Origin: a virus
Lineage: Duplodnaviria > Caudoviricetes
Length of the DNA stretch: 42,811 bases
Direction: 5' to 3' (one strand)
IMG/VR virus record: IMGVR_UViG_3300012943_000042
Location: 1-42,811 of that record
The position numbers were made by a program, and so were the translations under genes. The notes under the pieces are model-generated. The model was given only the letters and a program-made list of their open reading frames with translations, had not been told where the DNA came from and did no database searches. Shown here one piece after another: positions 1-42,811 of this stretch (position 1 is its first letter; every line of letters starts with the position of its first letter).

Positions 1-123
1 AAAGGCTCTTGGCATCGATTCTGACTACACAGTGTTCGATCCCGAGCTAATAATGCATATCAATTCTGTTTTTGCCGATCTTCACCAGCTTGCTGTGGGT
101 CCAGAGGTGGCTTATGCCATCGA
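1..123. repeat. Terminal direct repeat (left copy), likely circular-assembly overlap
   Basis: 1-123 is identical to 42689-42811 and lies inside a gene that reads through the join. Confidence 0.95.
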
Positions 124-313
124 GGACAAGAACAACATGTGGTCTGAATTTTTGGGTGAAAAACTTGATATCAACTCTGTAAAGTCGTACATATACCTTC
201 GTGTAAGACTTCTATGGGACCCTCCTGCAACTTCTTTCAACCTCACTTCTCTCGAAAGACAAGCAGAAGAGTTCCTTTGGCGTCTAAACATCCAGTCGGA
301 AGGGACGGTTTAA
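1..313 (+). CDS. 3' part of head-tail connector (adaptor) protein
   Basis: SILDTTKKALGI...FDPELI...VKSYIYLRVRLLWDPP pattern resembles gp6/gp15-like connectors; stop at 313. Confidence 0.65.
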   Translation, partial: KALGIDSDYTVFDPELIMHINSVFADLHQLAVGPEVAYAIEDKNNMWSEFLGEKLDINSVKSYIYLRVRLLWDPPATSFNLTSLERQAEEFLWRLNIQSEGTV

Positions 314-314
314 A

Positions 315-749
315 ATGGCCGATAACGTCATCGATGATTTTCTGTTCCACTTCGGCGTAAAGGGTATGAAGTGGGGCGTACGTAGGGATTCTTCTGGTCG
401 TGCACAGCTTGGAGCAGCTCCTCGTCGAGCTCACGCAAAGCGTGTGGCGGCAGTAAAGAAGGCGACTACCAAGAAGCCAATCGCAGAAGAACACCAGAAG
501 CTCCTCAAGACTAAGAAGGCCCGAGCAAAGCACCTCTCAGATTCTGAGATCAAGGCAGCGATCGGTCGAATGAATCTTGAGCGTCAGTACAACCAGTTGA
601 ACCCTAACACAATAGGCAAGGGCTACAAGGTTGCAATCGCTGCACTGGCGGTTGGCACGACGATCAACTCCGCAGTCGCTTTCAGCAAGTCACCTGCGGG
701 TCAAGCGGTGATCGAGGGAGTAAAGAAGGCACTAGCTTCTAGGGGTTGA
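315..749 (+). CDS. Basic HxGVKGMKWGVRR-motif protein, putative internal head protein
   Basis: N-terminal DDFLFHFGVKGMKWGVRR; Lys/Arg rich; located in head module. Confidence 0.75.
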   Translation: MADNVIDDFLFHFGVKGMKWGVRRDSSGRAQLGAAPRRAHAKRVAAVKKATTKKPIAEEHQKLLKTKKARAKHLSDSEIKAAIGRMNLERQYNQLNPNTIGKGYKVAIAALAVGTTINSAVAFSKSPAGQAVIEGVKKALASRG

Positions 750-762
750 AAGGAGGTTATCA

Positions 763-2511
763 ATGGTTCTCTCTAACAAGGCAACTCCCCGCTACTATGG
801 CGAGTTCCGGGAGAAGGTCCTTCGGGGCGAAATTCCCGTGAATAGAGAAGTTGCAATGGAGATGAACCGCATTGACGACCTCATCGCCAACCCCAACTTC
901 TACTACGATGATCAAGCAGTCGAAGGATTCATCAAATTCTGTGAGGGTGAACTAACTCTTACAGATGGAACCCCACTGGTTCTTCTCTTCACTTTCAAGG
1001 TGTGGGCGGAGCAGGTATTCGGCTGGTACTATTTTACTGAACGTAGTGTCTACGTCCCAACTCCCGATAATCACGGGGGACATTATGTGCGCAAGCGCAT
1101 AAAGAGACGACTCACTACAAAACAATATCTGATCGTCGCTCGAGGAGCAGCGAAGTCCATGTACGCGGAGTGCATCCAAGCATTCTTTCTTACAGTGGAC
1201 ACTTCTACTACTCATCAAATCACAACTGCTCCTACAATGAAGCAGGCGGAGGAGGTTCTATCTCCATTCCGTACTGCTATTACGCGAGCGCACGGGCCCT
1301 TGTTTAAGTTCCTCACTGAAGGTTCTATGCAGAACACCACGGGCAATCGTGCTCTCCGACAGAAGCTAGCCTCTACAAAGAAGGGTATTGAGAACTTCCT
1401 TACTGGCTCTTTGCTTGAAATTCGACCAATGTCGATCAACAAGTTGCAGGGTCTTCGCCCTAAGGTGTCCACTGTTGATGAGTGGTTATCGGGTGATATT
1501 CGTGAGGATGTGATCGGTGCCATCGAGCAGGGCGCTTCAAAGGATGGACAAGAGTACCTTATTCTTGCAATCAGCTCTGAGGGTACAGTGCGTAACGGCA
1601 GCGGTGACACGATCAAGTTGGAGTTGGCTGACATCCTGAAGGGTGACTACTATGCTCCTCATATTTCTATCTGGCACTACAGGCTGGATGAGATTGATGA
1701 GGTTGCAGATCCCTCGATGTGGCCTAAGGCACAGCCGAATATCGGAATCACAGTCACTTACGAGACGTATCACCAGGACGTGGAACGTGCCGAGAAGGCA
1801 CCGGCCACCCGTAACGATATTCTCGCCAAGCGGTTCGGCATTCCGATGGAGGGTTACACTTACTTCTTCACTTACGAGGAGACCATTCCTCACAGGAAGC
1901 AAGAATTCTGGAAGTTGCCATGCGCCATGGGCGCTGACCTTTCACAAGGTGACGACTTCTGTGCATTCACCTTCCTATTCCCGCTATCCAATGGGAAGTT
2001 CGGAGTTAAGACTCGCAGCTATATTTCGGAGGTTACGCTTAAGAAGCTTCCGGGTGCTATGCGGATCAAGTACGACGAATTTCTCGAAGAGGGAAGCCTT
2101 CACGTTCTCGATGGAACTGTTCTGGACATGATGGAGGTCTATGACAACCTCGACGCGTTCATTCAGGAATCTGAGTTTGACGTGATGGCTCTGGGCTTCG
2201 ACCCATACAACGCCAAGGAGTTCATCCAGCGTTGGGAGACGGAGAACGGACCCTATGGGATTGAGAAGGTCATCCAGGGAGCTAGGACAGAATCTGTTCC
2301 TCTCGGTGAGTTGAAGAAGCTCAGTGAAGATCGTCTGTTGCTCTTTGACCAGGAGCTCATGTCGTTTGCGATGGGTAACGCCATAACAATGGAGGACACA
2401 AACGGTAACCGCAAGCTACTCAAGAAGCGACAGGATCAAAAGATCGACAACGTTGCTGCTTTGATGGATGCTTGGGTTGCCTTCAAACTGAACAAGGAGT
2501 CATTCGAATGA
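763..2511 (+). CDS. terL: Terminase large subunit
   Basis: 582 aa; Walker A-like VARGAAKS, Walker B VDEW, nuclease motifs GADLS and KIDNVAALMDA; SD GAAAGGAGG. Confidence 0.92.
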   Translation: MVLSNKATPRYYGEFREKVLRGEIPVNREVAMEMNRIDDLIANPNFYYDDQAVEGFIKFCEGELTLTDGTPLVLLFTFKVWAEQVFGWYYFTERSVYVPTPDNHGGHYVRKRIKRRLTTKQYLIVARGAAKSMYAECIQAFFLTVDTSTTHQITTAPTMKQAEEVLSPFRTAITRAHGPLFKFLTEGSMQNTTGNRALRQKLASTKKGIENFLTGSLLEIRPMSINKLQGLRPKVSTVDEWLSGDIREDVIGAIEQGASKDGQEYLILAISSEGTVRNGSGDTIKLELADILKGDYYAPHISIWHYRLDEIDEVADPSMWPKAQPNIGITVTYETYHQDVERAEKAPATRNDILAKRFGIPMEGYTYFFTYEETIPHRKQEFWKLPCAMGADLSQGDDFCAFTFLFPLSNGKFGVKTRSYISEVTLKKLPGAMRIKYDEFLEEGSLHVLDGTVLDMMEVYDNLDAFIQESEFDVMALGFDPYNAKEFIQRWETENGPYGIEKVIQGARTESVPLGELKKLSEDRLLLFDQELMSFAMGNAITMEDTNGNRKLLKKRQDQKIDNVAALMDAWVAFKLNKESFE

Positions 2512-2936
2512 GTGATAAGAAAGACGATGGCATCGATGACTTCCTAGTTCATCACGGTGTCAAAGGCATGAAGTGGGGCGTACGTCGAAGCCAGTCTGGC
2601 CGAGTTCAGCTTGGAGCAGCTCCTCGTCGCGCGCACGCGAACCGCAAGGCAGCGAGGCAACGTCACGCTCAGAAGATTGATGAACGACGTCAAGCTCGTG
2701 TTGATTCAATCATCAAAGGAGCTGGAGGCAACAAGCGGAAGGCTCACATTACGAATGTGTCAGCCGGTCTTGCTACTTCTCTTCTTACGGGTATCGTAGG
2801 TCGCACTGCGGTCCGAGCCCTCAATCAGTCAGGTCGTCCTGAAGTTGCTGCTGGCGTGTCCTTCGTTACAGGGCTCGTTCAGACTGGCGTCATGGCCACC
2901 ACAGCAGTCAACGCAATCCGCATTCAGGATTCATAA
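2508..2936 (+). CDS. Second HxGVKGMKWGVRR-motif protein
   Basis: ATG 2508 overlaps terL stop (ATGA) with SD AAGGAG; DDFLVHHGVKGMKWGVRR; N-terminus paralogous to 315..749. Confidence 0.75.
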   Translation: MSDKKDDGIDDFLVHHGVKGMKWGVRRSQSGRVQLGAAPRRAHANRKAARQRHAQKIDERRQARVDSIIKGAGGNKRKAHITNVSAGLATSLLTGIVGRTAVRALNQSGRPEVAAGVSFVTGLVQTGVMATTAVNAIRIQDS

Positions 2937-2966
2937 TGGATCGACAAACCTGAAAGGAGGTGAGAC

Positions 2967-4280
2967 ATGGCAGAGTCCATCGGAGGAAGGCTGAAGCACG
3001 CCTGGGACGTATTCCGTGGTCAAGAGAGTTTCACAGCATCACGTGACTACGGTCCATCGACTAGCCGACGTCCGGACAGGCCGTACAGGACTATGGCCAA
3101 CGAGAAGTCGATCATCTCTTCTATCTATACTCGTCTTAGCGTCGACGCGTCATCAATCGATATTCGTCACGTGCGAGTTGATGAGAATGGTCAGTATCTG
3201 GACACGATTCCAAGTGGACTGAATGACTGTCTTCAAGTCGAGGCTAACATCGACCAAGCGTCAGCTCACTTTGTTCGAGATGTAGTCAGCTCAATGCTAA
3301 GCGTTGGCTGTATCGCAGTCGTGGCAGTAGATACAACTGTCAATCCTGTGACCACTGGTGGCTACGATGTCCGCTCCTTGCGAGTTGGTCGAATCGTTCA
3401 GTGGTACCCGCGTCACGTGCGAGTGGATCTCTACAATGAGAAGACAGGTCTTCGCCAGGAGGTAACTCTCTTGAAGCGGAACGTCGCTATCATAGAGAAT
3501 CCCTTCTACGATGTGATGAATGAGTCCAACTCGACTCTTCAACGACTACTTAGGAAGCTTAGTCTTCTGGACGTAGTCGATGAGAAGCAGAGTATGGGTA
3601 AACTCGACCTGATCCTTCAGCTACCCTACGTTGTCAAGTCTGCTGCTCGCAAAGAGCAGGCTAGGGAACGCCGACAGGCACTCATGGATCAGATGGAGGG
3701 TTCGACGCTCGGCATTGGCTACGTCGATGCTACCGAGAAGATCACACAGCTCAACCGACCGGTTGAAAGCAACCTGCTGACGCAGATCCAGTACTTGCAA
3801 GAGCTTCTGTTCTCGCAGCTGGGTCTCACGCAGGAGATCCTGAACGGTAGTGCTGATGAAGAGACGATGTTGAACTACTATGGTCGCACGATCGAACCGC
3901 TTCTTACGGCGGTCACGCAGGCCATGAAGCGAACTTTCATCACGAAGACTGCGCGCACGCAGGGACAGTCGATCGAATTCTATCGTGATCCGTTCAAGCT
4001 TGTTCCAGTGTCTGAGGTCGCTGAGATCGCAGATAAGTTCACGCGTAACGAGATCATGTCGCCCAACGAGGTTCGCGGTGCTGTAGGCATGAAGCCAAGG
4101 CCTGAGGCTTCAGCGAACGAACTCGCCAACAGGAACATGCCTCAGTCGGGTAGCGACTCACCCACAGGAGGGGCTGAGGGGCAAGGACCAGAAGACAGCG
4201 TTCTCGCTGATCTGGAAGCACAAATTGATAGTATCCTGGCTAACCCAGGGGGTGACGTGCAAGATGACAACAGTAGTTGA
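2967..4280 (+). CDS. Portal protein
   Basis: 437 aa after terL; C-terminal IMSPNEVRGAVGMKP typical of HK97-type portals; SD GAAAGGAGGT. Confidence 0.88.
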   Translation: MAESIGGRLKHAWDVFRGQESFTASRDYGPSTSRRPDRPYRTMANEKSIISSIYTRLSVDASSIDIRHVRVDENGQYLDTIPSGLNDCLQVEANIDQASAHFVRDVVSSMLSVGCIAVVAVDTTVNPVTTGGYDVRSLRVGRIVQWYPRHVRVDLYNEKTGLRQEVTLLKRNVAIIENPFYDVMNESNSTLQRLLRKLSLLDVVDEKQSMGKLDLILQLPYVVKSAARKEQARERRQALMDQMEGSTLGIGYVDATEKITQLNRPVESNLLTQIQYLQELLFSQLGLTQEILNGSADEETMLNYYGRTIEPLLTAVTQAMKRTFITKTARTQGQSIEFYRDPFKLVPVSEVAEIADKFTRNEIMSPNEVRGAVGMKPRPEASANELANRNMPQSGSDSPTGGAEGQGPEDSVLADLEAQIDSILANPGGDVQDDNSS

Positions 4281-5004
4281 CAACTTTCTTGCGCACTACG
4301 CCTCTGAGTACTACGATCCAGTCAAGGCTAAGGCCTACTACGAGCGCACCAAGAAGCTCAAAGGTAGGAAGAAGGCGAATGCCCTTACTAGTAAGGCGCA
4401 ATCAGATGCCTGGGCCGTAACGAAGGATTCTATCAGCACTGCTCGAACCAATGACCTGAACAAGGCGTCAGAGGAAACCCAGCAGGCACTCGACACAGCC
4501 CGAGCGAACGCGGAGGCAGCGTCAGAGAGAATCCAGGCGAAACTGACGGACTTCCTTCAACAGGTGATGTCCGACACTCCGATCCCGGGGAATGCCAGTC
4601 CGCGACTACGAGCCTTCCTACAGGCCCAGCGGACCAGACGTGCCCAAGGAGCCGTCAAGGAGGCGAATGCCGATCTCCAGAAGGTAGGCAGCCAACTCAA
4701 GGCGGCGATTGCCACAGCAAGACAGTCCTATGCGACTAACAAGCAGGCAATCAAGGACAAGTATGACCAAGCCACTGAGACGGAGTATGAGAACATTCGT
4801 ACAAAGATCCCAGGGGCATCGGCCGCAAAGTCTAAGACCACTCCAAAGAAGAAGACCTCGTCTAAGGAACGGACTACCACTAGGAAGACAGTTCTCAGAC
4901 CAAAGCGAAAGCCAAAAATTAAGGCTCAGACATCGGCTCCTCCTCCAAAGAAGCCAGTGGCTAAGTCTTCTCAAAGAGGTTCATCTTCCAAGAGAGCGGT
5001 TTAG
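4264..5004 (+). CDS. Helical protein with Lys-rich tail, putative internal head protein
   Basis: Likely start ATG 4264 after GGGGGTGA; begins MTTVVDNFLAHYAS; lies between portal and capsid. Confidence 0.65.
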   Translation: MTTVVDNFLAHYASEYYDPVKAKAYYERTKKLKGRKKANALTSKAQSDAWAVTKDSISTARTNDLNKASEETQQALDTARANAEAASERIQAKLTDFLQQVMSDTPIPGNASPRLRAFLQAQRTRRAQGAVKEANADLQKVGSQLKAAIATARQSYATNKQAIKDKYDQATETEYENIRTKIPGASAAKSKTTPKKKTSSKERTTTRKTVLRPKRKPKIKAQTSAPPPKKPVAKSSQRGSSSKRAV

Positions 5005-5019
5005 AAAGGATACTTCAAA

Positions 5020-7038
5020 ATGGGAGCAGACTTTTCAGGTTGGGCTACCAAAGCGGGATTGAAGTGCTCCGACGGTCGGACAATCATGCCGGATGCGTTC
5101 TCGCATCAGGACAAGATGAAGGTTCCGCTCGTTTGGCAACATCAGCACAACGATCCAATCCAGATTCTCGGGCACGCAGTACTCGAGAAGAGGAAGGATG
5201 GTGTTTACACCTACGGGTTCTTCAACGACACCCCTTCCGGACAACAGGCCAAAGCGCTCGTCGAGCACGGCGACGTTGAGGCCCTCTCCATCTATGCAAA
5301 CAAGCTCGTAGAGAAGAACAAGCTAGTCCACAATGGAAGCATTAAGGAAGTTAGCATCGTTCTTTCGGGGGCCAACCCCGGAGCATTCATCGATAACGTG
5401 TACATGCAGCACGGCGATGACTACGAGGTTGTTGAGGGTGAGGCTATCATCTACACCGGCCTCAGTCTTGAGCATGAAGATCAGTCAACCGACGGGTCGC
5501 AAGACAACCAAGGAGGAACAATGGCCGACGGAGACGGCGAGAAGACCATCAAGGAAGTCTACGACTCCTTCGATGAAGAGCAGAAGGCCGTCGTTCACTA
5601 TCTGATCGGAGAGGCCCTTAGCCAGTCCGACGAGGACGGTGACGACAACATCAAGCACGGCGACGACGATGAGGACGACGGTGACGACGACTCTGACGAC
5701 GGCGACGAGAACGAGGATGACTCGTTGAACCACAACCAGGAAGGAACTCAAATGGGCGGAAACGTCTTTGACCAGTCCCAGCAGAGCGGTGATGAGGGCG
5801 CGACCCTTACTCACGCACAGCTCGAAACCATCATGACCGACGCCAAGCTCATGGGCTCTTACAAGAAGGCCTTCCTGATGCACGCCGGTGAGTATGGTAT
5901 CACCAACATCGATCTCCTCTTCCCCGACGCCAAGTCGATTCAGGACTCCCCCGAGTTCGTCAAGCGTCGCACTGAGTGGGTCGACATCATTCTAGGCGGC
6001 ACCAAGCACGTTCCGTGGTCTCGCATTCGGTCGATGTTCGCGGACATCACCGAGGACGACGCGCGCGCGAAGGGTTACATCAAGGGCAACATGAAGAAGG
6101 AGGAGTTCTTCTCCCTCTCCAAGCGCACCACGACGCCCCAGACCGTCTACAAGAAGCAGAAGCTCGACCGCGATGACATCATCGACATCACGGACCTCGA
6201 CGTTGTTGCCTGGCTCAAGGCTGAGATGCGTCTCATGCTTGAGGAGGAAATCGCACGCGCGATCCTCATTGGTGACGGCCGTGAGGTGGACGACGACAAC
6301 AAGATCAAGGACCCTGCCAGCAACGCTGACGGTTCGGGTATCCGCTCGATCGCCCATGATCACGAGTTCTATGCGGTTCCCGTCACGATCCCGACGAACG
6401 CCAGCCCTGCTGACGCAACCGAGGCGATCATCCGCTCGATGGACGAGTACCACGGCTCTGGCGCCCCGACGGCGTTCATGGCTCGCTCGTTCCTCACCGA
6501 CCTGCTTCTCCAGAAGGACAAGATGGGTCGTCGTCTGTACCGCAACCGCGAGGAGCTGGCTTCCGAGCTCGGCGTCGCGCGAGTTGTTGACGTTGAAATC
6601 CTGAACGAGGAGCTGACGGTCCTTGCGATCATCCTCAACCTCCAGGACTACAGCGTTGGTACCGACCGCGGTGGCGAGACCACGTTCTTCGACGACTTCG
6701 ACATCGACTACAACCAGTACAAGTACCTCTACGAGACCCGCCTCTCAGGTGGACTCACGAAGTGGAAGGCTGCGATTGTGGTCAAGCGTACCGCCGGTAC
6801 CCTGGCAACGCCCACGGTTCCGTCGTTCAACGCTGGCACCGGAGTCGTCACGATCCCGACCGTTACCGGCGTGGTCTACAAGAACCAGGAGACGGGCGTA
6901 ACCCTGTCCGCTGGCGCTCAGGCCGCAATCGACAAGGACGAGGAGCTCTCGGTCGTCGCGGTGCCCGCATCGGGCTACTACTTCCCGTACAACTTCGACG
7001 CTGACTGGACCTTCATCGGTACCACTGAGCTCGACTAG
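5020..7038 (+). CDS. Prohead protease - scaffold - major capsid protein fusion with C-terminal Ig-like domain
   Basis: N-terminal HK97-type protease pattern (VPLVWQH, LSI, EVSIVLSGANPGA), acidic linker, capsid-like domain (EEEIARAILIGDG), strongly C/G-ending codons in the 3' part. Confidence 0.88.
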   Translation: MGADFSGWATKAGLKCSDGRTIMPDAFSHQDKMKVPLVWQHQHNDPIQILGHAVLEKRKDGVYTYGFFNDTPSGQQAKALVEHGDVEALSIYANKLVEKNKLVHNGSIKEVSIVLSGANPGAFIDNVYMQHGDDYEVVEGEAIIYTGLSLEHEDQSTDGSQDNQGGTMADGDGEKTIKEVYDSFDEEQKAVVHYLIGEALSQSDEDGDDNIKHGDDDEDDGDDDSDDGDENEDDSLNHNQEGTQMGGNVFDQSQQSGDEGATLTHAQLETIMTDAKLMGSYKKAFLMHAGEYGITNIDLLFPDAKSIQDSPEFVKRRTEWVDIILGGTKHVPWSRIRSMFADITEDDARAKGYIKGNMKKEEFFSLSKRTTTPQTVYKKQKLDRDDIIDITDLDVVAWLKAEMRLMLEEEIARAILIGDGREVDDDNKIKDPASNADGSGIRSIAHDHEFYAVPVTIPTNASPADATEAIIRSMDEYHGSGAPTAFMARSFLTDLLLQKDKMGRRLYRNREELASELGVARVVDVEILNEELTVLAIILNLQDYSVGTDRGGETTFFDDFDIDYNQYKYLYETRLSGGLTKWKAAIVVKRTAGTLATPTVPSFNAGTGVVTIPTVTGVVYKNQETGVTLSAGAQAAIDKDEELSVVAVPASGYYFPYNFDADWTFIGTTELD

Positions 7039-7049
7039 TCGGTGGTAGT

Positions 7050-7409
7050 ATGGCAAACAAGTTCTACGGCGAAGTCGGCTATGCCCAAAACCAGGAGGTC
7101 CCTCCGGACTCTGGCATCTATGTAGATGTGATCACCGAGCGTAAGTACTATGGTGATATTCTACAGATGAATAGGAAACTGGCCGAGGGAGACAAGATTA
7201 ATGAGGACATAACCCTCACTAATTCGATCTCCATCGTCGCTGACGCATTCGCAAATGAAAACTTCTTTGCCATTCGCTACATCAAGGTGGCGGGGGTTCT
7301 ATGGGTTGTCAACACTGTTGAGATCAAGAGCCCCCGCCTCATCTTGAGGATGGGAGGGAAGTACGATGGGCCGACGCCAGCAGCTCCACCAGATCCTGAA
7401 GGGGATTGA
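7050..7409 (+). CDS. Head-closure (stopper) protein
   Basis: 119 aa directly after capsid; synteny and beta-rich pattern. Confidence 0.6.
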   Translation: MANKFYGEVGYAQNQEVPPDSGIYVDVITERKYYGDILQMNRKLAEGDKINEDITLTNSISIVADAFANENFFAIRYIKVAGVLWVVNTVEIKSPRLILRMGGKYDGPTPAAPPDPEGD

Positions 7410-7671
7410 GGGGCCTAAGAAGGTATATTTCCAGGCGACTAACAATACTCAAATGGAATATCCTTGCATCGTATACGAAAAGTCCTTCGTTGAAACACAA
7501 CACGCAGATAACAAACCGTATCGTAAGACTCGTCGCTATCAGGTAACGGTCATTGATCAAGATCCTGATAGCACAATTCCAGATGCGGTTGAAGAGCTGC
7601 CTATGTGTTCCTTCGATCGACACTTCGTATCTGCGAACCTCCACCACGACGTCTATCAACTCTACTTTTAG
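7366..7671 (+). CDS. Tail terminator protein
   Basis: VYFQ...YPCIVY...RYQVTV pattern; directly upstream of major tail gene. Confidence 0.62.
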   Translation: MGRRQQLHQILKGIEGPKKVYFQATNNTQMEYPCIVYEKSFVETQHADNKPYRKTRRYQVTVIDQDPDSTIPDAVEELPMCSFDRHFVSANLHHDVYQLYF

Positions 7672-7682
7672 GAGAGAAATCA

Positions 7683-8546
7683 ATGAGCAAGATTCTTTGG
7701 GACCAGCTCGAGGACCGGAAGTACGAAACGGGCGTAGACCACGGCGTTCTGTACAAGCAGGACGATGCTGGTGCCTATGACATCGGTGTTGCCTGGAACG
7801 GACTTGTGTCTGTCACTGAGAGCCCTGAGGGCGCTGAGGCGACTGCACAGTACGCAGACAACATGAAGTACCTCAACCTCATCTCTGCTGAGGACTACAA
7901 GGCTACGGTGGAGGCATTCACCTATCCTGATGAGTTCGAGGAGTGCAACGGTGTTGCGTCTCCTGTTCCCGGCGTTCACGTCGGTCAGCAGAATCGTCGG
8001 GGCTTCGGTCTCGTTTGGCGGACGAAGGTGGGCAACGCGGTCAATCCTGACCTCGGCTACAAGATCCACATCGTCTGGGGAGCCACCGCGGCGCCCTCTG
8101 AGAAGGCCTACGAGACGGTCAACGACTCGCCTGAGGCAATGACGCTGAGCTGGGAGCTGTCGACCACACCGGTCGCCATCGACCTCGAAGGCTTCCGCCC
8201 CACGGCATCGATCACCATCGACTCCACGACGGTCGACCCGATCGCCCTCGCGGCACTCGAGACCGAGCTGTTCGGATCCGCGGGTACCGACCCGCATCTG
8301 CCCAGCCCGACCGAGGTCGTTGGGTTCTTCAGCGCTGGCACCCTCACCGGTGTCTCGCCTGTTGCCCCGACGCAGGACGAGGACGATATCACGATCCCGA
8401 CCGTCACCGGCGTGGTCTACAAGATCGCTGGAGAGACGGTTACCGGAGTAGTCACCATCACCGACAACACCATTGTGAAGGCTGTGCCGGCTTCCGGCTA
8501 CTACTTCACGACGCCGTTCGTCGACGACTGGCTGTTCACGGTCTAA
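7683..8546 (+). CDS. Major tail (tube) protein with C-terminal Ig-like domain
   Basis: ATG 7683 after SD AGGAG; YETGVDHGVLY...AWNGLVSVTESP...YADNMKY; strongly biased codons. Confidence 0.85.
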   Translation: MSKILWDQLEDRKYETGVDHGVLYKQDDAGAYDIGVAWNGLVSVTESPEGAEATAQYADNMKYLNLISAEDYKATVEAFTYPDEFEECNGVASPVPGVHVGQQNRRGFGLVWRTKVGNAVNPDLGYKIHIVWGATAAPSEKAYETVNDSPEAMTLSWELSTTPVAIDLEGFRPTASITIDSTTVDPIALAALETELFGSAGTDPHLPSPTEVVGFFSAGTLTGVSPVAPTQDEDDITIPTVTGVVYKIAGETVTGVVTITDNTIVKAVPASGYYFTTPFVDDWLFTV

Positions 8547-8567
8547 AGATAGGAAGGAGGCCAGGGA

Positions 8568-9110
8568 ATGCTCCACATCGATGTGTTCTCACCAGACAAA
8601 TTCAATAACTCTACTCAAGAGTTTATAAGTGACAAGCTGGGAACTCTGGTGCTGGAGCATTCTCTGGTCTCTCTATCAAAATGGGAGCAAATCTTTGAGA
8701 AGCCGTTCATCAATAATGAGCGTAAGACTGACAAAGAGACTCTCGAGTACATCAAATGCATGAATGTAGGCACTGATACTCCTCCGGAGGTCTTTGAGAA
8801 TCTCTCTCAGAGTAACATCAATGACATTCAGAACTACATCAATGCGAAGATGACAGCTACTTGGTTCACAGAGGAGCAAGGTCATCAACAATCAAGGGAA
8901 ATCATCACTGCTGAGCTCATCTATTACTGGATGATCTCTCTAGGTATCCCTTTTGAGTGTCAGGAATGGCATCTTAACCGTCTTCTAACTCTTATACAGG
9001 TTTGCAACCGCAAGAATGCACCTAAGAAGAAGATGAGCCACGCTGAAGCTGCCGCCAAGATGTCTGAGATGAACAGACTGCGCAGAGAACAGCTGAAAAC
9101 CAATGGATAG
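8568..9110 (+). CDS. Tail assembly chaperone-like protein
   Basis: 180 aa after major tail gene; LEHSLVSLSKWE...WHLNRLLTLI; SD AAGGAGG. Confidence 0.55.
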   Translation: MLHIDVFSPDKFNNSTQEFISDKLGTLVLEHSLVSLSKWEQIFEKPFINNERKTDKETLEYIKCMNVGTDTPPEVFENLSQSNINDIQNYINAKMTATWFTEEQGHQQSREIITAELIYYWMISLGIPFECQEWHLNRLLTLIQVCNRKNAPKKKMSHAEAAAKMSEMNRLRREQLKTNG

Positions 9111-9122
9111 AAAGGAGGACTG

Positions 9123-9758
9123 ATGTCTAAGCTTGTTTGGGGCCTACTCGAAGAGCGTTTCTTTGAAACCGGTGTCGATCGTGGTGTTCTCTATGTCGGA
9201 GATGAAATTGGTGTGCCCTGGAACGGTCTAGTTTCAGTCAAGGAGTCCCCAACCGGTGGCGATCCTCAGCCTTTCTATCTCGATGGTGTCAAATACCTCA
9301 ATCTTTCGGAGTCTGAGGAGTTCGAGGCCTCTATACAGGCCTTTGGATACCCGGCTTCCTTCGCTCAGTGCCTTGGAGACCTCCCCATTCACAACGGGCT
9401 GTTCATAACCCAGCAACCTAAGAAGACTTTCAACTTCACATACAGGTCACGACTGGGTAACGCAATCCTAGGAGCTGATTACTCCTACAAAATCCATATG
9501 GTGTGGAATGCACTGGCAGGCCCAGCGGATAAGGAGAACAATACAATTGCAGACTCTCCGAATCCTTTTGTTTTCAACTGGCCAGTCTCTACACTTGCTC
9601 CGCTTACACCGGGGTACCACCCTAGCGCCCATATGGTGGTTGACGCGTCACTGACCCCAAGCGATATTCTGGAAGAACTCGAGAATTTGCTCTATGGTTC
9701 GGATGAAGGCGATGCCCACTTCCCTACTCAGAGTGAATTGATCGAGTTGTTCTCATGA
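9123..9758 (+). CDS. Tail-tube paralog 2
   Basis: MSKLVW...FETGVDRGVLY...PWNGLVSVKESP aligns by eye with the major tail protein. Confidence 0.75.
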   Translation: MSKLVWGLLEERFFETGVDRGVLYVGDEIGVPWNGLVSVKESPTGGDPQPFYLDGVKYLNLSESEEFEASIQAFGYPASFAQCLGDLPIHNGLFITQQPKKTFNFTYRSRLGNAILGADYSYKIHMVWNALAGPADKENNTIADSPNPFVFNWPVSTLAPLTPGYHPSAHMVVDASLTPSDILEELENLLYGSDEGDAHFPTQSELIELFS

Positions 9759-10471
9759 GTAGACTAGTTTGGGGAGAGCTCAAAGAGCGAAAGACACTAC
9801 AGGGCGCCGATAGAGGAGTATTTTACCCAAAAAATGGCCTAGGAGTCGCTTGGAATGGTCTTTTGGCTGTAAAAGAGGGGTCAGATGACGCTGTTCGCGT
9901 AGAGACCCATCTAGATGGCGTTAAGATGACAAATCAAGAGACTACTGGGGCCTTTTCTGCGGTTGTTAAATGCTTCACTTATCCAGAGGGTCTAGATAAG
10001 GGCTCACAGTTTGATTTTTCCTACCGTACTTTTTATGGTGGGAAGCCTCAGATACATCTCGTTTACAACGCGAGAGCAGTTCCTTCTGAAAAGAGTTATC
10101 CCTCCATCAATGATTCGCCACAACCAATAGATTTCGAGTTTAACGTCTCAACGAAGCCTCTCATATTTCAAGATAAGTACCGTTTGTCTCATTTGATTGT
10201 TGATGCAAACATATCTTATGAGTGGGTGGTTAAAGGTGTTGAGGATATTCTTTATGGAGAAGAAGGCGATCCTAGGATGCCAACTCCAGAAGAGGTATTT
10301 GAGATCTACCAAGAAGGCGCCATACTCAAAGTTCATAATAATGGTGATGGGACGTATACCATAACAGGTCCGGAGTCAGCTGTTAAATGGCTAGATGATG
10401 ATACAGTTCAACTTAAGTGGCCTTCGGTGATCTGGTTGAATGAGGAGACATTCCAAATTAGTTCGCTTTAG
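9755..10471 (+). CDS. Tail-tube paralog 3 with C-terminal extension
   Basis: MSRLVW...GADRGVFY...AWNGL...IHLVYNARAVPSEKSY matches the major tail protein pattern. Confidence 0.7.
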   Translation: MSRLVWGELKERKTLQGADRGVFYPKNGLGVAWNGLLAVKEGSDDAVRVETHLDGVKMTNQETTGAFSAVVKCFTYPEGLDKGSQFDFSYRTFYGGKPQIHLVYNARAVPSEKSYPSINDSPQPIDFEFNVSTKPLIFQDKYRLSHLIVDANISYEWVVKGVEDILYGEEGDPRMPTPEEVFEIYQEGAILKVHNNGDGTYTITGPESAVKWLDDDTVQLKWPSVIWLNEETFQISSL

Positions 10472-10483
10472 AAAGGAGGCGAC

Positions 10484-11671
10484 ATGCCAGAAGATGGCGT
10501 TGCTATCGTATTCGGCAAAGAACGAATGGAAGCAATTGAAGCCGCCTCCATTATCGATGGTTTGGTAAACGTCGACGGCGATCTGATGCTTAAGAATTTT
10601 GGTGGGGATTGGATCAATGCCGGGCATGTAGTCGGTCCTCAAGGTGATGATGGCGACCAAAACGTTGTTGTAGATGATACTAGAGTTGAAGCAGATACTC
10701 CAGATCTATTTACAGAAACAATAACGGTTACCGGAACGGCTTCTACCGTTGGCACTTGGTTTGCTGCACCAGCAACTGTAACCACAGTAAGAGGTAGTAC
10801 AGGCGATAGGGTTGTACAAACACTGGTTGTTAAAAACACAGGTGTTGTTTGGGTTAGAACCTCAATGTCACCTACTACTTGGGCAGCTTGGGTTCAGTAT
10901 CCAACTAAAACTTATGTGGATGCTCTAGGTGTCTCAGCAGCAACGGCTAATACAATCATGCGTCGTGATGGTAGTGGTAAAGCTCAAGTGGCTACTCCTA
11001 CAGCGGCAGCTGATATTGTACGAAAAGACTATGCTGATGGTTTGATCACACCAACCTCGATACCGGGTAGTGCGAATCTTAATAGCTACACAGCGAATGG
11101 TGTATACTATCAGACAAGTAACGCTAATGCTGCTTCTGGATCTAACTATCCAGTAGCTCTTGCCGGATTGTTGGAAGTGTCTACCCCTTCGTCGGGATAT
11201 GTACATCAGCGCTACACAGTGTATCGTGATGGTACTTTAGCAAACCAAAGAACATGGACTCGTAGATTTTACAGTTCAGTATGGTCTGACTGGACATCCC
11301 CCGATGGTGATAGTGGACTCGTTACTAGCGGTATTGCTACGGCATCAACAGGTTGGACTGTAGATAGTCAGCAGGCTAGAAAGTTTGGCCCATTCATCTG
11401 GCTGTATCTAGCTATAACTCGTACAGGTGCTGCTATATCTGTCGGGGGTACAGGAAACATAACCAATGTCAACATATGCACATTGGGAACGGCTTGGAGA
11501 CCAATGGCCGCCGGCAATGCTTTGAGTCTTACATCAGCATCAACTGGTAGAGCAGCAATGTTTGCTCTTACAAGTGCTGGCGTAGTATCTATAGCAGCAG
11601 TTGGAGGAACCTCTGACTGTGCTAGTGGTGAACAATGGTCACTTAGTGGAATGTACATGGCCGATACATAA
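10484..11671 (+). CDS. Tail fibre / receptor-binding-like protein (pyocin-knob-like domain)
   Basis: Short GPQGDDGD collagen-like stretch; ANLNSYTANGVYYQ...NYP...AGLLEV...QRY...WSDW knob pattern; Thr/Ser/Gly rich. Confidence 0.65.
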   Translation: MPEDGVAIVFGKERMEAIEAASIIDGLVNVDGDLMLKNFGGDWINAGHVVGPQGDDGDQNVVVDDTRVEADTPDLFTETITVTGTASTVGTWFAAPATVTTVRGSTGDRVVQTLVVKNTGVVWVRTSMSPTTWAAWVQYPTKTYVDALGVSAATANTIMRRDGSGKAQVATPTAAADIVRKDYADGLITPTSIPGSANLNSYTANGVYYQTSNANAASGSNYPVALAGLLEVSTPSSGYVHQRYTVYRDGTLANQRTWTRRFYSSVWSDWTSPDGDSGLVTSGIATASTGWTVDSQQARKFGPFIWLYLAITRTGAAISVGGTGNITNVNICTLGTAWRPMAAGNALSLTSASTGRAAMFALTSAGVVSIAAVGGTSDCASGEQWSLSGMYMADT

Positions 11672-11685
11672 AGAAAGGGAGTCTA

Positions 11686-12066
11686 ATGATTACATTCACA
11701 TCAAAGGGCTCCTGGAAGGACACCGACAAATTCCTAGCAGCGATGGTCCAGGATGACTATATTACGTCACAACTAGATGCTGCTGGACGTGCTGGTGTCC
11801 AAGCGTTGGCCTCGGCCACCCCCTCCGAAACGGGTCTAGCGGCCCATTCGTGGAGCTACGAGATAATCAAGGGGAAGTCCTCGTGGTCCGTCGTGTGGAG
11901 AAACTCCGACACGGCCGAGGGGGTGCCGGTGGTCATCCTTCTGCAATACGGTCACGCGACTGGCACAGGAGGTTACGTGCAGGGTAGAGACTTCATCAAT
12001 CCTGCCATCCGTCCTATATTTGATCAAATTTCTGACAGCGTCTGGAAGGCGGTGACATCGGCATGA
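11686..12066 (+). CDS. HK97 gp10-like tail completion protein
   Basis: ATPSETG...SW...LQYGH.T..GGYVQGRDFINPA pattern. Confidence 0.65.
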   Translation: MITFTSKGSWKDTDKFLAAMVQDDYITSQLDAAGRAGVQALASATPSETGLAAHSWSYEIIKGKSSWSVVWRNSDTAEGVPVVILLQYGHATGTGGYVQGRDFINPAIRPIFDQISDSVWKAVTSA

Positions 12067-15000
12067 GCGGTAAAGTAGACGAGCGCGTAGTTGGAATGAC
12101 CTTCGACAACGGCAACTTCAAGAAGAATGCCGGCGACACCATCTCTATGTTGGACAAGCTCAAGTCCTCTCTCAACATGGACGGCGCGAAGAAGGGTCTT
12201 TCGGACCTTTCGGATGCTGGAAAGCGCTTCTCCTTGCAGGGAATTGCTGAGGGCGTCGATGGCATCGCTTCGAAGTTCACGGCGTTGAGTATCATCGGAA
12301 TCACTGCGCTGGCAAACATCGCGAGTAAAGCGGTCGACGTCGGCATACAGTTGGTTAAATCGCTTACGATCGATCCAATTTCCGCTGGTCTCCAGGAGTA
12401 CGAGACTGGGCTGACAGCCATTCAAACCATCTTGGCAAACACCAAGAGCAAGGGCGAAGGGCTCGAGTCCATCGGCGCTGCATTGCAGACGTTGAACGAC
12501 TACTCAGACAAGACCATTTACAACTTCGGCCAGATGACCGACGGTGTGAAGACGCTTACCACGTCCGGTCTCGAGTTGCAGCCGGCCGTTGACACGGTGA
12601 AGGGCTTCGCGAACGCGGCTGCTCTCGCTGGTGTTGGCGCAAACGAGATGGCTAGCGCCCTTAAGTATGGTCTGAACCAGGCCATGACCAAGGGTAAGAT
12701 GATGACGCAGGACTGGATGTCTCTCGAGACGTCTGGTATCGCGGGTGAAGGCTTTAGGAACGCCATCATGGAGACCGCGCGCGTACAAGGTGTAAACGTT
12801 GACAAGATCATCAAGAAGAATGGCTCATTCCGCGACTCCCTGAAGGATGGCTGGCTCACGTCAGAGATCCTCAGTGAGACCCTCCGAAAGTACACCGGCG
12901 AGCTCTCGGACGCGCAGTTGAAGTCCATGGGCTACTCGAAGGACCAGATCAAGGCGATCCAAGAAACTGCCGCCGCTGCTGTCGCTGCCGCACAGGATGT
13001 TAAGACGGGCACTCAGCTCATCGACACCCTCAAGGAAAGCGTCGGCTCTGGCTGGGCTAAGACTTGGCAGATCGTCTTCGGCGATTTGGAAGATGCTAAG
13101 AAGTTGTGGACGGGATTGAACAATGTGATCTCTCCCTTCATCAGCACCCTCTCTGACGCCCGAAACATGTCCCTCACAAAGATCTTCGGGAAGTGGCGAG
13201 AGCTCGGCGGCGTTGATTCGCTGCTAAGGGGTATCTCAAACACGTTCGAGGTGATTGCTAGGGTGCTTCGACCCATCAAGGATGCCTTCTCGGAGGTCTT
13301 CCCACCGATGACTGGTGAGCGTCTCTTCGCTCTGACTGAGAGTTTTGCAAACTTCACCGAGAAGCTCAAAATGGGAGAGGAAACTGCGGACAACCTGAAG
13401 CGCACCTTCAAGGGAGTCTTCGCTTTCTTTAGCATCATCGGTCAAGTAGTCAAGGGTCTCCTCGGAGTCTTCAGCGGATTGTTCTCGCAGGTCGGAGATG
13501 CCGCCGGGGGAGTCCTCAGTTTCACGGCTAAGATCGGTGACTGGCTTGTTAGCGTCAACGAGGCTCTCAAGAAGGGTACGGCGCTTAAGACTTTCTTCTC
13601 CAACCTTGCCGCGGTCATCCAATGGCCCATCGACAAGCTCAAGGAAGCGGTCCAGTGGTTTAAGAACCTCTTCAATGGCGACATCGACACGTCCGGTTTC
13701 GCTGCGGTGTTCCAGCTCATTGGAGACCGTCTTGCTCCCGTCGTGGATCTGTTCAAGAAGGGCGCTTCGGCGATCAAGAACTTCTTCTCTGGAGACGGCA
13801 CAATTGCCTCCGGGGAGAACCCGATCGTTAAGTTCATAAACAACCTTAGCGAGACGCTCTTCGACGCTGTCCAGTCCATGGATTACAGCAGCATCTTCGA
13901 CGCTCTGAGCGCCGGCCTAATCGTCGGTCTTATCGTCATGATAAAGAAGTTCCTCAAGGGCAACCCGATCACGAAGCTTGTTGACGGTCTCGTTGGCGGA
14001 TTCAAGGGCGGCATTGACCGCGTTGCTGGTTCGGTGGCAAACATCTTTGACACGATGACGTCCACTCTCAAAACCATGCAGCAGCAGATCAAGGCTAAGA
14101 CTCTCCTCATGATCGCAGGGGCAGTTCTGATGCTTGCTGCCTCGGCAGTTGCCCTGTCTATGGTCGACTCCAAGAAGCTTGCGGTCGCCATGGGCGCTCT
14201 GACAGGCATGTTTGCTCAACTGGTAGTCTCGCTCAAGCTCCTCGAGAGCAGCGTGGCGACCAAGGGTATGGCTAAGCTTCCCGTTATTGCGACGGGTCTT
14301 ATTCTGCTCGCTGTTGCGGTAAATATCCTCACGATCGCAGTTACACGCCTGGCGAAGCTCGACTGGGAGGGGCTTGGTAAGGGACTTGCAGGTGTCGGAG
14401 CACTGCTCGGCATGATTATTGGTCTCACGTATGCGCTTCCTAAGGACGGCGGGCCAAGAATGGCTGCGCTAGGCTTTGGGTTGATCATATTGTCCACTGG
14501 TCTGCGCATCATGACTACTTCCGTGATTGCCTTGTCTACTTTGGACTGGGTTGGTCTCGCTAAGGGTCTTCTCGGCGTAGCCGCCCTTCTGGGTATGGTT
14601 ATCGGTTTGACATATGCGATGCCTGCATCTGGCGGAGCTAAGCTGATCCTGATAGGTGCAGGATTGGTTATATTGTCGCTTGCACTGAAGATGATGGCGG
14701 GTGTAGTTACAACCTTCGCCGGATTTGATGTGGCTACGTTCGGTATGGGTATCGGCATGATCACAGCACTTCTTGGGATCATTGCTATATTTAGCCGAAT
14801 TACGGGCAACGGAGCAAATCTCCTTGCGTCTGCGGTGGGACTCGTAGTTCTCGCCCAGGGTATGAAGATGCTAAGCGATGTAGTCACGGTCTTTGCTGCA
14901 CTTTCTTGGGAGCAGCTGGGTAAGGGTATGGCGGGTCTCGCCGGTGCGCTTCTCATTATCGCCGGGGCTATGCATCTCATGCCCAAGAATATGTTGGTAT

Positions 15001-16553
15001 CTGCGGCCAGCCTGGTTGTTGTCGGCTATGCGCTTGGCTTGATTTCTAAGGCTATGTCTGCCTTTGGCGGCATGGATTGGACGTCAGTCGGTAAGAGTAT
15101 GGTTATGCTTGCTGGTTCTCTGGCGATCATTGCCGGCGCCATGTATTTGATGAGTGGAGCTCTGCCTGGCGCAGCGGCTCTCATCATCGTTGCAGGAGCG
15201 CTCATGCTCATGGTTCCCGTGCTTCAGGCTCTGGGGGCTATGCAGTGGGAAGAGATCGGAAAGGGTCTTGTGGCTCTGGCGGGAGTATTCTTGGTACTCG
15301 GTGTGGCAGCTCTCGTTCTGACCCCTGTGGTACCGATTATCCTCGCTCTGGGTATCGCTATCGGTCTACTTGGCATTGGCCTTATGGCCATCGGAGCCGC
15401 TGTGCTTCTATTTGCCATGGGTATGACCGCTCTTGCCGCCCTTGGAGCCGTTGGAGCAGCAGCTCTTACTCTGGTAATCACAGCTATATTGTCACTGATC
15501 CCTCTAGCCTTGCAGAAGCTTGGTGAGGGCATTGTGGCCTTTGCTAAGGTGATTGGTGAGTCTGGACCGGTGTTTGTCGAAGCGATGACTACTCTGATCA
15601 TGTCAATCCTGACTACGATTCAGAATGTCGCACCTGAGATCCAGAGAACCTTCCTGATGCTCATCGCTAGATTGCTTCAGACGATTGTTGTAGCGGTACC
15701 TATGTTTGTAGTCGCAGCTATCAAGTTGATGACTGGCATCCTAGAGGGTATTGCTAAGAACATCGGTAAGGTGATCGATGCTGGTGCTGATCTGATTGTT
15801 CAGTTCCTTAAGGGTATCGGACGTAATATTCCGAAGGTCCTAACGGCAGCCGCTGACCTGATCATCGACTTCTTGAACGGCATCGCTGATACGATCGATA
15901 AGAAGTCTGGTGAAATTCAGGATGCTGGTCTGAACATCGCTAAGGCGATCATCAAGGGAATGACTAGCGGTCTCACTAAGGGTATATCTGCGGTCACGGA
16001 TGCGGCTAAGAATGTGGCTAAGGGCGCACTCAATGGCGCTAAGAAGCTGTTGGGCATTAACTCCCCATCTAAGGAGTTCGACTGGATCGGTGAGATGTCT
16101 GTGGATGGCTTCATCAACCCGTTCATGACCTCTACAAAGAAGGTTATGGATGCCACTGGTGTCATGGGTAATGCGGCTTTGGACGGTTTGAAGGACTCGA
16201 TGGCTGGGATCTCCGATGTGGTTGACACCAACATGGAGCTTAACCCGGTCATTGCTCCTGTGCTGGATCTGACAGCAATCAAGAAGGGTGCTGGCGAGAT
16301 TGATACTCTTGTCACTCCGTCCTCGATTGATGTCAATGGTACATATTCCAGGGCTACAGCCGCCTCTACGGCCTACCAGTCGAACAAGGATCTGGCAGCA
16401 ACGATGGACTCCACGACAGAGGCTCCGTCTACCAATGTTCTGTTCAACCAGACCATTAACTCGCCGAAGGATCCGAACCCGGCCGAGATCTACCGTCAAT
16501 CTAAGAACCTAATATCTGCCGCGAAGGGAGCTCTGGAGAAGAAAAATGCTTGA
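12063..16553 (+). CDS. Tape measure protein
   Basis: 1496 aa; Ala/Gly/Leu-rich helical repeats; C-terminal LGINSPSK motif; position in tail module. Confidence 0.93.
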   Translation: MSGKVDERVVGMTFDNGNFKKNAGDTISMLDKLKSSLNMDGAKKGLSDLSDAGKRFSLQGIAEGVDGIASKFTALSIIGITALANIASKAVDVGIQLVKSLTIDPISAGLQEYETGLTAIQTILANTKSKGEGLESIGAALQTLNDYSDKTIYNFGQMTDGVKTLTTSGLELQPAVDTVKGFANAAALAGVGANEMASALKYGLNQAMTKGKMMTQDWMSLETSGIAGEGFRNAIMETARVQGVNVDKIIKKNGSFRDSLKDGWLTSEILSETLRKYTGELSDAQLKSMGYSKDQIKAIQETAAAAVAAAQDVKTGTQLIDTLKESVGSGWAKTWQIVFGDLEDAKKLWTGLNNVISPFISTLSDARNMSLTKIFGKWRELGGVDSLLRGISNTFEVIARVLRPIKDAFSEVFPPMTGERLFALTESFANFTEKLKMGEETADNLKRTFKGVFAFFSIIGQVVKGLLGVFSGLFSQVGDAAGGVLSFTAKIGDWLVSVNEALKKGTALKTFFSNLAAVIQWPIDKLKEAVQWFKNLFNGDIDTSGFAAVFQLIGDRLAPVVDLFKKGASAIKNFFSGDGTIASGENPIVKFINNLSETLFDAVQSMDYSSIFDALSAGLIVGLIVMIKKFLKGNPITKLVDGLVGGFKGGIDRVAGSVANIFDTMTSTLKTMQQQIKAKTLLMIAGAVLMLAASAVALSMVDSKKLAVAMGALTGMFAQLVVSLKLLESSVATKGMAKLPVIATGLILLAVAVNILTIAVTRLAKLDWEGLGKGLAGVGALLGMIIGLTYALPKDGGPRMAALGFGLIILSTGLRIMTTSVIALSTLDWVGLAKGLLGVAALLGMVIGLTYAMPASGGAKLILIGAGLVILSLALKMMAGVVTTFAGFDVATFGMGIGMITALLGIIAIFSRITGNGANLLASAVGLVVLAQGMKMLSDVVTVFAALSWEQLGKGMAGLAGALLIIAGAMHLMPKNMLVSAASLVVVGYALGLISKAMSAFGGMDWTSVGKSMVMLAGSLAIIAGAMYLMSGALPGAAALIIVAGALMLMVPVLQALGAMQWEEIGKGLVALAGVFLVLGVAALVLTPVVPIILALGIAIGLLGIGLMAIGAAVLLFAMGMTALAALGAVGAAALTLVITAILSLIPLALQKLGEGIVAFAKVIGESGPVFVEAMTTLIMSILTTIQNVAPEIQRTFLMLIARLLQTIVVAVPMFVVAAIKLMTGILEGIAKNIGKVIDAGADLIVQFLKGIGRNIPKVLTAAADLIIDFLNGIADTIDKKSGEIQDAGLNIAKAIIKGMTSGLTKGISAVTDAAKNVAKGALNGAKKLLGINSPSKEFDWIGEMSVDGFINPFMTSTKKVMDATGVMGNAALDGLKDSMAGISDVVDTNMELNPVIAPVLDLTAIKKGAGEIDTLVTPSSIDVNGTYSRATAASTAYQSNKDLAATMDSTTEAPSTNVLFNQTINSPKDPNPAEIYRQSKNLISAAKGALEKKNA

Positions 16554-17367
16554 TCAATTGACAGTCGTTAATGCTCAAGGCGACACTCTGGAGCTCCCTT
16601 TGTGGGATACGGATAGCGGGTATACGGTGAAGGAGATCACGGGTCTGGACCCGGTCAAGGCGACTATCGTGACTAGCAACTTCGCTCAGATCGATGGAGA
16701 TCAGTACCAGAACTCGCATCGAGAGAAGCGTAACCCGGTCATTAAACTGGGGTTGAGCAAGGATCATCCAACAAGGGATGTGCGTGACTTGAGGAAGCAG
16801 CTTTACAACTTCTTCATGCCAAAGCGTCCTGTCAGTATGATATTTGGCGATTCGTCAGGTATCAACTATTTGATCACTGGTCGGATTGAGTCGTTTGAGT
16901 CTCCTTTATTCACGAAGGACCCTGAGGCGACTATATCGGTGCTGTGTTTTGACCCTGACTTCTACCTTCCTGACGAAACTGTGGTGAGTGGTAGCACGGT
17001 TTCTACAGCAACAGAGATGACCATCAACTATGAAGGTGATATCGAGACAGGAGTAGAGTTTCAGCTTAATCTTAACCGTACGTGCGATGGGGTAACACTC
17101 TATCAGACGGCGGGTAATAATTATATTCGTACGATCGAGATCACCTACGATTTTCTCTCCGGAGACGTTCTGAAAGTTAACACAGTATCTGGACAGAAGA
17201 AGATCACGGTTAGTCGAGCTGGCACTGAGTACTCTATCTTGTACGCACGATCTACGTCCTCTTCGTGGATCACTCTACAACCAGGGGAGAATGGATTTCG
17301 TGCGTATGCGGAGGGGGCAGCAATCCCTTACACCGTGTCGTATAAGACCAAATTTGGAGGTCTGTAA
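16546..17367 (+). CDS. Distal tail (Dit)-like protein
   Basis: 273 aa directly after tape measure; ends LQPGENGF... Confidence 0.75.
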   Translation: MLDQLTVVNAQGDTLELPLWDTDSGYTVKEITGLDPVKATIVTSNFAQIDGDQYQNSHREKRNPVIKLGLSKDHPTRDVRDLRKQLYNFFMPKRPVSMIFGDSSGINYLITGRIESFESPLFTKDPEATISVLCFDPDFYLPDETVVSGSTVSTATEMTINYEGDIETGVEFQLNLNRTCDGVTLYQTAGNNYIRTIEITYDFLSGDVLKVNTVSGQKKITVSRAGTEYSILYARSTSSSWITLQPGENGFRAYAEGAAIPYTVSYKTKFGGL

Positions 17368-18629
17368 TGGAACTCCTTCTCTTGGATGATGCTCTACGCT
17401 CTGTAGAGGTGATTGACAACTTCGAGTCCCTTATTTGGACTGAGCGGTTCAATGAGAATGGTGACTTTGAGATGCTCATTGTCTCAACTAACCAAACTCG
17501 CAGTTGGTTGGTCGAAGGGGTCAAGTGCACCGTTGCTGGCTCATATTATGTCATGACTATCGAGACTGTGGAGAAGACCGTAGACTCTGATGGCCGATCG
17601 ATGCTCAAGGTGAGTGGATATTCTCTTGAGGCGATGTTGAAGGATCGCGTAGCGAAACACACACTAAGTAATCTTACAACTGAGCCTTACTGGGTGATCT
17701 CTGATACGCCTGGTGGCATCATGAAGACTATATTTAACGCTATTTGTATTGACGGTGATCTTGATAGCGGGGACATAATCCCCTATATTCAAGAGGGTGA
17801 GCTGTTGGTCACACCAGGCTCCTGGTATTCTCTTCCTGACGATCTCTATTGGGATGATGCTGTTGGCATCTGGGAGGATGGTTACGCAGGATACACGCCT
17901 GGTGGTAGCGGAGATACTGGTGATGAGATTACGGTGAGCTTGAAGCCTGGTTCCGTGTATGACGCATTTCGTTCGATTTGCCAAGTATATGGGATTGGGT
18001 TCAGGCTTATTCGTAATGGAGAAGAATCTGAGCTATATTTCGAGGTCTACGAGGGCTTCGATCGCACAATTGGCCAGGACGATCTTCCACCGGTGGTCTT
18101 CAGCATTGACATGGACAATCTCTCGGATAGCTCCGAATTCAACTCGTTGTCAGGTAGTAAGAACGTAGCTTACGTCTTTTCTACGAACGGGTATGCTGTG
18201 GTATACGCACCTGGTGTGGACCCAGCAGTTGCAGGCTTCCAACGTCGAGTGCTAATGGTAGATGCTAGTGATGTAGATATGGCTGCGGGGGCTCCCCTCA
18301 CAGATCTGCTCAACCAGCGTGGACTAGCAGCACTAGGCGAGAACAAGCAAGTTGCAGCGTTTGATGGTGAGATCAGCAAGTTCGGACCATATCGGTACGG
18401 AATTGACTATTTCTTGGGTGACGTGATCACCGTTGAGAACTCGGATGGTGTAAACACTAAGATGCGCGTCACAGAGCAGATCTTGGTGCATGACACACAA
18501 GGAGAACGATCTTACCCCACACTTGTACAGGACGTGACTGTCGATCCTGGCTCCTGGTATTCGCTACCTTCATATTTGGAGTGGCCGGACGCAGTTGGAG
18601 TCTGGGGAGATGCTCACTACGACCCATAG
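17367..18629 (+). CDS. Baseplate hub / Tal-like minor tail protein (Gp37-like)
   Basis: IDNFESLIWTERFNENGDFE and YGIDYFLGDVITV patterns; follows Dit. Confidence 0.78.
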   Translation: MELLLLDDALRSVEVIDNFESLIWTERFNENGDFEMLIVSTNQTRSWLVEGVKCTVAGSYYVMTIETVEKTVDSDGRSMLKVSGYSLEAMLKDRVAKHTLSNLTTEPYWVISDTPGGIMKTIFNAICIDGDLDSGDIIPYIQEGELLVTPGSWYSLPDDLYWDDAVGIWEDGYAGYTPGGSGDTGDEITVSLKPGSVYDAFRSICQVYGIGFRLIRNGEESELYFEVYEGFDRTIGQDDLPPVVFSIDMDNLSDSSEFNSLSGSKNVAYVFSTNGYAVVYAPGVDPAVAGFQRRVLMVDASDVDMAAGAPLTDLLNQRGLAALGENKQVAAFDGEISKFGPYRYGIDYFLGDVITVENSDGVNTKMRVTEQILVHDTQGERSYPTLVQDVTVDPGSWYSLPSYLEWPDAVGVWGDAHYDP

Positions 18630-18639
18630 GAGATGAATT

Positions 18640-18882
18640 ATGGCTATCGGTGACGATGCAACCGCTGCTGGTTATCCACTAGTTCCGAATACGGGGTCGG
18701 GTGCAGAGGTTAAGTACGGGGGTCGAGAGATCAACCGCACAAGAGATTTCGTGGCTCAGGTGAAGGCTCTTATTCCAACGAGTAAGGCCCTTTACCGAGC
18801 TGCGTCAGGCATATCCTCAGGCACATCGACTCCTTCTGACGCGTCAGGGGCTGACGGCGACATATATCTAAAGACTCTGTAG
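18640..18882 (+). CDS. Small minor tail protein
   Basis: SD AGGAG; ends GTSTPSDASGADGDIYLK, a pattern common in tail proteins. Confidence 0.6.
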   Translation: MAIGDDATAAGYPLVPNTGSGAEVKYGGREINRTRDFVAQVKALIPTSKALYRAASGISSGTSTPSDASGADGDIYLKTL

Positions 18883-18889
18883 GTGACTC

Positions 18890-19618
18890 ATGACAGACTA
18901 TGAGAAGGCTACAGGCTCTGGTGGTCGGATGGTCATCCGTGATGACGGGGATGACACTGTACAGTTCCTTATTCAAGCTGGCTTCTCGACCACCTTTAAA
19001 GCTGACATGCCGTTCAGCTGGACGGTCAACGGATCAAGCGGAAGCGACACAAAGGACTATCCAACGGGTGCTCCTTTGCTTCTACTCAAGACCTTCACAG
19101 TCACGACCTCCCAGACCGTTACATTCACTCTGGGTTCGACTGGCACGTCAGGTCTTGGTGGACCTACTACCTTCAGTAAGGCTATATCTAGGTCGACAGT
19201 ACCAGGTAAACCTACCCTAGATGCGCCCGTGATGACTCACACGACAGCTGTTATCCGTTGGGCTGACGGCACTACAGGTGGGTCTGCGATCACATCAAGG
19301 CAGTATCAGATATCCACGAGTTCCAGCTTCACTGGTGCTACATGGGTAACTGGTGGTGTCCTTACAAGCGGTAAGTACCAAGTGACCATCAGCAACCTTA
19401 TCCCAGGAACTACGTATTACTTCCGTGTACGCTCCGTCAACGCAGTAGGTAACGGCACAGCATCAGACTCTAAGACTGCTGCTACGTATGCCGGTGCTCG
19501 AGTGCGTGTAGGTGGTGTGTGGAAGAACGCTGTTCCTTACGTTAGAGTTGCTGGTGTATGGAAAGTCGCTGTTCCATACGTGAAGGTCGGAGGTACGTGG
19601 AAGGCGACAACCATATAA
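18890..19618 (+). CDS. Minor tail protein with fibronectin type III domain
   Basis: PGKP...W...GGSAIT..YQ...LIPGTTYYFRVRSVNAVG FN3 signature; C-terminal VxVxGxWK repeats. Confidence 0.75.
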   Translation: MTDYEKATGSGGRMVIRDDGDDTVQFLIQAGFSTTFKADMPFSWTVNGSSGSDTKDYPTGAPLLLLKTFTVTTSQTVTFTLGSTGTSGLGGPTTFSKAISRSTVPGKPTLDAPVMTHTTAVIRWADGTTGGSAITSRQYQISTSSSFTGATWVTGGVLTSGKYQVTISNLIPGTTYYFRVRSVNAVGNGTASDSKTAATYAGARVRVGGVWKNAVPYVRVAGVWKVAVPYVKVGGTWKATTI

Positions 19619-20031
19619 TGAGCTTTTCTAGCGCTATGGTTGCTATTGTTATCGGTATGCTCTCATCTACTGGCCTCTGGTCATATTTGCAGCGACGCGC
19701 AGAGCGTAAGGCCGAGCAATTGAAGGAAGAGAGTGTCACTGAGAAGGCGACTACTCGACTTCTTCTAGGTATCGCTCATGATCGCATTATTTGGCTAGGA
19801 ATGGCCTTCAAGGAACGTGGTTATATTACAAAGGATGAATACGAAGACTTTTTCTTCTATCTTTGTGATCCATATTCTACGTTCGGAGGCAATGGACTGG
19901 CTGAGAAGATTATAGACGATGTGAAGAAACTTCCTATCATTAACCATCCACAAAACTCCAAACCAAAACATAAGGAGGAACCTGATGAACGACGAGACCA
20001 ATCCGTGGCACCTCACAGACAAGACGTATAA
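19618..20031 (+). CDS. Membrane-anchored holin-associated protein
   Basis: ATG 19618 overlaps upstream stop (TAATG); N-terminal hydrophobic helix; Y...GGNG motif; precedes holin. Confidence 0.6.
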   Translation: MSFSSAMVAIVIGMLSSTGLWSYLQRRAERKAEQLKEESVTEKATTRLLLGIAHDRIIWLGMAFKERGYITKDEYEDFFFYLCDPYSTFGGNGLAEKIIDDVKKLPIINHPQNSKPKHKEEPDERRDQSVAPHRQDV

Positions 20032-20224
20032 CGTCCTTCGCTTGCTGGTGACCATTGTACTGCCGGCAATTGCTGCGCTGTACACGGGTCTTGCCGCTCT
20101 CTGGAACTGGGGTTATATTCCAGAGATCGTGGGAACTATCTCTCTGATCACTGTCTTCTTGGCGACCGTTCTCGGCATCAGCCGTGTTGGTTACAACAAG
20201 ACACAAGGACCAGGCTCGCAGTAA
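19985..20224 (+). CDS. Holin (Dp-1-like)
   Basis: 79 aa, two hydrophobic helices, DKTYNVLR...LPAIAALY...LW.W; SD AAGGAGG. Confidence 0.78.
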   Translation: MNDETNPWHLTDKTYNVLRLLVTIVLPAIAALYTGLAALWNWGYIPEIVGTISLITVFLATVLGISRVGYNKTQGPGSQ

Positions 20225-20242
20225 AAACACACGCTATAGTGA
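20215..20242 (+). promoter_or_regulatory. Repeated phage promoter-like motif, copy 1
   Basis: CTCGCA-GTAAAAACACACGC-TATAGTGA (TCGCA-N14-TATART). Confidence 0.7.
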
Positions 20243-20264
20243 GAACTCTTGAAAGGAGATATTC

Positions 20265-20549
20265 GTGTTAAAGAAGACACGCACCGAACCCACTGAGCTC
20301 GACAAGACCATTAAGAAGGTCCATGACGAGATCAATAAGGTTAGTGCTGATTCTGATGAGTTCGCTAAGATGTCTGCTCAGCTAGACCGTCTTTACAAGA
20401 TGAAGACTTATAAGAAGGAATCATCTGTGAAGCCGGATACGCTGATCAACGCCGGAGTGAATCTCGCCGGGATCGTGCTGATCCTAGGTTTCGAAAAGGC
20501 CCATGTGCTCTCTTCGAAAGCTCTAGGGTTCGTGCGGAAGTCTCACTAA
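20265..20549 (+). CDS. Hypothetical protein with C-terminal hydrophobic segment
   Basis: GTG start, SD GAAAGGAG, 94 aa. Confidence 0.7.
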   Translation: MLKKTRTEPTELDKTIKKVHDEINKVSADSDEFAKMSAQLDRLYKMKTYKKESSVKPDTLINAGVNLAGIVLILGFEKAHVLSSKALGFVRKSH

Positions 20550-20573
20550 CGTGTGAACTTCTACAACTGATCT

Positions 20574-20640
20574 AGACTGGCACCGTGTGTAAGGACGACA
20601 AATCCTGCATGCGGTGTCAGTCTTTTTCGGTTTATTTTTT
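20574..20640 (+). terminator. Intrinsic terminator, long GU-containing hairpin
   Basis: AGACTGGCACCGTGTGTAAGGA pairs with TCCTGCATGCGGTGTCAGTCT, followed by T-rich tracts. Confidence 0.75.
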
Positions 20641-20683
20641 TCACTTCCAAAAATTCCCGGGGGGAGATTTTCCACAAATCAAA

Positions 20684-20710
20684 TCGCATTTTCTGCACGG
20701 CCTATAGTGA
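20684..20710 (+). promoter_or_regulatory. Promoter-like motif, copy 2
   Basis: TCGCA-TTTTCTGCACGGCC-TATAGTGA. Confidence 0.6.
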
Positions 20711-20739
20711 GAGACTACTCTCGCCTACGAAAGGATAAA

Positions 20740-20961
20740 ATGATGTATGCAATGAAGCTCACGACTGAGCTCTATGAAATCGCACAGGTCCTTGACCCCT
20801 CCCTCGCTGAAGCTCCCGTCGAGCGCCTCGTGAACTCTCACCTGGTGATCGACAAGGAGAACAACGTGGTGATGGTGGTCAACTCCGAGCGGTTCACTGA
20901 GCTCTTCGAGATCCTCGCTGCCGACTTCGCCATTCCGGTCATGAAGGTAAAAAAAAAGTAG
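20740..20961 (+). CDS. Cassette micro-gene, 73 aa hypothetical
   Basis: SD GAAAGGA, ATGATG start at 20740. Confidence 0.7.
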   Translation: MMYAMKLTTELYEIAQVLDPSLAEAPVERLVNSHLVIDKENNVVMVVNSERFTELFEILAADFAIPVMKVKKK

Positions 20962-20968
20962 CCTTAAG

Positions 20969-21000
20969 TTGAAGCCCCCTAAAAAGGGCTTCTTCTTTTG
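20969..21000 (+). terminator. Cassette-end hairpin type A
   Basis: GAAGCCC-CCTAAAAA-GGGCTTC then TTCTTTTG; 32 bp identical to 23965-23996. Confidence 0.65.
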
Positions 21001-21001
21001 C

Positions 21002-21029
21002 CTCGCAGAAATTACACACGCTATAATGA
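21002..21029 (+). promoter_or_regulatory. Promoter-like motif, copy 3
   Basis: CTCGCA-GAAATTACACACGC-TATAATGA. Confidence 0.75.
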
Positions 21030-21055
21030 CACCCCACACCAATTGAAAGGAAACT

Positions 21056-21199
21056 ATGATGAAGGTTTACACCATTGGAAGCGATGAGCACCTCGCCCTC
21101 ATCGGTCGACGCATTGTTGTGGTTGGAGTTGCCATTGTAGCCTACGCGGTTATCAAGGGCACTCTCAACCTCAAGAAGAACTCGACCGGTGCGGCGTAA
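21056..21199 (+). CDS. Cassette micro-gene, 47 aa single-pass membrane peptide (not in ORF track)
   Basis: SD GAAAGGA; MMKVYTIGSDEHLALIGRRIVVVGVAIVAYAVIKGTLNLKKNSTGAA. Confidence 0.7.
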   Translation: MMKVYTIGSDEHLALIGRRIVVVGVAIVAYAVIKGTLNLKKNSTGAA

Positions 21200-21240
21200 A
21201 CTCGCCCAATCAAGCCCAACAAGTTATCAATTGCAGTGCC

Positions 21241-21275
21241 GAGTTGGCCCCCTAAAAAGGGCCTTCTCTTTTTCT
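21241..21275 (+). terminator. Cassette-end hairpin type B
   Basis: GGCCC-CCTAAAAA-GGGCC then TTCTCTTTTT; 35 bp identical to 22901-22935. Confidence 0.62.
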
Positions 21276-21290
21276 CTTGGAAGGAGTACA

Positions 21291-21869
21291 ATGAAGCCTC
21301 TACGCATTGGTAAGCGCAACAAGCCAGTAGTTCTGCCCGATCTGAAAGCATATCCTGAAGGATCGGTGATCCACGTGATGGACGATGGTAGCGTTATTCC
21401 ACAGATTTCTCTCGATGGGGGATCTTTTGATGAGACCGTTCAAAACATGGAGTCTGTTGAACCTGTCATCCTTGACGACCCGGTGAACCACCCATCCCAT
21501 TACACCGATGGAAACATCGAAGTGTCGGACTTCATCGCCGACAAGAACTTCAACTTCTTCAGGGGCAACGCGATCAAGTATATTTCTCGTGCCGGCAAGA
21601 AGGATCCTCACAAGGAGCAAGAAGATCTCGAGAAGGCCATCTGGTACCTTCAGAGGGAGATCCATCGCATGGGGGGCTATGACGTTCGTCCGAACCCTCT
21701 GGAGAACGTCACCATCATGGTGCCCCACTGGGCCGACCAGCAGCATTTCCTCCAGCAGTTCGAAGATGCGTTCTTCACCGTCTGGCACGAGGGAATGGAT
21801 GCACAGGCGCTCGCTGACAACATTTCCAAGGAGATGAAGAACGAGAGTCTCATGAAGCGAGAAGGATAA
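21291..21869 (+). CDS. DUF3310-domain protein (T7 gp1.7 nucleotide-kinase-like family)
   Basis: ATG 21291 after GAAGGAG; DPVNHPSHY...GNAIKYISRAGKK...EDLEKAIWYL. Confidence 0.75.
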   Translation: MKPLRIGKRNKPVVLPDLKAYPEGSVIHVMDDGSVIPQISLDGGSFDETVQNMESVEPVILDDPVNHPSHYTDGNIEVSDFIADKNFNFFRGNAIKYISRAGKKDPHKEQEDLEKAIWYLQREIHRMGGYDVRPNPLENVTIMVPHWADQQHFLQQFEDAFFTVWHEGMDAQALADNISKEMKNESLMKREG

Positions 21870-21870
21870 C

Positions 21871-22650
21871 ATGAAGGATATTTCAAGCCTTGTTAAGGGT
21901 GCTGGGAAGGTTCTCAAGGAGAACTCACCGGCTCTCTTGACGGCTGGAGCGATCACAGGTGTAGTTTCGACTGCATATTTGGTCGCTAAGGCAGCGTACG
22001 ATGTAGGAAAAGATGTGAATGCCGGACATTATGAACCTCTTCTCGAAGGTGGGGAACCAGAGGTTTATGATGCCAAGGCGCTAGTTCAGACATACTGGAC
22101 AGCCTTCATTCCTGCTGCAATCACGGGAGCGGCTACCATCGCTCTCATAGTAGGGTCGAACCGTGTAAGTACGCGACGGAATGCGGCTCTACTTACTGCC
22201 TTGTCTCTTACAGAGCGTGCCTTCGACGAATACAAATACAAGGTCGTTGAGCAGCTTGGTAAGGGCAAGGAGCAGAAGGTGCGTGCTTCAATCGCTCAGG
22301 ACCACGTGGACGACAACCCCGCGTCGAACGCTCAGGTGATCATCACAGGGAACGGTGACGTTCTTATGTACGATGACTTCACTGGGCGATATTTCAACAG
22401 TGGTGTTGAGAAGATCCGCAAGGTTCAGAACGACCTCAATGCACGCCTCATGATCGAGGGGTGTGTCTCTGTGAACGAGTTCTACGAGGCTGTGGGGCTT
22501 CCTAGGCTTCGTCATGGAGACGATATTGGGTGGAATCTGTCTAACATGCTCAACGTCGAGTTCCATGGTGTTATATCTGAGGATGGACAACCATGTATCG
22601 CAGTTGAGTTCTTGAAGCAGCCTACCCAGCAGTACTGGAAGTACAGCTAA
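21871..22650 (+). CDS. Conserved phage protein (DUF6353-like), paralog 1
   Basis: ENSPALLTAGAITGVVSTA...GRYF...LNARL...VSVNEFY; similar to 25133..26062. Confidence 0.7.
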   Translation: MKDISSLVKGAGKVLKENSPALLTAGAITGVVSTAYLVAKAAYDVGKDVNAGHYEPLLEGGEPEVYDAKALVQTYWTAFIPAAITGAATIALIVGSNRVSTRRNAALLTALSLTERAFDEYKYKVVEQLGKGKEQKVRASIAQDHVDDNPASNAQVIITGNGDVLMYDDFTGRYFNSGVEKIRKVQNDLNARLMIEGCVSVNEFYEAVGLPRLRHGDDIGWNLSNMLNVEFHGVISEDGQPCIAVEFLKQPTQQYWKYS

Positions 22651-22651
22651 A

Positions 22652-22679
22652 CTCGCATAAATTACACACACTATAGTGA
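22652..22679 (+). promoter_or_regulatory. Promoter-like motif, copy 4
   Basis: CTCGCA-TAAATTACACACAC-TATAGTGA. Confidence 0.75.
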
Positions 22680-22705
22680 CAGAAGTCACTACTATAAAAG
22701 GAGAA

Positions 22706-22876
22706 ATGATGGACACCACTGTCGACGTTACCCCCACCAAGAAGTTCGTTTCGATCAAGAACCCGGCCTTCCTGGCCAGCGTTGCCGCAGGAGCAATCCT
22801 CGGCGCCGTTGTCCTGAAGAAGCTCGGAGTCTTCGAAAAGGCTTCCGAGGTGGTTGAGACCGTCACCGAGTCCTAA
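22706..22876 (+). CDS. Cassette micro-gene, 56 aa membrane peptide
   Basis: SD AAAGGAG, ATGATG at 22706; hydrophobic AFLASVAAGAILGAVVL followed by KK. Confidence 0.7.
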   Translation: MMDTTVDVTPTKKFVSIKNPAFLASVAAGAILGAVVLKKLGVFEKASEVVETVTES

Positions 22877-22900
22877 CCACTCAAGTACAACTTCCCCATA

Positions 22901-22935
22901 GAGTTGGCCCCCTAAAAAGGGCCTTCTCTTTTTCT
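22901..22935 (+). terminator. Cassette-end hairpin type B
   Basis: Identical to 21241-21275. Confidence 0.62.
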
Positions 22936-22947
22936 TTAAGGAGTATT

Positions 22948-23589
22948 ATGCTTAAGCTTCCGATCACTTACACCGATTTCAACGGTGTCGAGGTTACGGA
23001 GACGTTCTTCTTCAATCTCTCTACCGCTGAGGTGGCTGAGATGGAGCTCAAGATGGCCGGGGGTCTCACGGAGAACCTCCAGCGAATCGGTGAGAGTGGT
23101 GACCCTAACCTCATCGTGAACACCTTCAAGGAGATTCTTCTTTCCTCATTTGGTGTTCGCTCGGAGGATGGTCGTCTGTTCAGGAAGCGTCCGGAGTTCA
23201 CGGCCGACTTTGTCGACAGCGGAGCCTACGAGGTTCTCTTCGTCAGGCTCATCACGGACTCTGAGTACGCCGCGGAATTCGTAAACGGCATCATGCCTAA
23301 GAGCGAGGACCCCAACGCTCAGCATCTGATCAAGGCTGCACAGGACCGTCGTAACGAAGATCGTGCGATCCCTCAGGCAATCGCTCAGCAGGATCCAGTG
23401 GTTACGGACGAGTCAAAGCCCGACCCTGTCGAGTACGACTACTTCCCGAGCTACGAGCAGTTGCACGAGCACCTCACTGGTCTCGACATCCAGCACAACT
23501 TCATAGACGGGCAGTTCTTCAAGAATCTCCCAAAGGAACAGCAGAGGGCGTTGATTGACGACCTCAAGGGGAAGGTTCCGAGGGGGTAA
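22948..23589 (+). CDS. Conserved phage protein, N-terminus resembles tail assembly chaperone family
   Basis: ITYTDFNG...FFFNLS.AE...GVRSEDGRLF.K...AYEVLF pattern; SD AAGGAG. Confidence 0.55.
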   Translation: MLKLPITYTDFNGVEVTETFFFNLSTAEVAEMELKMAGGLTENLQRIGESGDPNLIVNTFKEILLSSFGVRSEDGRLFRKRPEFTADFVDSGAYEVLFVRLITDSEYAAEFVNGIMPKSEDPNAQHLIKAAQDRRNEDRAIPQAIAQQDPVVTDESKPDPVEYDYFPSYEQLHEHLTGLDIQHNFIDGQFFKNLPKEQQRALIDDLKGKVPRG

Positions 23590-23692
23590 GAGGGTAGCTG
23601 AGGTACTCTCTTGCGAGAAAATGGGGAGTGTCCCCTCATGACATGACCAGAGGCTACTGGTAATCTTAAACGACCAAATTAGGCGCCCATAT

Positions 23693-23720
23693 CTCGCAAG
23701 AATTACACGTCATATAATGA
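23693..23720 (+). promoter_or_regulatory. Promoter-like motif, copy 5
   Basis: CTCGCA-AGAATTACACGTCA-TATAATGA. Confidence 0.75.
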
Positions 23721-23741
23721 CACCCCTCTATGAAAGGATTA

Positions 23742-23960
23742 ATGATGGACAGCCTCGTACAGTTCAACCTCAACATGGAGCGCGAAGTTCAGACCAAGGA
23801 TTTTGTCCTTGTTGGATGCGTTGCCGCAGCCGCCGCCGTTACAGTCGTAGCGAAGTTCGGTGCGGAGCAGCTCGTCGACAAGCTCAAGGCCCGCAAGGCT
23901 CTGAAGGCCGCCTCCTCTGAGATCACCCACGAGACAGACACCAAGCCTGCCAAGAAGTAA
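23742..23960 (+). CDS. Cassette micro-gene, 72 aa membrane peptide
   Basis: SD GAAAGGA, ATGATG at 23742; hydrophobic FVLVGCVAAAAAVTVVA, Lys-rich tail. Confidence 0.7.
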   Translation: MMDSLVQFNLNMEREVQTKDFVLVGCVAAAAAVTVVAKFGAEQLVDKLKARKALKAASSEITHETDTKPAKK

Positions 23961-23964
23961 AAGA

Positions 23965-23996
23965 TTGAAGCCCCCTAAAAAGGGCTTCTTCTTTTG
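23965..23996 (+). terminator. Cassette-end hairpin type A
   Basis: Identical to 20969-21000. Confidence 0.65.
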
Positions 23997-24017
23997 TCTC
24001 ATATTTAAGGAGATGTA

Positions 24018-24623
24018 ATGAGTGATAAGCCCATGAATTATCAGGGCAACAGTCACAAAAGCAAAGAAGAGAAGGCCTCCAAACCGGAGGTCAGGCGTAT
24101 TGTCGAGGGTGGCGTAGTCGAGCGCAAGAAGCCTCTTGGCCGTAAGTTCTCTGAAATGTTTATGGGTGACGACGCCCGAAGCGTGGGGAACTATCTTCTT
24201 CTCGACGTGGCCATCCCAGCCGCAAAGAGCTTGATCATGGATCTCATTAGCCAGGGAATTGAGCGTGCTCTGTACGGGGATTCGCGTCCTCGCAGCCGTG
24301 ATCACCGACCTGGCTACACGAACTACAACAAAGTCTCGAAGAGGGATGAACGTAGAGAGATGAGCCGTCACGCTCGTGCTACTCACGACTTCCGCGAGAT
24401 CGTTCTTGAAAGCCGTGGAGAGGCTGAGGAAGTTCTTGACACTCTCACGGAGCTCATCGACAAGTACGACGTTGCCACCGTTGCAGATCTCTATGAGATG
24501 GTCAACATATCTGGCAGCTTCCAAGACGACAAGTGGGGTTGGGTAAATATGCGAGGAGCCTCCGTACGACGTGTTCGTGACGGATATTTGCTTGATCTCC
24601 CCCGCCCTGTAGCGATCGACTAA
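24018..24623 (+). CDS. Hypothetical protein
   Basis: 201 aa, SD AAGGAG. Confidence 0.75.
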   Translation: MSDKPMNYQGNSHKSKEEKASKPEVRRIVEGGVVERKKPLGRKFSEMFMGDDARSVGNYLLLDVAIPAAKSLIMDLISQGIERALYGDSRPRSRDHRPGYTNYNKVSKRDERREMSRHARATHDFREIVLESRGEAEEVLDTLTELIDKYDVATVADLYEMVNISGSFQDDKWGWVNMRGASVRRVRDGYLLDLPRPVAID

Positions 24624-24631
24624 GGAGAATA

Positions 24632-24811
24632 ATGCTTTCCATTCCTGTTGAAGAGATGGCTGTGGGGGATTACAGCCCTGAGTACGGTCATATTTCGGCT
24701 ATCGAGCCGACAGACAAAGGCTTTGACATCACGTTCGTCAACGGGAATGAAATCTTTATTCCTTTCGAGGGTGAGCTAGAGCTCGATCAAGGTGGTCGTT
24801 TCAACCATTAA
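24632..24811 (+). CDS. Hypothetical 59 aa acidic protein (not in ORF track)
   Basis: SD AAGGAG; MLSIPVEEMAVGDYSPEYG...RFNH. Confidence 0.6.
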   Translation: MLSIPVEEMAVGDYSPEYGHISAIEPTDKGFDITFVNGNEIFIPFEGELELDQGGRFNH

Positions 24812-24820
24812 GGAGTCAAC

Positions 24821-24976
24821 ATGCAGAACGAGATTACGCCTTCGGGTTTGATCCTGCCGCGGGATGATGACCCGCCATTTTTCAATGAGATGAGGATTCG
24901 TCACAACGATCGGATTATCTGGCGCTTGAGGCTCCAGGCATCCATCAGTCGAATCAAAAAGATATTCGGGCGGTGA
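24821..24976 (+). CDS. Hypothetical 51 aa protein (not in ORF track)
   Basis: SD AAGGAG; MQNEITPSGLILP...KIFGR. Confidence 0.55.
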   Translation: MQNEITPSGLILPRDDDPPFFNEMRIRHNDRIIWRLRLQASISRIKKIFGR

Positions 24977-24981
24977 TCTCA

Positions 24982-25152
24982 ATGGCCACCGTCTCAATTG
25001 CACAAATGCGTAGTACTGTATTGTATGCATATCCTGGAGCGGACTGGCCATACAAGGTCGAGAAGATGTCCGACAAGCAGGTAGCAGCGATATATTATCG
25101 TCTACTCGACAAAAATCGTAAGAAGGGTAACAATGAAAATCGACAGCATTAA
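24982..25152 (+). CDS. Hypothetical 56 aa protein (not in ORF track)
   Basis: SD GGTGA; MATVSIAQMR...WPYKVEKMSDKQVAAIYYRL; fills the gap before the next gene. Confidence 0.6.
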   Translation: MATVSIAQMRSTVLYAYPGADWPYKVEKMSDKQVAAIYYRLLDKNRKKGNNENRQH

Positions 25153-26062
25153 GAAGGATTTGGTCTTCACGGCTTCTCGTGCCGGCCTCCTTCTCAAGAA
25201 GCACAGCCCTGAGATCCTCGTTACTGTAGGTATCGTCGGTGTTGTGACTTCTGCTGTGATGGCTAGCAAGGCAACTCTCAAGCTGGAAGCCGTCATGGAT
25301 AAGCACCACAACAACATGGATGCTCTCAATGAGTACGTTGAGGACAACCAGATTGATGAGCCTGCTGCGGTTGCCCGAGCTAAGGGAGATGTGTACGTAC
25401 GGACTGGCGTTGACCTCGTAAAGCTTTACGGTCCATCGGTTTCGATCGGTGTTGCCTCTCTGGCGTCTATTCTGTCTGCTCACGGCATCATGCGACAGCG
25501 CAACGCTGCTCTAGTGGCTGCTTACACCGTGCTTGAGAAGAGCTTCGCGGCATATCGTGCTCGAGTTGTCGAGGAATATGGCGAGGAGAAGGATCGGGAC
25601 TACAAGTTCGGTCTGGTGACCAAGGAAGAGTTCGACAAGGATGGAAACTTCGTCAAGACGGAGACCAAGCTCCATGGCGACCCGAATGTCCACTCTGCCT
25701 ACGCACGCTTCTTCGATGAGTTCAATGTGAACTGGGAGAAGCACGCTGAGAAGAATCTCTTCTTCCTCAAGCAGCAGCAGAACTACTGGAACGACAGGCT
25801 GAAGGCACGTGGCCACGTCTTCCTCAACGAAGTCTATGATTCGATCGGCATTGAGCATTCTCAGGCTGGATCCATCGTAGGCTGGATATTTGACCCAGAC
25901 AACCCGAATGTTGACAACTTTATCGACTTCGGTATCTGGGATCTGCACAATGACCAAGCCCGCATGTTTGTCAACGGACTCGAGAGATCGATTCTCCTTG
26001 ACTTCAACGTTGACGGGACCATTTGGGACAAGATCGGTGACTTCTACGACAAGAAGCGCTAA
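25133..26062 (+). CDS. Conserved phage protein (DUF6353-like), paralog 2
   Basis: KHSPEILVTVGIVGVVTSAVMASKAT...YARFFDE...GHVFLNEVYD...LLDFNVDG. Confidence 0.75.
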   Translation: MKIDSIKKDLVFTASRAGLLLKKHSPEILVTVGIVGVVTSAVMASKATLKLEAVMDKHHNNMDALNEYVEDNQIDEPAAVARAKGDVYVRTGVDLVKLYGPSVSIGVASLASILSAHGIMRQRNAALVAAYTVLEKSFAAYRARVVEEYGEEKDRDYKFGLVTKEEFDKDGNFVKTETKLHGDPNVHSAYARFFDEFNVNWEKHAEKNLFFLKQQQNYWNDRLKARGHVFLNEVYDSIGIEHSQAGSIVGWIFDPDNPNVDNFIDFGIWDLHNDQARMFVNGLERSILLDFNVDGTIWDKIGDFYDKKR

Positions 26063-26076
26063 CTAAGGAGTTCAGT

Positions 26077-26250
26077 ATGGATGCAGCACCTCTTCCGGGA
26101 TCCTGGATCAAGAAGGAAGAACAGAAGCCCGTAATCAAGCGTCCTTTTGTTAGGAAGCCGCATCTTACGGACAAGCCTTTCAAGAACGAGCAGATGAAGG
26201 CTCTCCAGAAGTCGATGGAGAATCTGAAGCCCAACAAAAGGAGAAAGTGA
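26077..26250 (+). CDS. Hypothetical 57 aa basic protein (not in ORF track)
   Basis: SD AAGGAG; MDAAPLPGSWIKK...KRRK; stop overlaps next start. Confidence 0.55.
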   Translation: MDAAPLPGSWIKKEEQKPVIKRPFVRKPHLTDKPFKNEQMKALQKSMENLKPNKRRK

Positions 26251-26930
26251 TGAAGGCAGGAGTCGCTCTTGCTCTTGGCGCTATCGGTGGTCTGGCCATC
26301 GGAGGTGCCGCAGGATATTTCTTTGCACGACGTCAGCTTGAGGAGCAGTTCAGGCTGGAGCTCGACGAAGCAGTCGAGGAAGTCAAGGAGTACTACCGTG
26401 TTCTCCGCAAGGAAGACTATGAGACGCCGGCAGAAGCTGTCGAGAAGCTCGTAGATGACGAGAAGGTCGGTTCGAAGCTTGTCAAGGAGGCTAAGGCCCA
26501 GCAGGCTGAGATTCTCGAGCAGATGGCGTACGTGCCTCCGCCGGAGGACGCTCCCAAGGAGAACGTCTTCGAGGAGCGCAACAAGAGAAAGCCTGGCCTT
26601 CCATATTTGATCGATCAAGAAGAGTTCATGGACGAATACTCCAATGAAGAGGGTGAGGTCTACGACAAGATCTACCTTCACTGGTATGACGGAGATGGCG
26701 TTCTCTGTGACGACCAGGACCAGATCATTCCGCTCGCGGATGAGATCATTGGCCTCGACAACATGAACCGCTTCGGTGAGGGTGAGGATTCAATGATCCT
26801 CCATATTCGAAACGAGAAGCAGCGTGCCGACTACGAGGTGGAGAAGAACGACAGTACTTACTCCGAGGTCGTCATGGGTATTGTTGAGATCGACGAGCCC
26901 CCACGAAAGAAGAAGCCCAAGGAGGAGTGA
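26247..26930 (+). CDS. Acidic protein with N-terminal membrane anchor
   Basis: 227 aa; hydrophobic N-terminus, then coiled coil; SD AAAGGAG. Confidence 0.72.
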   Translation: MMKAGVALALGAIGGLAIGGAAGYFFARRQLEEQFRLELDEAVEEVKEYYRVLRKEDYETPAEAVEKLVDDEKVGSKLVKEAKAQQAEILEQMAYVPPPEDAPKENVFEERNKRKPGLPYLIDQEEFMDEYSNEEGEVYDKIYLHWYDGDGVLCDDQDQIIPLADEIIGLDNMNRFGEGEDSMILHIRNEKQRADYEVEKNDSTYSEVVMGIVEIDEPPRKKKPKEE

Positions 26931-27479
26931 TTGAACGATTCCATAGAGGAGCGATATTTTGAATGGCTCTATAGTCAAATAGCGTCAGTCAAGAATCGCA
27001 ACCCCGCAAGGTCATATTGGGAACTAGCAAAGGTAATGCATCACAAGGCCTTTGACTGGTTTGTTCCTAACGATGACAACCGTGCTGAGGATGGTAGGGA
27101 GCTCCGCTGGGAGTTTCTCAACGAAAACGGACTTGCTGGGGATGATCTGTGGATGGACCTCGATTGTTCATTTCTTGAGATGTTGATCGGACTGTCTCGC
27201 CGGGTGGCCTTTGAAAGCTACGGGTCGCCCGGTGAGTGGTTCCGACGGATTCTTGAGAATCTCGAGTTCATCGACTACACAGATCGCGGGTTTAATAGCA
27301 TTAGCGCACTGGATGTCGACAGGACTCTTGAGCGTATCAATAACCGTACCTACGATCGAAATGGTCATGGGGGTATATTCCCTCTACACCACGCCGCGGA
27401 AGATCAAAGAAAAGTTGAAATCTGGTATCAGATGTCTGCATATTTGCTATCAAATGGGTATGTGGACAACTACATGTGA
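26931..27479 (+). CDS. Hypothetical protein upstream of replicase
   Basis: TTG start after AGGAGG; 182 aa. Confidence 0.7.
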   Translation: MNDSIEERYFEWLYSQIASVKNRNPARSYWELAKVMHHKAFDWFVPNDDNRAEDGRELRWEFLNENGLAGDDLWMDLDCSFLEMLIGLSRRVAFESYGSPGEWFRRILENLEFIDYTDRGFNSISALDVDRTLERINNRTYDRNGHGGIFPLHHAAEDQRKVEIWYQMSAYLLSNGYVDNYM

Positions 27480-27498
27480 ATTTCGGAAAGGAGGTTAA

Positions 27499-30400
27499 GT
27501 GGACTTCTACACAATCAAAGAGCGTGAAGCAGGTACAGCTAAGAAGCCGGTTCTTGAGGTATATCCGGATTTCAAGGTTGTAAGGTCGAAGGACCTCATG
27601 GTTCGAGGCAAGAGCTTCTACGCAATTTGGGACGAAGAGAAGGGGCTCTGGTCCACTGATGAGTATGATGTACAACGACTCGTCGATGCAGAGCTTGAAA
27701 AGCACAAGGTGCAAACCGAAGGCCTCTTTGAGATTCACCGCAAGTACTTGAACAACTTCAGCTCTAACAGCTGGCTCCAGTTCAGGAACTATGTAGGACA
27801 TCTCTCTGATTCTTCTCGACAGCTAGATGAACGCTTGACCTTCGCTAATTCAGAGGTGAGGAAGGAGGACTATGTCAGCAGGCGATTGCCATATTCGCTA
27901 CTGGTGGGAGATATCACCGCCTACGACGAGCTTATGGCTGTCTTGTACGACCCACCAGAAAGAGCTAAGCTTGAGTGGGCAATCGGAGCCATTATTTCAG
28001 GAGATTCTAGACATATTCAGAAATTCCTCGTTCTATACGGCTCCGCAGGAACTGGTAAGTCTACGTTCCTCAATATTGTGCAGCGGCTATTTGATGGCTA
28101 CTACGCAACCTTTGAAGCCAAGGCGCTTACCGGAAACTCAAATGCTTTCTCTACTGAGGCATTTAAAGACAACCCACTTGTAGCGATCCAGCACGACGGC
28201 GACCTTTCTAAGATCGAGGACAACACCAAACTGAACTCGTTCATATCTCACGAAGACATGACGGTCAATGAGAAGTACAAGCCGAGCTACATGACAAAGA
28301 TCAATGCTTTCTTGTTCATGGGTACAAATAAGCCGGTGAAGATCACGGACGCCAAGTCAGGCATCATCCGTCGTCTCATCGATGTGCACCCATCAGGCAG
28401 GAAGGTTGGTCCGCGCAAGTATCAGGCTCTCGTCTCTCAGATTGAATTCGAGCTGGGGGCTATCGCAGCCCACTGCCTAGAGGTATATCGTGAGATGGGG
28501 AAGGACTACTACAGCGGCTACCGTCCGTTGGAGATGATGTTGCAGACTGACATATTCTTCAACTTCGTAGAGGCTCACTTTGATGTCTTCAAGAAACAAG
28601 ACGGTGTGACTCTGAATCAGGCATACGATCTGTACAAGGTCTACTGTGACGAGTCTAACGTCGAGTACAAGACTCCTCGATACAAGTTCCGTGAGGAGTT
28701 GAAGAACTACTTCAAGACCTTCGAAGAGCGAGCGATCGTAGATGACCAGCGCGTCCGCAGTTGGTTCGGTGGTTTCGACAAGAGCAAATTCAAGCCTCAA
28801 GTTAAGGAGGAAGTGGAACACATGCTACCTCTGGTACTCGATCAGGTTGAATCTATATTTGACACTGAATACGCCGGTCAGCCGGCTCAGTACGCCAACG
28901 TCCATGAAACGCCTACTCGAAAGTGGGCTGATGTGGACACGACGTTGTCAGATCTAGACACTGCTCAACTGCATTACGTCAAGCTGCCTGAGAACCATAT
29001 TGTCATTGACTTCGATCTTAAGGACGAAGATGGGAACAAATCAGCAGAACTCAACCTCGAGGCAGCCAGCAAATGGCCTCCCACTTACGCAGAGTGGAGC
29101 AAATCAGGAAAGGGAATCCATCTCCATTATCTATACGCCGGTGACTCCTCAACCCTCAGCAGAATCTATGCAGATGGTATCGAAGTTAAGGTGTTTAATG
29201 GAGATTCGTCGCTACGGCGTATGCTCTCGGCATGCAACAACGTGCCCATATCGACACTTAGCGACGGATTACCCCTAAAGGAGAAAAAGATGATCAAGGC
29301 CGATGTGATCAAGAGCGAGAAGGGTCTTCGCGAAATGATCGAAAGGAACTTGAGGAAGGAAATTCATCCAGGCACAAAGCCGTCGATGGACTTCATCCAC
29401 AAGATCCTGGAAGATGCATACATGTCGGGTATGCGTTACGACGTTACGGACATGCGTAACAGGATCCTGGCATTCGCAGCGAATAGCTCCAATCAGGCTC
29501 TCTATTGCATCAAGTTGGTGCAGGGTATGAGGTTCCACAGCGACATCGAGGAGCCTACTGTTGTGGACCAGCCTAAGGACGATCGTCTTGTGATCTTTGA
29601 TGTGGAGGTCTTCAAGAACTTGTTCGTGGTGTGTTGGAAATATCAGGGCGACAGCAATGTTGTCAAGATGATCAACCCATCACCGCAGGCGATCGAGGAG
29701 CTCATGACTCTGAAGTTGGTCGGGTTCAACAACCGTCGGTATGACAATCATATCTTGTACGGACGGTACTTGGGCTACGACAACATGCAGCTATATTTGC
29801 TCAGCCAGAAGATCATCAATAATGTTCCTGGGGCCCTGTTTGGAGAGGCGTTCAACATCTCCTATGCTGATATTTACGACTTCAGCAGCAAGAAGCAGGG
29901 TTTGAAGAAGTTCCAGATCGAACTGGGGCTGAATCACCAGGAGTTGGGTCTTGACTGGGACGAGCCAGTGCCAGACGACTTGGTTGACAAGGTAGTAGAG
30001 TACTGCGCCAACGATGTGGAAACCACAGAGCCTGTGCTCGAGGACCGCATGCAGGACTTGGTGGCTCGGCAGATTCTTTCGGATATTTCGGGCCTACCTG
30101 TCAACTACACCACTCAGCAGCACACTAGCCGTATCGTATTCAACGGTAACAGCAAGCCTCAGGAGGAGTTCGTCTACACGGATCTCTCTGAGATGTTTGA
30201 AGGTTATGAGTACGACAACGGTAAGAGCACCTACAAGGGTGAGGTAGTCGGGGAAGGTGGATATGTATATGCTGAACCAGGCATGTATGAGAATGTTGCT
30301 CTCCTTGACGTAACTTCAATGCACCCGACTAGCATAGAGCAGTTGGATCTATTTGGCTCATATACTAAGAACTTCTCTGAATTGAAGGCAGCACGTATTG

Positions 30401-31260
30401 CCATCAAGCGGAAGGACTTTGAGTCAGCTAGGAAGATGTTGGGTGGCAAGCTTGCTAAGTATCTTGTGGATGAATCACAAGCCGAGGCACTCTCCTATGC
30501 ATTGAAGATTGTGATCAACATCGTATACGGTCTGACGGCAGCAAGGTTCGACAACTCGTTCAGGGATCCCCGCAACATCGACAACATCGTCGCCAAGCGT
30601 GGAGCACTGTTCATGGTGGATCTGAAGCTCTTTGTACAGAACAAGGGCTTCCAGGTCGTTCACATCAAGACAGATTCCATCAAGATCCCTGGAGCAACGA
30701 AGGAGCTCATCGATGAAGTCATGGAGTTCGGCGATCGCTACGGCTACGAGTTTGAGCATGAGGCAACCTATGAGAAGTTTTGTTTGGTCAATGACGCTGT
30801 TTATATTGCAAAGACAGCCCCCGGCCGAACCCCAGCTCATTGGGTCGCGGTAGGTGCTCAGTTCCAGCATCCCTACGTCTTCAAGAAGCTCTTCACCCAC
30901 GAGAGGATCATGTTCAAGGACAAGTGCGAGACGAAGACAGTCACGACTGCTCTTTGGATCGACTTCGACACCGAGGACACGCCAATGGCTCTCACACAGG
31001 GTAAGCGCTTCGTAGGAAAGGCTGGATCATTCTGCCCGATTAAGCCGGGTAAGGGTGGCGGAACGCTCGTTCGTGAGAAGGACGGGAAGTTCTATGCTGC
31101 CACCGGCTCGAAGGGTTATGAGTGGTTGGAATCTGAGGTGGTCAAGGAGCTCGGCAAGGAGGGCGACATTGATCTCCGATATTTCAACAATCTAGTAGAC
31201 GAGGCAATTGAGACCATTAACCAGTTCGGAGATTTCGAACAATTCGCAGATAAGGAGTAA
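27499..31260 (+). CDS. SF3-type helicase - AEP primase - family B DNA polymerase fusion
   Basis: Walker A GSAGTGKST (28039); AEP-like IDFD and SKSGKGIHLHY; exonuclease DVE, FNNRRYD, YCAND; PolB motifs DVTSMHP, KIVINIVYG, KTDS. Confidence 0.85.
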   Translation: MDFYTIKEREAGTAKKPVLEVYPDFKVVRSKDLMVRGKSFYAIWDEEKGLWSTDEYDVQRLVDAELEKHKVQTEGLFEIHRKYLNNFSSNSWLQFRNYVGHLSDSSRQLDERLTFANSEVRKEDYVSRRLPYSLLVGDITAYDELMAVLYDPPERAKLEWAIGAIISGDSRHIQKFLVLYGSAGTGKSTFLNIVQRLFDGYYATFEAKALTGNSNAFSTEAFKDNPLVAIQHDGDLSKIEDNTKLNSFISHEDMTVNEKYKPSYMTKINAFLFMGTNKPVKITDAKSGIIRRLIDVHPSGRKVGPRKYQALVSQIEFELGAIAAHCLEVYREMGKDYYSGYRPLEMMLQTDIFFNFVEAHFDVFKKQDGVTLNQAYDLYKVYCDESNVEYKTPRYKFREELKNYFKTFEERAIVDDQRVRSWFGGFDKSKFKPQVKEEVEHMLPLVLDQVESIFDTEYAGQPAQYANVHETPTRKWADVDTTLSDLDTAQLHYVKLPENHIVIDFDLKDEDGNKSAELNLEAASKWPPTYAEWSKSGKGIHLHYLYAGDSSTLSRIYADGIEVKVFNGDSSLRRMLSACNNVPISTLSDGLPLKEKKMIKADVIKSEKGLREMIERNLRKEIHPGTKPSMDFIHKILEDAYMSGMRYDVTDMRNRILAFAANSSNQALYCIKLVQGMRFHSDIEEPTVVDQPKDDRLVIFDVEVFKNLFVVCWKYQGDSNVVKMINPSPQAIEELMTLKLVGFNNRRYDNHILYGRYLGYDNMQLYLLSQKIINNVPGALFGEAFNISYADIYDFSSKKQGLKKFQIELGLNHQELGLDWDEPVPDDLVDKVVEYCANDVETTEPVLEDRMQDLVARQILSDISGLPVNYTTQQHTSRIVFNGNSKPQEEFVYTDLSEMFEGYEYDNGKSTYKGEVVGEGGYVYAEPGMYENVALLDVTSMHPTSIEQLDLFGSYTKNFSELKAARIAIKRKDFESARKMLGGKLAKYLVDESQAEALSYALKIVINIVYGLTAARFDNSFRDPRNIDNIVAKRGALFMVDLKLFVQNKGFQVVHIKTDSIKIPGATKELIDEVMEFGDRYGYEFEHEATYEKFCLVNDAVYIAKTAPGRTPAHWVAVGAQFQHPYVFKKLFTHERIMFKDKCETKTVTTALWIDFDTEDTPMALTQGKRFVGKAGSFCPIKPGKGGGTLVREKDGKFYAATGSKGYEWLESEVVKELGKEGDIDLRYFNNLVDEAIETINQFGDFEQFADKE

Positions 31261-31262
31261 AG

Positions 31263-31694
31263 ATGCTTACAGCTTTTATCATTACGGTGGTGATATTCTT
31301 TATCATCATCTTGCTGTTGATCGCGAAGCTCTCAGAGGCTAAGCCCTCTGTCTTCAACACGTTCTACGGAAAGCCGCCGGGCGAGAATCAAGAAGAGGAG
31401 GTGCCCTTGCAAATGCAGTGGGAGTTCCCTGAAGAGCTCGTCAAGGATGCGAATCTCGTAGCCGATGAAGTCCCCGTGTTCATCCAAACAGAGCATAGTT
31501 CTGCTCACGTTGGATCGGCGGTGATCTTCGAGGACCAAGGTACTTACAACGGCCTGATTGAGATCTTCGAGAAGGATACAGATTATGTCCGTAAGATGAT
31601 CGATCCAGGTCTCAACGGCATCAGCATCGCGGTTCTTCCCCCAGAGGAGCCGTCAGTCATCGATGAATTTGGAGAGGAAGTCAAAAATGGCTGA
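31263..31694 (+). CDS. Membrane-anchored hypothetical protein
   Basis: Strongly hydrophobic first ~22 aa; SD AAGGAG. Confidence 0.68.
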   Translation: MLTAFIITVVIFFIIILLLIAKLSEAKPSVFNTFYGKPPGENQEEEVPLQMQWEFPEELVKDANLVADEVPVFIQTEHSSAHVGSAVIFEDQGTYNGLIEIFEKDTDYVRKMIDPGLNGISIAVLPPEEPSVIDEFGEEVKNG

Positions 31695-32205
31695 AGAAGA
31701 CGAGGTCAAGCCCGTTGTCCTGGAGGACGTGGCTATTCGTTTCCGCAACTTCACTGGAGCGGAGGGTCAGTACAACCGCAAGGGAGACCGCAACTTCTGC
31801 GTTCTTCTCGATGATGACACGGCTGAGGCTATGCGTCAGGACGGTTGGAACATCAAGACCCTCAGCCCCAGGGACGAGGACGAAGAGCCGACGCCTTATA
31901 TTCAGGTCAAGGTCAACTTCTCCGGCCCCAGGCCCCCGATGATCAAGCTGATCACCTCGCGTGGTCAGACGCCTCTGGGGGAGAACGAGGTCAACATCCT
32001 CGACTGGGCCGACATCAAGCAGGTGGATCTCATCATCCGCCCCTACGCCTATGAAGTGGGAGCCCGCAAGGGAATCTCAGCATATCTTCAGAAGGCCTAT
32101 ATCACGATCGTTGAGGACGCACTTGAGCTTAAGTACGCCGATACGCCAGACAGTGCTTCTTCGGCTCTGTCAACTCGTGACATGGCGCCTGACGATGAAG
32201 ACTGA
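31687..32205 (+). CDS. Putative single-stranded DNA-binding protein
   Basis: ATG 31687 after GGAGAGG; FRNF.G...RNFCVLL...GWNIK...AYLQKAYITI, acidic C-terminal tail, near replicase. Confidence 0.65.
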   Translation: MAEEDEVKPVVLEDVAIRFRNFTGAEGQYNRKGDRNFCVLLDDDTAEAMRQDGWNIKTLSPRDEDEEPTPYIQVKVNFSGPRPPMIKLITSRGQTPLGENEVNILDWADIKQVDLIIRPYAYEVGARKGISAYLQKAYITIVEDALELKYADTPDSASSALSTRDMAPDDED

Positions 32206-32335
32206 AGACTTGCTCAAGGAAGTACACGCAAGCCATGACATGCGGGAAGTTCTTGGGGATCATCGTGAATGTCGTAAGTGCAGACTCTGCATTTGCACAA
32301 ACATGATGCTCCTCAAGGAACCCTGCAACGCTTGA
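32195..32335 (+). CDS. Small Cys/His-rich protein
   Basis: MKTEDLL...H..H...CRKCRLCIC...C; weak SD; overlaps SSB stop. Confidence 0.4.
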   Translation: MKTEDLLKEVHASHDMREVLGDHRECRKCRLCICTNMMLLKEPCNA

Positions 32336-32346
32336 AAGGAGAAATC

Positions 32347-32517
32347 ATGCAGGAAACAGTAATCACCGAGGAGAAGACAATCAGTCCTCCTCAAAAGAAG
32401 TACCCTCGCAGTTGGGTCAGCGACGCTATCTGTGACTACGCAACCGAGCGCAACAAGAAGCGCAAGGCTGCTCGCAAGCGTCAGAAGGCAGGGCGGAGGG
32501 CTTCTCGTGGATCCTGA
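32347..32517 (+). CDS. Small basic protein
   Basis: SD GAAAGGAG, ATG 32347; Arg/Lys-rich C-terminus. Confidence 0.6.
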   Translation: MQETVITEEKTISPPQKKYPRSWVSDAICDYATERNKKRKAARKRQKAGRRASRGS

Positions 32518-32797
32518 GACGGCATGGTTCATCCTTGTTGAGAGGGAACACACTCACAGTGTTCTCATCGGTCCTTACGAGGATAAGAATGAGGCTGCTA
32601 AAGAGATGAACGACGGACTTTATGTGCAGTCTCTTGCTGATGAGGATGCTCTCGAGATTATGATTGTGGAGCTTCTTATCTCGACTATTCAAGAGACGTC
32701 CATCGTCTACGAGCTACCACCGGAGTATGACGTAGGTAACACGATGGAGGAGCACGGCATCGGCGTGTTCGCTCACGGTCCACAAGAAACAATGTAG
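32507..32797 (+). CDS. Hypothetical acidic protein
   Basis: GTG 32507 after GGAGG. Confidence 0.55.
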   Translation: MDPETAWFILVEREHTHSVLIGPYEDKNEAAKEMNDGLYVQSLADEDALEIMIVELLISTIQETSIVYELPPEYDVGNTMEEHGIGVFAHGPQETM

Positions 32798-32808
32798 GAA
32801 GGAGAAAA

Positions 32809-33030
32809 ATGCTCAACCCTGATGAAATCAACAAGCGGTTCAGTTTCCACCCAGCCACGGACAAGTCGAGGCCTCAGCATGAGGATGCTCGGTCTATCAT
32901 CCGTGGAGCAGCGATCCAGGTCAACAAGGTCATCCCTGATGGCCGAGAAGCTGCTGTGGTCATGACGAAGCTCGAGGAGGCCCTCATGTGGGCTAACAAG
33001 GCTATCGCCATGCATGATCCAGTCGTCTGA
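32809..33030 (+). CDS. Acb2/Tad1-like helical hairpin protein (candidate signalling-nucleotide sponge)
   Basis: 73 aa; RFSFHP...R...PDGREAAVVMTKLEEALMWANKAIA; SD GAAGGAG. Confidence 0.6.
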   Translation: MLNPDEINKRFSFHPATDKSRPQHEDARSIIRGAAIQVNKVIPDGREAAVVMTKLEEALMWANKAIAMHDPVV

Positions 33031-33394
33031 GCGACTATAAATAGGCCTTAGGCTCAGAGCGGTGGTGTCCTTGAGAGTGAGAGGACTTAATGGAGAAAAC
33101 TCGATACAAACTCCGCCACATGGCATATGAGCAGCAGTCGCTGGACGATATTCCTATGACTGTGCCCGGAGCTCTAGTATTGGTGTGAGTCACCCATGTA
33201 ATTGATTGCGCTTATTTACATGAATAAGTATCGTCTGATAGCGGTAGCGAATTGCTAGGGTCTATCAGCCCTAGACAGCCAATATGAAAACTCGTGCGTC
33301 GACGCGAGGATAATCAACATTACTTCGACGAGCTGGTAGTCCCTCAGGTTGGGCTAAACTTGGTCACTGAATCTAAACCGGTTAAGTGCCAGGG
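33030..33394 (+). ncRNA. Candidate structured non-coding RNA(s)
   Basis: No credible ORF; many nested complementary segments (see findings). Confidence 0.45.
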
Positions 33395-33471
33395 GTTTCC
33401 GTGTAAGTCTCAATAGGCAGAGCTGGTCAGATAGCGGGCTGGGTTGCGGGTTCAAGTCCCGTCATGGAAGC
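33395..33471 (+). tRNA. Degenerate tRNA-like element, anticodon not assignable
   Basis: Acceptor TTCCGTG/CATGGAA, T-arm GCGGG-TTCAAGT-CCCGT, D-like CTC-AATAGGCA-GAG; weak anticodon stem with 8-nt loop; no CCA. Confidence 0.5.
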
Positions 33472-33503
33472 GCAGTACTATATTCTCTTGAAAGGAGAAA
33501 ATC

Positions 33504-33893
33504 ATGAAGAAGTGGCTTATTGCAGCGACGGTCGCTGTAGCCGTAGCAGTTGGTCTTTCCGGTTGTGGTGGAGGTTCTCCTGAGCCCCAGGACGTGACCG
33601 GAACGTGGCAGTACTCTAAGGACGGGATCGGCTTCGAAGCCACCGTTACGGAGGACAACATTGAAATCGAGCTCACTCTGGATGACACGACGGGTCTTTA
33701 CTGGACTGGTACGTTCGAGAGCTCTCTCACCGAGGGACAGAAGGTTGTCTCTAAGGCTGACACTGAGGCACTGGACGCGTCTTTGTATGGCTCTGGTGAC
33801 TCAACCAAGGAGTTCACCTACGAAGACGGACACCTCACGTACAAGTTCGAGATCATGGGTACGACCACCAAGATCTATCTCAACAAAAACTAG
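33504..33893 (+). CDS. Lipoprotein
   Basis: MKK + hydrophobic signal + lipobox LSGC; SD GAAAGGAG. Confidence 0.8.
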   Translation: MKKWLIAATVAVAVAVGLSGCGGGSPEPQDVTGTWQYSKDGIGFEATVTEDNIEIELTLDDTTGLYWTGTFESSLTEGQKVVSKADTEALDASLYGSGDSTKEFTYEDGHLTYKFEIMGTTTKIYLNKN

Positions 33894-33954
33894 CTTGTAG
33901 CCCCGGGCATGGCTTTAAACTGCCCATCTATTCATATTCTTTTGAAAGGAGAAG

Positions 33955-34230
33955 ATGATGGGTAAAGTGACTAAGGTTGCGGCACAAATCCCTGTTCTCG
34001 CTGGTGACCTAGTGGTAGGTTATTTGGAAGTTGAGCTTGAGGACACTAGTGAAAAGGTGTGGCCCGCTAGGGAGTCTTATAATTATGCCAAATTTGATGT
34101 GGGTGCTAATCTAGTAATTTCTATCGACGCTCAGTATGCACTCTTCAATGGTCTTCTTAAGGGTGTAGACTACCAGATCGAATTTACTAAGGTTCCCGTG
34201 GAGGATTCTGATGGAAAAACCGACGTGTGA
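33955..34230 (+). CDS. Hypothetical protein
   Basis: SD GAAAGGAG, 91 aa. Confidence 0.65.
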   Translation: MMGKVTKVAAQIPVLAGDLVVGYLEVELEDTSEKVWPARESYNYAKFDVGANLVISIDAQYALFNGLLKGVDYQIEFTKVPVEDSDGKTDV

Positions 34231-34318
34231 TCCCTGTAAGCGAGGTGTACACAACGCATGCGGGACCGGTGTAAAAGCTGTTAACTCGTGTGCCTGTGCT
34301 GAAAAGTTCCACAAATGA
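34211..34318 (+). CDS. 35 aa Cys/His-rich microprotein (not in ORF track)
   Basis: SD GGAGGA; MEKPTCDPCKRGVHNACGTGVKAVNSCACAEKFHK; stop overlaps next ATG (ATGA). Confidence 0.55.
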   Translation: MEKPTCDPCKRGVHNACGTGVKAVNSCACAEKFHK

Positions 34319-34557
34319 GAGAGCTAGTAGCACTGCGTGTTCCTGTTGAGATGGCAGATAAGACTCACGGATATTGGTTCATCACTCATCAGCAGATGGT
34401 AGCTAGCGGTTGTAATCGTGCCAGTGATAAGATCATAGATGAGTTGATGGAGGAGTTCTCTAAGACTCTACCTGTACCGATCGTTTTCCAAGCTTACTGG
34501 GATAATGAGAAGTTTAGATACGTCATCCACTGGCTACCTGAGTCGGAGTTGGTATGA
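34315..34557 (+). CDS. Hypothetical protein
   Basis: 80 aa, ATGA overlaps at both ends. Confidence 0.6.
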   Translation: MRELVALRVPVEMADKTHGYWFITHQQMVASGCNRASDKIIDELMEEFSKTLPVPIVFQAYWDNEKFRYVIHWLPESELV

Positions 34558-35021
34558 GAGAAATCTGGCTAGAAGTGCCTGGCTATCCTCGCTACATGGT
34601 GTCAACCTATGGCGATGTCTACAGTGATATTGTCAAGCACAACCTCACACCTAGTCTAAGTGGTAGCGGTTACTACCGAGTTACGATGAACGGTCTACAG
34701 CACTATGTACATAGAGTAGTCGCCATGACCTTCTTCGAAGAATACCGTGAAGGTATGCGTGTCAAGCATATTGACGGTGATAGGACCAACAACCGCTTCG
34801 ACAATCTAAAGCTTCTAGAGCCTCAGAAGGCTGATGGAGCTATATTCGTTCCGTTAGGACGCCCGAAGCCGGGTATCCGCGTACAGATAGTGGAGACAGG
34901 AGATGTCTTTCGATCAGTTCGTGACGCTGCTAATTACATTGGTGGGTCTTATTCTGCTATTTATGCTTGTTTGCGTGGGGATCGCAAGCATCATCTTGGG
35001 CTTCATTTTCAATGGTTTTAA
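34554..35021 (+). CDS. NUMOD4-HNH homing endonuclease
   Basis: EIW..VPGY..YMVSTYG.V (NUMOD4), HRVVA...HIDGDRTNN...NL (HNH), C-terminal FRSVRDAA DNA-binding module. Confidence 0.85.
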   Translation: MREIWLEVPGYPRYMVSTYGDVYSDIVKHNLTPSLSGSGYYRVTMNGLQHYVHRVVAMTFFEEYREGMRVKHIDGDRTNNRFDNLKLLEPQKADGAIFVPLGRPKPGIRVQIVETGDVFRSVRDAANYIGGSYSAIYACLRGDRKHHLGLHFQWF

Positions 35022-35059
35022 GCGTTTCTTCGAAAACATAACAAAGGATTGGTCTTAAC

Positions 35060-35263
35060 ATGGGTGAGCACTACGAGAAGACCAAAGATCAAGCCATCCA
35101 AGATCTTGAACGAGAGTTGATGTTCTTCCGTGGCGAAAACAATCGTCTAAAGAGGAAGCATCAGAGGCTCCAAGATCTAGCTGGTAAGATGCAAGATCGA
35201 ATCAACGAACTGGAAGCAAAATTGCAAGAAGCTCGTGAACGTGGTGGGGGCGTATGGCCGTAG
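35060..35263 (+). CDS. Small coiled-coil protein
   Basis: 67 aa, heptad pattern; SD AAAGGA. Confidence 0.6.
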   Translation: MGEHYEKTKDQAIQDLERELMFFRGENNRLKRKHQRLQDLAGKMQDRINELEAKLQEARERGGGVWP

Positions 35264-36501
35264 TACTAGAGCCAGACCAAATCAAAGCCATACACCAGAT
35301 GCACAATGGTTGCGTAGTTCGTGGTGGAGTCGGTGTTGGCAAGACGATCATATCCCTAGCGTATTATCTAACAAAGGAGTGTAAGGATGGTGGGACCATA
35401 CTCGATAACGGACGAGTACAATTCCGTGACGAACGAGGTGACCCGAAAGATCTTATCATCATCACCACTGCCAAGAAACGAGACAATCTCGATTGGGTTA
35501 AGGAGGCTGCTCTCTTTGGAGTTGGAGGAGATAGAGCTTTCTCAGAACTCAACGTTCGCCTTCAAGTCGATTCTTGGAACAACATTGACAACTACGCAGC
35601 AACTAAGGGCGCTTTCTTTATCTTTGATGAGCAGAGACTCGTGGGATCGGGGGCGTGGGTCAAGAGTTTTTACAAGATTGCCAAAGCGAATGGATGGGTT
35701 CTACTTTCAGCAACACCTGCCGATACGTGGATGGACTACATCCCAGTATTTGTGGCAAACGGTTTTTTCAAAAACAAGACGGCGTTCACTGACCAGCATG
35801 TCATGTGGAAGCCTTTTTCTCGATATCCGCAAGTTCGAGGATTCAGAGGTGAAGCCAGACTACGTGAGCTTGAACGAGCGCTACTCGTTGATGTTGAGTA
35901 CGTTAGGACTACTACCAGAGTAGTTGACTACATCGACCATCCATGGGATCAGGAGAAGTTCAATAAGGTGTGGAAAGATCGTTGGAATGTCTTTAAGGAT
36001 GAGCCAATACAAACCATATCTGAGTTGTTCTACGTCCTTAGAAAAGTTGTCAACTCTCACAAGTCACGTCTAGAGTCCGTCCGTACACTGCTAGAAGAAC
36101 ACCCACGTCTGATTATATTCTACAACTTCAAGTATGAGGTAGAGATTCTTAAACAGCTCGCCGATAGTATTGAGGTTAAACAGTGGAATGGTCAGGTACA
36201 TGATGAGCTTCCTGATGGAGATCGTTGGGTATATTTAGTCCAGTATACTGCTGGGAGTGAAGGTTGGAACTGTGTAAGTACGGATTCGATGGTATTCTAT
36301 TCGTTGACTTATAGTTATCGAGCATTTGAACAAAGCCAAGGACGAATTGACCGTCGAAATACACCGTTTAAGGAGCTTCACTACTACGTTTTGAAGTCTG
36401 GATCGTTCATTGATAAGGCGATTCTGAAGTCTTTGAGGGCCAAGAAGAACTTCAACGCGCGTAAGTTCGTGGCCAAAACTGAAATTTCTGCCCACTTTTG
36501 A
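35254..36501 (+). CDS. SF2 (SNF2-like) DNA helicase
   Basis: GVGVGKT, FDEQ, LSATP, SEGWN, QSQGRIDR motifs. Confidence 0.85.
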   Translation: MAVVLEPDQIKAIHQMHNGCVVRGGVGVGKTIISLAYYLTKECKDGGTILDNGRVQFRDERGDPKDLIIITTAKKRDNLDWVKEAALFGVGGDRAFSELNVRLQVDSWNNIDNYAATKGAFFIFDEQRLVGSGAWVKSFYKIAKANGWVLLSATPADTWMDYIPVFVANGFFKNKTAFTDQHVMWKPFSRYPQVRGFRGEARLRELERALLVDVEYVRTTTRVVDYIDHPWDQEKFNKVWKDRWNVFKDEPIQTISELFYVLRKVVNSHKSRLESVRTLLEEHPRLIIFYNFKYEVEILKQLADSIEVKQWNGQVHDELPDGDRWVYLVQYTAGSEGWNCVSTDSMVFYSLTYSYRAFEQSQGRIDRRNTPFKELHYYVLKSGSFIDKAILKSLRAKKNFNARKFVAKTEISAHF

Positions 36502-36773
36502 AAAATTTTTGTGCACATAAGTGTCATGAATCCGAGACGCTGTGGCCAAAAAAGTGGGCAATGGCCATTTTTGAAATTTCAGTTTTGGCCACGAAAATCA
36601 TAGAGTTTGATATAGTTTGATGTTTTAGGTATGCCGGAATGTCCGATATTTCCTTATTTTAGACCCCTCTGTGGCCAAAACTGAAAAAAATACAAGAAAA
36701 ACTTTATTTTAAGAAAAACAAGGGTTTTCAAAAAGTTTACGAATCATACAAAAAAAGTGGGCTTTTGGCCACG
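36466..36773. repeat. AT-rich iteron/inverted-repeat region, candidate replication origin
   Basis: GTGGCCAAAA x5 in both orientations, AAAAGTGGGC x3, perfect 23-bp inverted repeat 36466-36488/36573-36595. Confidence 0.65.
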
Positions 36774-36797
36774 ACCCTGAATTTTCTCTCTTTGTGC

Positions 36798-36822
36798 ACG
36801 CGGGAAATACACGTGTTATAAT
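36798..36822 (+). promoter_or_regulatory. Promoter-like motif, variant copy 6
   Basis: ACGCG-GGAAATACACGTGT-TATAAT; same N14 spacing and ACAC core. Confidence 0.6.
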
Positions 36823-36876
36823 AGAAGGAGTAGGATATGATGATAGAAACATGCACTACTATTTTTGTGAGCCATC

Positions 36877-37170
36877 ATGGATCTCGAGAGTAAGTTTAAG
36901 ATCAAACTCAAGAAGGAGATAAAACTGAGGCTTCCAGGTTGCATCATTGTTAACCTTGATCCCTCCATCTCCCAAGGAGTTCCAGATCACCTTATTCTTT
37001 TCAACGATCGATGGGCAGCCCTTGAGGTTAAGCGCTCTTCCCGCGCTGCAAGACAACCCAATCAAGAATACTATGTCGAACTGATGAACGACTGGTCATT
37101 CGCTGCTTTCATTTATCCCGAGAACATGGAAGAAGTCCTAGATGCGCTTCAACGATCATTCGAAACTTGA
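36877..37170 (+). CDS. VRR-NUC / Holliday-junction-resolvase-like nuclease
   Basis: ES.F...GVPD...LEVKR...PNQ PD-(D/E)xK pattern. Confidence 0.78.
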   Translation: MDLESKFKIKLKKEIKLRLPGCIIVNLDPSISQGVPDHLILFNDRWAALEVKRSSRAARQPNQEYYVELMNDWSFAAFIYPENMEEVLDALQRSFET

Positions 37171-37702
37171 GGGACAACACGCTCTCCTCAGTGCAAGCAA
37201 GTATCACTGGATCCGCTATGATGATGAGAAGTTCGATCGTACTTACAGGACTGCACTAGCTGCATCACGTGGTACACAACTTCATGAACTAGCTGCTCAG
37301 CTCATTCGTCTTAAGGTGAAGCTGGGTAGGTCTCGCACAACTTTGAACATGTATGTGAATGATGCGATTGGCTACCGCCTTACACCAGAGGTAATCCTCT
37401 TCTATTCATACAACGCGTTCGGTACAGCAGACGCAGTCGGATTCAAGAACAACAAACTTCGTATTCATGATCTTAAGACTGGAGAGTCTAAGACGTCGAT
37501 GGATCAACTGATGATCTACTCGGCTTTCTTTTGTCTTGAGTATGAGTTTGACCCTCGTCAAATCGAGATCGAGCTTCGAATTTATCAGCATGATGACTTT
37601 GAGGTATTGATCCCTGACCCCGATTTCATTTTTGAGCTCATGCAGAAGATCAAATTCTATGACAACAGGATCGACGCTCTTAGACTGGAGGTAGAGTCAT
37701 GA
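37142..37702 (+). CDS. Cas4/RecB-like PD-(D/E)xK exonuclease (DUF2800-like)
   Basis: HALLSAS...RGTQLH...FGTADA...IHDLKTG...QLMIY. Confidence 0.75.
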   Translation: MRFNDHSKLEGQHALLSASKYHWIRYDDEKFDRTYRTALAASRGTQLHELAAQLIRLKVKLGRSRTTLNMYVNDAIGYRLTPEVILFYSYNAFGTADAVGFKNNKLRIHDLKTGESKTSMDQLMIYSAFFCLEYEFDPRQIEIELRIYQHDDFEVLIPDPDFIFELMQKIKFYDNRIDALRLEVES

Positions 37703-40356
37703 TAGACGACGAGCTCCTCCACTACGGTACTAAGCGACACTCGGGTCGATATCCTTGGGGTAGTGGTGGTCACTCGCAACAAAGAGACTGGGATTTCCTA
37801 ACATCTGTTAAGGATCTACGAGACAAAGGTCTTTCTGAGAAAGAGATAGCCACAGGTATGGGTATTTCAGTTCGACAACTGAGAGCCAAGGTTACGCTAT
37901 CAAACAATGAAGTTCGTAAAGCTGATGCCATGCAAGCTTTGAAGCTTAAGGCTACAGGTATGTCGAACACTGCAATTGGTAAGGAGATGGGTGTTGGAGA
38001 GTCTCAGGTTCGAGCTCTTTTGAATCCCCATATTATCGAGCGAAACAGCATTGCTCAGAAGACAGCGGATGTTCTGAAGAGTTACGTCAACAAAGATCAG
38101 TATCTCGACATTGGTAGTGGCACTGAGGCTCACCTAGGTATTTCTCAGGAGAAGCTTCGTGCTGCTGTTTCTCTTCTACAAGAAGAAGGCTACAAGGTTC
38201 ACTACATCAAGAACCCACAGATTGGAACAGGCAAGGATACTTCTATGAAGATTCTTGGTGATCCTGATTCAACTTTCTCTGATGTGAACCGTGGTCGAGA
38301 GAAGATTGCTACAGTAGCCAAGTATTCTGAAGATGGTGGGCGTTCCTTTAGAGGAATTGAGCCGCCTCAGCACATCAATTCAAGTAGACTTCTTGTGAGG
38401 TATGCGGAAGATGGTGGAGCTGATCGAGATGGTGTTATTGAGCTTCGTAGAGGAGTCGATGACATTTCTCTTGGTTCTTCGAGGTATGCTCAGGTTCGAA
38501 TCGGAGTGGATGGAACTCATTACCTTAAAGGTATGGCCATGTACAACGATAAGATCCCACCTGGCTACGACATGGTCTTCAACACAAACAAATCTAAGGG
38601 AGCCAACAAACTTGACGCTTTGAAGGCAATCAAGGATGATCCTGACCTACCTTTCGGTTCGATTGTTCGTCAGAAGCACTACTTGGACAAAGATGGTAAT
38701 GAGAAGCTTTCGGCTCTTAACATCGTCGGTTCTAAGGATACTTCTGGTGAAGAAGGTGGTTGGGGTCAGTGGAAGACTAATCTTTCTTCGCAGATGCTTT
38801 CAAAACAATCCCCCGCCCTTGCAAAACGGCAGTTGGATTTGGCGTTTGACACTAAGAAAGCTGAGTTTGATGAGATTAATTCTTTGACAAACCCCACTGT
38901 CAAGAAGTATCTTATGGAGAAGTTTGCTGATTCAGCAGACACATCCTCTGTACATCTTAAGGCAGCCGCTCTTCCTAGGACTACGAATAGTGTTCTTCTA
39001 CCTATCAACAGTCTTAAAGACAACGAGATCTTTGCACCACAGTACAACAATGGTGATAGGGTCGTTCTCATTCGCCACCCACATGGTGGAATCTTTGAGA
39101 TCCCAGAATTGGTAGTAAACAACCGCAACAAAGAAGCAAATAGCGTAATCCGTAATGCTAAAGATGCAGTTGGTATCAATTCTAAGGTAGCAAAGCGGCT
39201 TTCTGGTGCAGACTTCGATGGTGACACAGCTCTTGTGATTCTCAATCGTGAAGGACCGAACAAAGTTAAGACGTCGCAGCCTCTTGCTGCACTGAAAGAC
39301 TTCGATCCTCAGCAATACAAGGTTGCAGGCGACAAGCCAACAATCTCTGCAAAGACTAAGCAGCATGAAATGGGTAATGTTTCGAATCTAATTACGGACA
39401 TGACCATACAAGGTGCAAGCTTTGGTGAAGTTGCCATGGCAGTTAAGCATTCCATGGTAGTAATCGATGCAGAAAAACACAACCTTGATTGGAAGCAGTC
39501 TGCAAAAGACAACAACATCGCGGCTCTTAAGGAGAAGTACCAAGGTGGCGCCAACAAGGGTGCTGCTACACTAATCTCTAGAGCAAAGTCCAACATTCGT
39601 GTCGATGCTTTTAAGGAAAGACCCGCCTCTCAGGGAGGAAAGGTAGATCCAGCCACTGGCAAGAAGGTCTTTGTTAAGACTGGAGAAACCTATGTAGACA
39701 AGTCTGGTAAGGTAGTTCCTAAGAAGACCAAGTCTACGAAGATGGCTGAAGTTGATGATGCTTTTGAGCTTTCTAGTGGTACACCCATGGAAGCAGTGTA
39801 TGCTAACCATGCCAACAAACTTAAGGCATTGGCCAACACTGCTAGAAAGACGGCTCTTGAGACAGACAATTCTGTATCATCACCCTCTGCAAAGAAGGCC
39901 TATTCTAAAGAGGTGTCCTCTTTGAACGCCAAACTTAATCTGGCGCTTAAGAATGCACCACTTGAAAGAAAGGCCCAGCTCATTGCAAACGCCACCGTCT
40001 CCCAAAAGAGGCAAGCTAATCCTGACATGGACAAAGATGAGTTGAAGAAGGTCAAGAACCTTGCTCTATCTGAGGCTCGTTCTAGGGTAGGTGCTAAAAA
40101 GACCGACATAGTCATCTCTACCAGAGAGTGGGATGCTATACAGGCAGGTGCACTCAGTGCTAGTAAGATTAATAGCATACTGAAGAACACTGACCTAGAC
40201 CATGTAAAGAAGCTCGCTACACCAAGAGACAAGCCTGTAATGACTAAGGCTGTCACAGCTCGTGCCAAGATGCTGCTATCACAGGGCTATACACAGGCAG
40301 AGGTAGCTTCTGTACTAGGCATTCCAGCAAGCACCATCAACAGTGCACTAGATTGA
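37699..40356 (+). CDS. Putative single-chain two-barrel RNA polymerase with terminal HTH domains
   Basis: RHPH (39073) and GADFDGD (39205-39225); HTH-like segments near both termini; N-terminal LLHYG tag. Confidence 0.7.
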   Translation: MIDDELLHYGTKRHSGRYPWGSGGHSQQRDWDFLTSVKDLRDKGLSEKEIATGMGISVRQLRAKVTLSNNEVRKADAMQALKLKATGMSNTAIGKEMGVGESQVRALLNPHIIERNSIAQKTADVLKSYVNKDQYLDIGSGTEAHLGISQEKLRAAVSLLQEEGYKVHYIKNPQIGTGKDTSMKILGDPDSTFSDVNRGREKIATVAKYSEDGGRSFRGIEPPQHINSSRLLVRYAEDGGADRDGVIELRRGVDDISLGSSRYAQVRIGVDGTHYLKGMAMYNDKIPPGYDMVFNTNKSKGANKLDALKAIKDDPDLPFGSIVRQKHYLDKDGNEKLSALNIVGSKDTSGEEGGWGQWKTNLSSQMLSKQSPALAKRQLDLAFDTKKAEFDEINSLTNPTVKKYLMEKFADSADTSSVHLKAAALPRTTNSVLLPINSLKDNEIFAPQYNNGDRVVLIRHPHGGIFEIPELVVNNRNKEANSVIRNAKDAVGINSKVAKRLSGADFDGDTALVILNREGPNKVKTSQPLAALKDFDPQQYKVAGDKPTISAKTKQHEMGNVSNLITDMTIQGASFGEVAMAVKHSMVVIDAEKHNLDWKQSAKDNNIAALKEKYQGGANKGAATLISRAKSNIRVDAFKERPASQGGKVDPATGKKVFVKTGETYVDKSGKVVPKKTKSTKMAEVDDAFELSSGTPMEAVYANHANKLKALANTARKTALETDNSVSSPSAKKAYSKEVSSLNAKLNLALKNAPLERKAQLIANATVSQKRQANPDMDKDELKKVKNLALSEARSRVGAKKTDIVISTREWDAIQAGALSASKINSILKNTDLDHVKKLATPRDKPVMTKAVTARAKMLLSQGYTQAEVASVLGIPASTINSALD

Positions 40357-40366
40357 AGGGATTGAC

Positions 40367-40615
40367 ATGGCTGATGATACAGTAGATCACATGCTGAGCA
40401 CAGTTGACAATCCATTCAATCCATTCACACAATGGGATGATTGGTATCAGTTTGACACCTCACATGATTACAACACCAGTGCCTTCCTGGCAAGGGTGAC
40501 AAGAACATCAAACGAACTCAGTGATGCTGACCAAGATCTTGCTATCGAGCAAGCAATCGATGAGATTGTTCGTGAGAATACACTTGGTATCTATGTCAAA
40601 GTTTCGAAACCTTAA
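40367..40615 (+). CDS. Small acidic hypothetical protein downstream of the putative RNAP
   Basis: 82 aa; LSTVDNPFNPFTQWDDWY. Confidence 0.7.
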   Translation: MADDTVDHMLSTVDNPFNPFTQWDDWYQFDTSHDYNTSAFLARVTRTSNELSDADQDLAIEQAIDEIVRENTLGIYVKVSKP

Positions 40616-40773
40616 GAGTCTCGAGACAAACTTGACATAGGGGGGAGGGGTCTCGCAAATCTGACCCCCCTCCTGCATCGCCCGCCTCTCAAAAAAAGCC
40701 CCGGGGGAGTCCCCAGGAGAGACAGAAGTCAATCTGAGGCGGTATGAAGTCAACTTAAGAAAGGAGTAACGGC

Positions 40774-40992
40774 ATGGATGATGCTGAGAACTCAGAGTCG
40801 GAAGTTGAAGTTGGTAGCCAAGGAGAGTACTTCGACGCCTCGGCGGTGGAAGAGGACGATCTTGAAGACGACTTCGATGAGACGGCCTTCATTGATGACT
40901 CGATCGTAGTCACTGATGAGCCGATGGCGAGCGACAACATCTCGACCGACACCAACCCGACTGAGATCCAGGATGACGAGGTGGGTAGCTGA
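40774..40992 (+). CDS. Extremely acidic 72 aa protein
   Basis: SD GAAAGGAG; no Lys/Arg, many Asp/Glu; stop overlaps the next start. Confidence 0.6.
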   Translation: MDDAENSESEVEVGSQGEYFDASAVEEDDLEDDFDETAFIDDSIVVTDEPMASDNISTDTNPTEIQDDEVGS

Positions 40993-41708
40993 TGGCTTAT
41001 TCTCTCGGAAGTACTCTCAAGAAGAAACTTCTGCTCAAGGTTGGCACCTACGCTCAGCCTAGCATGTGCTTGAAGGAGTCTCGACTCGTTGCAGGCATTC
41101 CCGCGAAGTATCCAAGTGCAATCTCGGCTTGGAACAACGCTGCTAGGCGTAACCCAGGAGCAAAGCCTCCTGCGGGAGCTGTCGTGCCGGTGTTCTTCAA
41201 CACTCCTTCGCCCTACGAGCACGTTGCATGGGCGCTTGGTGATGGTCGAGTAGTTACAATCAACGGATCTCGTTGGTCTGTATACTCCTCGATCGAAGCC
41301 ATGTGCAAGGCGTGGAAGTGCACCTACATCGGCTACACGGAGGACCTCAATGGGGTGCGTGTCTACACGCCTCCGCCTCCCAAGCCGAAGTACACCAGCT
41401 GCACAGGTCTTCAGGGAGCTCTTCGCGCGTCCAAGGATAACGTTTGGGGGCCAGACTCGACGAAGCGTCTCAACGCGGTTCGATCTGCTTCCAAGTGGAA
41501 GGGTGAGAAGTTTCCGTTCGGAGTCAAGTACACACAAGGTGTCTGTGGCGTCGACAAGGATGGTTCGTGGAAGACCCTCTCGAGGGCTGGACACGATGCA
41601 ACCGTTAAGGCGATCCAGAAGGCTCTCGGTCGAAAGCAGACCGGAGTGTACGACGCAGAACTCGACAACGCAGTGAAGAAGTACCTGTCTACGGCCCACA
41701 AGGTTTGA
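40992..41708 (+). CDS. Putative endolysin (CHAP/NlpC-like peptidase plus cell-wall-binding domain)
   Basis: MCL...SAISAW...PPAGAVVPVFF...HVAWALGDGRV, Pro linker, C-terminal LQ.AL...D.VWGP and IQKALG...TGV peptidoglycan-binding-like repeats. Confidence 0.65.
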   Translation: MAYSLGSTLKKKLLLKVGTYAQPSMCLKESRLVAGIPAKYPSAISAWNNAARRNPGAKPPAGAVVPVFFNTPSPYEHVAWALGDGRVVTINGSRWSVYSSIEAMCKAWKCTYIGYTEDLNGVRVYTPPPPKPKYTSCTGLQGALRASKDNVWGPDSTKRLNAVRSASKWKGEKFPFGVKYTQGVCGVDKDGSWKTLSRAGHDATVKAIQKALGRKQTGVYDAELDNAVKKYLSTAHKV

Positions 41709-41719
41709 CAGGGGGTTAG

Positions 41720-41854
41720 AGCTTGGCTGGGCCTCGTCATGGTGGCATCAGTCTTAAAAAAACGGGCCCTCATCATCCCGACTCCTTTCAAGAAGCGCGA
41801 ATCGCCACGACTTGCGCTCAGATTGGTGCCACCTTGAAGAGGCCCAGCCAAGCT
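41720..41854 (+). ncRNA. Candidate structured RNA: 35-bp stem closing a multi-branched loop
   Basis: 41720-41754 complementary to 41820-41854 (2 GU pairs, 2 mismatches); fills the intergenic gap. Confidence 0.55.
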
Positions 41855-41880
41855 TAGCCATACCTAGGAGGTGATGATCA

Positions 41881-42222
41881 ATGGCGGCACCAGTTAAGAA
41901 GTCTGGAACCGACCGACCTCGACGGCCGCCTGCGAAAACACCTGAAGCTCGAGAGAAGCAAATGATCTCAGCAGCGACTGATCTAGCTGAGAAGCAGATC
42001 CTAGCAGGTACGGCTTCGTCGCAAGTAATTACCCACTTTCTTAAGCTTGGTTCTCCTCGGGAGGAGCTTGAGAGGGAGAAGCTTCGTTCGGAGAACATCC
42101 TACTCAAGGCTCGAGCAGAGCAACTGGCTTCTGAGGCTCGAATCGAAGAGCTTATCAGTGGGGCCATCGCGGCTATGCGAGGCTATCAAGGCCTTGACGT
42201 AGATGATGACGATGAGGACTAG
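41881..42222 (+). CDS. Putative terminase small subunit
   Basis: 113 aa helical protein before HNH and terL on the circle; SD AGGAGGT; call rests on synteny. Confidence 0.45.
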   Translation: MAAPVKKSGTDRPRRPPAKTPEAREKQMISAATDLAEKQILAGTASSQVITHFLKLGSPREELEREKLRSENILLKARAEQLASEARIEELISGAIAAMRGYQGLDVDDDDED

Positions 42223-42622
42223 ATCTTACTCGGATCTTAAGCGCCTTCACTCTTTTGAAGAGCGGTTTGAATACCTTCAACTCCGTAGTCAAGTCGGTTC
42301 GGTGACTTTTGGTTTTGAACGTTATCTGAACCAAAGTTTCTACACTTCAAGAGAGTGGCGGAGGGTGCGAGACATTGTAATCACCCGAGATAACGGTTGT
42401 GACCTCGGAATTCCGGGCCGAGAGATTCACGACAGAGTCATAATCCACCATATGAATCCCATGGCGGCCGAAGACATTGAGGAACGCAATCAAGACATCC
42501 TCGATCCGAGTTTTCTTATAACAACATCTCACAGAACGCATAATGCTATCCACTTTGGGGACTCATCCTTGCTTTTAGAGGACTATAAGCCTCGCAGACG
42601 AGGCGACACTAACCTGTGGTAG
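42203..42622 (+). CDS. HNH endonuclease (packaging-associated, HK97 gp74-like)
   Basis: FYTSREWRRVRDIVITRDNGCD...IHHMNP...HRTHNAIH; start may be 42212. Confidence 0.8.
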   Translation: MMTMRTRSYSDLKRLHSFEERFEYLQLRSQVGSVTFGFERYLNQSFYTSREWRRVRDIVITRDNGCDLGIPGREIHDRVIIHHMNPMAAEDIEERNQDILDPSFLITTSHRTHNAIHFGDSSLLLEDYKPRRRGDTNLW

Positions 42623-42647
42623 CGTTTTTGTGTAGAAAGGAACACCT

Positions 42648-42811
42648 ATGCCAGAACCTGCTGAGCAGAGTATCCTGGATACCACCAAAAAGGCTCTTGG
42701 CATCGATTCTGACTACACAGTGTTCGATCCCGAGCTAATAATGCATATCAATTCTGTTTTTGCCGATCTTCACCAGCTTGCTGTGGGTCCAGAGGTGGCT
42801 TATGCCATCGA
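42648..42811 (+). CDS. 5' part of head-tail connector (adaptor) gene; continues across the join to 313
   Basis: SD GAAAGGAA then ATG 42648, MPEPAEQSILDTTKKALGIDSDYTVFDPELIMH, in frame with ORF 32..313 (117 aa total). Confidence 0.8.
   Translation, partial: MPEPAEQSILDTTKKALGIDSDYTVFDPELIMHINSVFADLHQLAVGPEVAYAI
42689..42811. repeat. Terminal direct repeat (right copy)
   Basis: Exact copy of 1-123. Confidence 0.95.

Follow-up and report, generated by a model that had tools for sequence, protein, structure and literature searches.

A hydrophobic-x-His motif shared by the capsid precursor and by tagged proteins of a 1706/Pepy6-group siphovirus: a likely maturation site and a possible route into the head for an RNA polymerase

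The window analyzed here, 42,811 nucleotides long (IMG/VR record IMGVR_UViG_3300012943_000042), is the circular genome of a siphovirus of the 1706/Pepy6 group. Besides a portal protein and a capsid precursor, it encodes three small basic proteins and a predicted RNA polymerase that open with an acidic-L-x-H tag (Table 1). All four openings are present where the initial annotation had placed them. It had assigned them to four different proteins; the tags are real, but ORF 2508 is a paralogue of ORF 315, with ~45 N-terminal residues alike, so that three unrelated tagged protein families are represented, not four. Both paralogues pass the curated cut-off of DUF7211 (PF23847), with 50.7 bits for ORF 315 and 51.8 bits for ORF 2508. 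This profile does not match ORF 4264, and an atlas search with that ORF named no family. The predicted mature parts of the three small proteins have net charges of +21, +18 and +30, in gene order. Of the 52 genes, 4 have the loose pattern [DE]x1-2LxH within their first 20 residues, where its frequency elsewhere would predict 0.14, a comparison that flatters the tag because the pattern was picked once the four tags were known. Two other openings were considered and rejected as tags: MADDTVDH of ORF 40367, which only 6/60 homologues have, and DPELIMH of the connector gene, located within a conserved fold at about residue 27. The N-terminal R-L-K-H/A-W of the portal protein, overlooked in the initial annotation, is found in 49/60 homologues; its context is basic, and the His is often missing or replaced in relatives.

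Table 1. Features of the window; all are on the + strand.
Feature	Position	Description
Tagged basic protein 1	315..749	144 aa; acidic leader, LFH12, then F-GVKGMKWG; Pfam DUF7211
Motif IDDFLFH-FG	330-350	
Tagged basic protein 2	2508..2936	142 aa; LVH15, then H-GVKGMKWG; DUF7211, paralogue of ORF 315
Motif IDDFLVH-HG	2532-2552	
Portal protein	2967..4280	R-L-K-H/A-W, LKH at 2991-2999; possible weaker further site
Tagged basic protein 3	4264..5004	246 aa; LAH11, then YASEY-YDPxKA..YY; phrog_11413
Motif VDNFLAH-YA	4276-4296	
Prohead serine protease domain	5020..5400	N-terminus of capsid precursor; Peptidase_S78
Acidic linker/scaffold	5401..5883	aa 128-288 of capsid precursor; largely disordered in model
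Linker site MQH131	5404-5412	
Linker site LEH152	5467-5475	
VVH193	5590-5598	match in predicted helix of linker
LSQ/S	5617-5625	Gln variant in linker
Linker site IKH213	5650-5658	
Linker site LNH238	5725-5733	
Linker site LTH265	5806-5814	
Linker site LMH288	5875-5883	
Predicted mature major capsid protein	5884..7038	aa 289-672, 42.7 kDa; first residues AGEYGITNID
Promoter-like motif TCGCA-N14-TATA[AG]T	20216..23718	five copies: 20216, 20684, 21003, 22653, 23694
Predicted RNA polymerase	37699..40356	885 aa; LLH8, then Y-GTKRHSGRYPWG; single-chain two-barrel
Motif IDDELLH-YG	37702-37722	
SGADFDGD of polymerase	39202-39225	

The capsid protein is made as a protease-linker-capsid precursor. Its protease domain exceeds the PF04586 cut-off, and His41, Ser90 and Glu110 are invariant in 71/71 homologues; following the HK97 enzyme, we take His41 and Ser90 to be the catalytic pair. 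The predicted mature part combines an HK97 fold with a C-terminal beta-strand domain, and a PDB sequence search with the precursor returned no solved relative, its one match having an E-value of 0.21. The linker is studded with hydrophobic-x-His. The six motifs listed in the initial annotation are all there, but a seventh match, VVH193, had been missed; this one is probably not a site, as it lies in a predicted helix and has His in only 36/71 homologues. A hydrophobic residue is found at position -2 for 7/7 linker His, compared to 56/205 in the remaining listed genes (p about 1e-4), and none of 300 shuffles of the linker reached seven matches. In 56 homologue sequences sharing less than 80% identity, His accounts for 4.43% of linker residues versus 0.95% in the capsid domain, and L, I, V, M or F precedes 344 of the 407 linker His at -2, against a background of 21%. 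It should, however, be noted that hydrophobic-x-His by itself is not specific: it also fits 233/371 His of the protease domain and 83/199 of the capsid domain. Linker Gln shows no general enrichment in hydrophobic residues at -2 (19% vs 21%); enrichment appears only when Ser follows (24/38 vs 66/367). The last linker site is separated from the conserved capsid Gly by 0 residues in 34, 4-5 in 31 and 14-27 in 6 of 71 sequences. On a quick tree, the 0-spacing form involves four changes, two of them forced by strong branches. At the other end of the linker, His131, beside the protease domain, is kept in 70/71 homologues.

Conservation of the motif in related genomes extends from these linkers to the tags and to the N-termini of the polymerases. 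When DUF7211 tags were picked by their downstream half alone, 113/115 carried hydrophobic-x-His, and in a second tag set P1 is His in 213/217 and Gln in 4/217. With the exact pattern G[VI]KGMKWG, no Lys/Arg version of the tag turned up, a scan of 4/64 parts being included. The leader is acidic and variable in length; the invariant positions are the His and the residues after it, and conservation of the peptide following the His greatly exceeds that of the leader. The PF23847 model extends over the apparent site and the apparent mature N-terminus alike. In the 4264 family, the spacing between the site and YDPxKA is similarly loose. Four full-length tags within the family lack His at P1 (in L341, L356, L357 and one in L358). 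One phage (L203) has L-E-Q in each of its four tags but L-x-H in its own capsid; thus, co-variation of tag and capsid motif is not strict. Hydrophobic-x-His also occurs deep within polyproteins, and 51/145 major-tail-like N-termini fit it. Each locus carries 1 to 8 tagged genes, whose bodies fall into about 40 groups, including 2H phosphoesterases and a GNAT, and the predicted mature parts are net basic in 98/98 cases.

Outside the phage family, x-GVKGMKWG is preceded by Glu (16), Asp (2) or Met (1) in 19 tags, which represent about four lineages with a capsid found for only 3 contigs; when a capsid was sought in five outside-family contigs, four yielded none. In contig G004, L-R-E occurs at 28-30 and 39-41 and the capsid match begins at 45. 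Similarly, L-R-E precedes the capsid domain in contig G009. Both placements are those expected of a protease site. In these other phages, the peptide is also found joined to two kinds of head component, portals and a head protease.

These comparisons suggest, with a probability of about 0.7, that hydrophobic-x-His is the likely site of the capsid-fused protease and that the proteins carrying an acidic leader, RNA polymerase included, would be packaged, trimmed and ejected. Cleavage after hydrophobic-x-His, as the initial annotation had put forward, is well supported by comparative sequence evidence: the enrichment, the shifting register in linkers, the intact invariant His41 and Ser90, and the replacement of P1 by Glu or Asp ahead of x-GVKGMKWG where unrelated phages have a matching capsid motif. 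The same enrichment, register and P1 data are consistent with its view that HGVKGMKWG, hence DUF7211, would comprise a site and a mature N-terminus. In contrast, its proposal that the short leader acts as a T4-like loading signal finds no support in that form, the leader being variable in length and only acidic. What unrelated phages have in common is the part following the His, which would remain on the mature protein; either half of the tag may load the cargo.

In the proposed mechanism, the protease would probably cut after His, with Gln tolerated, thereby releasing itself, breaking up the linker and yielding a capsid protein with Ala289 as its first residue. In 1706, the corresponding first residue is predicted to be Ala328. 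There is also a good probability, only a little lower, that tagged proteins co-assemble within the prohead, where protease domains lining the shell, one per capsid subunit, would catch their acidic leaders, probably because these mimic the linker. Chances are about even that the cut bares a conserved basic-aromatic N-terminus, x-GVKGMKWG or, on the polymerase, Y-GxxRxSGRYPWG, serving as an address for retention or ejection. Finally, the balance tilts toward the polymerase being a virion enzyme, which would begin transcription at the TCGCA-N14-TATA[AG]T promoters.

In its structural model (pLDDT 83), the 885-aa protein adopts the two-barrel fold of an RNA polymerase; this model matches QDE-1 (E 7e-10), P23-45 gp64 (1e-7) and the tail-fused gp96 (8e-4) at about 11-13% identity; the virion polymerase of crAss phi14:2 is another enzyme of this type. 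D505, D507, G508 and D509 (DxDGD loop), R459 and P461 (RxP motif) are invariant in 39 sequences. Helix-turn-helix matches lie close to both ends, and residues 1-25 are disordered in the model. A PDB sequence search found no solved relative of the polymerase, and none of five outside-family contigs, each of them incomplete, yielded a relative. A putative RNA polymerase of the same protein family (PHROG 4291), with the DxDGD motif and the terminal HTH domains, was described for the BI/AM/AU/AW/CC/DJ/EL-1706-Oengus group; in the available part of that article, polymerase activity alone is proposed and no mention of a tag or of packaging was found (Koert et al., 10.1101/842583).

Packaging of the polymerase, also claimed in the initial annotation, is supported by conservation of the tag and by the annotation of its 1706 homologue, and is weakened by the position of the gene, whose start overlaps the exonuclease stop within the replication block. 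Hydrophobic-x-His is found in 70/75 distinct polymerase N-termini, the others being three A-x-H, one L-x-Q and one without a site (L135). In the GenBank record of phage 1706, the polymerase orf75 and the tagged protein orf7, which has five sites, two of them with the full peptide, are both labelled 'structural'. These labels reportedly rest on mass spectrometry. Among the 76 genes of 1706, 15 are labelled structural, portal, capsid or tail, and acidic-[LI]-x-H openings occur in 4/15 of these versus 1/61 of the others (p=0.005). As the same label stands on orf62 and orf71, which have no tag, the structural list may hold contaminants, and the DNA-binding polymerase orf75 could itself be one.

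It is conceivable, albeit rather unlikely, that the capsid and the small basic proteins are cut and packaged while the polymerase is a non-virion enzyme of middle or late genes, its tag serving for late trimming or sequestering, or being a passenger. The location of its gene would fit, as would the failure of PF23847 to match the polymerase. Among phage structures, P23-45 gp64 and P74 gp62 match the fold best, gp64 being nearer than gp96, and the available text on P23-45 describes a separate non-virion polymerase in that phage (PMC10770324). The candidate promoters point in both directions. Their TATAAT box could serve the host enzyme. However, their spacer is fixed at 14 bases, TCGCA replaces the usual -35 box, and the motif is found in Rhodococcus and Lactococcus phages alike (it is missing from one complete relative, G002). 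Its five copies in the window are candidate targets of the phage polymerase. Retention of the tag in 70/75 N-termini despite leaders of very different lengths, together with the label of orf75, also argues against a non-virion enzyme.

A second, distinctly improbable, explanation is that the motif is a binding signal, a short peptide comparable to those that load encapsulin cargo; it would attach to the portal or to the inside of the capsid wall, or bind metal through its His, and maturation cuts would occur elsewhere. A role in binding would fit the His-rich acidic repeats, which suit metals or surfaces, and the far stronger conservation of the post-His peptide. Nevertheless, the sites flank the protease domain (at His131) and the capsid domain exactly, and His gives way to Gln in all tags of one phage and to Glu or Asp in other families, there in step with the capsid start motifs; T4 gp21 has a measured specificity for L/I-x-E (PMC9026906, available sections). 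Under a third, very improbable, explanation, the small proteins with the tag would form part of the head, on its outside or in its structure, or would simply bind DNA; DUF7211 would be a small nucleic-acid-binding motif and the linker likeness a convergence. Strongly basic mature parts and PHROG 35934, a tagged family named 'virion structural protein' with location unstated, would agree with this, but the number of tagged genes per locus, the variety of bodies, some of them enzymes, and a leader side that tracks the capsid motif of each phage family do not.

The cargo system favored here resembles that of T4, in which a capsid-targeting sequence on IPI-III and Alt is removed by gp21 at L/I-x-E, according to the available sections of PMC9026906. 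In both cases, a short N-terminal leader ends with hydrophobic-x-P1 and, judging here from sequence, the linker and the leaders share one motif, the scaffold is cut (by prediction here) at many copies of it, and the cargo is small, basic and poorly conserved and includes enzymes. Differences are that P1 is His (or Gln) here, Glu being found only in unrelated phages; that an S78 protease is fused to every capsid subunit; that the conserved part of the tag follows the site and would be kept, whereas the T4 targeting sequence is removed; and that the motif also occurs inside polyproteins, in a siphovirus whose cargo would include an RNA polymerase. In SPN3US and phiKZ, gp245 and gp175 cut head, portal and ejection proteins at (A/S)-x-E and a virion RNA polymerase resides in the head, as the available parts of PMC10052503 and PMC9026906 describe. 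There too, a single short motif marks capsid, portal and internal proteins, propeptides are multiply cut and a polymerase accompanies head proteins; however, both are myoviruses of large size whose polymerases have several subunits and whose sites end in Glu, as opposed to the single-chain enzyme and His sites of this 43-kb genome. The P23-45 virion enzyme is delivered fused to the tape measure protein (PMC10770324, available text), in contrast to the peptide-tagged head cargo proposed here. In Pfam, PF23847 has no assigned function, and it misses the polymerase and 4264 variants. No mention of the tag was found in the available portions of PMC5759034, PMC5883640, PMC4155818, PMC13587820 and PMC9503650. 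The literature searched contained no account of the tag system or of a His-site prohead protease, and no virion proteome for the 1706/Pepy6 group. It likewise yielded neither a head protease directed to His nor a small siphovirus that packages a single-chain polymerase in its head.

More tentatively, and with less than even odds, DUF7211 may be a portable two-part cargo code, combining a protease site that each phage family tunes to its own head protease, with His in this group and Glu or Asp in others, and a conserved peptide that becomes a new N-terminus and ejection address. Siphoviruses of a large group from soil, gut and mouth would then carry in their heads both a single-chain two-barrel polymerase and swappable counter-defence enzymes, cut by a His-specific prohead protease, and would begin infection from TCGCA-N14-TATA[AG]T promoters of their own. 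If the proposed mechanism is correct, it would provide a function for DUF7211, present on roughly 2,300 IMG/VR stretches (an estimate from 4/64 parts scanned), and a life-cycle logic for phages represented by about 250 GenBank records, where most annotations of the polymerase call it an HTH or hypothetical protein. The tag would also be a marker for injected counter-defence enzymes and, as a 20-residue loading and ejection signal, a protein-delivery tool for laboratory strains of Streptomyces, Gordonia, Arthrobacter or Lactococcus.

In the window, the four N-terminal acidic-L-x-H motifs and the six hydrophobic-x-His (Φ-x-H) motifs in the linker of the capsid precursor were each recovered where the initial annotation had placed them. 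That four otherwise different proteins carry the tag is true of the tags but not of the proteins: ORF 315-749 and ORF 2508-2936 have about 45 residues in common and both are DUF7211 members. As these two are paralogues, the tag is carried by three families. A loose acidic-L-x-H pattern, defined after the motifs were known, is found at the start of 4 of the 52 window genes versus 0.14 expected. Moreover, a hydrophobic residue is present at position -2 for 7/7 linker His, compared with 56/205 His elsewhere in the window. The portal begins with R-L-K-H/A-W (the slash follows the His), and Φ-x-H is found there in 49/60 homologues; this N-terminus is possibly trimmed as well, or possibly just an amphipathic helix.

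The window corresponds to the whole virus record and has a terminal repeat of 123 bases. Because of its gene set (terminase, portal, protease-capsid fusion, tail genes, a 1253-aa primase/polymerase and an 885-aa protein), it belongs with Lactococcus phage 1706, Rhodococcus phage Pepy6 and related Arthrobacter, Gordonia, Streptomyces and Microbacterium phages. Every GenBank match (246 records for the capsid gene, 250 for the 885-aa gene) is below 60% identity. The available text of Koert et al. (10.1101/842583) describes this group and a DxDGD polymerase motif in the gene of the 885-aa protein. In the group's GenBank records, this polymerase is mostly labelled "helix-turn-helix DNA-binding protein," "hypothetical" or "RNA-dependent RNA polymerase." Other features are collected in the table.

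Features of the window other than the tagged genes
Feature	Position	Strand	Remark
Portal N-terminus	2967-2999		
Major-tail-like paralogues	7683-10471		three, N-termini alike
Tape measure protein	12063-16553		1496 aa, one His in total
TCGCA-N14-TATA[AG]T	20216-23718	+	5 copies, right of structural genes, 0.08 expected
Terminator-like hairpin GCCCCCTAAAAAGGG, then T-run	20969, 21242, 22902, 23965		four copies, interspersed with TCGCA-N14-TATA[AG]T
AT-rich non-coding stretch	36466-36860		recurrent TGGCCA words; possible replication origin
Perfect 23-base inverted repeat	36466-36488 / 36573-36595		within the AT-rich stretch
Variant ACGCG...TATAATAG	near 36816-36845		upstream of genes leading to polymerase
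35-base inverted repeat	41720-41854		arms 65 bases apart, between lysin-like gene and ORF 41881; possible structured RNA

Linker statistics were obtained with 56 capsid-precursor homologues at <80% identity, drawn from 71. His accounts for 4.43% of linker residues versus 0.95% in the capsid domain. Conservation of Φ-x-H in related linkers, proposed as a check by the initial annotation, is indeed observed, with 344/407 linker His against a 21% background. The median is 6 sites per linker versus 1.5 in shuffles, a single sequence (L066) having no significant excess. In the structure model, residues 131-173 and 206-256 are disordered, flanked by the ordered protease and the HK97-fold capsid. Three S78-domain residues (His41, Ser90 and Glu110) do not vary in the 71-row alignment, and His131, directly after the protease domain, is found in 70/71 rows; Ala-x-His-Ser and Φ-x-Gln-Ser occur as site variants. 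The last linker site lies 0 residues from the conserved capsid glycine in 34 rows, 4-5 in 31 and 14-27 in 6, and a quick tree requires 4 changes for the 0-spacing form, with strong branches forcing 2 of these. Since the site shifts yet keeps to the domain border, it resembles a cutting site. The linker has the character of a scaffold rich in putative protease sites. It should, however, be noted that the bare motif also fits 233/371 protease-domain His and 83/199 capsid-domain His, which counts against specificity; disorder and acidic context must therefore select the cut sites.

Loci of the family contain 1 to 8 tagged genes. When the downstream half of the tag alone (G-x-x-G-M-K-W-G) was searched, Φ-x-H preceded it in 113/115 distinct cases. 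In a second set of 217 tags, scanned with the codon at the His place (the residue before x-GVKGMKWG) limited to His, Gln, Lys, Arg, Asn or Ser, His is found in 213 and Gln in 4. In the family of ORF 4264-5004, Φ-x-H is located a varying few residues upstream of YDPxKA (13 of the 14 contexts listed). Pepy6 (L083) has seven consecutive tagged genes, gp15-21 (14185-19935), in the terminase-portal interval, and in addition a 2H phosphoesterase that is tagged internally; phrog_7502, of unknown function, takes in three of the seven. Tagged bodies form about 40 groups and the part behind the tag is net basic in 98/98. A Pfam scan of 50 of these 98 identified a 2H phosphoesterase in four and a GNAT domain in one. 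In the accessible part of PMC9503650, head-linked 2H domains are read as injected counter-defence enzymes.

A scan of the whole collection sought copies of the peptide in which the codon at the His place does not begin with C; this gave only 23 stretches. Five are in-family (one cut off, four tags without His at that place); the others showed no match to the family's terminase, portal or capsid. Once duplicate loci from any one phage had been removed, 11 loci remained with 19 distinct tags, which have Glu (16), Asp (2) or Met (1) at the His place, mostly as L-R-E or L-Q-E. Their fusion partners are portals, a head protease, a topoisomerase IB, a kinase-like protein and an ADP-ribosyltransferase. 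The capsid protein of contig G004 has L-R-E at 28-30 and 39-41, ahead of a Pfam match from 45, and that of G009 has the same arrangement. A weaker case is G008, where the tag follows Asp and adjoins a DUF2213 gene, the capsid having R-F-D at 34-36. With Glu/Asp tags beside such capsids, the residue two before the glycine appears to vary with the capsid motif of each family, the peptide after it being constant, in a comparison of about four lineages with capsids for three contigs (a capsid search in five outside contigs found none in 4). Against this co-variation, in-family phage L203 (IMGVR_UViG_3300033552_000096) has L-E-Q/A on all four DUF7211 tags, yet its capsid retains L-x-H. The gp21 site measured in T4 is L/I-x-E (PMC9026906, available text). 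In uncultured, unrelated phages (L338, L342, L347, L348, L350, L351, L352, L354), portals, a head protease, topoisomerase IB and a PI3/4-kinase-like protein have L-x-E/x-GVKGMKWG. In L344 and L346 (DUF2213-type), x-x-D precedes GVKGMKWG or GGPGSGN on a portal-NUDIX fusion and ADP-ribosyltransferases.

SGADFDGD and R-x-P are present without variation in 39 sequences of the polymerase. Its structure model (pLDDT 83, residues 1-25 disordered) matches QDE-1 (E 7e-10), P23-45 gp64 (1e-7) and gp96 (8e-4). Among 75 distinct N-termini, 70 have Φ-x-H-x-G, three A-x-H, one L-x-Q and one no site; the leaders are acidic and very unequal in length. In GenBank, 15 of the 76 genes of phage 1706 are marked structural, portal, capsid or tail, including polymerase orf75 (DDSLQH/YGTKRH) and orf7 (five sites). 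A 2008 paper on 1706 reportedly identified 15 virion proteins by LC-MS/MS, in agreement with this count. Acidic-[LI]-x-H starts 4/15 marked genes versus 1/61 others, although orf12, one of the four, probably has it by chance; orf62 and orf71 have a structural label but no tag. Two points count against entry of the polymerase with the DNA: its gene overlaps the exonuclease stop, inside the replication block, and related single-chain enzymes need not be virion proteins (PMC10770324, accessible part). The promoter-like TCGCA-N14-TATA[AG]T motif is also found in Pepy6 (14 copies, 38901-48780), G001 (4) and 1706 (1), with zero copies in G002 and a chance level in a bacterial bin. Its spacing is unlike that of a host -35/-10 promoter, so that it may be the target of the phage polymerase. 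If the genes bearing it are the first read, the polymerase must enter with the DNA.

The proposed analogy with T4 capsid targeting holds for the layout, but the details differ. Loading in T4 needs no more than the first ten residues, which are removed (PMC9026906, available text), whereas here the conserved part of the tag would be kept, and the peptide can sit inside polyproteins. Each element is known on its own: T4-type loading, DUF7211 (a family without a name) and the putative polymerase. No account linking them was found in the openly available literature searched on the motif, the His-site, virion polymerases and targeting sequences. At the sequence level, the shared tag system is real and well conserved, and it is cheap to test. 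We give about a two-in-three chance to the whole reading, in which linker-like tags load cargo, the protease cuts after His, and cargo and polymerase leave with the DNA. Precursor subunits would assemble into a prohead with protease domains facing inward, and proteins bearing a linker-like acidic Φ-x-H segment would be drawn in. Cleavage after His would then remove the scaffold and give the basic cargo a new, conserved N-terminus. Finally, this cargo would exit together with the DNA and the polymerase would begin transcription.
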